Origin: Phyllobates terribilis
Taxonomy: Eukaryota
Reading direction: 5' to 3'
Length of the DNA stretch: 64,000 nucleotides
Assembly (NCBI RefSeq): GCF_046119375.1
Contig: NW_027362764.1
Span: 78,368,001-78,432,000 of the forward strand
The notes below the pieces were generated by a model that saw only the letters and a program-made list of their open reading frames with translations, did not search any database and was not told the origin of the DNA. This document shows positions 1 to 64,000 of the stretch, piece after piece (positions within the stretch are counted from its first letter, which is position 1; each line of letters begins with the position of its first letter). The position numbers were made by a program, and so were the translations under genes.

Positions 1-1400
1 ATTTTTTCAGAGCAAGATGCAGAAAAAAATTATTTTTAATTTGCAACCTGATGGAGGTCAGTATAGATGGACTAATAGACCAAGTCCCACACACCGCTAG
101 AAGCCCAACTATTTTTTCAGAGCTAGATGCAGAAAAAAATTATATTCAATTTGCAACCTGCTGGAGGTCAGTATAGAAGGACTAATAGAACAAGTCCCAC
201 ACACTGCTAGAAGCCCAAATATTTTTTCAGAGCTAAATGAAGAAAAAAATTATTTTTAATTTGCAACCTGATGGAGGTCAGTATAGATGGACTAATAGAC
301 CAAGTCCCACACACTGCTAGAAGCCCAAATATTTTTTCAGAGCTAGATGCAGAAAAAAATTATTTTTAATTTGCAACCTGATGGAGGTCAGTATAGATGG
401 ACTAATAGACCAAGTCCCACACACCGCTAGAAGCCCAAATATTTTTTCAGAGCTAGATGCAGAAAAAAATTATTTTTAATTTGCAACCTGATGGAGGTCA
501 GTATAGATGGACTAATAGACCAAGTCCCACACACTGCTAGAAGCCCAAATATTTTTTCAGAGCTAGATGCAGAAAAAAATTATTTTTAATTTGCAACCTG
601 ATGGAGGTCAGTATAGATGGACTAATAGACCAAGTCCCACACACCGCTAGAAGCCCAAATATTTTTTCAGAGCTAGATGCAGAAAAAAATTATTTTTAAT
701 TTGCAACCTGATGGAGGTCAGTATAGATGGACTAATAGACCAAGTCCCACACACTGCTAGAAGCCCAAATATTTTTTCAGAGCTAGATGCAGAAAAAAAT
801 TATTTTTAATTTGCAACCTGATGGAGGTCAGTATAGATGGACTAATAGACCAAGTCCCACACACCGCTAGAAGCCCAAATATTTTTTCAGAGCTAGATGC
901 AGAAAAAAATTATTTTTAATTTGCAACCTGATGGAGGTCAGTATAGATGGACTAATAGACCAAGTCCCTCACACTGCTAGAAGCCCAAATATTTTTTCAG
1001 AGCTAGATGCAGAAAAAAATTATTTTTAATTTGCAACCTGATGGAGGTCAGTATAGATGGACTAATAGACCAAGTCCCACACACCGCTAGAAGCCCAACT
1101 ATTTTTTCAGAGCTAGATGCAGAAAAAAATTATATTCAATTTGCAACCTGCTGGAGGTCAGTATAGAAGGACTAATAGAACAAGTCCCACACACTGCTAG
1201 AAGCCCAAATATTTTTTCAGAGCTAAATGAAGAAAAAAATTATTTTTAATTTGCAACCTGATGGAGGTCAGTATAGATGGACTAATAGACCAAGTCCCAC
1301 ACACTGCTAGAAGCCCAAATATTTTTTCAGAGCTAGATGCAGAAAAAAATTATATTCAGTTTGCAACCTGATGGAGGTCAGTATAGATGGACTAATAGAA
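1..1400. repeat. 110-bp tandem repeat (~12.7 copies visible, continues left of window), inside a hAT-type element
   Basis: attttttcag recurs at 1,111,221...1321. Variant blocks (aagcccaact, agctaaatga) recur 990 bp apart. Confidence 0.95.
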
Positions 1401-2316
1401 TGATGCTATGCCCAAAAGATTTTACTTCACTAGGTGCAGTAAAAAAATTGGTATTCTATACACAGGTGTTATATCTTGCAACACAGATAGGCTACTCCAC
1501 TGACTAACACACTCTGCAATAGGCCAAAAAGGATTAGCTTTGCTAGATTCAGCCAAATGCTGTGAAAAAAACTTGCACAGCACTGGCACAGACCTGCCTG
1601 GCAAAAACTGATAGGAACTCATGTAACCTAGTCCTGAAAAGGACTCCAATTACAATTAGTCTTTACTCCCACAACCTATCTATTTAAGAGCACAGACCTC
1701 CCTGATAAAAGTCGTAGGAAATGCTGTAACCTAGTCCTTAAAAGGACTGCAATCACAACTATTCCCTACTCCCAAGCTATCTGTATATTTGTGCGAAAAT
1801 TGGCTTGAAATTAACAAGGTATAGCGCACACAGCAACAGCGGTGCCGTCTAACACGCAGCTGCAGCAGTGAGAAAATGGTGGCGACGGGGAAAATGGCTT
1901 GGTCTTATAGGGCAAGGACATGTGGCATACACTGCCAATGACACATGCCCTTGCTTGTGTGAAAAAAAGCACTTCGCTCCGTGTGTGCGCTGCTGATAGG
2001 CTGACAGATTGCACCTCCCCACTGCAAATGCGGGAAAGAGAAAAAAAAATGGAGATCTTCATTGTTCCTGCAGAGATCCATCCCCTGCCCCTCCCCCCAC
2101 CCCGCTGTACACTCAAACTGCGTATTAACATTAATTTTCATCATTACTGAGAAAAAATCCAGTTATGATTTTGGTGCACGAACAGTTATCGAACATAACC
2201 TCGAACAGCCGAATTTTTCTCAAATTGTTCGTGTTCGCCGAACGGCTCGAACACCGCCCAAAACAGCTCGAATTTGAGATTGGCGAACAGTTCGAGTAGA
2301 ACAACGCTCATCTCTA
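1..2316. mobile_element. Right part of a non-autonomous hAT element (TAGAGATGAGCG-type terminus) carrying the 110-bp array
   Basis: Ends ...acaacgctcatctcta at 2316, the reverse complement of the TAGAGATGAGCG terminus typical of anuran hATs. Subterminal gccgaac/ttcg repeats are present. The left end is outside the window. Confidence 0.65.
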
Positions 2317-2799
2317 CTAGGAACAAAAGAAAGTGGGGTTCTGTCATGTGCTCCTAATCTTCCTGAGGAAGAGCTGAACCCCTGCTTGGTGAACGCAGTG
2401 TGACGTGGGAGGCTGGCACCCATACAGTGCACCAGTGGAACCGTCATAAGAACTGTAAGTAAAAACTTGGATGACTGCACCGCACCGCCTCCGTCCATTC
2501 TTTCATCTGCACCCTCTTGCCTCCTGGCACTACAACGCCCAGCGCAACTTACACATTCTAAACTGCCCTGGAGCTAGCTCTACCTGTGGAGAGCCACACC
2601 ATCCCTGCTGCCATAACACCAGCTCCAGAGGACTGCTCCGCAGCGGCGGCTCCCTCACGAACTATTCCAAAACCCCATATAAATAAAACCCCTATTTGTT
2701 GACCGCCCTGGGCCACGGACCGGGCCAGCCACCATGATATCCCCCACCAGCATCCACAGGCCCAGCTGCCGAGTACCCCACGGCTCTGGGGGTGAGTCA
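2317..2799 (+). mobile_element. 3' part of an LTR (same family as the solo LTR at 34979-36180), interrupted by the hAT ending at 2316
   Basis: Colinear similarity to 35668-36180 (gaaagtggggttctg...gatgactgcaccgcaccgcct...gaccgccctgggccacggacc). Ends in ...gtca. Confidence 0.8.
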
Positions 2800-3149
2800 T
2801 TATCACTATAGGAGACCCGCTCCTTTATAATGGGAAAAACAAAGCATAGCCGGCTGATGGCTCTCTAACAATAGCGAGGGCCGACTGCTGACCTTTTAAG
2901 AATAGTAAGGGCCGTCTGATGTCCCTATAAAAAAAGGCTTTATGACTTTCAGAGTCCCTCCATCATAAATAAAACAGGATGTGTCTGATGATGTGTCACA
3001 CACCACATTGCCAGATGAGGTTGTAAAATGTTAAAATGACATTTACCGGTGAATGCATTTGTCTTAAAAAATAACGTACAAAAAAACAAAAGAATAGGAT
3101 CTTTCTTTAGTATAAAAAACAGCGTCACCAATTTAACCTCAATGTAATC

Positions 3150-3410
3150 ACATTGTTCAGCTCATGCACCTCCTCCTCCATCTTCGAAATGACTACATCA
3201 GTCACAAGCTGACAGCACTGCAGCGCTGCCTTGGCCAAGCGGCAACAGGCTGTGCTGAAGATAACATGCTTAATGCTTAATTGACAAACCGCCCAGCACT
3301 GCAGAGTTGTTGAAAGCTGTAACACAGCAGCCTGATCTGTGGCTATCACCGCTGAACATACAGCCAGGCATGGTCGTGTGTGACAATGGGCGGATCCTGG
3401 TGACGGAGAA
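3150..3410 (+). pseudogene. hAT (Ac/ZBED-like) transposase fragment around the second catalytic Asp
   Basis: Manual translation gives AKRQQAVLK..., then after a frameshift TAELLKAVTQQPDLWLSPLNIQPGMVVCDNGRIL (the CDNG motif of hAT DDE domains). Confidence 0.75.
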
Positions 3411-3499
3411 ATGACAGCCGGAGTAGATACGGTTTCCCTCTATGCCAGTCCTTTCACCGAGCTAAATACAACTCTCAGGAAAAAAAGTTGTGGACTGGC

Positions 3500-3824
3500 T
3501 CCGTACCGTCCCTGGCCACATTCACCTGTCCACGTGTTTGTGGTTAAGCGGTCCTTCCCAGTAAGTGCACTGGGGAGGGCACGGGTAATGTTGTGGGACC
3601 CGTGCTTGTGGAAGGCAGAGGCGACACTGGGAGAAACAGTGGTGGCTGGGGACCGAGTATGGACCCCCGGCCGCCGCTGGCATGAGGTTGTGAAAAGCTT
3701 CCGCCTCCACGAGCCTAAAAGGCCATATTTCAAGTGCAATCAGCTGCCCAGAAATCTGGCAGTTTAGTGTTGCGGCCTGTGGGTGGATGGGTGGCTGGCT
3801 GCATACTTGTACTTGCATTCCAAG
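3500..3824 (-). pseudogene. hAT transposase fragment (region up to the first catalytic Asp), copy 1
   Basis: HPQAATLNCQISGQLIALEIWPFRLVEAEAF...HNITRALPSALTGKDRLTTNTWT..GQGRY matches the TTD(N)TWT motif of hATs. Frameshifted. Confidence 0.75.
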
Positions 3825-4312
3825 TAACAGAAAACTAAGCAGATGGTGGCATCTATCATGATCATGGCCTCACCTCGGCACTATGAACTCTCCTGAAGGA
3901 GAAGCCAGAGCCTGCCGGAGGAGTCTCCGGTTCTCTGGTGGGGCCGTCCAACCCTGCCGAGAAGCAGCTCTGGCTAAGAAAAGTGTGGCGGAAGGTTCCC
4001 GGACACTCTGTGGCTGCTTTTTTAATGTGGATCGGCCATGCTTATGCATGTTATTTCTTAAACTACATTACAGATCAGGCCATTGTCCAACTCTGTATTC
4101 AAGAAATTAAATGCGCAAAGAAAGATGTGTGTGTGTCAAAGCACCACCTACAAGTGCGAGTTGATGTTGGACGAGCTGCCATTGCTTCAGCAACAAGCTG
4201 CGTTACAGGACTTCCTGGGAGAAATGACACGCAGGGTAGATACGGTTTGCCTCTATGCCAGTCCTTTCACCGAGCTAAATACAACTCTCAGGAAAAAAAG
4301 TTGTGGACTGGC

Positions 4313-4740
4313 TCCGTACCGTCCCTGGCCACATTCATTTGTCCACGTGTTTGTGGTTAGGCGGTCCTTCCCAGTAAGTGCACTGGGGAGGGCACGGGTA
4401 ATGTTGTGGGACCCATGCTTGTGGAAGGCGGAGGCGACACCGGGAGAAACAGTGGCAGCTGGGGACCGAGTATGGACACCTGGCCGCCACCGGCATGAGG
4501 TTGTGAAAAGCTTTCGCCTCCAAGAGCTTAAAAGGCCATATTTCAAGTGCAAGCAGCAGCCCAGAAATCTGGCAGTTTAGTGTTGCGGCCTGTGGGTGGG
4601 TGGCTGGCTGCATACTTGCGCTTGCATTCCAAGGAATGGGTTAGGGACAACTGAACACTGCACTGGGACAAGGACGTGGATGGTGATTGTTGCAAGTCTG
4701 CAATGACAGGTGCATGGCGGGAGGCATTTTCACATGCGCC
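4313..4740 (-). pseudogene. hAT transposase fragment, copy 2, extending further N-terminal
   Basis: QSPSTSLSQCSVQLSLTHSLECKRKYAA.HPQAATLNCQIS...TTNTWT..GQGRY. Direct duplicate of 3405-3824. Confidence 0.75.
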
Positions 4741-6149
4741 AAGGATCACTTATGATGGGCACACTTTTATGCAGTGACCTGGAAGTCAGAAATGCTTCCA
4801 GCAGTCTTCCCCATGCTGTTCCCATGTCTTTTCAGCACTGTATGCATGTGTCTGATGATGTGTCACACACCACATGGCCAAATAAGGTTGTAAAATGTTA
4901 AAATGACATTTCCCAGTGAATGCATTTGTCTTTGCTGAAAGCAATGCGAAAGTGAAAAAACGCATCAAAAATGCTACGTGTGAGCATAGCCCAAGGTGTG
5001 GAGGAGTATTTTTGTTTTTGGTTATTTATTTTGCTTTATATACATTGTACATGTTATGGAAAGAATGTTCCTTAACATATTTCCCAGGAAAATCCATTTT
5101 GGTTTCGTTTTTGTATGTTTTATTGTGAGTCCGTAAAAATGGCATAATACCTGTGACAACGTTGTTGACAGCAGTGACCTGGGAGTCAGAAATGCTTCCA
5201 GGGGTCTTCCCCATGCTGTTCCTATGTCATTTCAGAACTGTTCCCATCGATTTTGGCAATTTTTAGGCCCTCTGCAGACCGCCGGGGGAGCCGTCTGAAA
5301 AATGCTCGAGTTACCCATAGACTTACATTGGGCTCGTTGCTCGGGTCAAGCACCCGAGTATTCCAATTTGCTCGACCCGAGCAACAAGTACCCGAGCATT
5401 TTAGTGCTCGCTCATCACTAGTAGTCTGGCTGAAGCTGAAGAGAAAGGTGGCGTATGATCTGGATCTGACATAAGGCAACTGAACAGGATTCAGATTAGG
5501 AGAGAAACTAAACACAGGTCAGATAAACTCCCTGAACTAACAGTGCAGAGTATTATCAGGCAGGAAGATAAGGACTGGAATGAATTGTGTCACAGGGATT
5601 ATCTCCCTCATCAAACCCTTCCCTCCTCCATCTCCATGCAGGATAAAGAATGCTGTGTACTATTGTGTCCTTGTGAAGGAAAAACCTGTGGTTGTGTATG
5701 CATAGAATTGTTCTGCTAAGAGATCAAATCTATGCTGAATTATGCTACTGAATAGACTGTAATACTGTGCCTTATGAAGAAACTACTGTATTGTTACTGG
5801 AGCCGGTTGCTCAAGAAACTCAAACTGTACTGTAATGAAGATTGTTGCTGTAATATCCCTGAATTGCACTGGCTGTGCTTCAGATTAAATTCCACTGTTA
5901 AACTGTTGAAAAAGAGTCTTGTCAGATGTGTCTGGTCAGCAATTGAATCTATCGTGTGCCTGAGAGAAGCTGCAACCTATGGTCGCCGTGAGTAACGGTT
6001 CCCCCAGGATTCCAAAGAATTCATAAAACCCGTCTCACTCTATCTGAACGTAGGGGCATGCGTGTAACATAATGCTTTGGGCTTGTTTCTTGAGGGTCGG
6101 CCGTGGCGTCTTAGTTCTAGTGAAGGGAAATTTTACTGTTTCATCAGAC

Positions 6150-6495
6150 AAGACATTATGGAAGCTTGTAGCTTTCAAGTTTGTGGGAACAGTTTGGGGA
6201 AGGCCATTTTCTGTTCCACATGATTGTGCATAGTCCATAAACACATGGTGGGGAGAAGTTTTGTGTGGAAAACATGACCGGCCACAGAGAGCCTGGACCT
6301 CAACCCCCTCTAACCTCTTTGGGATGAACTAGATATGAGATTGTGAGCCTGGCCTCTCCTCCAATATCAGTGTTTGCTCTCACAAATGATCTTCTGGATG
6401 AAAGGGGAGAGATTTCCACAGGCACCAACATGTAGGAAGACTACCCAGAAGGGTGGAACTGATATACCTTCAAAGGGGCCAACTCCATATTAATT
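6150..6495 (+). pseudogene. Degenerate Tc1 transposase C-terminal fragment
   Basis: Decayed versions of FGEGPFLFQHD, PAQSPDLNP..LWDEL and PRRVE...KGGPTPY are recognisable across frameshifts. Confidence 0.65.
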
Positions 6496-7885
6496 CCTAT
6501 GGATTTAGGATGTGAGGTCATAAAAGCTTGTGGAGGTGTCCTTGTTTGGCTATGCTGAACTCCACATCACAAGTGTGTACAAAACCATCATTTTTAATGT
6601 CTATACCAATTCTAGTTCCTTCATTTCTGCTTGCAGCTCATGTTCCGAGTTACTTAGTTCAGGAGATGACACCATTCACCATTGTCATCGTACTGAATTC
6701 TATGATGTTTTCCAGACTCCTATTAACGTTGTTGCTTTAGCGTTAAGTAGTACTAATATTAATAATGTGTAAATTCTATATTTTGACACATTTCCTGAGA
6801 AGAAGAATTTGTTTGTAGCTGTTGTAAATAAAGGTTATGCTCACCGCTTTCTCCAGGGCCCCATAAGGATTTTGTCTTCCACTATTAATATTTCATCTCT
6901 CTCCTGCTTTTCAGTGAAGGTGCGGTTTGCCATCCTGTTAGGAGCTCCATCTTTTTACCACACTACAACAAAAGGCTGATTCTAAAAAAGTCCCGTTTGT
7001 TATAATCGGGCACATTTACTCTCTTAGTGACCACATAAACACTTTCTACGGTATGATGGATCAAGTGAGGATTTTAGATCACAAGGATTTTTCCATTTCC
7101 AGTTTTGTTGGTTCATTGATGTTTTCTCTAGTAATTGCAGTCAGGTCTTTTCGGACTCATTTACATGCACAGAGTCATATTATGCTCCGTGCACACAGTC
7201 ATATTATGGTTTTATTTTATATAGAGTCTAAAAGGAGTGTTCTCATGTTGTTTCTTCAGGTCTGCACCTGTTAGAACCTTGCTGTTAGGTTTTTTTTCCT
7301 TTGCTGGTCACATGACCTTGTTGGCCTATTTAGTCCTGCTCCGCCCTTCTGGCTTTGCTGGACTTCATTGTATATCTACTTTCTAGCTAGCCTGTGCTCT
7401 GTATCTTACTCTGTTAGTTTGCTTGGTCTACGGACCTCTTTGTTCTATCTATTTTGTTTGTTCGTCTGTCTGCTACTATTTCTGTTAGGAGGTGTCCCAT
7501 ATTCCTCCCAGTCCTTAGTACTTGTAGGGATTCCCTCCCCACATCTATAGGTCTTCGTACAGACTAGATTAGGACTTTAGCAGGTCTGATCGCAGGATCA
7601 GGTTCCCTGTTACATCGTAGGGATTCAGCTGAGTCTCATAGTAGGGACAGATCTCCTCTCTTTCCTTAGCTTTGGTAGCAGAACATAACAGCACCATTCT
7701 CAACCTCCCAACTTCCTTATGTACAGGGGTGTTGCGCTGCTGGAGATTGATAGCTCGGATAGGAGGCATGGTCATGCCAGTGGTCCAGATGTAATTCTCT
7801 AGAGCATGGGAGAAATCCGGGGGACTGAAGTTGGCCAGATCCAAAGACCCAACCAGTTTCAGAGTGGCACCTGGATGCTATAAAT

Positions 7886-8046
7886 CAGTGTTTCCCAACT
7901 TCAGTCTCCAAGATCCACCAACATATCATGTTTTCAGGATTTCCTTACTATTGCACAATTGATAATTTCATCACCTATCCAATGCTAAGGAAATAAAAAA
8001 ACGTGATATTTTGGTGGCTCTTGGAGACTGGAGTTGGGGTACAGTG
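7886..8046. mobile_element. hAT-type MITE (~160 bp)
   Basis: Imperfect 28-bp TIR: cagtgtttcccaacttcagtctccaaga / tcttggagactggagttggggtacagtg. Confidence 0.7.
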
Positions 8047-8599
8047 CTCTAACACATAGAGATAAATAGCAATGTTGGTGTTTTTTACAATTTTAACCAG
8101 TTAAGAATTTGAGACAACCCCTTTAATTGGGCACCCATGGAGGCTCATTAGGCGTTGAGTGTTGTAATTGTCAGAAAAATACAGTCCCATGCTTGATCAC
8201 ATGTCGTGTTATGGAGGTATTCACTCAAAGAAGAATTGCTTCAACAGAAGAACATGCCACATACATCACCCAATGAAACGTTGTCTGGCGGCACTTACAA
8301 TCCTTCCAGCTCTGGACTCCGCGCACTAATGTGCATCCTCTTACATATGGGAATGCCATAAGTACACACTCTATACAATTTAACATGGGCCCTATGCATC
8401 TGATAACCATTAGGTTCTCAAAAGCATTCTGTGTACTGCGATAGGGCACCAATATCTTTCTATGCCTGTGCAGTGATTCGGTACATGCAGAGTGTCATTC
8501 CGCAGAGCAGGCATGTGCAGTGTAAACCAGAATGTGCACTTGATAAGCATATACTGGGCTTACAGTAGGCACTGCTAAGTTTCTGAAAAATGTAACTTC

Positions 8600-9643
8600 A
8601 CAGTATAAAAATTTGAGGGGCATAGGGTGGTAGTTGCGGCGAGGGGCTGCTGTTCACCCACACCCTGGCTTCCCACAAATAAAAGATAATGTCCTGTCTG
8701 TCTTGTAGTTTGTGTGTACTGTATAAGACTCACATTTGAGCATGGAGATCCCTCTGGTCCTGCGATCCCGGATCCAGCAGCTACCACACATGCAATGACA
8801 GACTCTGTTTCCTTTTTCAATAACTCAGCTTTACTTAACATCATATGGTCATTCACAGATACAGCACAGTACATGTCCACTTGTCCCTTCACTTTCTGGC
8901 ATCCCATGCCACAGAGATGCACTTTCCACCCCTGCAGCTCCCATGCTTTCGGGCCCACTCTTCTGACAGGGCCTCCCATCCGGCTTCCCCTTATGGAAGG
9001 TGACTAAGGCACCCGCTTCCATACCTAATTCGGGCTGTAGACCTCGGATATCCTGGGAAGGTCCGCTGAAGATAGTAGAAACTGCCTGCATGCTGCTTCT
9101 CTTTCAGTCCCGTACTCTTCAGTGTTATCCAGCCCCTTGGATTAATCTGCTTTCTTCTGATCACACTATTTTACTTCTGCGTCTATCTCTATCTCTCTAA
9201 AACCAGAAAGTCCCTGTCTTATATCTACTCCTACCCCTCCCAACTGGGAAATTCCCTAAACACATTAACTATTCCCTTATTGTATATAACTACTTCCTCA
9301 CCTACAGTTCCCTCCACTGTTCTTTCCCAATTCCTAACTATCCTTACTACCGTATCTAGTTCCTACCCTTAGATCCTAATTTCATATCCTTTCCCTATGC
9401 TATTGCATCATCATAAAACACATTTTTATTATTCAACATTAGCCATCCACTTATAAAACCATACACATTATATTGTTTACATTACTATGAATTAATCACA
9501 ATAAATCACATTAAGTACATTAGTGCTCATAAAACTCTATGCAGCACCACATAGTATAACAGTCACAAATCAACACACATTTTGTACAAACACAGTTTAG
9601 AGAAGGAGAGGCATATGACAGCCCCTATGACAGCCCCTGTCAC
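8600..9643. mobile_element. Probable solo-LTR-like repeat; boundaries uncertain
   Basis: Ends ...gcccctgtcaca (TGTGACAGGGGC on the other strand). Composition resembles anuran LTRs. No TSD found. Confidence 0.3.
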
Positions 9644-10384
9644 ACCCTTACAAAAATGTGGTCACATGCAGGGCAATTCATGTCCTTGTGGCACCTGTAC
9701 AGAATATTTTCTGTGAATTCCATAATGAAAATATGCACCTTATATCTAAATTTACAGGCAGCGACTTAAAATTCAGATGGATTTGGAATTAATAAGACGA
9801 TTTTAAAATTGACTGCATTCTACATCCGTTCTACATCATACGTCATCTGCATTCTACATCATATATTTGGCTAAGTAAAGGTATTGCTGAACTCGTCTTT
9901 GAAAGATCTACCTGCGCATATAAATATTTTGGGGATGTGAAATCCTGCTGACAGATTCCCTGAAATTCTTCATTCATTTGCACCTTTTTTAAATCTATTT
10001 TATGTGCTCATCTTTTTTATATTTATCATTGTGGGTAGGGTTCAGGGTTTCCTTCTGATTAATTAAATGCAACTTTTGAAAGAATCAATTTTTTTGCGCA
10101 AATGTACTCCAGAATACCCATGGAGTGATTTTTATGCATGCCTGTAATTTTTACAGAAATTTTTACGCTATTTTAGCAAAACATTTTTTTGCTCTAACAA
10201 GTCATAACACAAGTTAAAGGAAAAAAAATAAAGAGCATTTTTTATTTTGCGCAAAATTCACGAAATGTGTGCTGCAATGGAATTTGGTGCAAAATATATC
10301 ACGGTATAACACCAGATGAAAAAGTGACTTAAAAAAGAAATGCAAATAATGATTGGTTCCTAGATGTTGTGGATGACACGGCAC

Positions 10385-12099
10385 TGTTGCAGGGTATCCC
10401 GGGGCAAGGGGCTCCTTCCCTATCCCTCAAGCTAAAGGGCACACTAGTCTATCCCTGTCCCCCAGATTACTTCTGATGGTGAAGAAGCTGGGGTTGTGTG
10501 CCTTGCTATGCTCCTAAATCAACCCTTATTGGTCCCCTCCCCTGCCCAGGTAGGTGGGAAGCTGAAGTGTTAAGGAATACACTAACCAGACAAACAAGAG
10601 AAGAAGGACAGGAATAAATTAAAATACCAATCATACAAAGTGCACTTGTGGCACCCTGCTATTCACAGGTACCACAGGACCCAAAAGGGTGCATGGATGG
10701 ACTTCTCCACAAGAGGCCCTCATTACAAACAAACACCTCCACCCTTCCACCTCATACCACCCGAGGGAGCCCTGTTAGGGATATATATATGGAGGGTGGA
10801 GTCAGGCAGTTCAGTCAGAGAGAGAGTTCACTGAGAACAGTGAAGACGCAGCTCGTCTGCTGCTGGATTGAGGGCCCCGAGTGTGGCCGGAGGCAGTAAG
10901 GAGAGGGGAGAGGAGTTGAGGGGGCAGAGGAGCATCATAGGCTCACCCCAAGACACAAACCGGACACCGGGTCCGTGCTTACAGGGTCCTCTATACCCAG
11001 TAGGGACTACCGGCTTACCATGAGGCTTCCAGACCCCTGGTAATCCTGAAGCTACCAGCAATAACCAGACTAGGAACCACAAAGGCCCCGGCGTCCAGGG
11101 ATAGTGGTTGCCAAAGAAAGGTCCTACTACCAAGCGGTCAGGTGAGAGAGCAACACAACACAGAAGCTAGGCCAAGTTTCAGGCTGGCTAGAAGCTTAGA
11201 GAGAGGGAGACATGGATCGGGAGGCCTTATATCCGCTCACTGGGGAGAAATCCTGAAGTGCACGCTTTCTAGCAAGTACCCTGGACCATGCCTGCCGTTA
11301 CACCAGTAAAGGTACTGTAGCGAATCCCCTGTGTGAGTGTTCGTCATTTCCCCTGACCTGGCCATCTCTCACCTGTACCCCTTCCATCAACCCTGCCCCG
11401 GGGGCTCGCTCCACCTGTGGGGAGCAGAAACATCCCAGCTGCCATTTCATCACCCCCGAAGGTCTGCAGCTGCGCCGGTAACCATTACCGGAAACCACAG
11501 GTGGCGTCACGAAACAAACTATACACTAAAAACCCCTTTTTCAAGAGAGACCCCAGAGTACGGGCCCGGGAGCTGACTGCCGTGACATCCTAAGCAAGGT
11601 AAAAGGCCCGGGTACCGAGTCCCCTATATCCCCCTGGGTGACACATCTCTCTTCCTGGCATCACAAGCAGGATTTCGTGCCCGTTGCCACCGGGTAGAAG
11701 TTAGTTAAAGGCAGAAGAAACCAAATAGGAGAAGATGAGGATGTGTACACCAAAACCCCAAGCAACAGTCTTCTGAACAAATCTCCAAACGTCTATTCCA
11801 ACCACGAACTACACTTCCAACTCCAGAACCAAGCAGCAAGAACTAACACTGGCAATCTTTAAGTGCTAGAGGAGAGCATATATAGCAGAGGGGAGTAGCC
11901 AACACTGAACAGCTGAGACCATCTAAGCAGGAAAGCTGCAGGAGCTTTGAACTGAACAGATTAACCCTTGCATTGCTAGCAAAGAAAAAAACTGCACTGT
12001 TTGATATGATAATGAAGTGCTTCTAACCAGTGCAGGAGAGTGCGTGAACCCAGACACTGCAGTCTTCTGGACCCTCTTTGTCGTGGTATCCCTGCGACA
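10385..12099 (-). mobile_element. LTR-like element with TG...CA ends, split by a nested LTR
   Basis: Terminal inverted repeats tgttgcaggg / ccctgcgaca and a TATA-like gcatatatagc. No TSD detected. Confidence 0.5.
10647..11710 (+). mobile_element. Truncated Gypsy-type element: 5' LTR (10647-11645), PBS-like site and a short internal stub
   Basis: tgtggcaccctg...gggtgacaca LTR, followed after a 10-nt spacer by tggcatcacaagcaggat (TGG-initiated, PBS-like). Confidence 0.6.
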
Positions 12100-12810
12100 G
12101 TGGAATTATCTGTGGAATTTGCACAAATTTAGCCCTGTGCATTGGAAAGGGTGAAATCCGTGTTGAAAGTCCTGAAAGCGTAAATTGACAGCTGTAGTTT
12201 TAGAAACCTGCAAGGCAGGTCAACATCTGTGCTTTTACCATTTTACAGATTTATTACATAGCAATTTGGTAAAATGCCATTCACATTGTAATACTCTGAA
12301 TTTTCCTAGTGGAAAATCATCAGTGAATTTGTTTTATCCACTTAGCTTTTTATTAGCGTTTGATGCCTTTTAAGTAACATGGAAATAAATATGTTTAACA
12401 TGAAGCTTATGGATAGAAGAGTGCACCCATGGTTATCATTTTCACTCTGGTATCTCTGGATCTTCTGATACAATCTCTCCAGGCAAACAGAGGAGTAATC
12501 AATAAGTTAATGTTCCATACAAGATTTCTGATGGGGTGGAGGATGGGCAGAGGCTTTCAGATAAAACAGAGTGCTGTCTTTCTAAGCATTACTTATGCAA
12601 CTAATGCCAAAAGACAATGTATAGTTCACTATGACTCAACCAGATACATCTGTTCACGGTTTATTTGTGTGCTGTAGGAGAACACATTATGTAAATGATG
12701 GCAAAAATATGGCATCTAATTGTTGAAATGTACAAAATAAAATTCTGCAATTTATTATAAAAGGTATTGCACCTTAATCCAAGAACAAAGCAGATCTGCT
12801 AGGGCCTTAA

Positions 12811-13226
12811 AAGGGAATCTGTCAACAGGTTTTTGCTATTTAGTCTGAAAGCACCATAATATAGAGGCAGAGAGCCTGATTCCAGCGATGTATCACTTAT
12901 TAGGCTGTGTGCTGTTGTTTCAATACAGTGTTTTATCAGCAGGACTAGGTGTTGTGTGTCAGTCAGTCCAGCTGATATGTGTAACCCCGCCCACACCACT
13001 GATTGACAGCTTGCTGACAATGTACACAGGAAGCTGCCAATCAGGGGTGTGGGCGGGGTTGTGCAGAGCTCAGCATTTGTAGCGCTGCTGCATCTCCAGC
13101 AGAAAAAACAGGGATTCTATCAAAACTGCACCAAGCAACCCAACAAATGATACATCACTGGAATCAGGGTCTCTGTCACCACATCATCATCAGATTACAT
13201 AACAAAAACCTGTTGACAGATTCCTT
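12811..13226. mobile_element. TTAA-flanked T2/Kolobok-type MITE
   Basis: ttaa|aagggaatctgtcaacagg...cctgttgacagattcctt|ttaa. Related to 30576-31101. Confidence 0.85.
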
Positions 13227-13509
13227 TTAAAGGAAGTCTATAAGCAGAAAATGACTGTTCCAACCAAGTACAGTACAGGCACATGGTACACCACCGTTGT
13301 GGCCGCCATCTCCACTTCTTGTTTTCTATCTTTCTCCAGCCTCCTCATCCTTGATTTACAGCTCTCGCTTTACTTGAGGCAGGGAGGGCGAAGATGGATT
13401 GAAAACAAGTAGGTGGGAAGGTGCACCGAATTGCTCGGTCATGCCAATTGTGCACTGAGCATCTGTCCTTGGTTTGAATAGATATTTTGTACTGACAGAT
13501 TGCATTTAA

Positions 13510-13830
13510 CCCCTTAGCGCTCCATGACGTACCATTACCCAGTCGCAAGGAGATTAAGCTTTGCTATGGCAGGCGGGGGCTGGCTGAACACCCCGGGCCT
13601 ATCATGTGATCTCCTCTGTGGCGTCTAGCTTGTGGGTAGGTGTCGTAGAAGACTCTGATTTTCACTGTATACAGCAATGATATGGTATTGATGTATATAT
13701 AGTGCAGGCAATAGATGATCTCAGGTTCAAGTCCCCTAAGGGGACAAAGAAAGAAAGTAGTAAAAAGAAAAACAAAGTTTTAAAAAATCGAAAAATTAAA
13801 ATCAGTTAAATGTCACATGAAAAAAATGCT
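13510..13830. mobile_element. Terminal fragment of a piggyBac-type non-autonomous element
   Basis: ttaa|ccccttag... terminus resembling the reverse complement of the end at 19478. Confidence 0.45.
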
Positions 13831-14978
13831 ATTAACATGCATATATGGGGTTAATCTGCAGGTTAATAGTGTTCTGAACCTGCCTGGTGCCGGCACTGAT
13901 ACCCCTGCTGGAACTTTATTAATACCAATAGTGTTTGGGTTTCAGCCACAGGGGCGGCTCAGGTGTATAAAGAGTGGCGGCTGTAGCCACACCCCCAGCA
14001 CTGACTGACAGCCGGCCCTAATGCTGAGCTACTGTCTGTCAGTGCCGGGGGCGTGGTTACAGCAGCTGCTCTCTATACACTGCGTTGACATTATTTTACC
14101 CCTTTACAACCCAAGGTGGTTTGCCCGTTAATGACCAGGCCAATTTTTACAATTCTGACCACGGTCACTTTATGAGGTAATTACTCTGGAACGCTTCAAC
14201 GGATCCCCCTGATTCTGAGAATGTTTTTTCGTGACATATTGTACTTCATGGTTGTGTTAACATTTCTTCGATATCACTTGCGTTTATTTGTGAAAAAAAC
14301 GGAAATTTGGCGAAAATGTAGAAAATTTTGCAATTTTCAAAATTTGAATTTTTATGCCCTTAAATCAGAGAGATATGTCACACAAAATAGTTAATAAATA
14401 GCATTTCCCACATGTCTACTTTACATCAGCACAATTTTGGAACCAAATTTTTTTTTTTATTAGGGAGCTATAAAAAAATTGAAGGTTAAAAGTTGCCCAG
14501 TCATTTCTCATTTTTCCAACAAAATTTATGAAATCATTTTTTTAGGGACCACATCACATTTGAAGTCACTTTGAGGGGTCTATATGACAGAATATACCCA
14601 AAAGTGACACCATTCTAAAAACTGCACCCCTCAAGGTGCTCAAAACCACATTCAAGAACTTTATTAACCCTTCAGGTGCTTCACAGGAATTTTTGGAGTG
14701 TGGAAGAAAAAAATTAACATTTAACTTTTTTCACAAAAATGTTACTTTAGACCCATTTTTTTTATTTTCACAGGGGTAACAGGAAAAAATGGACCCTAAA
14801 TTTGTTCTGCAATTTCCCCTGAGCACGCAGATACCCCATATGTGGGGAAAAACAACTGTTTGGGCACACGGCAGGGTTCGGAAGGGAAGGAGCGCCATTT
14901 GACTTTTTGAATGTAAAATTTGCTTGAATAATTAGCGGACGCCATGTTGCGTTTGGAGAGTCCCTGATGTGCCTAAAC

Positions 14979-16419
14979 CAGAGGTCCCCAACCGCCGGTC
15001 CGCGGACCAGGACCGGGCCGTTGGGGTTTTTCAGCCGGTCCGCGGGGAGAGGGGGCCCCTCCAGCCTCCAGCAGGGCCGCCATCAGGGCATGACTGCCCT
15101 GACTCCAGTATGGGGCCCGGCCGGTAGGAGCCCCCTCGGAGCCCCCCTCTTGTGCGTCTCTCTCCTCATGGGGCCCCCGGCCCCATGCTAAGCGCCGGGT
15201 CCGGGACATCTTAGCGCTGCGCTGCTGCGGCAGCACCTTCATGATTCCCCTGACTTCCGGTCATGTGACGGCGCCGTCACATGGCCGGAAGTCAGGAGAA
15301 CCTGGTGTCAGCGATTTGGACGAGCGCCAGGATTCTGCAGGGATCGCATGGGGGTAAGTATAACAAGTTTTATTTTTTTTTAAATACAATTAACTAGGAG
15401 TGGGGGGAATGGGAGATGCACATGGGGGGAGGGGAGAGATGAGAGATGCACATGGGGGAGGGGAGAGATGAGAGATCCACATGGGGGGGAGGGGAGAGAT
15501 GAGAGATGCACATGGGGGAGGGGAGAGATGAGAGATCCACATGGGGGGGAGGGGAGAGATGAGAGATGCACATGGGGGAGGGGAGAGATGAGAGATCCAC
15601 ATGGGGGGAGGGGAGAGATGAGAGATGCACATGGGGGAGGGGAGAGATGAGAGATGCACATGGGGAGGGGAGAGATGAGAGATGCACATGGGAGGGAGGG
15701 GAGAGATGAGAGATGCACGGGGGGGTGAGAGATGCACGGGGGGGTGAGAGATGCACGGGGGGGATGAGAGATGCACGGGGGGTGGATGAGAGATGCACGG
15801 GGGGTGAGAGATGCACGGGGGGGATGAGAGATGCACGGGGGGTGGATGAGAGATGCACGGGGGGGTGAGAGATGCACGGGGGGGATGAGATATGCACGGA
15901 GGGGATGAGAGATGCACGGGGGGTGGATGAGAGATGCACGGGGGGTGGATGAGAGATGCACGGAGGGGGATGAGAGATGCACGGAGGGGGATGAGAGATG
16001 CACGGGGGTGAGCTGCACATGGGGGGGGTGAGAGATGCACATGGGGGGGTTATGTTTACATAACTTTGTTGCCTTATGAAGGGCGGGGGGGGCCCCCAAA
16101 AATTTCTTGCACAGGGGCCCACTACAGTCTGTGTCCGCCCCTGGGATGAAGTAAATGCAGCTGAACAGCAGCTGTCAGGACAGCTGCCCTGTCCTGCTGC
16201 AGGGCGTGATGGGGCCTCAGTGATGCGGCTCCTGGCACAGCACATTATGTGGGGCTCCTGGCGGGGACCTGGTCTACACTATATGATAAGTATGCACTAA
16301 ACTCCAAATCGCCCCCATATGACCAAAGCCCCACCCACCCCACCCCCTCCTTGCTGGGCCATGGAAAAATGATCTTGCTTCAAGCCGGTCCCTGGTGCAA
16401 AAAAGGTTGAGGACCACTG
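14979..16419. mobile_element. hAT-Charlie-type MITE (MER1-like ends) with a perfect 8-bp TSD
   Basis: TSD gcctaaac at 14971-14978 and 16420-16427. TIR cagaggtccccaacc / ggttgaggaccactg. Confidence 0.9.
15400..16045. repeat. G-rich minisatellite (~20-30-bp units, GGGG(A)GAGATGAGAGATGCAC)
   Basis: Directly visible tandem units. They produce the low-complexity HLSS/CISH/ASLI ORFs. Confidence 0.95.
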
Positions 16420-17354
16420 GCCTAAACAGTAAAAAAAAACAGCAAGTGACACCATTTTGGAAACTAGACCCCTCAGAGAACATATCTAGATGTGTGGTGA
16501 ACACCTTGAACCCCCAGGTGCTTCACAGAAGTTTAGAACATTGAGCCGTAAAAATAAAATGTTCACATTTTTTCCACAAAAATGTTTTTCAGCCCCCAAT
16601 TTTTCATTTTCATAAGGGTAACAGGAAAAATTGCACCATGGAGTTTGTTTTACAATTTCTCCTGAGTAAGCAGATACCCCATATGTGGGGGAAAACCACT
16701 GCTTGGGCCCACGGCAGGGTTCGGAAGGGAAGGAGCGCCATTTGACTTTTTGATTGTAAAATTTGCTTGAATAATTAGCGGATGCCTTGTTGCGTTTGGA
16801 GAGCCCCTGATTTGCCTAAACAGTGGAAACACCCCACAATTGACACCATTTTGGAAACTAGACCCCTCAGGGAACTTATCGAGATGTGTGGTGAGCACCT
16901 TGAACCCCCAGGTGCTTCACAGAAGTTTATAACATGGAGCTGTGAAAATAAAATTTTCACATTTTTCCCACAAAAATAATGTTTTAGCCCTAATTTTTTT
17001 ATTTGCACAAGGGTAAGATGAGAAATTGGACCCCAAAAATGTTTGTGCAATTTCTTCTGAGTACGCCAATACCCCATATGTGGGGAAAATACAGTGTTTG
17101 GGCGCATGGCTGAGTTCAGAAGGGAAGGAGCACTGTGTGACTTTTTGAACGCAAAATTGGCTGGAGTTGAGAGAGAAAGCATTTGGAGAGCCCCTGATGT
17201 GCCTAAATAATGGAAATGCCCCCACAACTGACCCAATTTTGGAAACTACACCCCTCAAGGATTTTATCAAGGGGTATAGTGAACATTTTGAACCCAGAGG
17301 TATGACACAGAATTAGATAACATTAGGTCATCATATTGAATAAGTTGTCATTAG

Positions 17355-17452
17355 TAGGGTTGGGGTTGGGGTTAGGGTTAGGGTTGGGCTAGGGTTAAGG
17401 TTGGGGTTGTATTAGAGTTGGGGTTGTACTAGGGTTGGGTTTAGGGTTGGGA
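17355..17452 (+). repeat. Degenerate telomere-like (TTAGGG/TTGGGG/CTAGGG)n
   Basis: gggttggggttggggttagggttagggttgggctaggg... Confidence 0.9.
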
Positions 17453-17494
17453 TTTTTTTCAAAAGTAAAAAAAAAATGATGACGATATAGCGAC

Positions 17495-17758
17495 TAGTGT
17501 TGAGCGCCAGTGTTCGCTACTTGAGTTTGCATTGGGTACTCGGGTATACACCATGTATCATGCATGCTCGAGTGACATGCTCGAGTCCCCGCCCGCATGT
17601 TTCACACTCGTGAATGGCAGACAATCCCTGCAAAGTTTTTTTGACTGCGAAGCATATGGGGCGGAGACTCGAGCATGTCACTCGAGCACCCGCGATACTC
17701 AGTGCATACCCGAGCACCCGATGCAAACTCAAGTAGCGAGCACTTGCGCTCAACACTA
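17495..17758. mobile_element. Palindromic hAT MITE (TAGTGTTGAGCG termini)
   Basis: tagtgttgagcg...cgctcaacacta with long internal inverted symmetry (gctcgagtgacatgctcgagtc / gactcgagcatgtcactcgagc). Confidence 0.85.
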
Positions 17759-17805
17759 GTCACCATATCGTCATCATTTTTTTTTTACTTTTGAAAAAAA
17801 TCCCA

Positions 17806-18008
17806 ACCCTAATACAACCCCAACCTTAACCCTAGCCCAACCCTAACCCTAACCCCAACCCCAACCCTAACCCTAGCCCAACCCTAACCCCAACCCTAAC
17901 CCCAACCTTAACCCTAGCCCAAGCCCAACCCTAACCCTAGCCCAACCCTAACCCCAACCCCAACCCTAACCCTAGCCCAACCCTAACCCTAGTACAACCC
18001 TAACCCTA
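17806..18008 (-). repeat. Degenerate telomere-like (CCCTAA/CCCCAA/CCCTAG)n
   Basis: aaccctaaccctagcccaaccctaac... Confidence 0.9.
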
Positions 18009-19482
18009 AAGTTTATTTTTTACGCCGTTCCTCGTGCGGTATAAGTGATTAGACGACTTTATTCTTTGGGTCGGTGCGATTACAGCAATACCAGAATCAT
18101 ATCGGGTTTTTATGATTGACAGCTGTCACACACTAAAAGATGCATTTTTTGTAAAACCTAGTTTTTGCATCAAAATATTTTGAGAGCTATAGTTTTTCCA
18201 TATTTTGTCCGACAGAGTCATGTGATGGCTTGTTTTTTGTGGAATGAGTTTACGTTTTTATTGGTACCATTTTTAGGCACGTGACATTTTTTGATCGCTT
18301 TCTATTCCGATTTCTTGGAGGCAGAATAAACAAAAACCAACAATTCAGGAATTGTTTTTTTTTTTTAAAAAATTTATGCTGTTCCGCGTGTGGTAAAATT
18401 GATAAGGTAGCTTTATTCTTCGGGTCAGTGGTACCACATTTATACAGTTTTTCTATGTTTTGGCGCTTTTACACAATAAAAGCTATTTTATAGAAAAAGT
18501 ATTTTTTTGCATAGCTTTATTCTGAAAGCAATAACTTTTTTATTTTTCGACTGATGGAGCTGTATGGCAGCTTGTTTTTTTCAGGGCAAGATGACATTTT
18601 CAGCGGTACCATTTTTATTTATATTCATCTTTTTGATCGCGTGTTATTCCATTTTTTGTTTGGCGGTATGATGATAAAGCATTGTTTTTTGCTTCATTTT
18701 TTTTTTTTTTTTTTTTTTTTACTGTATTCACTAAAGGAGTTAACTAGTGGGACAGTTTTATAGGTCAGGTCGTTCCGGACGTGGTGATACCAAATATGTG
18801 TACTTTTATTGTTTTTTTCATAATAATATTTATTGATGGGTACATTATATTTTTATTTTTGGTGGAATATTGTTTTGATTTTTTTTTTATATTTTTACAA
18901 TTTTTTTTTTTCATCTTTTAACACTTTTTTTACTTTTATACTTTGTCCCACTATGGGATTTTCACTTTTTTTACTCTGATCGCCTGTATAGCATAGGAAT
19001 GGAGCACCATCCCTGTGCTATATAGGCTGTCAGCGCTGCAGATGCAGAAGATGTCAGCACTGCAGATGCAGAAGTTACTTTGGTCATGCACTGCACATGA
19101 CTAAAGTATCTTCCTGCTGTCTGGTGATCCGGATGTTGTCATGACAACATCAGGTCGTCATGGCAACATCCGGGAAGCTGCGGCAGACAGCGTTGGACGC
19201 CGGCAGGAGAGGTGAGTATCGCGATCACCTCCCCTTGCCCCGCAATGCTGCGATCGACTTCGATTGCAGCATTGCGGGGGTTAATGTGCTGGGAGCAGTG
19301 CGGGACCGCTCCCAGCACATAGCACCGGGTGTCAGCTGTGACAATCAGCTGACACCCGGCGGCGATCGCGCCCACACAGTCTGTGTGCGGGCGAAATCAA
19401 CAGGGCGTACTAATACGTACCTGGCTTTTAAGGCCCAGGGCGCAGGTACGTATTAGTATGCCTTGGACTTTTAAGGGGTTAA

Positions 19483-19904
19483 AGGAGTTTTCCCACGAAT
19501 GAGTGTTCATTTTAATCAATAGATCTTGAAATAATAATAACTTCCACAATTGGATGTGATTAAATAAAATGTTCCTGTGCTGAGATAATCTTATAAATGT
19601 GCCCCTGCTGTGTACTGTGTAATGGCTGTGTCTGACCGTACAGGAACATGGTCTGATCATACCACAGCTCCTGGGCAGGGGAGGAAGCAAAAGAGTATAC
19701 AGACAGGACAGCAGAGGATCACAGCTGATTCTGTGAGGTGAAATATTTCACTGCCTGTTTTTAAACAATGTTTTGCTTCAAAGAAAGAATCAGCTGTGAT
19801 CCCCTGCTGTAATGTCTGTATACTCTTTTGTTTCCTCCCCTGCCCAGGAGCTGTGGTATGATCAGACCATGTTCCTGCATGCTCAGACACAGACATTACA
19901 CCCT
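19483..19904. mobile_element. TTAA-flanked T2/Kolobok-type MITE with a long internal inverted repeat
   Basis: ttaa|aggagttttccc...acaccct|ttaa. Arms 19626-19732 and 19786-19892 are reverse complements. Confidence 0.75.
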
Positions 19905-20251
19905 TTAAGAAACTTTTATGTTGGCAATGTAGTACCATTTAAATACCACCTCCAGTCAAACCAATGGGTTGGGCCAGAGACTTCCCCGAATTTGCCATGG
20001 TTGTTTCCGAAAAATAAAGACGTTCCTGGCAAATTTAGTTTTGTTGTCGATTATCATCACATTGATAGGCATCCTGTCAGACCCTATCTCTTGCATGGCC
20101 TAATAGAAGTACTAAAATGAAAGCCATGGGGCCAGTGTTAGGCTACAGTAACCCATTACTACCCAGATTATTGCATCACTTGCAGAAAGAAGGTGTGATG
20201 AGTGACAGAAGTGCCTTCATCTGTTAACCATATAGATCATGCGCTGTCCGT

Positions 20252-22338
20252 TGTAACATACCTGGCGGCGTCCTTGCATGGTGGTCCATCTCCCACTGTG
20301 CAAGAGCGCGCACTTGATCTCCAGTCCAGAATGTCTCTCTGGCTTCCCTCCATGCTGTCTGTTTGTGTCTGTGTCTGCTGCTTAAGGGCGGCGCCCGATC
20401 ACTTCCTGCTTTTTGTACCTGCTGTGGGTCACACCCCTTGTGCGTCCTCAGCCTATTGCTGTCTGTCACCTGGTATATAGCTCAGCTGCTCCCATCTATC
20501 CCTGCCTGAGCATAGTGTTTCTTTCAGTGTGTGCCTTCACTCTGAAGATGCCAGGTCCCGTTCTTTGTCTCCTGTCTTTCGGTATCAGTTCCCGTGTCTG
20601 AACTGAGTCCTGTCTATGTCTCCTGCCTTGCGGTATCAGTTCCCGTGTCTGAACTGAGTCCTGTCTGTGTACTCTTGCCTGCTGCCTTTCCTGGAGGCTG
20701 TATTTCCAGGCCTGTCTGAACTAGCTCCTAGCCTGTTCCTCCTGCCTTCTAGGGGCCGATTACCTAGATCCGTTCCTGTATCTTGTCTGTCCTGTCTGAA
20801 CACGCTCCTAGCCTGTTCCTCCCGCCTTCTAGGGGTTGATTACCTAGATCCGTTCCTGTATCTTGTCTGTCCTGTCTGAACACGCTCCTTGTCTGTTCGT
20901 CCCGCCTCTCTGGGGGCCGATTACCCAGACCTGCTCCTGTATCTTGTCTGTCCTGTCTGAACACGCTCCTTGCCTGTTCGTCCCGCCTCTCTGGGGGCCG
21001 TATTCCCAGACCCGCTCCTGTGTCGGTCTCGTCCGTACACTCAGTTCCAGTCTGTACTCTCTCCTATCTTTCATCTGTCTTTTCTCTATGTCCGTTCCTT
21101 TCCTTTTTCTGCAGAGTCTGAACTCGTACCTAACTCCTGCCTGTTGTCTCTGTACTCCCGTTTGTGAGTTTGTGGTCCACTCGCTACTTCACTGCAAGTA
21201 CCCTGTGGGTGTCTGGCTCTGCCTTTCCCTTCCTGTCTGTTCCGTGTGAACAGAGCCCTGTCCCCCCTACTCAGCCTTGCCTGCTCTGACTCCTTTGCTC
21301 ACTGCTCCGGCGGTTCTAGCCTGCTCTGACTCCTTTGCTCACCGCTCCGGCGGTTCTAGCCTGCTCTGACTCCTTTGCTCACCGCTCCGGCGGTTCTAGC
21401 CTGCTCTGACTCCTTTGCTCACCGCTCCGGCGGTTCTAGCCTGCTCTGACTCCTTTGCTCACCGCTCCGGCGGTTCTAGTCTGCTCTGACTCCTTTGCTT
21501 ACCGCTCCGGCGGTTCTAGCCTGCTCTGACTCCTTTGCTCGCTGCTCCGGCAGCCTTGCTCCGCTCTGACCCTTTTGCTCGCTGCTCCGGCAGTCTCGCT
21601 CCACTCTTGCTCACCGCTCCAGGCGGCCTCGTCCTGCTTTACTCTTGCTCACTGCTCCAGCAGTCTCGCTCAGCTTTGATCCTTTGTTCACCGCTCCTGG
21701 CGGCCTTGTCCTGCTCTACTCTTGCTCACCGCTCCAGGCGGCCTTGTCCTGCCCTGTTCTCGCTCACCTCTCTGGGCGGCCTCACTCTGCTGTGTTTGTC
21801 CGCCACATCTGTGGCTCTGTTCCTGAGTCCCAGTGTGTACTGGGTCCTATCCCGCCAGTGTCCCTACCTGCTAGTGCCTCCCTGTCTGCACTCTAGCTGT
21901 GCTTGCCTGTACCCCTCTGCCTGTATTGTTCCTGAGTCCCAGTGTGTACTGGGTCCTATCCCGCCTGTGTTCCTACCTGCTAGTGCCTCCCTGTCTGCAC
22001 TCTAGCTGTGCTTGCCTGTACCCCCCTGCCTGCTTACCCGCCTGCCTGCATACCAGTCGTGCCTGCCTATACCCACCAGTCTGTGTGCCAGCCTACCAGT
22101 CTGTTCCTGTATTCCCCTGTGTGGGTCAACAGCCGTGTCCGGGGTCTGTCCTGGAGTAGCACCTGGTCCCTTTGCTCGGTTCCTCCTTGGTGCACTGGCG
22201 TCGTATGCCGTCGTGCGACCCTGGTCGGATCGGGTGAATACCTAGTTAAGCCCCTCCAGGCATTCACTCTCCGGCACGGTCCAGTGGAATCACTACAATC
22301 ACACGCACACGCCGCTCAGCCCGGGCGTGTGCATAACA
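20252..22338 (+). mobile_element. Solo LTR (2087 bp) expanded by internal minisatellites, with a 5-bp TSD
   Basis: tccgt|tgtaaca...cataaca|tccgt. TATA-like ggtatatagc near 20475. Internal tandem units of ~46, 79, 40 and 109 bp. Confidence 0.85.
21279..21545. repeat. 40-bp minisatellite (~6.5 copies) inside the solo LTR
   Basis: gcctgctctgactcctttgctcaccgctccggcggttcta repeated. Confidence 0.95.
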
Positions 22339-22529
22339 TCCGTGTCCTGCGGCGTCGCAGGCCGGTTGCCGGGGAGACGGGGGGGGTGACGCACGTCCTC
22401 CCCCCGTCACTTCCTGTGACCGCCGGCTGGCTGCGCCCCGGGGCGGGACATCATGACGCGTAGCGCGTCGATTCCCTATAGTCCCTGCTCCACTCACATA
22501 TATGGCCCCTATTCTTAACTTCACATCAC

Positions 22530-22569
22530 GCCTCCTGACGAAGCCGGAAGGTGAAACGCGCGTCGAGGC
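22530..22569 (+). ncRNA. Minimal type I hammerhead ribozyme (Penelope-like element type)
   Basis: GCCUC-CUGACGA-A-GCC(GGAA)GGU-GAAA-C(GCGC)G-UC-GAGGC. Stem I GCCUC/GAGGC, intact core, palindromic short stem III, GUC cleavage triplet. Confidence 0.8.
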
Positions 22570-23324
22570 TGCATGTGGGTTTCCTTTTCCATCGGAGCAC
22601 CATGACACTAGGTAATGCTGGCAGTTTATTATTTTGGCTGGTTCCGCATTTCTAACACAGAGGGGCTTCATTTGGTCACACATATTCGGCTATGCATCAT
22701 GCTCTCATATATATTTTTTGTATTATGTTCACTTTCTGACATGATTACTAGCCGTGTGATTATAATGTAGTTTGATTTATGCCCCGCATTTATATCTTAA
22801 ATGCTCTGTCTCCAGTGGCAGGAACTCATTGTGTCTCTTTGATCCTTTGGGTACACAAGAGATCTTATCACTCCCTATTCTACTATTTTAACAGTTTTCT
22901 TCCTCTTCCAAACCTGTTTTTGACACTGTTTTTTTGTTCTTGTGATAATGTATTATTCAAAATAAAATGTATCACTTTTGCATAAACTGACTCCACAGTT
23001 TAATCAATTCCCTGCTCTTTGAGACACACTGTTGTTTATATTAGAGATTTGGGAATGATAGCTCTTTCTTGGTATAACCATATAGATGATGTGACCATTA
23101 TTGGCCTCGGCATCTAAGTGGTAAAACAGACAGGATTGTAGTCATCTTTGACCCTGTCCAACGTAACAAGACCCTAGCGATCAGTTACAGCTGTGGTCCT
23201 CCAGTGATTATATGCATTAGGCCTCTCTACACCATCCATAACACCACCTTTAAGGCAATGTGCTACCACTGTAGTGTACACACCATCTTTTAACAGTTTA
23301 GCGGAAGATAGGATGGGCTGGTGG

Positions 23325-23511
23325 CAGTGGCATAACTTGAAGCTCAGGAGCCCCAATGCAGTTCCAACGAGACCCCCAATTATTTCAAGTCTTTAATATT
23401 ATTTATATTTAATTGTCTTTTTGTATGGGCAAATGGGACTTTTGGGGCCACCTAGACTCCAGAAGTCGGGTGTGATTGCAACCCCTGCACCTATTATAGT
23501 TACGTCCCTTG
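23325..23511. mobile_element. hAT-type MITE (CAGTGGCATAACT-type ends)
   Basis: cagtggcataact ... agttacgtcccttg, an imperfect TIR. Confidence 0.5.
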
Positions 23512-24635
23512 TTGGTGGAGTTAAGGGTCTGTCCACCTGTCCAAGATCAGATGTAGATGTCCATGTGAAATTTGTGCAAATTTGACGATGGTAACGTCAA
23601 TGTACCTAGGTAATAGAGTAGGTGATTCTGCCCAGAAGACAACATTTTTTGGATCAGGCACCACAGACAAGCTCATCTTTAGCACCTTACAAGCCCTGCA
23701 TATGTTTCATGGGATCGGATTTGAAACAAAATAGATATAAAAATTCTACGTTCAGGTCCTTAGTCCACATCGCCCCTGAAAAGCGACATTTATTATTCTA
23801 TATCACCCCTATAAGATACGGAGAAACGAATGTCACAGGCAGCCACGTCTCTCTGCTTAAAGTTAAACATTGCACTTTATTTTAGGAAATCTGTCATGTA
23901 TTATCCTTTATCCTGCAAATCCAGGATTAAAGTCAGCAACCCGTCTAATCCAGGCATTTATGGGCAGAATAATTTCTGGATTTTCCAGTGTATGGAGCCC
24001 AACAGAGGCTCTCTGGTCATATTGGGAACACTATAAAGCATCTTTGTCTTTTCCAATTCATTTTATACTAGCAATTTGTTCCTTACTGTGTAAATCAATA
24101 GATTGACAGATTTCCATCATTCACAACTCATTACAGGACTGTACAGCCGGTGTCCGACCACCAGGAGCACTAAATACAACCACATTCTGCTAATCACAAC
24201 CAGCAAACACCATGAAGAAAGCAATCAGCAGAAATATAGGAATCCTTAATGACGATTGGGTAAAATAGTCAAAAACATTTAGGGTTAAATCTATGGATTT
24301 ACCCCTGTTAAAAAAATGCTAACTGCTAGGTGCACATGTATGTATGTATCTACAAATCTAAAAAATCTATCTAAATGAATGAATCTATCTACTGTAAATC
24401 TATCATCTAGCTATCTATTCTTGACCAAGGTTCGGTGTACTTGAGCTGAAATGTTTCCTTTTTCCACATGGGCCAATAAACCTGCACTTTTTGCATGATA
24501 TCATCTCTGGAGCGCTGCCTACATTTTTGGGGTTATCCTGTGCAAATTGGTTATCGACTTACAACCTGTGGGTTTGAACCTTCTGCCATTTTTATATGCT
24601 TGTGCTGCCTCATTTTCTCTGTTCTATCTCATGTT

Positions 24636-24703
24636 TATCTATCTATCTATCTATCTATCTATCTGTCTATCTATCCCATATCTATCATCTATCTATATTT
24701 TTT
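24636..24703. repeat. (TATC)n microsatellite
   Basis: Direct reading. Confidence 0.95.
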
Positions 24704-25009
24704 TGGTACAAATTAGAACAGTACACAATGTATAAAATATGGGTGCAGTGACTCCCATGCAAAGAAACCAATCTTGCATAAATATATATAAAAAAAAGAA
24801 AAAAGGCAGCACTACAATATTTACCAAAAATATAAAGGACTTTAATCAGCCCATATGACATGGTGACGGTTCGGTTGAAGTGAACCTTTCTCAAGCAGTG
24901 AGTAAGTGTACAATGAAGATATAGTGCTGCATTACATATTCATCTGGGAACATTGCACACCACTTTTTATTATATTTCTAATTTTCCTGTCAATTATGTT
25001 TTGTGGACT

Positions 25010-25508
25010 ATGGAGGATAACATCTTTGAGCCGGGCGTGTTCATTTATATCAGTGAGGATGAGGAATGGATTTTGAAAGGTCCGGATGGAGACGCCACTT
25101 TCCTTAGCACACCTTCTATTCCTGACTTAAAGTACAAGAATGAAAATGATGTTAAATGCATGACAACTCTTAAATTACATCTCACCACTCTTGGGCAATA
25201 CTACGTATAAGGCATGTAAAATCCCTAGAAGTCTGCGCTCCAATATTCGCCCCAATTTGTTTATTGGGGATTCTTTTTTCTGTACACATTTTTCAATGAT
25301 ATCTAATAAGTATACAATGGACATTATTTTATTAAGCATAGAATGTCTACAGCAAGAAACAAAAAAAATACTAGATGGTATCATTGAAACAGGGGGTAAA
25401 ATCCAATAATAATAATAATACTCGTAATAATTAATCAATAACAATTGAAACCAGAGGCTTGGACTATCTTTAAAGATCTTATCAATACACTCATTGAGAA
25501 ATTGTGCG
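25010..25508 (+). pseudogene. PLE ORF N-terminal region (frameshifted; truncated by the N gap)
   Basis: LHLTTLGQYY...KIPRSLRSNIRPNLF...F..I.NKYTMDIILLSIECLQ resembles the IPRGLR...NKCS.DL motif of vertebrate Penelope/Neptune ORFs. Confidence 0.7.
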
Positions 25509-25659
25509 NNNNNNNNNNNNNNNNNNNNNNNNNNNNNNNNNNNNNNNNNNNNNNNNNNNNNNNNNNNNNNNNNNNNNNNNNNNNNNNNNNNNNNNNNNNN
25601 NNNNNNNNNNNNNNNNNNNNNNNNNNNNNNNNNNNNNNNNNNNNNNNNNNNNNNNNNNN

Positions 25660-25671
25660 CTATCTATCCCA

Positions 25672-25723
<52 letters not shown>

Positions 25724-25784
25724 CCATATATATCTATCTATCTATCCCATATCTATCTATCTATGTATATCCATATCTATCTGT
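25660..25784. repeat. (TATC)n-type microsatellite between N gaps
   Basis: Direct reading. Confidence 0.95.
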
Positions 25785-26005
25785 NNNNNNNNNNNNNNNN
25801 NNNNNNNNNNNNNNNNNNNNNNNNNNNNNNNNNNNNNNNNNNNNNNNNNNNNNNNNNNNNNNNNNNNNNNNNNNNNNNNNNNNNNNNNNNNNNNNNNNNN
25901 NNNNNNNNNNNNNNNNNNNNNNNNNNNNNNNNNNNNNNNNNNNNNNNNNNNNNNNNNNNNNNNNNNNNNNNNNNNNNNNNNNNNNNNNNNNNNNNNNNNT
26001 ATATA

Positions 26006-27640
<1,635 letters not shown>

Positions 27641-28134
27641 TATCTATCNNNNNNNNNNNNNNNNNNNNNNNNNNNNNNNNNNNNNNNNNNNNNNNNNNNN
27701 NNNNNNNNNNNNNNNNNNNNNNNNNNNNNNNNNNNNNNNNNNNNNNNNNNNNNNNNNNNNNNNNNNNNNNNNNNNNNNNNNNNNNNNNNNNNNNNNNNNN
27801 NNNNNNNNNNNNNNNNNNNNNNNNNNNNNNNNNNNNNNNNNNNNNNNNNNNNNNNNNNNNNNNNNNNNNNNNNNNNNNNNNNNNNNNNNNNNNNNNNNNN
27901 NNNNNNNNNNNNNNNNNNNNNNNNNNNNNNNNNNNNNNNNNNNNNNNNNNNNNNNNNNNNNNNNNNNNNNNNNNNNNNNNNNNNNNNNNNNNNNNNNNNN
28001 NNNNNNNNNNNNNNNNNNNNNNNNNNNNNNNNNNNNNNNNNNNNNNNNNNNNNNNNNNNNNNNNNNNNNNNNNNNNNNNNNNNNNNNNNNNNNNNNNNNN
28101 NNNNNNNNNNNNNNNNNNNNNNNNNNNNNNNNNN

Positions 28135-28430
28135 ATCTATCCATCTATCTCATATCTATCATCTATCTATCTCTCTCATATCTATCATCTATCTCTCTCA
28201 TATCTATCATCTATCTCTCTGATATCTATCATCTATCTCTCTAATATCTATCATCTATCTCTCTCATATCTATCATCTATCTCTCTTATATCTATCATCT
28301 ATCTCTCTCATATCTATCATTTATCTCTCTCATATTTATCATCTATCTCTCTCATATCTATCATCTATCTATCTCTCTCATATCTATCTATCCATCCCAT
28401 ATCTACCTATCTAATCTCTTTTATCTATTT
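28135..28430. repeat. Compound ATCT/CTCTCAT microsatellite-minisatellite
   Basis: Direct reading. Confidence 0.9.
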
Positions 28431-29799
28431 AATAGCTATACATGTGCTTGTATTTATCATTCTATAGATCTAAACCCACTCTTCTATATTTCTATCTCTC
28501 CATCTATTTCAAGAAAATATCTATATTTAGTATAAGTTTCCAAATAACCATCTTAAACCCATTACCGCAGATCGAGCAGAGAAGCCATTATCCCGGCCTC
28601 CAATATTGAACCATGATTCAACTGAGCTAATTTTTCATCTATTGACACATAGTGGAACAGGGCGATGTCTGTTTTCTGACGTTCCCCCTTGGTAATGCTC
28701 TGTTGATGATGAAAGCCTTTACAGTTTGCTGCGATTCTGGAAATGACACACTAAAAAGAAAAACCCTCATCTAATGTTAATGTGATAAAAGCTTGCCATT
28801 AGAATCTACGGATGCATCATTAACTCGGTGTGACAAATTTACAGGACCTACATGACTGCTTGTGACTTCATGTAATTAATTTTTTACAGGGAATCTATTT
28901 TCAGAAAATTACCAATTGTTTTTATCAAGTTTAATATGTTAGTCTTATTTTTATAACATAAAAAAATGGAAAAAATAAATAGTTTTCAACTGACCACCAA
29001 GACCTCATTGACAATAAGTGATGGGCAAAGCTTACCTCCTCCTCCCTCCTTCCTCTCGCAGCATTCTGTTATTAAAATTAAGTTGTTTTCTGGTATTATT
29101 TTTATTTTTATACACGTTCTGCAAAGAAAATTTCTTATTACAATAGCTAAGGCAGTGTGGCTTACCCCCCAAAATACACCCAGAAATAAAAACTGATAAA
29201 AACAGTGAAAACTTAAAGGTGTTTCAAGCACATTTCAAAAACAAGCACATTTGGAATTGACATGTTATTAAAATGATCCCAGGTCTTGAGAATGGAAAGA
29301 TTTTTAATTTTATATATTTTTTGCTCATTTCCAAGGTTACTGGCCACCTCTGCAGTGTGTCAGAGGTGGCCAGTTTTCTAGGATTGGAGCAAGTGCTTAC
29401 GAGCTCCTTGTTAGACAGCTAGCAAGTGCTCCTCCTTGGACCAGGCCAACTTCAGTGTCCCTGTGCCTCTCCAATGCTGCATAGGCAAAACTGGGCAAGG
29501 CAGTCTTCATTTTAATTTTTATTAGTCAGTAGTACACAGGAAAATTAGCAACTTTGTAATATATGTTATCAGAGACATCTGCTTATTTCTCCTCCTGGAC
29601 TTTTTCAAATTATGGGTAAAATCTGTATTCAGTGAAGACAGATTTTCTTATTAATGAGATAACAGTTGGTGCTTTTAAAATCTATGCAGCGGGGGAAGAA
29701 GCTAGAGGCAGACACAGACATTCTGCTGAACATTCTCCTTTTAATTGCTCAGAAAATACATGAGGGGAAAGAAGAGAGAGAAAGAGAGTGGATACTGCT

Positions 29800-30380
29800 A
29801 ACCATGAGAGCTTACACTCTACAGATGAGAGAGGACCACAATGACCATAAGAGCATACACTCTACAGGAGAGAGAGAGGACCTCGCTGACCATAAGAGCT
29901 TACACTCTACAGGAGAGAGAGAGAGAGGACCCCACTGACCATAAGAGCTTACACTCTACAGGAGAGAGAGAGGACCCCACTGACCATAAGAGCTTACACT
30001 CTACAGGAGAGAGAGAGGACCCCACTGACCATAAGAGCTTACACTCTACAGGAGAGAGAGAGGACTCTGCTGACCATAAGAACTTACACTCTACAGGAGA
30101 GAGAGAGGATCCCACTGACGATAAGAGCTTACCCTCTACAGGAGAGAGAGAGGACCCCACTGACCATAAGAGCTTACACTCTACAGGAGAGAGAGAGGAC
30201 CCCGCTGACCATAAGAACTTACACTCTACAGGAGAGAGAGAGGATCCCGCTGACGATAAGAGCTTACCCTCTACAGGAGAGAGAGAGAGAGGACCCTGCT
30301 GACCATTAAAGCTTACACTCTGCAAGAAAGAGAGAGGACCCTGCTGACCATAAGAGCTTACACTCTACAGGAGAGAGAGA
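29800..30380. repeat. 45-bp minisatellite (~12-13 copies)
   Basis: gaccataagagcttacactctacaggagagagagaggaccccact repeated. Confidence 0.95.
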
Positions 30381-30575
30381 CTTATCTAGTGACTCTGGAG
30401 ATGGAAAATGATAGCCAAGGTAATTCACTTGACTAACCCATAGAGAATGAATAAAGCAAAGTTCCAGATGCTTGCATTCGGCATCATTCAGACCGGGCTC
30501 TGTATTTTTGAGATCAGTGCGTTCCCTAGCAGTAAGACTACAAGTGAGTATGTATATTTGATGCAACTCTTTTAA

Positions 30576-31101
30576 AGGGAATTTGTCGCCAGGTTTTTGC
30601 CACCTAATATGAGAAAAGCATAATGTGGAGACAGAGACCCTGATTCCAGCGATGTGTCACTGACTGGGCAGCTTGTTATAGCTTGGATAAAATCACAGTT
30701 GTATCAGCAGGAGATTATCACTAGAGGACTAGTAAACCCGCAGCCAAGTAGTTCTCGATATTCATGAGGTCTGTATAACCCCGCCCCTATCACTGATTGG
30801 CAGCGTTCTGTCTATGCACAGAGTACTCAGAAAAGTGCAAATCAGTGGTGTGGGCGGGGTTAAACAGAGCTCGGCATTCAGAGAACTGCTAGATCTGCAG
30901 ACGATAAAACAGGGATTTTATCAAAACTGCAACAAACGGGCCAGTAAGTGACATATTGCCTGTAAAGTGCTGTGGAATTAATGTTGCTACAGTATATAAG
31001 TGAGTAAAAATAAATAAATAAAAATTGCTGGAATCAGGATCGCTGCCATTACATCATGCTGCTCTGTAATGGGGAAGCAAAAACCTGGTGACAGATTCTC
31101 T
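30576..31101. mobile_element. TTAA-flanked T2/Kolobok-type MITE, related to 12811-13226
   Basis: ttaa|agggaatttgtcgccagg...cctggtgacagattctct|ttaa. Shared internal ctgattccagcgatgt.tcac. Confidence 0.85.
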
Positions 31102-32302
31102 TTAAATATAGGGAGTTGTATCTCATAATCTCAATTTTCTTACTGGCGCTTTAGTAGGACACATAATAATCATTCTGCCAAAACTGGAAATCTGCTCCAT
31201 GCACTGACTTCCTGGGCTTCCACTTCCACTCAGGATCAATACTCAGGGTTTGAAAAGATTAATATTCTTATTTCTATAAAACGTATCTGTCATTTATTTT
31301 AAATAAGAGATGAATTTCCGTGAGTTGCAGAACGTATCTTACACATAGTACGAAGGCAAAGCTATCCATGGCAGAAGATGCGCAGTATGCACGGGTCTTA
31401 TTCTGTAGCCTGAGCCCCTCCACCTTATGCTGCGGATTTGTGGATGTCTAACGGATTACCAGTAATGCATTAGCAGCAATCGATGAGGTTTGAGGGAACT
31501 TTTGTCTCTGTGATGGCATTTTCTGTTTCTTTAGAAAGCTATAAAATATTTATATTGGATTCGACATCCTGATCAAATGCTGCTTTGAAGTGTATGAAAA
31601 AAGTCTACTAAAACAGAACATCATTCACCTACTTAGAGAGGCCGCGCTCTTGACTGTATATTCAGAATATCCTTTATGATTGTACTGCTGCCACTGCAGG
31701 ATGAAATGATTTGACAGCCATATTGATAGCTATTGTCCAAGACGTTCCAGAACTTTGTCAGTTCATGAAGTCATTCACTGTGGGACTTTCCTTGGGTCCA
31801 ACAGAGGCCATTCTGAGGAGCAACCCTCAATCTGTGCAGAACTTGTGCACATCCACGTCTACGTTGTACTTACATATAGGTTTTTATGAATAGACCCATA
31901 AGAAACTGCCCCCTAATGGCAATTAACTGACTCTAAACGTGGTTGTCTTCTACTGAGCAGTGTGGACCTACCATTGTGTCAGGGCTTGTGCCAACATATC
32001 CCCTGATGGACCATGTGGCCATGTAAATATTTCAGGAAACAACCTGTCTGCATCCAGTTATCATTCATTATATATTGTCTCTCATTCATCCAATCATTCA
32101 TTCACTTCAGCCACATATCTCATGCACCATTGATTAACTTGGGCTTGCACGGTTTGACGTCCCACTAGGTCCAAAACAGTAGAATTCCATGAAGTCCAAG
32201 GCACCAAAGAGTAATCCATGTGTATAAATGTAACTTTTTTTCCATAATATTAAAAAGTATAGCAACAATAGGAAGATAAGTCAACCTTTCGCCATATTTG
32301 GT

Positions 32303-32793
32303 CTTTTTCAAGCCAGGAAAATACAACTCTATTTTCCTGGCTTGAAAAAGGTCAAAATATGTCTGAAACGTTGCTTTGTTTTCCTATTGTTGTTATACTT
32401 TTTACTAGTGTGGAATAATAATTTTGTATACAAGGAGTACTCTTTGGCGACTCAGACTTATTGGAATTCATTCATTCATTATAGTCACCCTCGCTGGCGG
32501 TATACATGGAGAAAGACCAGTAAGATGGATACTTATTTAACAGTGGATTCAAAGATTCAAGAAGACTTAGGTTCACCCACACTAGGTAAGTGAAATAATA
32601 AAAAGACCAGAACATAGAAAAAAAAGATCAAAATCTCACAAGACTTCAAAAGATATAATGAAACGCTATATTCAAGATAAAATCAACAAAAGATATTGGA
32701 GGATATACAAATAGTAAAACAACCAGAACAATAACAATGGGCTCCATGATTTCATAACTGATCAAAGTTGTATTTTACAAGACCCAGAGTGGA
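32303..32793 (+). mobile_element. Penelope-like fragment: junction hairpin, variant hammerhead-like motif and decayed ORF start
   Basis: 21-bp perfect inverted repeat at 32303-32350; ttgaaaa...gaaacgtt motif; YLT..KI(P)RRLR-like sequence near 32530-32570 with one frameshift. Confidence 0.45.
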
Positions 32794-32795
32794 TA

Positions 32796-34416
32796 CAGTG
32801 GGTACGGAAAGTATTCAGACCCCTTTACATTTTTCACTCTTTGTTTCATTGCAGCCATTTGGTAAATTCTAAAAAGTTCATTTTTTTCTCATTAAAGTAC
32901 ATTCTGCACCCCATCTTGACTGAAAAAAACAGAAATGTAGAAATTTTTGTAAATTTATTAGAAAAGAAAAACTGAAATATCACATGGTCATAAGTATTCA
33001 GACCCTTTCCTCATTATTGAGTAGAAGCACCTTTTTGAGCTAATACAGCCATGAGTATTCTTGGGAGCGATGCAACAAGTTTTTCACACCTGGATTTGGG
33101 GATCCTCTGCCATTCATCCTTGCAGATCCTCTCCAGTTCCGTCAGGATGGATGGTGAACGTTGGTGGACAGCCATTTTCAGGTCTCTCCAGAAATGCTCA
33201 ATTGAGTTTAGACCAGGGCTCTGGCTGGGCCAGTCAAGAATGGTCACAGAGTTGTTCTGAAGCCACGTCTTTGTTATTTTAGCTGTGTGCTTCGGGTCAT
33301 TGTCTTGTCAGAAGGTGAACCTTCGGCCAAGTGTGAGGTACACAGCATTCTGGAAGAGGTTTTCATCCAGGATATCTCTGTACTTGGCCGCATTCATGTT
33401 TCCTTCAATTACAACCAGTCGTCCTGTCCCTGCAGCTGAAAAACACCCCCCATAGCTTGATGCTGCCACCACCATGTTTCACTGTTGGGATTGTATTGGG
33501 CAGGTGCCTGGTTTTTCCCACACATACCGCTTAGAATTATCACCAAAAGGTTCTATCTTCGTCTCATCAGACCAGAGAATCTTATTTCTCATAGTCTGAG
33601 AGTCCTTCATGTGTTTTTGAGCAAACTCTATGCGGGCTTTCATATGTCTTGCACTGAGGAGATGCTTCCGTCGGGCCACTCTGCCATAAAAGCCCAACTG
33701 GTGGAGGGCAGCAGTGATAGTTGACTTTGTGGAACTTTCTCCCATCTCCCTACTGCATCTCTGAAGCTCAGCCACAGTGATCTTGGGGTTCTTCTTTACC
33801 GCTCTCACCAAGGCTCTTCTCCCACGATTGCTCAGTTTGGCTGGACGGCCAGGTCTAGGAAGACTTCTGGTGGTCCCAAACTTCTTCCATTTAAGGATTA
33901 TGGAGGCCACTGTGCTCTTAGGAACCTTGAGTAACGCAGAAATTCTTTTGTAACCTTGGGCAGATCTGTGCCTTGCCACAATTTTGTCTATGAGCTTTTT
34001 GGGCAGTTCCTATGAGCTCATGATTCTCATTTGGTCTGACATGCACTGTGAGCTGTGAAGTCTTATATAGATAGGTGTGTGCCTTTCCTAATCAAGTCCT
34101 GTTAGTTTAATTAAACACAGCTGGACTCCAATGAAGGAGTAGAACCATCTCAAGGAGGATCACAAGGAAATGGACACCATGTGACTTAAATATGAGTGTC
34201 TGAGCAAAGGGTCTGAATACTTATGACCATGTGATATTTTTTTTCTTTTTTAATAAATTTTCAAAAATTTCTACATTTCTATTTTTTTTCAGTCAAGATG
34301 GGGTGCAGAGTGTACTTTAATGAGAAAAAAATGAACTTTTTAGAATTTACCAAATGGCTGCAATGAAACAAAGAGTGAAAAATTTAAAGGGGTCTGAATA
34401 CTTTCCGTACCCACTG
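32796..34416 (-). mobile_element. Full-length Tc1 transposon of a second family, TA TSD
   Basis: ta|cagtgggtacggaaagtattcagacccc...ggggtctgaatactttccgtacccactg|ta, with long TIRs. Confidence 0.97.
33014..34021 (-). pseudogene. Decayed Tc1 transposase
   Basis: ARHRSAQGYKRISALLKVPKSTV...ILWSDETKIE...WPSQSPGLNSIEHFW...KGASTQ. Frameshifted and with a short deletion. Confidence 0.92.
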
Positions 34417-34445
34417 TATAACTGACTTCGCACTTCTAAGTTACT

Positions 34446-34488
34446 TGACCCCTGAGGAAGCACGTTTTGTGAAATGTGTGTGGGGTCA
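34446..34488 (+). ncRNA. CpG-decayed hammerhead ribozyme relic (PLE type), probably inactive
   Basis: UGACCC-CUGAGGA-A-GCA(CGUUU)UGU-GAAA-UGUGUG-UG-GGGUCA. Stem I and core are intact, but the triplet is GUG rather than NUH. Confidence 0.6.
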
Positions 34489-34978
34489 GCCGGGCACTAG
34501 GATTCTCCCTTTACTTTGGTTGATTACACTGCATGCAGCGCCACTTGAAGGGGGTACTGGGCACCGCTCTGTGGGCCGGAACTGAGTTCTCTTTGCCCTG
34601 AAACCCCTCTTCTAAACAGGAATCTGACGTGTGTGATGTGCTGTGGGATTCTTTCCTTACTTACTTCTCGTACGGAAGTCCTTGTTACCTCACGATCCAT
34701 GGGACTGGATATAGCTTCACACATAACAAGAGACTTTAGGTCCAGTTTAACAGGTTCAGCTTTACTGTGCAATTTGGATACATGCGGTTGCGGCACACAG
34801 AATGAGACAGAATCCACTCAAGTTGATGTTCCCTTTGTCCGGTTCAGTCTTTCCTCCATCTGCACGACCTGCCCCCACCTGAACAGCTTCTGTTGGTACC
34901 AGGGACTTTCTATCAGATGTTACAGCTTTCCTGAGGCCCACCATCTTTCCCTCTTGCTGTGACCCGACCGGACTCTTC

Positions 34979-36180
34979 TGTGGCGCCCCTGAGGGTTCAG
35001 TCGCCACAGAGGTACTGCACCTCCACCAGAGGTGTGGTATCTCCTTCTCTCAGGTAAGGAGGGAGTGCTGCCCGGAACCCCAACACCCACATTCAACACT
35101 ACACTGCTCCAGGCCGGCTGGAAGGTCAAGATGCAATGTGTTTCCTGCTGAGCCCTGTCCCTGGCTGGAGTGGGGGGAACCAAAGGTACGGGGAACCAGT
35201 AGTGGGTGTGGGTGGAGGAAGTAGAGTAGGAGAGCACCATGGTAGGAGATATATAATGGGAAGCCATCTTAGGGTGGCAGTGCAGAACAGTAGAGATGAG
35301 TTGAGAGGAGAGCAGTTCAGAAGAACAGCTCAGGACAGTTCAGAAGAACAGTCCGGGAGCAGAGTCTCATTAGGAGCTCTGCTCTGCAAGTAGGGCCTGG
35401 TCTGGAGGCCCCGGAGGGGAGCAGGGAGTAGGCTCCGTTCTAAGAAGTGATCCTAGGGGGTACGGCACGTGCAGGACGGCACCCGTACGCCCCGAATGTG
35501 CCAGAAGACAGAGGGATCGTAAGCCGCATTCTAATCCCCAGGAGGGTCAAGTAGGTCTGGCATCCGATGCACAGGAGGGACTTCAGAGCACCCGAATGGG
35601 ATTGAGAGTGGGCAGTGCAGAGCAGGAGGGAGAAAGACCCAGTGTGAAGTCGGTCTAGCGAGGAACACAGGAAAGTGGGGTTCTGCCAGGCATTCCCTAA
35701 CCTGCCTGAGGAAGAACTGAACCCCTGCCTGGTGAATGCAACGTGACGCGGGAGGCTGTAAGCTGACAGTGCACCCTGTGGAACTAAAGAACTGTGAGTA
35801 AAGACACGGATGACTGCACCGCACCGCCTCTGTCCAATTATTTTGTCTGCGACAACATTCCCTCTCTGCACCACAGCGCCCAGCACAACCACCATCCATT
35901 ATACCTTATACTGCCCTGGAGCTAAGCTCTACCTGTGGAGAGCCACACCACTCCTGCTGCCGTAACACCAGCTCCAGAGGACTGCTCCGCAGCGGCGGCA
36001 CCCTTTTGCTGCATTCCACAGGTGGTGTCATGAACAATCCCCAAAAAAACCCCCATATAAGAATATCACCCTTTTGAGTGACCGCCCTGGGCCACGGACC
36101 AGGCCAGCCACCGTGATATCCCCCGACCGGCATCCAGAAGCCCGGCTGCCGAGTAACCCCACGGCCCTGGGGGCACGTCA
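34979..36180 (+). mobile_element. Solo LTR (1202 bp, Gypsy-type), 4-bp TSD CTTC
   Basis: cttc|tgtggcgcccctgag...gggcacgtca|cttc. Confidence 0.9.
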
Positions 36181-36468
36181 CTTCCACTTAGGGAAGAAAG
36201 AGTCATAGTATCTGATGCCTCTTCTGGGTTCTATTCCCTGGACCGCCCCGGGATCTGTGCGAAACTTCAGATGTGTCCTCATACTGTTTGGAGACTCGAT
36301 AACTAACAGGACCCTTAACCGCTATTGCATTCATTGACCCTGAACATGTCACTCCTGTCACTGTCTGAGACTTCCTCTACTAGAACCCCTGAAGCAAGAA
36401 GTGCTTTCCCTTCTTATCTGATCTAACCACTCCCAACTTGTGGGCTATTCCCAAACCATTTAAATATA

Positions 36469-38105
<1,637 letters not shown>

Positions 38106-38349
38106 TATCTTACCCTGACTGCTGTTAGCTGTTTCTTTATGCCTTCCAATGGTTCCCCTATGGACAGCCCTTCCCAATTCCCGGGGACGGCCTTGAGGTA
38201 AAACCTACCGGAAAACCGAGACACAAACCGGCCATAAGGATAAAATCTAAATCTTTATAAAAACATATAACTATAAAACATTAATATTCATTACTGTACA
38301 AGTTAACTCTCCTTGACTCAGCATCTTCTTCTCACCCCCTTTACACTTG

Positions 38350-38967
38350 CACGCTGAAGTCAGCTGCCGGCTTCAGTACCAGCTATAGAAGAGTTCCCAG
38401 CACGTCGAGGGAACAGGAGAAGGTGAGTAGAATCGTTTATTTTTTTTACCTTTGTTGGAGAAGAACCGCAAAACAGAGACATTACTACTGCAAGGAGCTC
38501 AGGATGGGGAACATTATGCCAGGATGAGAGACATATCTTACTGGAACTGGCCCAGGATGGGACACATTATACCAAGAAGGGGCCCAGTATGGAGTACATT
38601 ATACCAGGAAAGGAAGACATTATATCAGGAAGGCGCCAGGATGGAGGACATTATGCCTGGAAAGAAATACATTATACCAGGAAGGGGCCCAGGATGGACA
38701 TATTATACCAGAATGGCGGACATTATTACGAGAAAGGGTCCAGTATTGGGGACAAGGAAAAGCCTAGGATGGAGGACATTATTACAGGAAGGGGCCATGA
38801 TTGGGGACATTATTATTGGATGGGGGCCATTGTTACATGGGGGGTGAACATGTATATCTTCACAGGATTTGGAACGCTACAAGTGCCCATACATCTGACG
38901 AGCTTGTAGATGGTGGCCCACGTCCAAAATTTGCACCGGGGCCCATTGGACTCCAGTTGTGCCACTA
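38350..38967. mobile_element. hAT-type MITE remnant with an internal ~30-bp degenerate minisatellite (38470-38830)
   Basis: attataccaggaaggggcccaggatgg-like units. The end ccagttgtgccacta resembles the AGTTACGCCACTG terminus. Confidence 0.45.
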
Positions 38968-40476
38968 GAAAAAAGGTATTTTGACATATACTGGCCAAGC
39001 ATACCAGAAGAACGCTCATTTGGCATGTATTTGGCATAAGATTGTCTATGGGTACATTAGTAATACAGAAACATTGACCGATTGTGCTGGGAGTCTAGCC
39101 TCACTGGTATTAGAAAGGTTCATCGACAATAGCGACCTCTGGTAGTATAGTATTTTCAGTTAAAATTATAATGACAGATGGAGAGATAACTAATTACGTG
39201 AATCTGCAAATCCTATAATCCCATTATTGTATTGAATTTATTTCTCCTCTTTTATCATACAGTAGAAGAAAAAGTTAAAAAGTACATTTTCGGAATATCA
39301 ACTTTTGGATATAAAGTTTCAATAAAAAGGTATCAAGAATGGTCACACTCCAATTCACCGAATACTGACAGTTCAATTCCAACCGCGTCTGCATAATTTG
39401 AGGTTTATCGTTTACGAGTCACTTTCAATCTGTCACATTTCCAGGTCGAGTTGACTGCCGGTTATTTCAGACTGCAGATGTGTTAAGGATTTTGGCCGTC
39501 TATTAACTATGTCAGCAAAGATCATTTGCCCCCTAGTAAAAAAGGGCTGCCAGACTGATTTATATTTCGGCACTTTACTATATGGCTCTATTTATAGGGG
39601 ACGATATATTTAGCAGTAATCTCCCTACATGCCATGCGATTCACCCGAAGTTCTCAGCCTTCTCACCACATATCAAGCTGCATGACAAATGTTGGATAAA
39701 TTAAATATCATTTTATCTAATCGTACAATGTGTAAAATTATATTCTGATTATCACTTGATTTGGAAGATGTATGCACTTTCTAAATAGACACTTGTAATA
39801 TACTCATGAGAGTCACTAATTACACATAAATTAGATTTGTCTTGAAATATTAATATAAATTCGCATCGCATGCTGCAAGGGAGATACATAAAATGCTCAT
39901 TTTAAAACTTACAATTTGTTCTCCTTTGTCATCAGGGTACATGTTAATTAGGGGAAGATGACATAATATGCAAGGCTTCTTTGTAGCGCATATAATATAT
40001 GAAAATAGGTTACAGAATCTCATTGCTCTCCATGTTTCAAGGCAAGTCAAACAGAATATACAGTTGCAGTGATGAAGCACGATATGAATACTTTTTCCGA
40101 TGATTAGACAATGAGAGAAGGGGAAATGAATGAAAATAAGGTACAAAAAGATGGACATTTTTGACGCTGTTATGTCAGGACTAGATGGTGGCCCGATTCT
40201 AACGCATTGGGTATTCTAGAATATGTATGTAGATTATTTATGAAGATTTAAGAATAATGCAAAGAATACACAGGATTTTCCGGGTAAAATATATACATTA
40301 TCATTAAATTTTATTGCTCATAGAACTTAATACAACTGAACGAAATTATTAAACAGATCATCAAAATATATAAACCATTACATGAATATCTAACTGTATT
40401 TAAATAAATCATAGGACGAAAGAAGTACATCGACACTATAATATATTTGTTAACAATATCACCCCAAAATATTTTT

Positions 40477-41430
40477 TTACACCACATTTCTTGTGAATAC
40501 GTTTTGACTATCTATAAGCAACTTTCCTTGTAAAGGGGTATGAAGAACTTGCACCTTGACGTTGGATCTCATTTTAACTCTTGAAAATGCAACGTAGAGT
40601 TGTCCATGACCAAAAACGGGCTCCGGTAGATATATGCCAACACGGTGTAGAGTTTGACCTTGTGACTTGTTTATTGTCATGGCAAAAGCTGGTTTTACTG
40701 GAAACTATCGACGCCAAAGCCTAAATGGAAGACTGGTGTTCGAAGGACATAAATTAATGCGTGGAATGAACACTTTGTCTCCTTTTGCTGATCCAGTGAT
40801 CACTCTTGCTTGAATTACCTGGGAATGGAGTCCAGAAACAATAAGGCGAGTTCCATTACATAGATCATTTTTTGTATTTAGATTCCGCTGCAGCATTACG
40901 ATTGTTCCAACTTTGAGTTATAGTCTGTGGGATGGCATTCCTGATGGCGTAAGACTATTTAAAAATTAACTGGATACTGCTCTCGTTCATCTTCATTGTC
41001 TACATCCACTGAATCATCACTTTTGTACAACTTATACTTTCCAGGCATTCTATCCATCACACGGGAATTTAGCAGAGCCACGTCATCGTTCTTGGGACAG
41101 AACTCTCAACACTGCTTTGGTCGTTCACATCAATTTCAACGCATTGTCCAAAAACATCACTTACGATGCAGTCAGTGCACAACATGTCTTCTGGTATTTC
41201 AATAATGTTTTCTCCAAGGTTGTATTCGTTGCTAAGTTCACCGTTACCAAGTTTAAGAAGCCACTTGCTGTACTCTGTGTCAGAAGATCGCATGTTGTTA
41301 ATTAGTTGGAGTTTATTAAACTGTTTCCAAATGTCAGCCATTTTTAAGCTGGACTCGATAACATCTGTTCTTGTTCCATTTGGTATGACTGGAAGGCATT
41401 GCCTAAAATCTCTGCCAATGACAAAATGTG
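40477..41430 (-). pseudogene. Helitron PIF1-family helicase, C-terminal part (motifs III-VI)
   Basis: G(R)DFRQCLPV, LINNMRS, MLQRNLN...[28 protein letters not shown]. Stops and frameshifts present. Confidence 0.95.
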
Positions 41431-43420
41431 GCATTTGTAGGCGGTCCAAATACGCAGAGGTAGGCAAACAATTCACGAAGTTGCTTAGGCATATGTAGGG
41501 TAACTGAGTCTTCTAAAGTAAGTCTCTACACAATATCATCCAATAGAAGTCCTAAAGCCAAAGCTGCAGCTTTAAATGTATCGTTCAATACTCCGTTAAC
41601 AGTTTTCAAATCGTCATAACTTGTAGCTCCTTTCACATGCAGTAGTAACAGCCGAAGGCAATATCTTTCTTGATACTTGACACTAACAGTATACATGCGT
41701 CCAATTATTCTGCTAAGTCCTCATTGTCTTGGATTCCAAGTGTTATTCCAAACGTAATGCTCTGGAATCTCTCGATACAAATACTGCCTTGCGATTTCGT
41801 TACGTTGGTTCAGCAAAAACCATTCCATTAATGTTGACTTCGTGCTTAAAGTTTTTGAGACATCTTTCACTTGAGAATCTTCAAAGAAATAAAGCTGCTG
41901 TTGATTTGGTAAATGAATAGCTAAACGTATAATGGCATGGGACTGTGAATGCATTGGAAATGCAAGTATCCTCCAAGCAGCTTCTGGAGCACTCACATAT
42001 CTTGAGTCAACAAAAGTTGATGATTCTTCGTGATTGACTGTTTTCTGTTGTATTTCAACGTTAGCTTTGTCATGCCCCTTGTAGATGTACTTGAAAAGAT
42101 ATTTTACACTTTTTATTGAAGCACAGATTTCTACATTGATGTGACAGTTGTAGCGTTTTAATAAGTACGGGTTGTATGGAACTATCCATGAGTTATTTAT
42201 AATTTTTTTTGTTGCGAACAATGTTATCAATGTGTTGTCGCTGGTAGGATGGGTAGCCATCCAAGTCTTTAACAGTGTGCTGTTTGAACTCCTTTGGAAA
42301 CCCTTTTGTACACTTTCCGTTTTCCATGCATGGACTTTTTGGATTTGCTACACGCCATGGGCCATGAACCATATGAGAGACTACAATATTATACAGTTCA
42401 GGATACTTTTCTTGTTTAGGAATTTCAGCCCACACTATGTTGTCAATTTCTTCCTCCGTGTGAAACTTGGAATCCGCGTCTAAGATAATTAGTATATGCG
42501 CATGTGGGAGACCTCGTTTCTGAAACTCTATGACGTGTACCATTGCTACAACTGTTCCAAAAAGCCCATTTTTGATGTCTTTCAAAAGGCTGCTGAGTTT
42601 CAGTGAAAATACGTGTGCGACTAAGTCCGGCCTGTGTTCAACTTGTTGCCAGGGTTCTAGATTTTCGGTAATTTCCGGCCATTTTGGATTACAGGTCATT
42701 GTCACAAAAATGTCAGGTCTTCCATACTTTGTTACTATTCCCATTGAATCTTGATAACGCTGTTGCATGTTGCGGGGGCTACCTTCAAAAGACGACGGGA
42801 GAATTACTGTTTTTCCAATTGGAATTCCCTTTTGAATTGATTGTTTTTGCAAATGTTCTTGAAGAATACAGTAGTCTTCAGCTTTATGTTTTTGGTTCAT
42901 TCGTATGAAATTTAGATGATTTGCTTCAATTTTAACGTATGAGTCGACTAAGTACTGTTGTGTCAGTTTCCCACCGTTTAAAATAGGATTGAAGTAATTT
43001 CGGACAGACAGAAGAAAACTGTAGTACTGCAGTTGTGTAATTCTTCTTGAAGTTCCTTGCTGGTGTAGGTTTTCATGCCACCCTTGATCACCTCTTGGAA
43101 AGAATAACGGATACAGAAGAGCATCAAGGTTGCTGTGCAAAATGCTAATTCGTTGTGTCTTAGGAACCAAAGGGTTGTTTTGGTCTGGCTTAAGATGGAC
43201 TAATATATCCCTTTGAAAGGGAGGCTCTCCGTCATCGTTTTGAAAAACAACTGCGACCTCACTTACACGTAGTTTGTTGTAAAGTCGGGGATCCTATTTA
43301 CGTTCTTGTTTAATGGCCATGACAATAGAAGGCATTTCAGTCCCATTTTGTATAGCCCTCTGTTCCTCCTTCAACATCTTTTAGCATGCGATTTGCGGCA
43401 GCAAATGGGCTGATTTTTTG
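41431..43420 (-). pseudogene. Helitron Rep (HUH/Y2 endonuclease) region
   Basis: FVTMTCNPKW (motif 1), EFQKRGLPHAHIL (HUH), KYLFKYIYKG (Y2), YPLFFPRG, LLLLHVKGA. Confidence 0.95.
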
Positions 43421-44306
43421 TCAATGTACGGCAATTTGGTTCATCAGTTCAGCATCACACTTTTCGTTTTCTTTCAGGTTCATCCTTTGTTCTGTAGCCT
43501 CATTTGTATCAAGGATGTATAATTGTGCAAATTTTGGTGGTTGTCCTCTTTCTGGGTGAAGTGTTCCAGTGCGGTGGTAGATCTGGCCGTGAATTTTAAA
43601 ACAATACGGTCCGAATCCAGGGGGCGGTGCAATGTTGGCACCAAATGAAGCAAACACATGAGAACTGTTGATGCTTCTGATATTTTCCATAAAATTTCTA
43701 CTGTGTTGATGCGTTCCTTTCATCAACTGCTCAAACAGATCTGAGTAGTGAGGTCTCGGTAGCATAACTTTTCCTTTTTGGCAGCATTGAGTAAACTGAT
43801 TGTCAGATGGTTTTTCATCAATAAAATTCAGAGAGTCGCATTTAGAGCAAACTGCATTCATATTCCCACAGTAGTGTTCAATAATTGTAGTTTCGTTTTT
43901 CTGTTACGTAACGTGCAAGTTGTTGAATATTCTGCGGGACTTGCCTTAGCTGGTGGAGCATTCGTTTTTTATGAATTTGGCGGTCATGTTGTTGTCTGTT
44001 TGCCCTGGATTGTGGAGATTCATTCACCCCACGTTGTCTGTGGGATTCCGCATCGTGTTCCTGCCTAGCGGCAGGGTGTTGTGATGCCTCCTGTTCCCGA
44101 CGTTGTCTCTGTGAATCAGCTACTTGTACCTGTCGTGTGGCAGTTTGTTGTGGTGTTTCCTGTTGGCGACTTTGTCTGTGAGATTCCGCATCCTGGGCTT
44201 GTCTGGTGGCAGTTTGTTGAAGTGTCTCTTGCTCTCGACGTTGTCGTTGCCTTGCTGCTGCTGCTTTTCTGTCATCCTCATTGGTGTATTTTCGTTTACG
44301 ACCCAT
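43421..44306 (-). pseudogene. Helitron RepHel N-terminus: Q/R-rich repeats and Cys-rich region
   Basis: MGRKRKY..., then after a frameshift CSKC...FIDE...CCQKGKV, FASFGA, GPYCFKIHGQIYH, AQLYILD. Confidence 0.9.
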
Positions 44307-44349
44307 TGGAAAACAGGAAGCGTAAATCGTGATAGCATACAGTAAAGAA

Positions 44350-47300
44350 GTATCTGTTCAGTGCGCTGAGACTGACAGAACGTGTTCAGTAAACGTGAGT
44401 GAACTACGTGGCACTGTGACTGACAGTACTTGTTCAGTAAACGTGACTGAACTACATGGCACTGTGACTGACAGTACTTGTTTAGTAAACGTGACTGGAC
44501 TATGTGGCACTGTGACTGACAGTACTTGTTCAGTAAACGTGACTGAACTACATGGCACTGTGACTGACAGAACTTGTTCAGTAAACGTGACTGAACTACG
44601 TGGCACTGTGACTGACAGTACTTGTTCAGTAAACGTGAGTGAACTACGTGGCACTGTGACTGACAGAACTTGTTCAGTAAATGTGACTGAACTACGTGGC
44701 ACTGTGACTGACAGTACTTGTTCAGTAAACGTGACTGAACTACGTGGCACTGTGACAGACAGAACTTGTTCAGTAAATGTGACTGAACTACGTGGCACTG
44801 TGACTGACAGAACTTGTTCAGTAAACGTGACTGAACTACGTGGCACTGTGACTGACAGTACTTGTTCAGTAAACGTGACTGAACTACGTGGCACTGTGAC
44901 TGACAGTACTTGTTCAGTAAACGTGACTGAACTACGTGGCACTGTGACTGAGAGAACTTGTTCAGTAAACGTGACTAAACTACATCACACTGTGACTGAC
45001 AGAACTTGTTCAGTAAACGTGACTAAACTACATCACACTGTGACTGACAGAACTTGTTCAGTAAATGTGAGTGGACTACGTGGCACTGTGATTGACAGAA
45101 CTTGTTCAGTAAACGTGACTAAACTACGTGGCACTGTGACTGAAAGAACTTGTTCAGTAAACGTGACTGAACTACGTGGCACTGTGACTGACAGAACTTG
45201 TTCAGCAAACGTGACTGAACTACATGGCACTGTGACTGACAGAACTTGTTCAGTAAACGTGACTGAACTACGTGGCACTGTGACTGACAGTACTTGTTCA
45301 GTAAACGTGAGTGAACTACGTGGCACTGTGACTGACAGAACTTGTTCAGTAAATGTGACTGAACTACGTGGCACTGTGACTGACAGTACTTGTTCAGTAA
45401 ACGTGACTGAACTACATGGCACTGTGACTGACAGTACTTGTTTAGTAAACGTGACTGGACTATGTGGCACTGTGACTGACAGTACTTGTTCAGTAAACGT
45501 GACTGAACTACATGGCACTGTGACTGACAGAACTTGTTCAGTAAACGTGACTGAACTACGTGGCACTGTGACTGACAGTACTTGTTCAGTAAACGTGACT
45601 GAACTACGTGGCACTGTGACTGAGAGAACTTGTTCAGTAAACGTGACTGAACTACATCGCACTGTGACTGACAGAACATGTTCAGTAAACGTGACTGAAC
45701 TACGTGCACTGTGACTGACAGAAATTGTCCAGTAAACCTGACTGAACTACGTGGCACTGTGACTGACAGAACTTGTTCAGTAAATGAGAGTGAACTATGT
45801 GGCACTGTGACTGACAGAACTTGTTCACTAAACGTGAGTGAACTACATGGCACTGTGACTGACAGAACTTGCTCAGTAAACGTCAGTGAACTACGTTGCA
45901 CTGTCACTGACAGAACTTGTTCAGTAAACGTGACTGAACTACGTGGCACTGTGAGTGACAGAACTTGTTCAGTAAACGTGAGTGAACTATGTGGCACTGT
46001 GACTGACAGAACTTGTTCAGTAAACGTGACTAAACTACATCACACTGTGACTGACAGAACTTGTTCAGTAAACGTGACTAAACTACATCACACTGTGACT
46101 GGCAGAACTTGTTCAGTAAATGTGAGTGAACTACGTGGCACTGTGACTGACAGAACTTGTTCAGCAAACGTGACTGAACTACGTGGCACTGTGACTGACA
46201 GAATTTGTTCAGTAAACGTGACTGAACTACATCGCACTGTGACTGACAGAACTTGTTCAGTAAACGTGACTGAACTACGTGGCACTGTGACTGATAGAAC
46301 TTGTTCAGTAAACGTGACTGAACTACATCACACTGTGACTGACAGAACTTTTTCAGTAAATGTGAGTGAACTACGTGGCACTGTGACTGAAAGAACTAGT
46401 TCTGTAAACGTGACTGAACTACGTGGCACTGTGACTGAAAGAACCTGTTCCGTAAACGTGACTGAACTACGTGAGACTGTGACTGACAGAACTTGTTCAG
46501 TAAACGTGAGTGAACTATGTGGCACTGTGACTGACAGAACTTGTCCAGTAAACATGACTGAACTACATCACACTGTGACTGACAGAACTTGTTCAGTAAA
46601 CGTGAGTGAACTACGTGGCACTGTGACTGACAGAATTTGTTCAGTAAACGTGAGTGAACTATGTGGCACTGTGACTGACAGAACTTGTTCAGTAAACGTG
46701 ACAGAACTACGTGGCACTGTGACTGACAGTGCTTGTTCAGTAAACGTGACTAAACTACGTGGCACTGTGACTGACAGAACTTGTTCGGTAAACGTGACTA
46801 AACTATGTGGCACTGTGAGTGACAGAACTTGTTCAGTAAACGTGAGTGAACTATGTGGCACTGTGATTGACAGAACTTGTTCAGTAAACGTAACTGGATT
46901 ACATGGCACTGTGACTGACAGAACTTGTTCCGTAAACGTGACTAAACTACGTGGCACTATGAGTGACAGAACTTGTTCAGTAAACGTGAGTGAACTACAT
47001 GGCACTGTGACTGACAGAACTTGTCCAGTAAACCTGACTGAACTACATCACAGTGTGACTGACAGAAATTGTTCAGTAAATGTGAGTGAACTACGTGGCA
47101 CTGTGACTGACAGAACTTGTTTAGTAAATGTGACTGAACTACGTGGCACTGTGACTGACAGAACTTGTTCAGTAAACGTGACTAAACTACATCACACTGT
47201 GACTGACAGAACTTGTTCAGTAAACGTGAGTGAACTATGTGTCACTGTGACTGACAGAACTTGTCCAGTAAACGTGACTGAACTACATCACACTGTGACT

Positions 47301-50300
47301 GACAGAACTTCTTCAGCAAATGTGAGTGAACTACGTGGCACTGTGACTGACAGAACTTGATCAGTAAACGTGACAAAACTACGTGGCACTGTGACTGACA
47401 GAACTTGTTCAGTAAACGTGAGTGAACTACGTGGCACTGTGACTGACAGAACTTGTTCAGTAAACGTGACTAAACTACGTGGCACTGTGACTGACAGGAC
47501 TTGTTCAGCAAATGTGAGTGAACTACGTGGCACTGTGACTGACAGAACTTATTCAGTAAATGTGACTGAACTACATGGCACTGTGACTGACAGAACTTGT
47601 TCAGTAAACATGACTAAACTACGTGGCACTGTGAGTGACAGAACTTGTTCAGTAAACGTGAGTGAACTACGTGGCACTGTGACTGACAGAACTTGTTCAG
47701 TAAACGTGACTAAACTACATCACACTGTGACTGACAGAACTTGTTCAGTAAACGTGACTAAACTACATCACACTGTGACTGGCAGAACTTGTTCAGTAAA
47801 TGTGAGTGAACTACGTGGCACTGTGATTGACAGAACTTGTTCAGTAAACGTGACTAAACTACGTGGCACTGTGACTGAAAGAACTTGTTCAGTAAACGTG
47901 ACTGAACTACGTGGCACTGTGACTGACAGAACTTGTTCAGCAAATGTGACTGAACTACGTGGCACTGTGACTGACAGAATTTGTTCAGTAAACGTGACTG
48001 AACTACATCGCACTGTGACTGACAGAACTTGTTCAGTAAATGTGACTGAACTACGTGGCACTGTGACTGATAGAACTTGTTCAGTAAACGTGACTGAACT
48101 ACATCACACTGTGACTGACAGAACTTTTTCAGTAAATGTGAGTGAACTACGTGGCACTGTGACTGAAAGAACTTGTTCTGCAAACGTGACTAAACTACGT
48201 GGCACTGTGACTGAAAGAACCTGTTCCGTAAACGTGACTGAACTACGTGGGACTGTGACTGACAGAACTTGTTCAGTAAACGTGAGTGAACTATGTGGCA
48301 CTGTGACTGACAGAACTTGTCCAGTAAACATGACTGAACTACATCACACTGTGACTGACAGAACTTGTTCAGTAAACGTGAGTGAACTACGTGGCACTGT
48401 GACTGACAGAATTTGTTCAGTAAACGTGAGTGAACTATGTGGCACTGTGACTGACAGAACTTGTTCAGTAAACGTGACAGAACTACGTGGCACTGTGACT
48501 GACAGTGCTTGTTCAGTAAACGTGACTAAACTATGTGGCACTGTGACTGACAGAACTTGTTCGGTAAACGTGACTAAACTATGTGGCACTGTGAGTGACA
48601 GAACTTGTTCAGTAAACGTGAGTGAACTATGTGGCACTGTGATTGACAGAACTTGTTCAGTAAACGTAACTGGATTACATGGCACTGTGACTGACAGAAC
48701 TTGTTCCGTAAACGTGACTAAACTACGTGGCACTATGAGTGACAGAACTTGTTCAGTAAACGTGAGTGAACTACATGGCACTGTGACTGACAGAACTTGT
48801 CCAGTAAACCTGACTGAACTACATCACAGTGTGACTGACAGAAATTGTTCAGTAAATGTGAGTGAACTACGTGGCACTGTGACTGACAGAACTTGTTTAG
48901 TAAATGTGACTGAACTACGTGGCACTGTGACTGACAGAACTTGTTCAGTAAACGTGACTGAACTACATCACACTGTGACTGACAGAACTTGTTCAGTAAA
49001 CGTGAGTGAACTATGTGTCACTGTGACTGACAGAACTTGTCCAGTAAACGTGATTGAACTACATCACACTGTGACTGACAGAACTTGTTCAGCAAATGTG
49101 AGTGAACTACGTGGCACTGTGACTGACAGAACTTGTTCAGTAAACGTGACTAAACTACGTGGCACTGTGACTGACAGAACTTGTTCAGTAAACGTGAGTG
49201 AACTACGTGGCACTATGACTGACAGAACTTTTTCTGTAAACGTGACTAAACTACGTGGCACTGTGACTGACAGGACTTGTTCAGCAAATGTGAGTGAACT
49301 ACGTGGCACTGTGACTGACAGAACTTGTTCAGTAAATGTGACTGAACTACATGGCACTGTGACTGACAGAACTTGTTCAGTAAACATGACTAAACTACGT
49401 GGCACTGTGAGTGACAGAACTTGTTCAGTAAACGTGAGTGAACTACGTGGCACTGTGACTGACAGAACTTGTTCAGTAAACGTGACTAAACTACATCACA
49501 CTGTGACTGACAGAACTTGTTCAGTAAACGTGACTAAACTACATCACACTGTGACTGACAGAACTTGTTCAGTAAATGTGAGTGAACTACATGGCACTGT
49601 GATTGACAGAACTTGTTCAGTAAACGTGACTAAACTACGTGGCACTGTGACTGAAAGAACTTGTTCAGTAAACGTGACTGAACTACGTGGCACTGTGACT
49701 GACAGAACTTGTTCAGCAAACGTGACTGAACTACGTGGCACTGTGACTGACAGAACTTGTTCAGTAAACGTGACTGAACTACGTGGCACTGTGACTGATA
49801 GAACTTGTTCAGTAAACGTGACTGAACTACATCACACTGTGACTGACAGAACTTTTTCAGTAAATGTGAGTGAACTACGTGGCACTGTGACTGAAAGAAC
49901 TTGTTCTGTAAACGTGACTGAACTATGTGGCACTGTGACTGAAAGAACCTGTTCCGTAAACGTGACTGAACTACGTGGGACTGTGACTGACAGAACTTGT
50001 TCAGTAAACGTGAGTGAACTATGTGGCACTGTGACTGACAGAACTTGTCCAGTAAACATGACTGAACTACATCACACTGTGACTGACAGAACTTGTTCAG
50101 TAAACGTGAGTGAACTACGTGGCACTGTGACTGACAGAATTTGTTCAGTAAACGTGAGTGAACTATGTGGCACTGTGACTGACAGAACTTGTTCAGTAAA
50201 CGTGACAGAACTACGTGGCACAGTGACTGACAGTGCTTGTTCAGTAAACGTGACTAAACTACGTGGCACTGTGACTGACAGAACTTGTTCGGTAAACGTG

Positions 50301-53300
50301 ACTAAACTATGTGGCACTGTGAGTGACAGAACTTGTTCAGTAAACGTGAGTGAACTATGTGGCACTGTGATTGACAGAACTTGTTCAGTAAACGTAACTG
50401 GATTACATGGCACTGTGACTGACAGAACTTGTTCCGTAAACATGACTAAACTACGTGGCACTATGAGTGACAGAACTTATTCAGTAAACGTGAGTGAACT
50501 ACATGGCACTGTGACTGACAGAACTTGTCCAGTAAACCTGACTGAACTACATCACAGTGTGACTGACAGAAATTGTTCAGTAAATGTGAGTGAACTACGT
50601 GGCACTGTGACTGACAGAACTTGTTTAGTAAATGTGACTGAACTACGTGGCACTGTGACTGACAGAACTTGTTCAGTAAACGTGACTAAACTACATCACA
50701 CTGTGACTGACAGAACTTGTTCAGTAAACGTGAGTGAACTATGTGTCACTGTGACTGACAGAACTTGTCCAGTAAACGTGACTGAACTACATCACACTGT
50801 GACTGACAGAACTTCTTCAGCAAATGTGAGTGAACTACGTGGCACTGTGACTGACAGAACTTGATCAGTAAACGTGACAAAACTACGTGGCACTGTGACT
50901 GACAGAACTTGTTCAGTAAACGTGAGTGAACTACGTGGCACTGTGACTGACAGAACTTGTTCAGTAAACGTGACTAAACTACGTGGCACTGTGACTGACA
51001 GGACTTGTTCAGCAAATGTGAGTGAACTACGTGGCACTGTGACTGACAGAACTTGTTCAGTAAATGTGACTGAACTACATGGCACTGTGACTGACAGAAC
51101 TTGTTCAGTAAACATGACTAAACTACGTGGCACTGTGAGTGACAGAACTTGTTCAGTAAACGTGAGTGAACTACGTGGCACTGTAACTGACAGAACTTGT
51201 TCAGTAAACGTGACTAAACTACATCACACTGTGACTGACAGAACTTGTTCAGTAAACGTGACTAAACTACATCACACTGTGACTGGCAGAACTTGTTCAG
51301 TAAATGTGAGTGAACTACGTGGCACTGTGATTGACAGAACTTGTTCAGTAAACGTGACTAAACTACGTGGCACTGTGACTGAAAGAACTTGTTCAGTAAA
51401 CGTGACTGAACTACGTGGCACTGTGACTGACAGAACTTGTTCAGCAAATGTGACTGAACTACGTGGCACTGTGACTGACAGAATTTGTTCAGTAAACGTG
51501 ACTGAACTACATCGCACTGTGACTGACAGAACTTGTTCAGTAAATGTGACTGAACTACGTGGCACTGTGACTGATAGAACTTGTTCAGTAAACGTGACTG
51601 AACTACATCACACTGTGACTGACAGAACTTTTTCAGTAAATGTGAGTGAACTACGTGGCACTGTGACTGAAAGAACTTGTTCTGCAAACGTGACTAAACT
51701 ACGTGGCACTGTGACTGAAAGAACCTGTTCCGTAAACGTGACTGAACTACGTGGGACTGTGACTGACAGAACTTGTTCAGTAAACGTGAGTGAACTATGT
51801 GGCACTGTGACTGACAGAACTTGTCCAGTAAACATGACTGAACTACATCACACTGTGACTGACAGAACTTTTTCAGTAAATGTGAGTGAACTATGTGGCA
51901 CTGTGACTGACAGAACTTGTTCAGTAAACGTGACAGAACTACGTGGCACAGTGACTGACAGTGCTTGTTCAGTAAACGTGACTAAACTACGTGGCACTGT
52001 GACTGACAGAACTTGTTCGGTAAACGTGACTAAACTATGTGGCACTGTGAGTGACAGAACTTGTTCAGTAAACGTGAGTGAACTATGTGGCACTGTGATT
52101 GACAGAACTTGTTCAGTAAACGTAACTGGATTACATGGCACTGTGACTGACAGAACTTGTTCCGTAAACATGACTAAACTACGTGGCACTATGAGTGACA
52201 GAACTTATTCAGTAAACGTGAGTGAACTACATGGCACTGTGACTGACAGAACTTGTCCAGTAAACCTGACTGAACTACATCACAGTGTGACTGACAGAAA
52301 TTGTTCAGTAAATGTGAGTGAACTACGTGGCACTGTGACTGACAGAACTTGTTTAGTAAATGTGACTGAACTACGTGGCACTGTGACTGACAGAACTTGT
52401 TCAGTAAACGTGACTAAACTACATCACACTGTGACTGACAGAACTTGTTCAGTAAACGTGAGTGAACTATGTGTCACTGTGACTGACAGAACTTGTCCAG
52501 TAAACGTGACTGAACTACATCACACTGTGACTGACAGAACTTCTTCAGCAAATGTGAGTGAACTACGTGGCACTGTGACTGACAGAACTTGATCAGTAAA
52601 CGTGACAAAACTACGTGGCACTGTGACTGACAGAACTTGTTCAGTAAACGTGAGTGAACTACGTGGCACTGTGACTGACAGAACTTGTTCAGTAAACGTG
52701 ACTAAACTACGTGGCACTGTGACTGACAGGACTTGTTCAGCAAATGTGAGTGAACTACGTGGCACTGTGACTGACAGAACTTGTTCAGTAAATGTGACTG
52801 AACTACATGGCACTGTGACTGACAGAACTTGTTCAGTAAACATGACTAAACTACGTGGCACTGTGAGTGACAGAACTTGTTCAGTAAACGTGAGTGAACT
52901 ACGTGGCACTGTAACTGACAGAACTTGTTCAGTAAACGTGACTAAACTACATCACACTGTGACTGACAGAACTTGTTCAGTAAACGTGACTAAACTACAT
53001 CACACTGTGACTGGCAGAACTTGTTCAGTAAATGTGAGTGAACTACGTGGCACTGTGATTGACAGAACTTGTTCAGTAAACGTGACTAAACTACGTGGCA
53101 CTGTGACTGAAAGAACTTGTTCAGTAAACGTGACTGAACTACGTGGCACTGTGACTGACAGAACTTGTTCAGCAAATGTGACTGAACTACGTGGCACTGT
53201 GACTGACAGAATTTGTTCAGTAAACGTGACTGAACTACATCGCACTGTGACTGACAGAACTTGTTCAGTAAATGTGACTGAACTACGTGGCACTGTGACT

Positions 53301-56300
53301 GATAGAACTTGTTCAGTAAACGTGACTGAACTACATCACACTGTGACTGACAGAACTTTTTCAGTAAATGTGAGTGAACTACGTGGCACTGTGACTGAAA
53401 GAACTTGTTCTGCAAACGTGACTAAACTACGTGGCACTGTGACTGAAAGAACCTGTTCCGTAAACGTGACTGAACTACGTGGGACTGTGACTGACAGAAC
53501 TTGTTCAGTAAACGTGAGTGAACTATGTGGCACTGTGACTGACAGAACTTGTCCAGTAAACATGACTGAACTACATCACACTGTGACTGACAGAACTTGT
53601 TCAGTAAACGTGAGTGAACTACGTGGCACTGTGACTGACAGAATTTGTTCAGTAAACGTGAGTGAACTATGTGGCACTGTGACTGACAGAACTTGTTCAG
53701 TAAACGTGACAGAACTACGTGGCACTGTGACTGACAGTGCTTGTTCAGTAAACGTGACTAAACTATGTGGCACTGTGACTGACAGAACTTGTTCGGTAAA
53801 CGTGACTAAACTATGTGGCACTGTGAGTGACAGAACTTGTTCAGTAAACGTGAGTGAACTATGTGGCACTGTGATTGACAGAACTTGTTCAGTAAACGTA
53901 ACTGGATTACATGGCACTGTGACTGACAGAACTTGTTCCGTAAACGTGACTAAACTACGTGGCACTATGAGTGACAGAACTTGTTCAGTAAACGTGAGTG
54001 AACTACATGGCACTGTGACTGACAGAACTTGTCCAGTAAACCTGACTGAACTACATCACAGTGTGACTGACAGAAATTGTTCAGTAAATGTGAGTGAACT
54101 ACGTGGCACTGTGACTGACAGAACTTGTTTAGTAAATGTGACTGAACTACGTGGCACTGTGACTGACAGAACTTGTTCAGTAAACGTGACTGAACTACAT
54201 CACACTGTGACTGACAGAACTTGTTCAGTAAACGTGAGTGAACTATGTGTCACTGTGACTGACAGAACTTGTCCAGTAAACGTGATTGAACTACATCACA
54301 CTGTGACTGACAGAACTTGTTCAGCAAATGTGAGTGAACTACGTGGCACTGTGACTGACAGAACTTGTTCAGTAAACGTGACTAAACTACGTGGCACTGT
54401 GACTGACAGAACTTGTTCAGTAAACGTGAGTGAACTACGTGGCACTATGACTGACAGAACTTTTTCTGTAAACGTGACTAAACTACGTGGCACTGTGACT
54501 GACAGGACTTGTTCAGCAAATGTGAGTGAACTACGTGGCACTGTGACTGACAGAACTTGTTCAGTAAATGTGACTGAACTACATGGCACTGTGACTGACA
54601 GAACTTGTTCAGTAAACATGACTAAACTACGTGGCACTGTGAGTGACAGAACTTGTTCAGTAAACGTGAGTGAACTACGTGGCACTGTGACTGACAGAAC
54701 TTGTTCAGTAAACGTGACTAAACTACATCACACTGTGACTGACAGAACTTGTTCAGTAAACGTGACTAAACTACATCACACTGTGACTGACAGAACTTGT
54801 TCAGTAAATGTGAGTGAACTACATGGCACTGTGATTGACAGAACTTGTTCAGTAAACGTGACTAAACTACGTGGCACTGTGACTGAAAGAACTTGTTCAG
54901 TAAACGTGACTGAACTACGTGGCACTGTGACTGACAGAACTTGTTCAGCAAACGTGACTGAACTACGTGGCACTGTGACTGACAGAACTTGTTCAGTAAA
55001 CGTGACTGAACTACGTGGCACTGTGACTGATAGAACTTGTTCAGTAAACGTGACTGAACTACATCACACTGTGACTGACAGAACTTTTTCAGTAAATGTG
55101 AGTGAACTACGTGGCACTGTGACTGAAAGAACTTGTTCTGTAAACGTGACTGAACTATGTGGCACTGTGACTGAAAGAACCTGTTCCGTAAACGTGACTG
55201 AACTACGTGGGACTGTGACTGACAGAACTTGTTCAGTAAACGTGAGTGAACTATGTGGCACTGTGACTGACAGAACTTGTCCAGTAAACATGACTGAACT
55301 ACATCACACTGTGACTGACAGAACTTGTTCAGTAAACGTGAGTGAACTACGTGGCACTGTGACTGACAGAATTTGTTCAGTAAACGTGAGTGAACTATGT
55401 GGCACTGTGACTGACAGAACTTGTTCAGTAAACGTGACAGAACTACGTGGCACAGTGACTGACAGTGCTTGTTCAGTAAACGTGACTAAACTACGTGGCA
55501 CTGTGACTGACAGAACTTGTTCGGTAAACGTGACTAAACTATGTGGCACTGTGAGTGACAGAACTTGTTCAGTAAACGTGAGTGAACTATGTGGCACTGT
55601 GATTGACAGAACTTGTTCAGTAAACGTAACTGGATTACATGGCACTGTGACTGACAGAACTTGTTCCGTAAACATGACTAAACTACGTGGCACTATGAGT
55701 GACAGAACTTATTCAGTAAACGTGAGTGAACTACATGGCACTGTGACTGACAGAACTTGTCCAGTAAACCTGACTGAACTACATCACAGTGTGACTGACA
55801 GAAATTGTTCAGTAAATGTGAGTGAACTACGTGGCACTGTGACTGACAGAACTTGTTTAGTAAATGTGACTGAACTACGTGGCACTGTGACTGACAGAAC
55901 TTGTTCAGTAAACGTGACTAAACTACATCACACTGTGACTGACAGAACTTGTTCAGTAAACGTGAGTGAACTATGTGTCACTGTGACTGACAGAACTTGT
56001 CCAGTAAACGTGACTGAACTACATCACACTGTGACTGACAGAACTTCTTCAGCAAATGTGAGTGAACTACGTGGCACTGTGACTGACAGAACTTGATCAG
56101 TAAACGTGACAAAACTACGTGGCACTGTGACTGACAGAACTTGTTCAGTAAACGTGAGTGAACTACGTGGCACTGTGACTGACAGAACTTGTTCAGTAAA
56201 CGTGACTAAACTACGTGGCACTGTGACTGACAGGACTTGTTCAGCAAATGTGAGTGAACTACGTGGCACTGTGACTGACAGAACTTGTTCAGTAAATGTG

Positions 56301-59300
56301 ACTGAACTACATGGCACTGTGACTGACAGAACTTGTTCAGTAAACATGACTAAACTACGTGGCACTGTGAGTGACAGAACTTGTTCAGTAAACGTGAGTG
56401 AACTACGTGGCACTGTAACTGACAGAACTTGTTCAGTAAACGTGACTAAACTACATCACACTGTGACTGACAGAACTTGTTCAGTAAACGTGACTAAACT
56501 ACATCACACTGTGACTGGCAGAACTTGTTCAGTAAATGTGAGTGAACTACGTGGCACTGTGATTGACAGAACTTGTTCAGTAAACGTGACTAAACTACGT
56601 GGCACTGTGACTGAAAGAACTTGTTCAGTAAACGTGACTGAACTACGTGGCACTGTGACTGACAGAACTTGTTCAGCAAATGTGACTGAACTACGTGGCA
56701 CTGTGACTGACAGAATTTGTTCAGTAAACGTGACTGAACTACATCGCACTGTGACTGACAGAACTTGTTCAGTAAATGTGACTGAACTACGTGGCACTGT
56801 GACTGATAGAACTTGTTCAGTAAACGTGACTGAACTACATCACACTGTGACTGACAGAACTTTTTCAGTAAATGTGAGTGAACTACGTGGCACTGTGACT
56901 GAAAGAACTTGTTCTGCAAACGTGACTAAACTACGTGGCACTGTGACTGAAAGAACCTGTTCCGTAAACGTGACTGAACTACGTGGGACTGTGACTGACA
57001 GAACTTGTTCAGTAAACGTGAGTGAACTATGTGGCACTGTGACTGACAGAACTTGTCCAGTAAACATGACTGAACTACATCACACTGTGACTGACAGAAC
57101 TTGTTCAGTAAACGTGAGTGAACTACGTGGCACTGTGACTGACAGAATTTGTTCAGTAAACGTGAGTGAACTATGTGGCACTGTGACTGACAGAACTTGT
57201 TCAGTAAACGTGACAGAACTACGTGGCACTGTGACTGACAGTGCTTGTTCAGTAAACGTGACTAAACTATGTGGCACTGTGACTGACAGAACTTGTTCGG
57301 TAAACGTGACTAAACTATGTGGCACTGTGAGTGACAGAACTTGTTCAGTAAACGTGAGTGAACTATGTGGCACTGTGATTGACAGAACTTGTTCAGTAAA
57401 CGTAACTGGATTACATGGCACTGTGACTGACAGAACTTGTTCCGTAAACGTGACTAAACTACGTGGCACTATGAGTGACAGAACTTGTTCAGTAAACGTG
57501 AGTGAACTACATGGCACTGTGACTGACAGAACTTGTCCAGTAAACCTGACTGAACTACATCACAGTGTGACTGACAGAAATTGTTCAGTAAATGTGAGTG
57601 AACTACGTGGCACTGTGACTGACAGAACTTGTTTAGTAAATGTGACTGAACTACGTGGCACTGTGACTGACAGAACTTGTTCAGTAAACGTGACTGAACT
57701 ACATCACACTGTGACTGACAGAACTTGTTCAGTAAACGTGAGTGAACTATGTGTCACTGTGACTGACAGAACTTGTCCAGTAAACGTGATTGAACTACAT
57801 CACACTGTGACTGACAGAACTTGTTCAGCAAATGTGAGTGAACTACGTGGCACTGTGACTGACAGAACTTGTTCAGTAAACGTGACTAAACTACGTGGCA
57901 CTGTGACTGACAGAACTTGTTCAGTAAACGTGAGTGAACTACGTGGCACTATGACTGACAGAACTTTTTCTGTAAACGTGACTAAACTACGTGGCACTGT
58001 GACTGACAGGACTTGTTCAGCAAATGTGAGTGAACTACGTGGCACTGTGACTGACAGAACTTGTTCAGTAAATGTGACTGAACTACATGGCACTGTGACT
58101 GACAGAACTTGTTCAGTAAACATGACTAAACTACGTGGCACTGTGAGTGACAGAACTTGTTCAGTAAACGTGAGTGAACTACGTGGCACTGTGACTGACA
58201 GAACTTGTTCAGTAAACGTGACTAAACTACATCACACTGTGACTGACAGAACTTGTTCAGTAAACGTGACTAAACTACATCACACTGTGACTGACAGAAC
58301 TTGTTCAGTAAATGTGAGTGAACTACATGGCACTGTGATTGACAGAACTTGTTCAGTAAACGTGACTAAACTACGTGGCACTGTGACTGAAAGAACTTGT
58401 TCAGTAAACGTGACTGAACTACGTGGCACTGTGACTGACAGAACTTGTTCAGCAAACGTGACTGAACTACGTGGCACTGTGACTGACAGAACTTGTTCAG
58501 TAAACGTGACTGAACTACGTGGCACTGTGACTGATAGAACTTGTTCAGTAAACGTGACTGAACTACATCACACTGTGACTGACAGAACTTTTTCAGTAAA
58601 TGTGAGTGAACTACGTGGCACTGTGACTGAAAGAACTTGTTCTGTAAACGTGACTGAACTATGTGGCACTGTGACTGAAAGAACCTGTTCCGTAAACGTG
58701 ACTGAACTACGTGGGACTGTGACTGACAGAACTTGTTCAGTAAACGTGAGTGAACTATGTGGCACTGTGACTGACAGAACTTGTCCAGTAAACATGACTG
58801 AACTGCATCACACTGTGACTGACAGAACTTGTTCAGTAAACGTGAGTGAACTACGTGGCACTGTGACTGACAGAATTTGTTCAGTAAACGTGAGTGAACT
58901 ATGTGGCACTGTGACTGACAGAACTTGTTCAGTAAACGTGACAGAACTACGTGGCACAGTGACTGACAGTGCTTGTTCAGTAAACGTGACTAAACTACGT
59001 GGCACTGTGACTGACAGAACTTGTTCGGTAAACGTGACTAAACTATGTGGCACTGTGAGTGACAGAACTTGTTCAGTAAACGTGAGTGAACTATGTGGCA
59101 CTGTGATTGACAGAACTTGTTCAGTAAACGTAACTGGATTACATGGCACTGTGACTGACAGAACTTGTTCCGTAAACATGACTAAACTACGTGGCACTAT
59201 GAGTGACAGAACTTGTTCAGTAAACGTGAGTGAACTACATGGCACTGTGACTGACAGAACTTGTCCAGTAAACCTGACTGAACTACATCACAGTGTGACT

Positions 59301-62300
59301 GACAGAAATTGTTCAGTAAATGTGAGTGAACTACGTGGCACTGTGACTGACAGAACTTGTTTAGTAAATGTGACTGAACTACGTGGCACTGTGACTGACA
59401 GAACTTGTTCAGTAAACGTGACTAAACTACATCACACTGTGACTGACAGAACTTGTTCAGTAAACGTGAGTGAACTATGTGTCACTGTGACTGACAGAAC
59501 TTGTCCAGTAAACGTGACTAAACTACATCACACTGTGACTGACAGAACTTCTTCAGCAAATGTGAGTGAACTACGTGGCACTGTGACTGACAGAACTTGA
59601 TCAGTAAACGTGACAAAACTACGTGGCACTGTGACTGACAGAACTTGTTCAGTAAACGTGAGTGAACTACGTGGCACTGTGACTGACAGAACTTGTTCAG
59701 TAAACGTGACTAAACTACGTGGCACTGTGACTGACAGGACTTGTTCAGCAAATGTGAGTGAACTACGTGGCACTGTGACTGACAGAACTTGTTCAGTAAA
59801 TGTGACTGAACTAAATGGCACTGTGACTGACAGAACTTGTTCAGTAAACATGACTAAACTACGTGGCACTGTGAGTGACAGAACTTGTTCAGTAAACGTG
59901 AGTGAACTACGTGGCACTGTGACTGACAGAACTTGTTCAGTAAACGTGACTAAACTACATCACACTGTGACTGACAGAACTTGTTCAGTAAACGTGACTA
60001 AACTACATCACACTGTGACTGGCAGAACTTGTTCAGTAAATGTGAGTGAACTACGTGGCACTGTGATTGACAGAACTTGTTCAGTAAACGTGACTAAACT
60101 ACGTGGCACTGTGACTGAAAGAACTTGTTCAGTAAACGTGACTGAACTACGTGGCACTGTGACTGACAGAACTTGTTCAGCAAATGTGACTGAACTACGT
60201 GGCACTGTGACTGACAGAATTTGTTCAGTAAACGTGACTGAACTACATCGCACTGTGACTGACAGAACTTGTTCAGTAAATGTGACTGAACTACGTGGCA
60301 CTGTGACTGATAGAACTTGTTCAGTAAACGTGACTGAACTACATCACACTGTGACTGACAGAACTTTTTCAGTAAATGTGAGTGAACTACGTGGCACTGT
60401 GACTGAAAGAACTTGTTCTGCAAACGTGACTAAACTACGTGGCACTGTGACTGAAAGAACCTGTTCCGTAAACGTGACTGAACTACGTGGGACTGTGACT
60501 GACAGAACTTGTTCAGTAAACGTGAGTGAACTATGTGGCACTGTGACTGACAGAACTTGTCCAGTAAACATGACTGAACTACATCACACTGTGACTGACA
60601 GAACTTGTTCAGTAAACGTGAGTGAACTACGTGGCACTGTGACTGACAGAATTTGTTCAGTAAACGTGAGTGAACTATGTGGCACTGTGACTGACAGAAC
60701 TTGTTCAGTAAACGTGACAGAACTACGTGGCACTGTGACTGACAGTGCTTGTTCAGTAAACGTGACTAAACTATGTGGCACTGTGACTGACAGAACTTGT
60801 TCGGTAAACGTGACTAAACTATGTGGCACTGTGAGTGACAGAACTTGTTCAGTAAACGTGAGTGAACTATGTGGCACTGTGATTGACAGAACTTGTTCAG
60901 TAAACGTAACTGGATTACATGGCACTGTGACTGACAGAACTTGTTCCGTAAACGTGACTAAACTACGTGGCACTATGAGTGACAGAACTTGTTCAGTAAA
61001 CGTGAGTGAACTACATGGCACTGTGACTGACAGAACTTGTCCAGTAAACCTGACTGAACTACATCACAGTGTGACTGACAGAAATTGTTCAGTAAATGTG
61101 AGTGAACTACGTGGCACTGTGACTGACAGAACTTGTTTAGTAAATGTGACTGAACTACGTGGCACTGTGACTGACAGAACTTGTTCAGTAAACGTGACTG
61201 AACTACATCACACTGTGACTGACAGAACTTGTTCAGTAAACGTGAGTGAACTATGTGTCACTGTGACTGACAGAACTTGTCCAGTAAATGTGATTGAACT
61301 ACATCACACTGTGACTGACAGAACTTGTTCAGCAAATGTGAGTGAACTACGTGGCACTGTGACTGACAGAACTTGTTCAGTAAACGTGACTAAACTACGT
61401 GGCACTGTGACTGACAGAACTTGTTCAGTAAACGTGAGTGAACTACGTGGCACTATGACTGACAGAACTTTTTCTGTAAACGTGACTAAACTACGTGGCA
61501 CTGTGACTGACAGGACTTGTTCAGCAAATGTGAGTGAACTACGTGGCACTGTGACTGACAGAACTTGTTCAGTAAATGTGACTGAACTACATGGCACTGT
61601 GACTGACAGAACTTGTTCAGTAAACATGACTAAACTACGTGGCACTGTGAGTGACAGAACTTGTTCAGTAAACGTGAGTGAACTACGTGGCACTGTGACT
61701 GACAGAACTTGTTCAGTAAACGTGACTAAACTACATCACACTGTGACTGACAGAACTTGTTCAGTAAACGTGACTAAACTACATCACACTGTGACTGACA
61801 GAACTTGTTCAGTAAATGTGAGTGAACTACATGGCACTGTGATTGACAGAACTTGTTCAGTAAACGTGACTAAACTACGTGGCACTGTGACTGAAAGAAC
61901 TTGTTCAGTAAACGTGACTGAACTACGTGGCACTGTGACTGACAGAACTTGTTCAGCAAACGTGACTGAACTACGTGGCACTGTGACTGACAGAACTTGT
62001 TCAGTAAACGTGACTGAACTACGTGGCACTGTGACTGATAGAACTTGTTCAGTAAACGTGACTGAACTACATCACACTGTGACTGACAGAACTTTTTCAG
62101 TAAATGTGAGTGAACTACGTGGCACTGTGACTGAAAGAACTTGTTCTGTAAACGTGACTGAACTATGTGGCACTGTGACTGAAAGAACCTGTTCCGTAAA
62201 CGTGACTGAACTACGTGGGACTGTGACTGACAGAACTTGTTCAGTAAACGTGAGTGAACTATGTGGCACTGTGACTGACAGAACTTGTCCAGTAAACATG

Positions 62301-64000
62301 ACTGAACTACATCACACTGTGACTGACAGAACTTGTTCAGTAAACGTGAGTGAACTACGTGGCACTGTGACTGACAGAATTTGTTCAGTAAACGTGAGTG
62401 AACTATGTGGCACTGTGACTGACAGAACTTGTTCAGTAAACGTGACAGAACTACGTGGCACAGTGACTGACAGTGCTTGTTCAGTAAACGTGACTAAACT
62501 ACGTGGTACTGTGACTGACAGAACTTGTTCGGTAAACGTGACTAAACTATGTGGCACTGTGAGTGACAGAACTTGTTCAGTAAACGTGAGTGAACTATGT
62601 GGCACTGTGATTGACAGAACTTGTTCAGTAAACGTAACTGGATTACATGGCACTGTGACTGACAGAACTTGTTCCGTAAACATGACTAAACTACGTGGCA
62701 CTATGAGTGACAGAACTTGTTCAGTAAACGTGAGTGAACTACATGGCACTGTGACTGACAGAACTTGTCCAGTAAACCTGACTGAACTACATCACAGTGT
62801 GACTGACAGAAATTGTTCAGTAAATGTGAGTGAACTATGTGTCACTGTGACTGACAGAACTTGTCCAGTAAACGTGATTGAACTACATCACAGTGTGACT
62901 GACAGAAATTGTTCAGTAAATGTGACTGAACTACATGGCACTGTGACTGACAGAACTTGTTCAGTAAACATGACTAAACTACGTGGCACTGTGACTGACA
63001 GGACTTGTTCAGCAAATGTGAGTGAACTACGTGGCACTGTGACTGACAGAACTTGTTCAGTAAATGTGACTGAACTACATGGCACTGTGACTGACAGAAC
63101 TTGTTCAGTAAACATGACTAAACTACGTGGCACTGTGAGTGACAGAACTTGTTCAGTAAACGTGACTGAACTACATCACACTGTGACTGACAGAACTTGT
63201 CCAGTAAACGTGAGTGAACTACGTGGCACTGTGACTGACAGAACTTGTTCAGTAAACGTGACTGAACTACATCACACTGTGACTGACAGAACTTGTCCAG
63301 TAAACGTGAGTGAACTACGTGGCACTGTGACTGACAGAACTTTTCCAGTAAACGTGACTGAACTACATCACACTGTGCCTGACAGAACTTGTTCAGTAAA
63401 TGTGAGTTAACTACATGGCACTGTGACTGACAGAACTTGTTCAGTAAATGTGAGTTAACTACGTGGCACTGTGACTGACAGAACTTGTCCAGTAAACCTG
63501 ACTGAACTACATCACACTGTGACTGACAGAAATTGTTCAGTAAATGTGAGTGAACTACGTGGCACTGTGACTGACAGAACTTGTTTAGTAAACGTGACTG
63601 AACTACGTGGCACTGTGACTGACAGAACTTGTTCAGTAAACGTGACTGAACTACATCACACTGTGACTGACAGAACTTGTTCAGTAAACGTGAGTGAACT
63701 ATGTGGCACTGTGACTGACAGAACTTGTCCAGTAAACGTGACTGAACTACATCACACTGTGACTGACAGAACTTGTTCAGTAAATGTGACTAAACTACGT
63801 GGCACTGTGACTGACAGAACTTGTTCAGTAAACGTGAGTGAACTACGTGGCACTGTGACTGACAGAACTTGTTCAGTAAACATGACTAAACTACGTGGCA
63901 CTGAGACTGACAGAACTTGTTCAGTAAACGTGACTGAACTACATCACACTGTGACTGACAGAACTTTTTCAGTAAATGTGAGTGAACTATGTGGCACTGT
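44350..64000. repeat. 48-bp satellite, ~410 monomers in window, with higher-order structure; continues past the window
   Basis: Consensus gtgactgacagaacttgttcagtaaacgtgactgaactacgtggcact. Diagnostic variants recur at 1728, 1776 and 3504 bp. Confidence 0.99.

What the first reader, a model, noticed from the sequence alone, without database searches (positions are those of the whole stretch)
22530..22569. Near-canonical minimal hammerhead ribozyme, likely a dimer-cleaving PLE type
Seen: stem I GCCUC/GAGGC, core CUGACGA...GAAA, stem II GCC/GGU with a GGAA loop, and a very short stem III with a palindromic CGCGCG. Cleavage is predicted after GUC (C22564). The G-U closing stem II may be a CpG decay of G-C. 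Known: Penelope-like elements carry minimal type I hammerheads whose palindromic stem III allows cleavage as dimers. The flank (TATA-like cacatatatgg upstream, AT-rich tail with aataaa downstream) fits a pLTR. No RT ORF is adjacent, so this may be a non-autonomous, retrozyme-like unit.
Basis: partly seen in the sequence, partly recalled or inferred. Interest (0 to 1): 0.7.

Follow-up and report, generated by a model that had tools for sequence, protein, structure and literature searches.

The report
Hammerhead in truncated Neptune retrotransposon
This small hammerhead motif sits in the broken-off end of a protein-coding Penelope-type jumping gene, a known arrangement, but many sister copies begin right at its predicted cut, which likely records that the motif cut some of the RNAs before they were copied into the genome.

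Summary
The motif is real (22530-22569). It is not a retrozyme. It lies in a ~745-bp, 5'-truncated 3' end of a Neptune-type Penelope-like element (PLE), with a 13-bp target-site duplication. A young 2.09-kb solo LTR later split the fragment 14 nt from its start.

Sister copies continue upstream into RT, Cys-linker and GIY-YIG coding sequence, and related subfamilies form full tandem elements. The G-U pair closing stem II is the family state, not decay of this copy. Stems I and II covary between families. Computed energies favour a dimer fold. With one copy in 64 kb, this locus is probably inert.

The interest lies at family level. Of 40 insertion 5' ends near the motif in four families, 24 lie just after the predicted transcription start, 16 at +1..+13 from the predicted cut, and none in the 16 nt before it. 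This likely records cleavage in vivo; RT stalling in stem I is the rival. The scan had noted this pattern elsewhere in this genome (e1-8631584), and the ORF1-ORF2 slippery site in other genomes. No RNA evidence was obtained.

The parts
20225..20237 (+). Left copy of the 13-bp target-site duplication of the PLE insertion; its last 3 nt also match the element (microhomology)
   Evidence: Identical to 23075-23087
20238..20251 (+). First 14 nt of the PLE fragment; 20247-20251 is the left copy of the LTR's 5-bp duplication
   Evidence: 20235-20251 matches, letter for letter over 17 nt, the sister copy L004 just upstream of the sequence that resumes at 22344
20252..22338 (+). Solo LTR (TG...CA, 2,087 bp) of a young gag-only LTR element, inserted into the PLE fragment; not part of the hammerhead unit
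   Evidence: First 309 bp 99-100% identical in 40 of 40 scored places; both ends match the two LTRs of L313 and L314, which flank a gag-like ORF and have 5-bp duplications
22339..23076 (+). Rest of the 5'-truncated PLE 3' terminal repeat (pLTR), short 3' class without the ~50-nt tail; 22339-22343 is the right copy of the LTR's duplication
   Evidence: 84-96% identical to 29 other loci, nearly all ending at about 23076; sisters extend upstream into RT-EN coding sequence
22497..22505 (+). TATA-like box of the pLTR promoter; transcription start predicted near A22528
   Evidence: TATA-like stretch at the same spacing in related families; upper edge of one cluster of insertion 5' ends. The start site is inferred
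22530..22569 (+). Minimal type I hammerhead: stem I 5 bp, core, extra A, stem II 3 bp closed by G-U, palindromic helix III; predicted cut between 22564 and 22565
22602..22611 (+). ATG plus 7 nt: predicted first coding exon of ORF1
   Evidence: ATG-N6-G|GT lies about 40-60 nt after the cut in 20 of 20 loci picked for diverse loops (read by eye); position
22612..23074 (+). 5' part of a predicted GT-AG intron, cut off by the end of the insertion; holds AATAAA (22961-22966) and a conserved stretch at 22987-22998
   Evidence: In full-length relatives, removing a 615-695-nt GT..AG stretch joins the ATG in frame to ORF1 (L111, L130, L139). No spliced contig was seen
23075..23087 (+). Right copy of the 13-bp target-site duplication; first 2 nt shared with the element's end

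Best explanation
The motif is the minimal hammerhead in the terminal repeat of a Neptune-type Penelope-like retrotransposon, carried here by a 5'-truncated copy that is likely inert, while in active elements it likely cuts a fraction of the RNAs as a two-strand dimer. Shown by sequence: the ~745-bp fragment with its 13-bp duplication, the later solo-LTR insertion, coding sisters, full tandem relatives with one hammerhead per 4.6-5.3-kb unit, and two fixed 3' ends. Inferred steps: (1) a pLTR promoter starts RNA about 37 nt before the cut, so the hammerhead sits at the very 5' end; (2) the PLE enzyme nicks target DNA and starts reverse transcription inside unspliced RNA, about 515 or 567 nt after the cut; (3) it copies back to the RNA's 5' end or drops off earlier. 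RNAs begun at the promoter give copies that start at -44..-17, RNAs cut by the hammerhead give copies that start at +1..+13, and read-through RNAs from an upstream unit give longer copies. The window copy starts at about -235 and spans the cut site, so its template was a read-through RNA that was not cut there. (4) Alone, the 40-mer is predicted to misfold; two copies can pair through the 8-nt palindrome and both stems I to form two cores.
For: Family continuity to RT and GIY-YIG frames. Motifs DKG, YIDD, Cys linker and GIY-YIG in an 834-aa frame; a weak Pfam RVT_1 match in 2 of 3 proteins, below cut-off. Tandem full-length relatives. Duplications of 10-15 bp at 11 or more of the 35 other insertions; 3' ends: 24 tailed, 11 short, 1 other of 36. 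Compensatory changes between families at I.2 (U-A to C-G) and II.2 (C-G to G-C) in positions that the pattern left free; 21 of 21 distinct sequences paired at both, 0 of 2,000 shuffles reached the count. Energies: monomer hammerhead -6.5, monomer misfold -13.5, double hammerhead -31.1, two misfolds -27.0 kcal/mol. 5' ends: 24 / 0 / 16 in -44..-17 / -16..-1 / +1..+13, six of the 16 at +1 or +2.
Against: No cleavage or expression was measured. The +1..+13 cluster coincides with the 3' arm of stem I and its extension, so RT stalling would give a similar picture. Junctions carry microhomology or filler, so positions are uncertain by about 3 nt. One family (D) has 0 of 7 short copies at the cut. 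A family with a G-A mismatch closing stem II has still spread, with tandem copies, so a perfect core may not be needed. The covariation reflects a few lineage changes, not many events. In the anole Poseidon element, hammerhead mutants inserted normally in vitro and no RNA-seq reads began or ended at the cut (PMC11167929, part 2). Eight of nine Xenopus retrozyme dimers did not cleave (bioRxiv 10.64898/2026.07.22.740005, part 3). No full-length copy of the window's own subfamily was found among 40 scored of 160 candidates; its promoter-exon-ORF1 layout is taken from relatives whose coding DNA is about 75% identical.
Confidence: 0.85

Rival explanations
1. The element identity is as above, but the hammerhead does not cut in vivo. 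The fold is kept for another role (protein binding, promoter or 5'-end structure), and the copies that start at +1..+13 arise because reverse transcriptase stalls in stem I.
For: Stem I and its extension span +1..+13 in read-through RNA. A G-A-closed family has spread. The published in vitro and RNA-seq data on a lizard PLE show no need for cleavage (PMC11167929). Activity of such motifs is low in vitro (PMC4209133).
Against: The edge is sharp: 0 ends in -16..-1, although the predicted monomer helix continues to -4. Four ends lie at +1 and two at +2, the far side of the stem for an enzyme that comes from 3'. The four families share the same 5-bp stem I yet differ (13 cut-side against 9 start-side for GGAA loops, 3 against 15 for other loops; post hoc p 0.01). 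The core is kept while the flanks diverge.
Confidence: 0.35
2. One reading: a non-autonomous retrozyme-like unit that propagates as short hammerhead-bounded repeats or circles.
For: No ORF in the window. 17 of 36 insertions of the subfamily are short pieces of about 500-600 bp that start at the hammerhead, which can look like a non-coding family. Retrozymes are proposed to derive from pLTRs (bioRxiv 10.64898/2026.07.22.740005).
Against: One hammerhead in 64 kb. No short head-to-tail repeat in any copy examined; tandem spacing is 4.6-5.3 kb with the ORFs between. 5' ends form a truncation series that reaches 3.8 kb into coding sequence.
Confidence: 0.04
3. This particular copy is transcribed, from its own promoter or the inserted LTR, and self-cleaves as a working host ribozyme.
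For: The core is intact and identical to the family's commonest form; the TATA-like box is retained; a young LTR lies 190 nt upstream in the same orientation.
Against: The copy is only about 4% from its nearest sisters, so an intact 40-mer needs no selection. It has no partner in cis, and the monomer hammerhead fold has probability 8e-6.
Confidence: 0.05

Closest known systems
Minimal hammerheads in PLE terminal repeats (Cervera and de la Pena 2014, PMC4209133, parts 1-2 of 4 read; Lunse et al. 2017 not held, seen only as cited in PMC6765202 passages)
   Same: Type I fold, extra nucleotide between 9 and 10.1, palindromic helix III, location in the pLTR, mostly single motifs from truncated copies, predicted dimer action. 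That paper counts about 9,000 such motifs in Xenopus tropicalis.
   Different: Stem II is only 3 bp, closed by G-U instead of the G10.1-C11.1 that the paper calls highly conserved; helix III keeps a full 8-nt palindrome.
Neptune clade of EN+ Penelope-like elements (Craig et al. 2021, PMC8557442, passages read)
   Same: [quoted passage not shown]
   Different: The tail here is about 50 nt rather than 30-40. Full-length relatives have a separate ORF1 and an ORF2 in the -1 frame with a U-UUU-UUA site. The paper's Fig. 1 legend mentions an ORF1 frameshift for some PLEs; the figure itself could not be seen.
Poseidon element of Anolis (Frangieh et al. 2024, PMC11167929, parts 1-2 of 4 read)
   Same: Two fixed 3' ends that match two internal RT start sites; unprocessed RNA as template; hammerhead in the pLTR.
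   Different: There the hammerhead overlaps the start codon and no RNA ends were seen at the cut. Here it lies 38-60 nt upstream of the ATG and genomic copies pile up at the cut.
Animal non-LTR retrozymes (PMC7229834, passages read; bioRxiv 10.64898/2026.07.22.740005, parts 1-3 of 5 read)
   Same: Type I hammerhead that needs a dimer; link to PLE pLTRs.
   Different: Those are short tandem non-coding repeats with a hammerhead in each unit. This is a single truncated end of a coding element.

Membership tests
PLE minimal type I hammerhead | Core CUGANGA...GAAA, NUH cut site, helices I and II | tested here: met
   covariation between families
PLE minimal type I hammerhead | [quoted passage not shown] | tested here: met
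   A22542; feature from PMC4209133
PLE minimal type I hammerhead | Palindromic 15.2-16.2 and loop 3 | tested here: met
   22556-22563 equals its reverse complement
PLE minimal type I hammerhead | G10.1-C11.1 pair (described as highly conserved, not part of the search descriptor) | tested here: not met
   G-U here and in 31 of 51 distinct motifs held, G-C in 19, G-A in 1; the pair is kept as a wobble
PLE minimal type I hammerhead | Self-cleavage as a dimer | not testable with these tools
   Energies only
Rfam Hammerhead_1 (RF00163) | Score at or above the gathering threshold (34 bits) | tested here: not met
   25.4 bits; not filed as a canonical Rfam member
EN+ Penelope-like element | RT followed by C-terminal GIY-YIG domain | tested here: met
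   In sister copies L031, L032, L036 and relative L044; absent from the window fragment itself
EN+ Penelope-like element | pLTRs, partial tandems, inverted mates, optional tail, target-site duplication | tested here: met
EN+ Penelope-like element | Retained spliceosomal intron | tested here: inconclusive
   Conserved ATG-donor and in-frame join predicted; no spliced contig in 3 runs of uncertain type
Neptune clade | CX2-5CxxC linker between RT and EN | tested here: met
   Shared with Nematis; Li et al. report only Neptune and Poseidon in vertebrates
Neptune clade | Placement in an RT tree with named reference elements | not tested
Non-LTR retrozyme | At least two consecutive short repeat units, each with a hammerhead | tested here: not met
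Non-LTR retrozyme | Family encodes no protein | tested here: not met

The most novel reading that the evidence does not exclude
Insertion junctions are a fossil record of PLE hammerhead cleavage in the germ line. The ribozyme sits at the very 5' end of the promoter-started RNA, clips off a ~37-nt capped leader from part of the RNAs, and the decapped RNA is still reverse-transcribed. The share of copies that start at the cut differs by family, so it could serve as a genome-wide read-out of ribozyme activity in vivo, and the cut may act as a switch from message to template.
Probability: 0.45. Interest if true: 0.65.

Novelty: new member of a known kind. Interest (0 to 1): 0.36.

Why it matters
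The locus itself is ordinary: one of more than a thousand such motifs in this genome. The family data touch an open question. Craig et al. 2021 call hammerhead function in EN+ PLEs unclear, and Frangieh et al. 2024 found no RNA ends at the cut. A two-peaked distribution of insertion starts with an empty gap just before the cut is indirect evidence that cleavage happens in vivo, and it can be tested across all families by computation alone. Two searches listed no paper whose title or opening abstract text reports this pattern; the library lacks most subscription papers, and supplements were not read.

Tried and rejected
Expression: no RNA holder listed; the three runs offered are only guessed to be RNA, with shares of 0.06, 0.00 and 0.00. 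Laid on the window, they gave short pieces of relatives and no joint. Laid on a full-length relative, they gave no joint at the predicted intron. These are no evidence either way.

Control family with a G-A pair closing stem II: only 6 places, none truncated near the motif, so uninformative for the cut-site test.

Extra G opposite the cap, or extra T before +1: all four +1 junctions are preceded by T, but filler and microhomology make this unreadable.

Pseudoknot after the slippery site: only a 5-bp hairpin in part of the copies, none in others; not supported.

Compensatory change in the stem I extension of the window copy: explained by two CpG transitions, so not counted.

Other Rfam hits in 20000-25000 are chance-level.

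The primary paper on dimer cleavage (Lunse et al. 2017) was not held. A search for a published PLE ribosomal frameshift gave 0 papers. A look-up of earlier findings by sequence gave nothing.

Rows left out of the 5'-end count: L277 (alignment slip, extends upstream), L282 (starts at the anchor), L283 (-48, outside both clusters), all copies that extend further upstream, and three window-family copies that start at +282..+348. Head-to-head pairs and one triple duplication were each counted once.

Full report
Observation. The motif is present as described at 22530-22569. Rfam's type I hammerhead model matches at 25.4 bits, below its curated threshold of 34. The core pattern occurs once in the window and in none of 100 shuffles. 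The window lies in a 10.6-Gb genome. I did not determine the organism; the repeat content suggests an amphibian (inference).

Boundaries. A search with 22440-22700 gave 42 matches from 40 scored of 696 candidates. The window matches these loci over 22339-23076. Upstream of 22339 lies a 2,087-bp TG...CA element (20252-22338) flanked by a 5-bp duplication. Beyond it the family sequence resumes for 14 nt, followed by a 13-bp duplication shared with 23075-23087. The inserted element is a solo LTR: both its ends match the paired LTRs of two gag-only elements. The original insertion was therefore about 745 bp.

What the family is. Sister copies extend up to 3.8 kb further upstream, through about 1.2 kb of non-coding sequence into frames that encode RT, a Cys-rich linker and a GIY-YIG domain. 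The motifs were checked in an 834-aa frame of a related subfamily. Pfam RVT_1 matched 2 of 3 proteins weakly, below cut-off. Related subfamilies that carry the identical hammerhead form tandem units of 4.6-5.3 kb, one hammerhead per unit. Inverted partial mates occur. Of 36 independent insertions (40 places scored of 137 candidates), 24 end with a ~50-nt tail, 11 end short like the window copy, and 1 ends elsewhere. These are hallmarks of EN+ PLEs, and the linker points to Neptune (PMC8557442, passages). No reference tree was built. No PLE coding remnant lies in the window. No full-length copy of the window's own subfamily was found.

The hammerhead in its family. U11.1 is the common state: 94 matches with GGAA-GGT, and 90 of the first 100 listed of 294 matches where C or T was allowed (by eye). 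The core CpG keeps its C in 91 of 94. The G-U is therefore inherited, not a lesion of this copy. A loose pattern finds 1,142 motifs against 0 for its control. Among 21 distinct motifs from the first 30 loci, free positions pair and covary: I.2 U-A (14), C-G (6), U-G (1); II.2 C-G (12), G-C (7), U-G (2). These are a few lineage-level changes, and the shuffle control ignores relatedness. As a monomer the hammerhead fold is 7 kcal/mol above a misfold in which the core pairs with the cut site. The double hammerhead (-31.1) beats two misfolded monomers (-27.0) and is close to the dimer minimum (-31.7). The model ignores tertiary contacts.

Layout around it. A TATA-like box lies about 30 nt before the motif across families, which puts the predicted start near A22528, 37 nt before the cut. 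An ATG followed by 7 nt and a GT lies about 40-60 nt after the cut in 20 of 20 loci that I picked for diverse loops. In full-length relatives, removing a GT..AG stretch joins this ATG to an ORF1 of about 255-270 aa. The acceptor was chosen as the one that gives the longest frame, so the intron is a prediction. AATAAA lies inside it, 110-170 nt before the two 3' ends, and the tail ends just after the predicted acceptor. The template was therefore likely unspliced and uncut at the poly(A) site, as proposed for the anole element (PMC11167929).

Where copies begin. With a 3' anchor, the 36 insertions of the window's subfamily start as follows: 9 at -39..-17, 0 at -16..-1, 8 at +1..+11, 16 further upstream and 3 far downstream. 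Three other families, anchored at +16 or +18 with the upstream bases left free, gave 8 / 0 / 3 (27 places), 0 / 0 / 5 (26 places) and 7 / 0 / 0 (11 places), mapped. In total 24 / 0 / 16, with four ends at +1 and two at +2. An empty 16-nt gap has probability about 2e-6 if ends were uniform over the 57 nt; the bins were drawn after seeing the first family. The upstream cluster begins about 30 nt after the TATA-like box in the three families that show it, which fits run-off at a promoter-made end. The downstream cluster begins at the predicted cut, which fits run-off at a cleaved end.

Against this reading. The same 13 nt are the 3' arm of stem I and its extension, so stalling remains possible. 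Junctions have filler and microhomology. One family shows no cut-side copies. A family with a G-A mismatch closing stem II has also spread. The published lizard data show no ends at the cut.

This copy. It starts at about -235 and spans the cut site intact, so it came from a read-through RNA that was not cut here. It is about 4% from its nearest sisters, has no partner in cis, and is most likely a passive relic. The sequencing runs offered were not informative.

Comparison and verdict. It works like, and lies where, the minimal PLE hammerheads of PMC4209133 do, with a shorter, G-U-closed stem II. It fails the retrozyme definition (tandem short units, no protein). The element is a new member of a known kind. 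The locus is ordinary; the family-level junction pattern is a moderately interesting and testable clue to in vivo cleavage, already noted once by this scan on other DNA of this genome. Papers were read in the parts named under Closest known systems. PMC3846280, PMC6431247 and PMC6765202 were seen as passages. Supplements were not read, and published alignments there may already hold this motif variant.

Noticed in passing
L044, L061, L066, L071, L139, L140, L145, L146 and others (not in the window): Full-length relatives have ORF1 and a -1-frame RT-EN ORF2 that overlap at T-TTT-TTA in 19 of 20 distinct junctions; ORF1's stop lies 44 codons on in 17 of 20. The search motif fixed Arg-Phe/Ser-Leu, so the test is only partly free. 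Candidate programmed -1 frameshift; seen here before the look-up, and noted by the scan in other genomes.
   Followed up: partly
window 20252-22338; L313, L314: Very young LTR family (99-100% identical at 40 of 40 scored places, 551 candidates) with 2.1-kb LTRs full of internal tandem repeats; the two complete copies examined carry a gag-like ORF of 650-765 aa; no other frame over 250 aa except one antisense frame.
   Followed up: partly
L046, L047, L040, L223: In 4 of 4 insertions of the window's subfamily with an inverted mate, one arm ends with the tail and the other ends short.
   Followed up: partly
L180, L315-L320: A family with a G-A mismatch closing stem II has multiplied, with tandem and inverted copies, which suggests relaxed selection on that pair.
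   Followed up: partly
L036:5339-5797: A pLTR piece that ends about 232 nt before the cut is joined directly to the middle of the RT frame, almost the point where the window copy begins (-235); chance or a preferred junction.
   Followed up: no
window 44366-64000: A 19.6-kb satellite with a basic period of about 48 bp (89-90% matches) that runs to the window's end; its first units overlap the frames upstream of a Helitron-like region.
   Followed up: no
window 41069-44357 (minus strand): Broken frames that resemble a Helitron Rep/helicase gene (resemblance recalled, not searched).
   Followed up: no
window 26331-27421, 33479-34009, 36794-37886: Tc1/mariner-like transposase frames, two of them near-identical copies (resemblance recalled, not searched).
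   Followed up: no
window 17355-18009: Degenerate telomere-like hexamer arrays in opposite orientations, and a 110-bp tandem array at 1-1399.
   Followed up: no

What the first reader, a model, noticed from the sequence alone, without database searches (positions are those of the whole stretch)
40181..64000. Helitron whose upstream region is a >=19.6-kb satellite array
Seen: a Helitron 3' terminus (hairpin + CTAG|T at 40181) and a RepHel ORF on the minus strand. A 48-bp array starts only ~45 bp upstream of the putative ATG (44306) and runs off the window. No Helitron 5' terminus was noticed between the ATG and the array. Known: Helitron-internal tandem repeats can seed satellites (e.g. Drosophila DINE-1 central repeats), usually in non-autonomous elements. 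Inference: a satellite is growing inside the 5' leader of an autonomous-type Helitron, making the element more than 24 kb long. This links a rolling-circle transposon to satellite birth.
Basis: partly seen in the sequence, partly recalled or inferred. Interest (0 to 1): 0.78.

Follow-up and report, generated by a model that had tools for sequence, protein, structure and literature searches.

The report
Dead Helitron with expanded leader satellite
A broken rolling-circle transposon (Helitron) in a poison-frog genome carries a 48-base repeat in front of its gene, and here that repeat has multiplied to at least 409 copies (19.6 kb); transposons seeding satellite DNA is already known, so this is a clear new example, not a new kind.

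Summary
Observation confirmed. A 48-bp array (409 monomers, 44366-64000) starts 59 bp upstream of the start codon of a minus-strand RepHel gene. The gene ends in a true Helitron 3' terminus (CTAG|T at 40181).

Contigs of four runs from three related species diverge at 40180 into hundreds of different AT-rich flanks. Copies from four frog genera share the last ~45 bp and then differ.

The RepHel gene is dead: at least 6 frame changes, and two deletions that remove the ATP-binding half of the helicase.

The main inference holds at family level. A Phyllobates terribilis copy, bounded by A|TC...CTAG|T, has one 50-bp monomer-like unit at the same place. That unit lies about 1 kb inside the 5' end, behind a 67-bp CCAAT array. 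In two sister species, ORF-less derivatives join monomers straight to the 3' UTR.

Three things are not shown: that this copy still has its 5' end (off the window), that the satellite was born here, and whether the repeat arose in the Helitron or was captured by it. More distant copies (Ranitomeya, Anomaloglossus) lack the monomer.

Higher-order repeats of 3504 bp that are 99-100% identical point to recent local amplification.

Helitron-borne satellites are known from Drosophila, oysters and Xenopus. This scan had already noted this same array, CCAAT arrays in this Helitron family, and satellite arrays inside hAT transposons elsewhere in this genome.

The parts
40181..40184 (-). Helitron 3' terminus CTAG, followed by host T (40180)
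   Evidence: Loose ends at 40180 in 65/61/259/465 contigs of 4 runs, agreement about 0.4, AT-rich. Homology of L002, L003 and L004 stops here.
40192..40211 (-). Subterminal 3' hairpin (stem 40206-40211 / 40192-40197, 8-nt loop); one stem mismatch in this copy
   Evidence: CCCGAT...ATCGGG is conserved in L002 and L003. L002 form: -7.4 kcal/mol, z -2.17. Window form is not significant.
40185..40476 (-). 3' untranslated region; its last ~45-200 bp are shared with a far more abundant non-autonomous family
   Evidence: Summed contig depth at 40188-40384 is 5-500 times that of the ORF bins. Loose ends at 40229-40232 and 40277 lead into CCAAT-unit-like sequence.
40477..44306 (-). RepHel pseudogene (8 or more ORF pieces, at least 6 frame changes, two deletions of about 0.58 and 0.69 kb near 41685 and 41430)
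   Evidence: ORF list, Pfam, tblastn against L004 ORFs. L004 PIF1 aa 240-453 is largely missing here.
42193..43170 (-). Rep (HUH nuclease) domain, longest open piece, 325 aa
   Evidence: PF14214 E 3.9e-58, profile 1-191. 89-93% identical to D. tinctorius and P. terribilis proteins.
44027..44245 (-). 69-bp coding tandem repeat in the N-terminus of RepHel (3.2 copies)
   Evidence: TRF. 5.1 copies in L002 and 4.8 in L004.
44307..44365 (-). Unique leader between the ATG and the array; homologous to the leaders of L002 and L004
   Evidence: Pairwise alignments.
44366..45709 (-). Proximal part of the 48-bp array (28 monomers), no higher-order period, closest to consensus
45710..64000 (-). Distal part of the 48-bp array with nested higher-order repeats (36/37-mers of 1728/1776 bp; 73-mer of 3504 bp, 99-100% identical); runs off the window
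   Evidence: Shift-identity analysis; TRF.

Best explanation
This is a dead copy of a canonical (TC...CTAG) Helitron family of dendrobatid poison frogs. The family's 5' leader is built of tandem repeats.

The family layout, read from a bounded Phyllobates copy, is:
- 5' TCTA-TATATAAT end;
- CCAAT palindromes and a 67-bp array;
- a short spacer;
- a 48-50-bp unit directly in front of the ATG;
- RepHel;
- 3' hairpin and CTAG.

In the window's copy that 48-bp unit has been amplified in place to at least 409 monomers (at least 19.6 kb). The likely steps are slippage or unequal exchange between neighbouring units, followed by tandem duplication of 1.7-kb and 3.5-kb blocks, which gives the higher-order repeats.

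ORF-less derivatives that keep monomers plus the 3' end exist in sister species. They can spread seeds of the repeat through the genome.

Shown: the termini, the pseudogene state, the array structure, and the position of the monomer inside the family.

Inferred: that the growth happened after insertion and without the transposase, and that the 5' part of the element still lies beyond the array.
For: 3' terminus and copy-number step at 40180: flank depth 3-20 in the bins 39400-39990, element in the thousands; four genera share the end, flanks differ.

L002 is bounded A|TC (8435) ... CTAG|T (11491). It has its 67-bp CCAAT array at 8875-9333 and one monomer-like unit at 9432-9481 (80-86% to window monomers, best E 1.8e-9), followed by the conserved leader and the ATG position. 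The same 5' end follows a 3' CTAG directly in L003.

Loose-end consensus behind 40229 matches the L002 CCAAT unit and L002's own pre-terminal sequence. This ties the CCAAT array to the family.

Joints 40488>44370 occur in species B (side 57) and C (side 37, 2 contigs). Further joints run from 40224-40231 or 40440-40488 to monomer positions. A contig of species C spans 44217-44424, covering ORF start, leader and first monomer (table 8, record 16).

The left flank is unique DNA with no monomers anywhere in 1-44300, so the element did not land inside an array.

Higher-order copies are 99-100% identical, against 92-93% identity of this Helitron to its nearest copies. The gene is broken.
Against: The 5' end of this copy is not in the window, so it is not shown that the array is still enclosed.

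Only one bounded relative (L002) shows the monomer, as about 1.4 degenerate units. Copies from Ranitomeya (L003) and Anomaloglossus (L004) have none within 10 kb.

The monomer has no significant similarity to the older leader or to the family's 67-bp and 69-bp repeats, so an origin from Helitron sequence is not demonstrated.

The joints rest on short contigs (sides 22-57 letters) laid at 85% likeness.

The 92-93% figure mixes copy age with divergence between family lineages, so 'array younger than insertion' is an inference.
Confidence: 0.72

Rival explanations
1. Capture, not birth. The 48-bp repeat was a host satellite first. An ancestor of the dendrobatine Helitron subfamily picked up one or a few monomers into its leader. 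The long array here is either an expansion of captured monomers or the result of exchange between the element's monomers and a host array.
For: The monomer is absent from the Anomaloglossus and Ranitomeya copies. It is not similar to their leader or to other Helitron repeats. Summed depth of monomer bins exceeds that of the ORF in all three species. [quoted passage not shown]
Against: No standalone array was seen; none could be searched for. The array starts exactly where the family carries its unit, in the same orientation. The depth figures are explicitly not copy numbers.
Confidence: 0.18
2. Mere neighbours. A 5'-truncated Helitron fragment happens to abut an unrelated satellite.
For: The 5' end is not seen. 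The copy is degraded.
Against: L002 carries the monomer between its own CCAAT array and the ATG, at the same position and orientation. Homology of leaders runs through to the first monomer. Monomer to 3' UTR joints occur in two other species.
Confidence: 0.03
3. The array's size and higher-order pattern are partly an assembly artefact, that is, mis-assembled near-identical 3.5-kb blocks.
For: Several 960-bp bins are 100% identical at a shift of 3504 bp. Such blocks are hard to assemble.
Against: The register is kept over 409 monomers with one indel. There are 83 variants in an ordered nested pattern. The monomer is abundant in independent runs of two samples of the same species.
Confidence: 0.07

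Closest known systems
Heli1Xen1 and Heli2Xen of Xenopus (Mob DNA 2025, PMC12001565)
   Same: They are frog Helitrons. Heli1Xen1 starts with TC and ends with CTAG, and has a TA-rich left end (TATATAAA) and a CCCG...CGGG-type 3' hairpin, as this family does. Heli2Xen carries 166-bp minisatellites at both ends of its autonomous copy and gives Helitron-derived tandem arrays.
   Different: The Xenopus arrays have 2-7 repeats of 121-1996 nt. Here a 48-bp unit reaches at least 409 copies with higher-order structure. The repeat sits in the leader of a canonical Helitron1-type element, whereas that paper found more arrays from Helitron2.
DINE-1 / DINE-TR1 Helitrons of Drosophila (Dias et al. 2015, cited in PMC12692304)
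   Same: Central tandem repeats of a Helitron expand into satellite-like arrays. Non-autonomous copies spread the repeats.
   Different: Those are non-autonomous insect elements. Here the repeat lies directly upstream of a RepHel gene, in a vertebrate. My knowledge of DINE-TR1 detail comes from memory and the review's citation and was not tested here.
Helentron-borne satDNA-like repeats of the Pacific oyster (PMC7492417)
   Same: Short satellite-like arrays are carried and dispersed by non-autonomous Helitron-superfamily elements, and also occur as longer arrays.
   Different: Those are Helentrons, with different termini and an endonuclease lineage. This family has canonical TC...CTAG ends, and no endonuclease domain was found.
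Satellite arrays inside hAT transposons and CCAAT arrays in Helitron leaders of this same genome (scan notes s1-198884, s1-196784, s1-234824, s1-234818)
   Same: Repeats between a transposon end and its transposase gene have grown to 16-21 kb in dead copies. The 67-bp CCAAT array of the Helitron leader is the one I see in L002.
   Different: Those involve a different transposon superfamily (hAT) or a different repeat (67 bp). They are unchecked notes. I only verified the CCAAT array in L002 and in the loose ends.

Membership tests
Canonical Helitron (Helitron1) | RepHel protein: HUH Rep domain plus PIF1-like helicase | tested here: met
   PF14214 E 3.9e-58; PIF1, Pif1_2B and helicase C-terminal remnants. 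The gene is degraded: frame changes and loss of the PIF1 N-terminal half.
Canonical Helitron (Helitron1) | 3' end CTRR followed by host T | tested here: met
   CTAG|T at 40181-40184/40180. Hundreds of contigs diverge there. Conserved in 4 genera.
Canonical Helitron (Helitron1) | Short hairpin about 10 nt upstream of the 3' end | tested here: met
   CCCGAT-8 nt-ATCGGG lies 7 nt before CTAG in the family. It is weakened by one mismatch in this copy.
Canonical Helitron (Helitron1) | 5' end TC preceded by host A | not testable with these tools
   This copy's 5' end lies beyond 64000. In relative L002 the end is A|TC at 8434/8435, supported by L003.
Canonical Helitron (Helitron1) | No endonuclease domain (separates it from Helentron) | tested here: inconclusive
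   No such Pfam hit in any ORF piece of the window or of L004. The genes are broken, so absence is weak evidence.
Transposon-borne satellite DNA (Helitron-associated tandem repeats) | Monomer lies between the element's termini in independent copies | tested here: met
   L002: the unit at 9432-9481 lies inside an element spanning 8435-11491. Monomer to 3' UTR joints occur in species B and C.
Transposon-borne satellite DNA (Helitron-associated tandem repeats) | Expansion of the internal repeat into a long array | tested here: met
   409 monomers, at least 19.6 kb.
Transposon-borne satellite DNA (Helitron-associated tandem repeats) | Monomer derived from the transposon's own sequence | tested here: inconclusive
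   No significant similarity to the older leader (L004), to the 67-bp units or to the 69-bp units.
Transposon-borne satellite DNA (Helitron-associated tandem repeats) | Standalone arrays elsewhere in the genome | not testable with these tools
   No tool searches frog genomes by DNA. The reads tool was used once.
Higher-order-repeat satellite | Blocks of several monomers much more alike than neighbouring monomers | tested here: met
   89% identity at a shift of 48 bp against 99-100% at 3504 bp from about 46.3 kb onwards.

The most novel reading that the evidence does not exclude
Non-autonomous derivatives of this Helitron family (monomers plus the 3' end) act as the vehicle that seeds the 48-bp repeat at many sites in giant poison-frog genomes. 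Several of those seeds have grown independently into long higher-order arrays. On this reading a canonical vertebrate Helitron is a main source of one satellite family, with lineage-specific expansion in the window's species.
Probability: 0.2. Interest if true: 0.55.

Novelty: new member of a known kind. Interest (0 to 1): 0.38.

Why it matters
It gives a clean vertebrate case in which both stages of a transposon-linked satellite can be seen in related genomes. One stage is a single unit in the leader of a bounded Helitron. The other is a 409-unit higher-order array at the same position in a dead copy. This could help explain how very large frog genomes gather tandem DNA, and it gives a testable locus for the 'library of seeds spread by transposons' idea. 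It does not change what is known about Helitrons or about satellite origin.

Tried and rejected
- Folding the window's own 3' end gave no significant hairpin. The family form explains this.
- BLAST of 39500-44400 against the window found no second copy and no monomer left of 44363.
- A fuzzy-regex monomer scan timed out and was replaced by blastn-short.
- A protein word search with the N-terminal 142-aa ORF found nothing. The same search with the 461-aa ORF read from the satellite also found nothing, so no further loci could be fetched that way. Given the length window of that tool, these blanks say little.
- I tested whether the monomer derives from the older leader (L004), the L002 leader, the 67-bp CCAAT array or the 69-bp coding repeat. 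None was significant.
- Rfam found no match in 39800-46500, so an origin from a known small RNA gene is not indicated.
- Growth of the array by rolling-circle re-initiation was rejected. The 48-bp unit holds no Helitron termini, and the nested 1728/1776/3504-bp pattern is that of tandem block duplication.
Full report
**What is in the sequence**

TRF reports one array at 44366-64000 with periods that are multiples of 48 (score 30926, 89-90% matches, no indels). Cutting it on the consensus gives 409 monomers, one 1-bp deletion at 45709 and 83 variants.

Identity between neighbouring monomers is about 89%. From about 46.3 kb onwards, blocks shifted by 3504 bp (73 monomers) are 99-100% identical, with an inner alternation of 1728 and 1776 bp. 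The first 28 monomers next to the gene are not part of that pattern and lie closest to the consensus. This agrees with the scan's other note on the same array (s1-230144).

On the minus strand an ORF starts with ATG at 44306, 59 bp from the array.

**The gene**

Pfam finds a complete Helitron_like_N domain in the 325-aa piece 42193-43170 (E 3.9e-58). It finds only the C-terminal third of PIF1 (profile 143-220), plus 2B and C-terminal helicase remnants, further on.

Against the fuller Anomaloglossus copy (L004), the window's reading frame changes at least six times. Two stretches are missing: about 0.58 kb near 41685 and about 0.69 kb near 41430. The second takes away most of the PIF1 core, including the AAA/P-loop part (L004 ORF aa 157-388; PIF1 at aa 240-453).

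Other copies in the reads lack one base at 42203-42205, where the window changes frame (table 4). So this is a dead copy and not an autonomous element.

**The organism**

The best protein matches to the Rep piece are from Dendrobates tinctorius (89%), Phyllobates terribilis (93%), Anomaloglossus (78%) and Ranitomeya (72%). Runs of the window's species and two relatives hold the single-copy flank at 100% and about 95-96% identity respectively. The genome is a dendrobatid poison frog; I cannot name the species.

**The 3' end**

I laid contigs of four runs (three species) on 39400-45300.
- The three flank bins 39400-39990 have a summed depth of 3-20; the next bin (39991-40187), which contains the terminus, is already in the thousands, as is everything behind it.
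- At 40180, 65, 61, 259 and 465 contigs run off into different AT-rich sequence (agreement about 0.4).
- Copies fetched from four genera share the last ~45 bp up to CTAG and T, and are unrelated beyond.
- The family hairpin is CCCGAT, 8 nt, ATCGGG, 7 nt before CTAG. In L002 it folds at -7.4 kcal/mol, z -2.2.
- The window copy has A for G in the stem, which is why its own fold is not significant.

**The 3' terminal stretch is shared with a non-autonomous family**

The stretch 40188-40384 is 5-500 times deeper than the ORF bins, depending on the run. Most such contigs leave the window's sequence at 40229-40232 or 40277 and enter a CG-rich sequence with CAATCAG. That sequence matches the 67-bp CCAAT units of L002 and L002's own pre-terminal stretch. 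An abundant non-autonomous family therefore shares this 3' end.

**Is the satellite inside the Helitron?**

The P. terribilis locus L002 decides most of this. Homology to the window runs from the 3' terminus (L002 11444-11492, 98%) through a truncated ORF up to the ATG position.

Upstream of that lie, in order:
- the conserved leader;
- one 50-bp unit at 9432-9481, 80-86% identical to window monomers (best E 1.8e-9), plus a partial second unit;
- about 100 bp of spacer;
- a 67-bp CCAAT array at 8875-9333;
- palindromes, a (GTCT)n run and the sequence TCTAATATATATAAT preceded by A at 8434/8435.

The same end sequence follows directly on the CTAG of another Helitron in the Ranitomeya locus L003, a head-to-tail pair. 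L002 is therefore a 3,057-bp element bounded A|TC...CTAG|T, and the monomer unit lies about 1 kb inside it.

The scan's notes on this genome also describe CCAAT arrays between the 5' end and RepHel (s1-234824, s1-234818). I confirmed that only in L002 and in the loose ends.

Two more lines agree.
- In species B and C, contigs join 40488 (just before the stop codon) to 44370 (first monomer), with sides of 57 and 37 letters. Others join 40224-40231 or 40440-40487 to various monomer positions (table 5). These are ORF-less derivatives made of monomers plus the 3' part.
- A contig of species C spans 44217-44424 (ORF start, leader, first monomer) at 87% identity. That is too low for the orthologous site and fits another copy with the same junction (table 8).

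The rival 'landed in an array' fails. DNA left of 40181 is unique, and no monomer occurs anywhere in 1-44300. No match to the family 5' end lies in or near the array or leader; the only two loose hits, at 9.8 and 23.4 kb, are within what chance allows.

**What is not shown**

- The 5' part of this copy lies beyond 64000, so 'an element of more than 24 kb' is untested.
- The monomer is missing from the Ranitomeya (66% identical family) and Anomaloglossus (82%) copies within 10 kb.
- The monomer is not significantly similar to the older leader, the 67-bp units or the 69-bp coding repeat. Whether the repeat arose from Helitron sequence or was captured from the host is open.
- The monomer is abundant in three species and present in Phyllobates, so the satellite was not born at this locus. 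This is one large local expansion.
- Depth figures from contigs are not copy numbers, and I use them only for the step at the terminus.

**How it most likely works**

The 5' part of this family is repeat-prone. It holds a 67-bp CCAAT array, the 48-bp unit, and a 69-bp coding repeat whose copy number differs between copies (3.2, 5.1 and 4.8).

A leader with one to two units gives the substrate for slippage or unequal exchange. Once several units exist, unequal crossing-over and block duplication produce arrays and higher-order repeats.

Here the 3.5-kb blocks are 99-100% alike, whereas the Helitron is a frame-shifted, deleted copy only 92-93% identical to its nearest known relatives. Growth in place, after insertion and without the transposase, is therefore the best reading; this is an inference.

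Rolling-circle re-initiation is rejected, because the 48-bp unit has no termini. Rfam finds no known RNA in the unit or the leader.

**Comparison with what is known**

[quoted passage not shown] Examples are DINE-TR1 in Drosophila and Helentron-borne repeats in oysters (PMC7492417).

In Xenopus, Heli1Xen1 has TC...CTAG ends, a TATATAAA-rich left end and a 3' hairpin very like this family. Heli2Xen carries 166-bp minisatellites at both ends of its autonomous copy, with arrays of 2-7 units (PMC12001565).

I found no paper on Helitron satellites in poison frogs.

This is a new member of a known kind. What it adds is a vertebrate canonical Helitron, a repeat placed directly in front of the transposase gene, and a very large higher-order expansion. 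The scan has also described comparable 16-21-kb arrays in hAT transposons of this genome (unchecked).

**Limits of the work**

Only one reads call and three protein word searches were allowed. Two of the word searches (N-terminal ORF, satellite ORF) were blank. N runs at 25509-25659, 25785-25999 and 27649-28134 were left alone.

Noticed in passing
window 44027-44245; L002 9582-9935; L004 9179-9507: A 69-bp tandem repeat lies inside the N-terminal coding part of RepHel (basic, Q/R-rich). Its copy number differs between copies: 3.2, 5.1 and 4.8.
   Followed up: partly
window 40185-40384: The last ~45-200 bp of the element are 5-500 times deeper in contig depth than the ORF bins in all four runs. 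Most such contigs continue into CCAAT-unit sequence, so a very abundant non-autonomous family shares this 3' end.
   Followed up: partly
L003 14746-14900: Head-to-tail Helitrons in Ranitomeya imitator: the CTAG of one element is followed at once by the TCTACTATATAAT 5' end of the next.
   Followed up: partly
window 39520-40174 (table 8, record 26): A contig of sister species B follows the unique flank up to 40174 and then has 226 more letters that do not fit the Helitron. This may be an empty site in that species. The letters could not be read.
   Followed up: no
L003 7846-8520 and 7051-7254: Other tandem repeats (168 bp x4, 13 bp x16) lie upstream of the Ranitomeya RepHel copy. This suggests that repeat-rich leaders are general in these frog Helitrons.
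   Followed up: no
L004 8190-8537 and 9066-9100: In the Anomaloglossus copy the N-terminal coding part occurs twice, about 0.9 kb apart, with GT...AG-like borders between. This may be an intron or a partial duplication.
   Followed up: no
window 38549-38738: A short 32/52-bp tandem repeat lies in the unique left flank and is unrelated to the 48-bp monomer.
   Followed up: no
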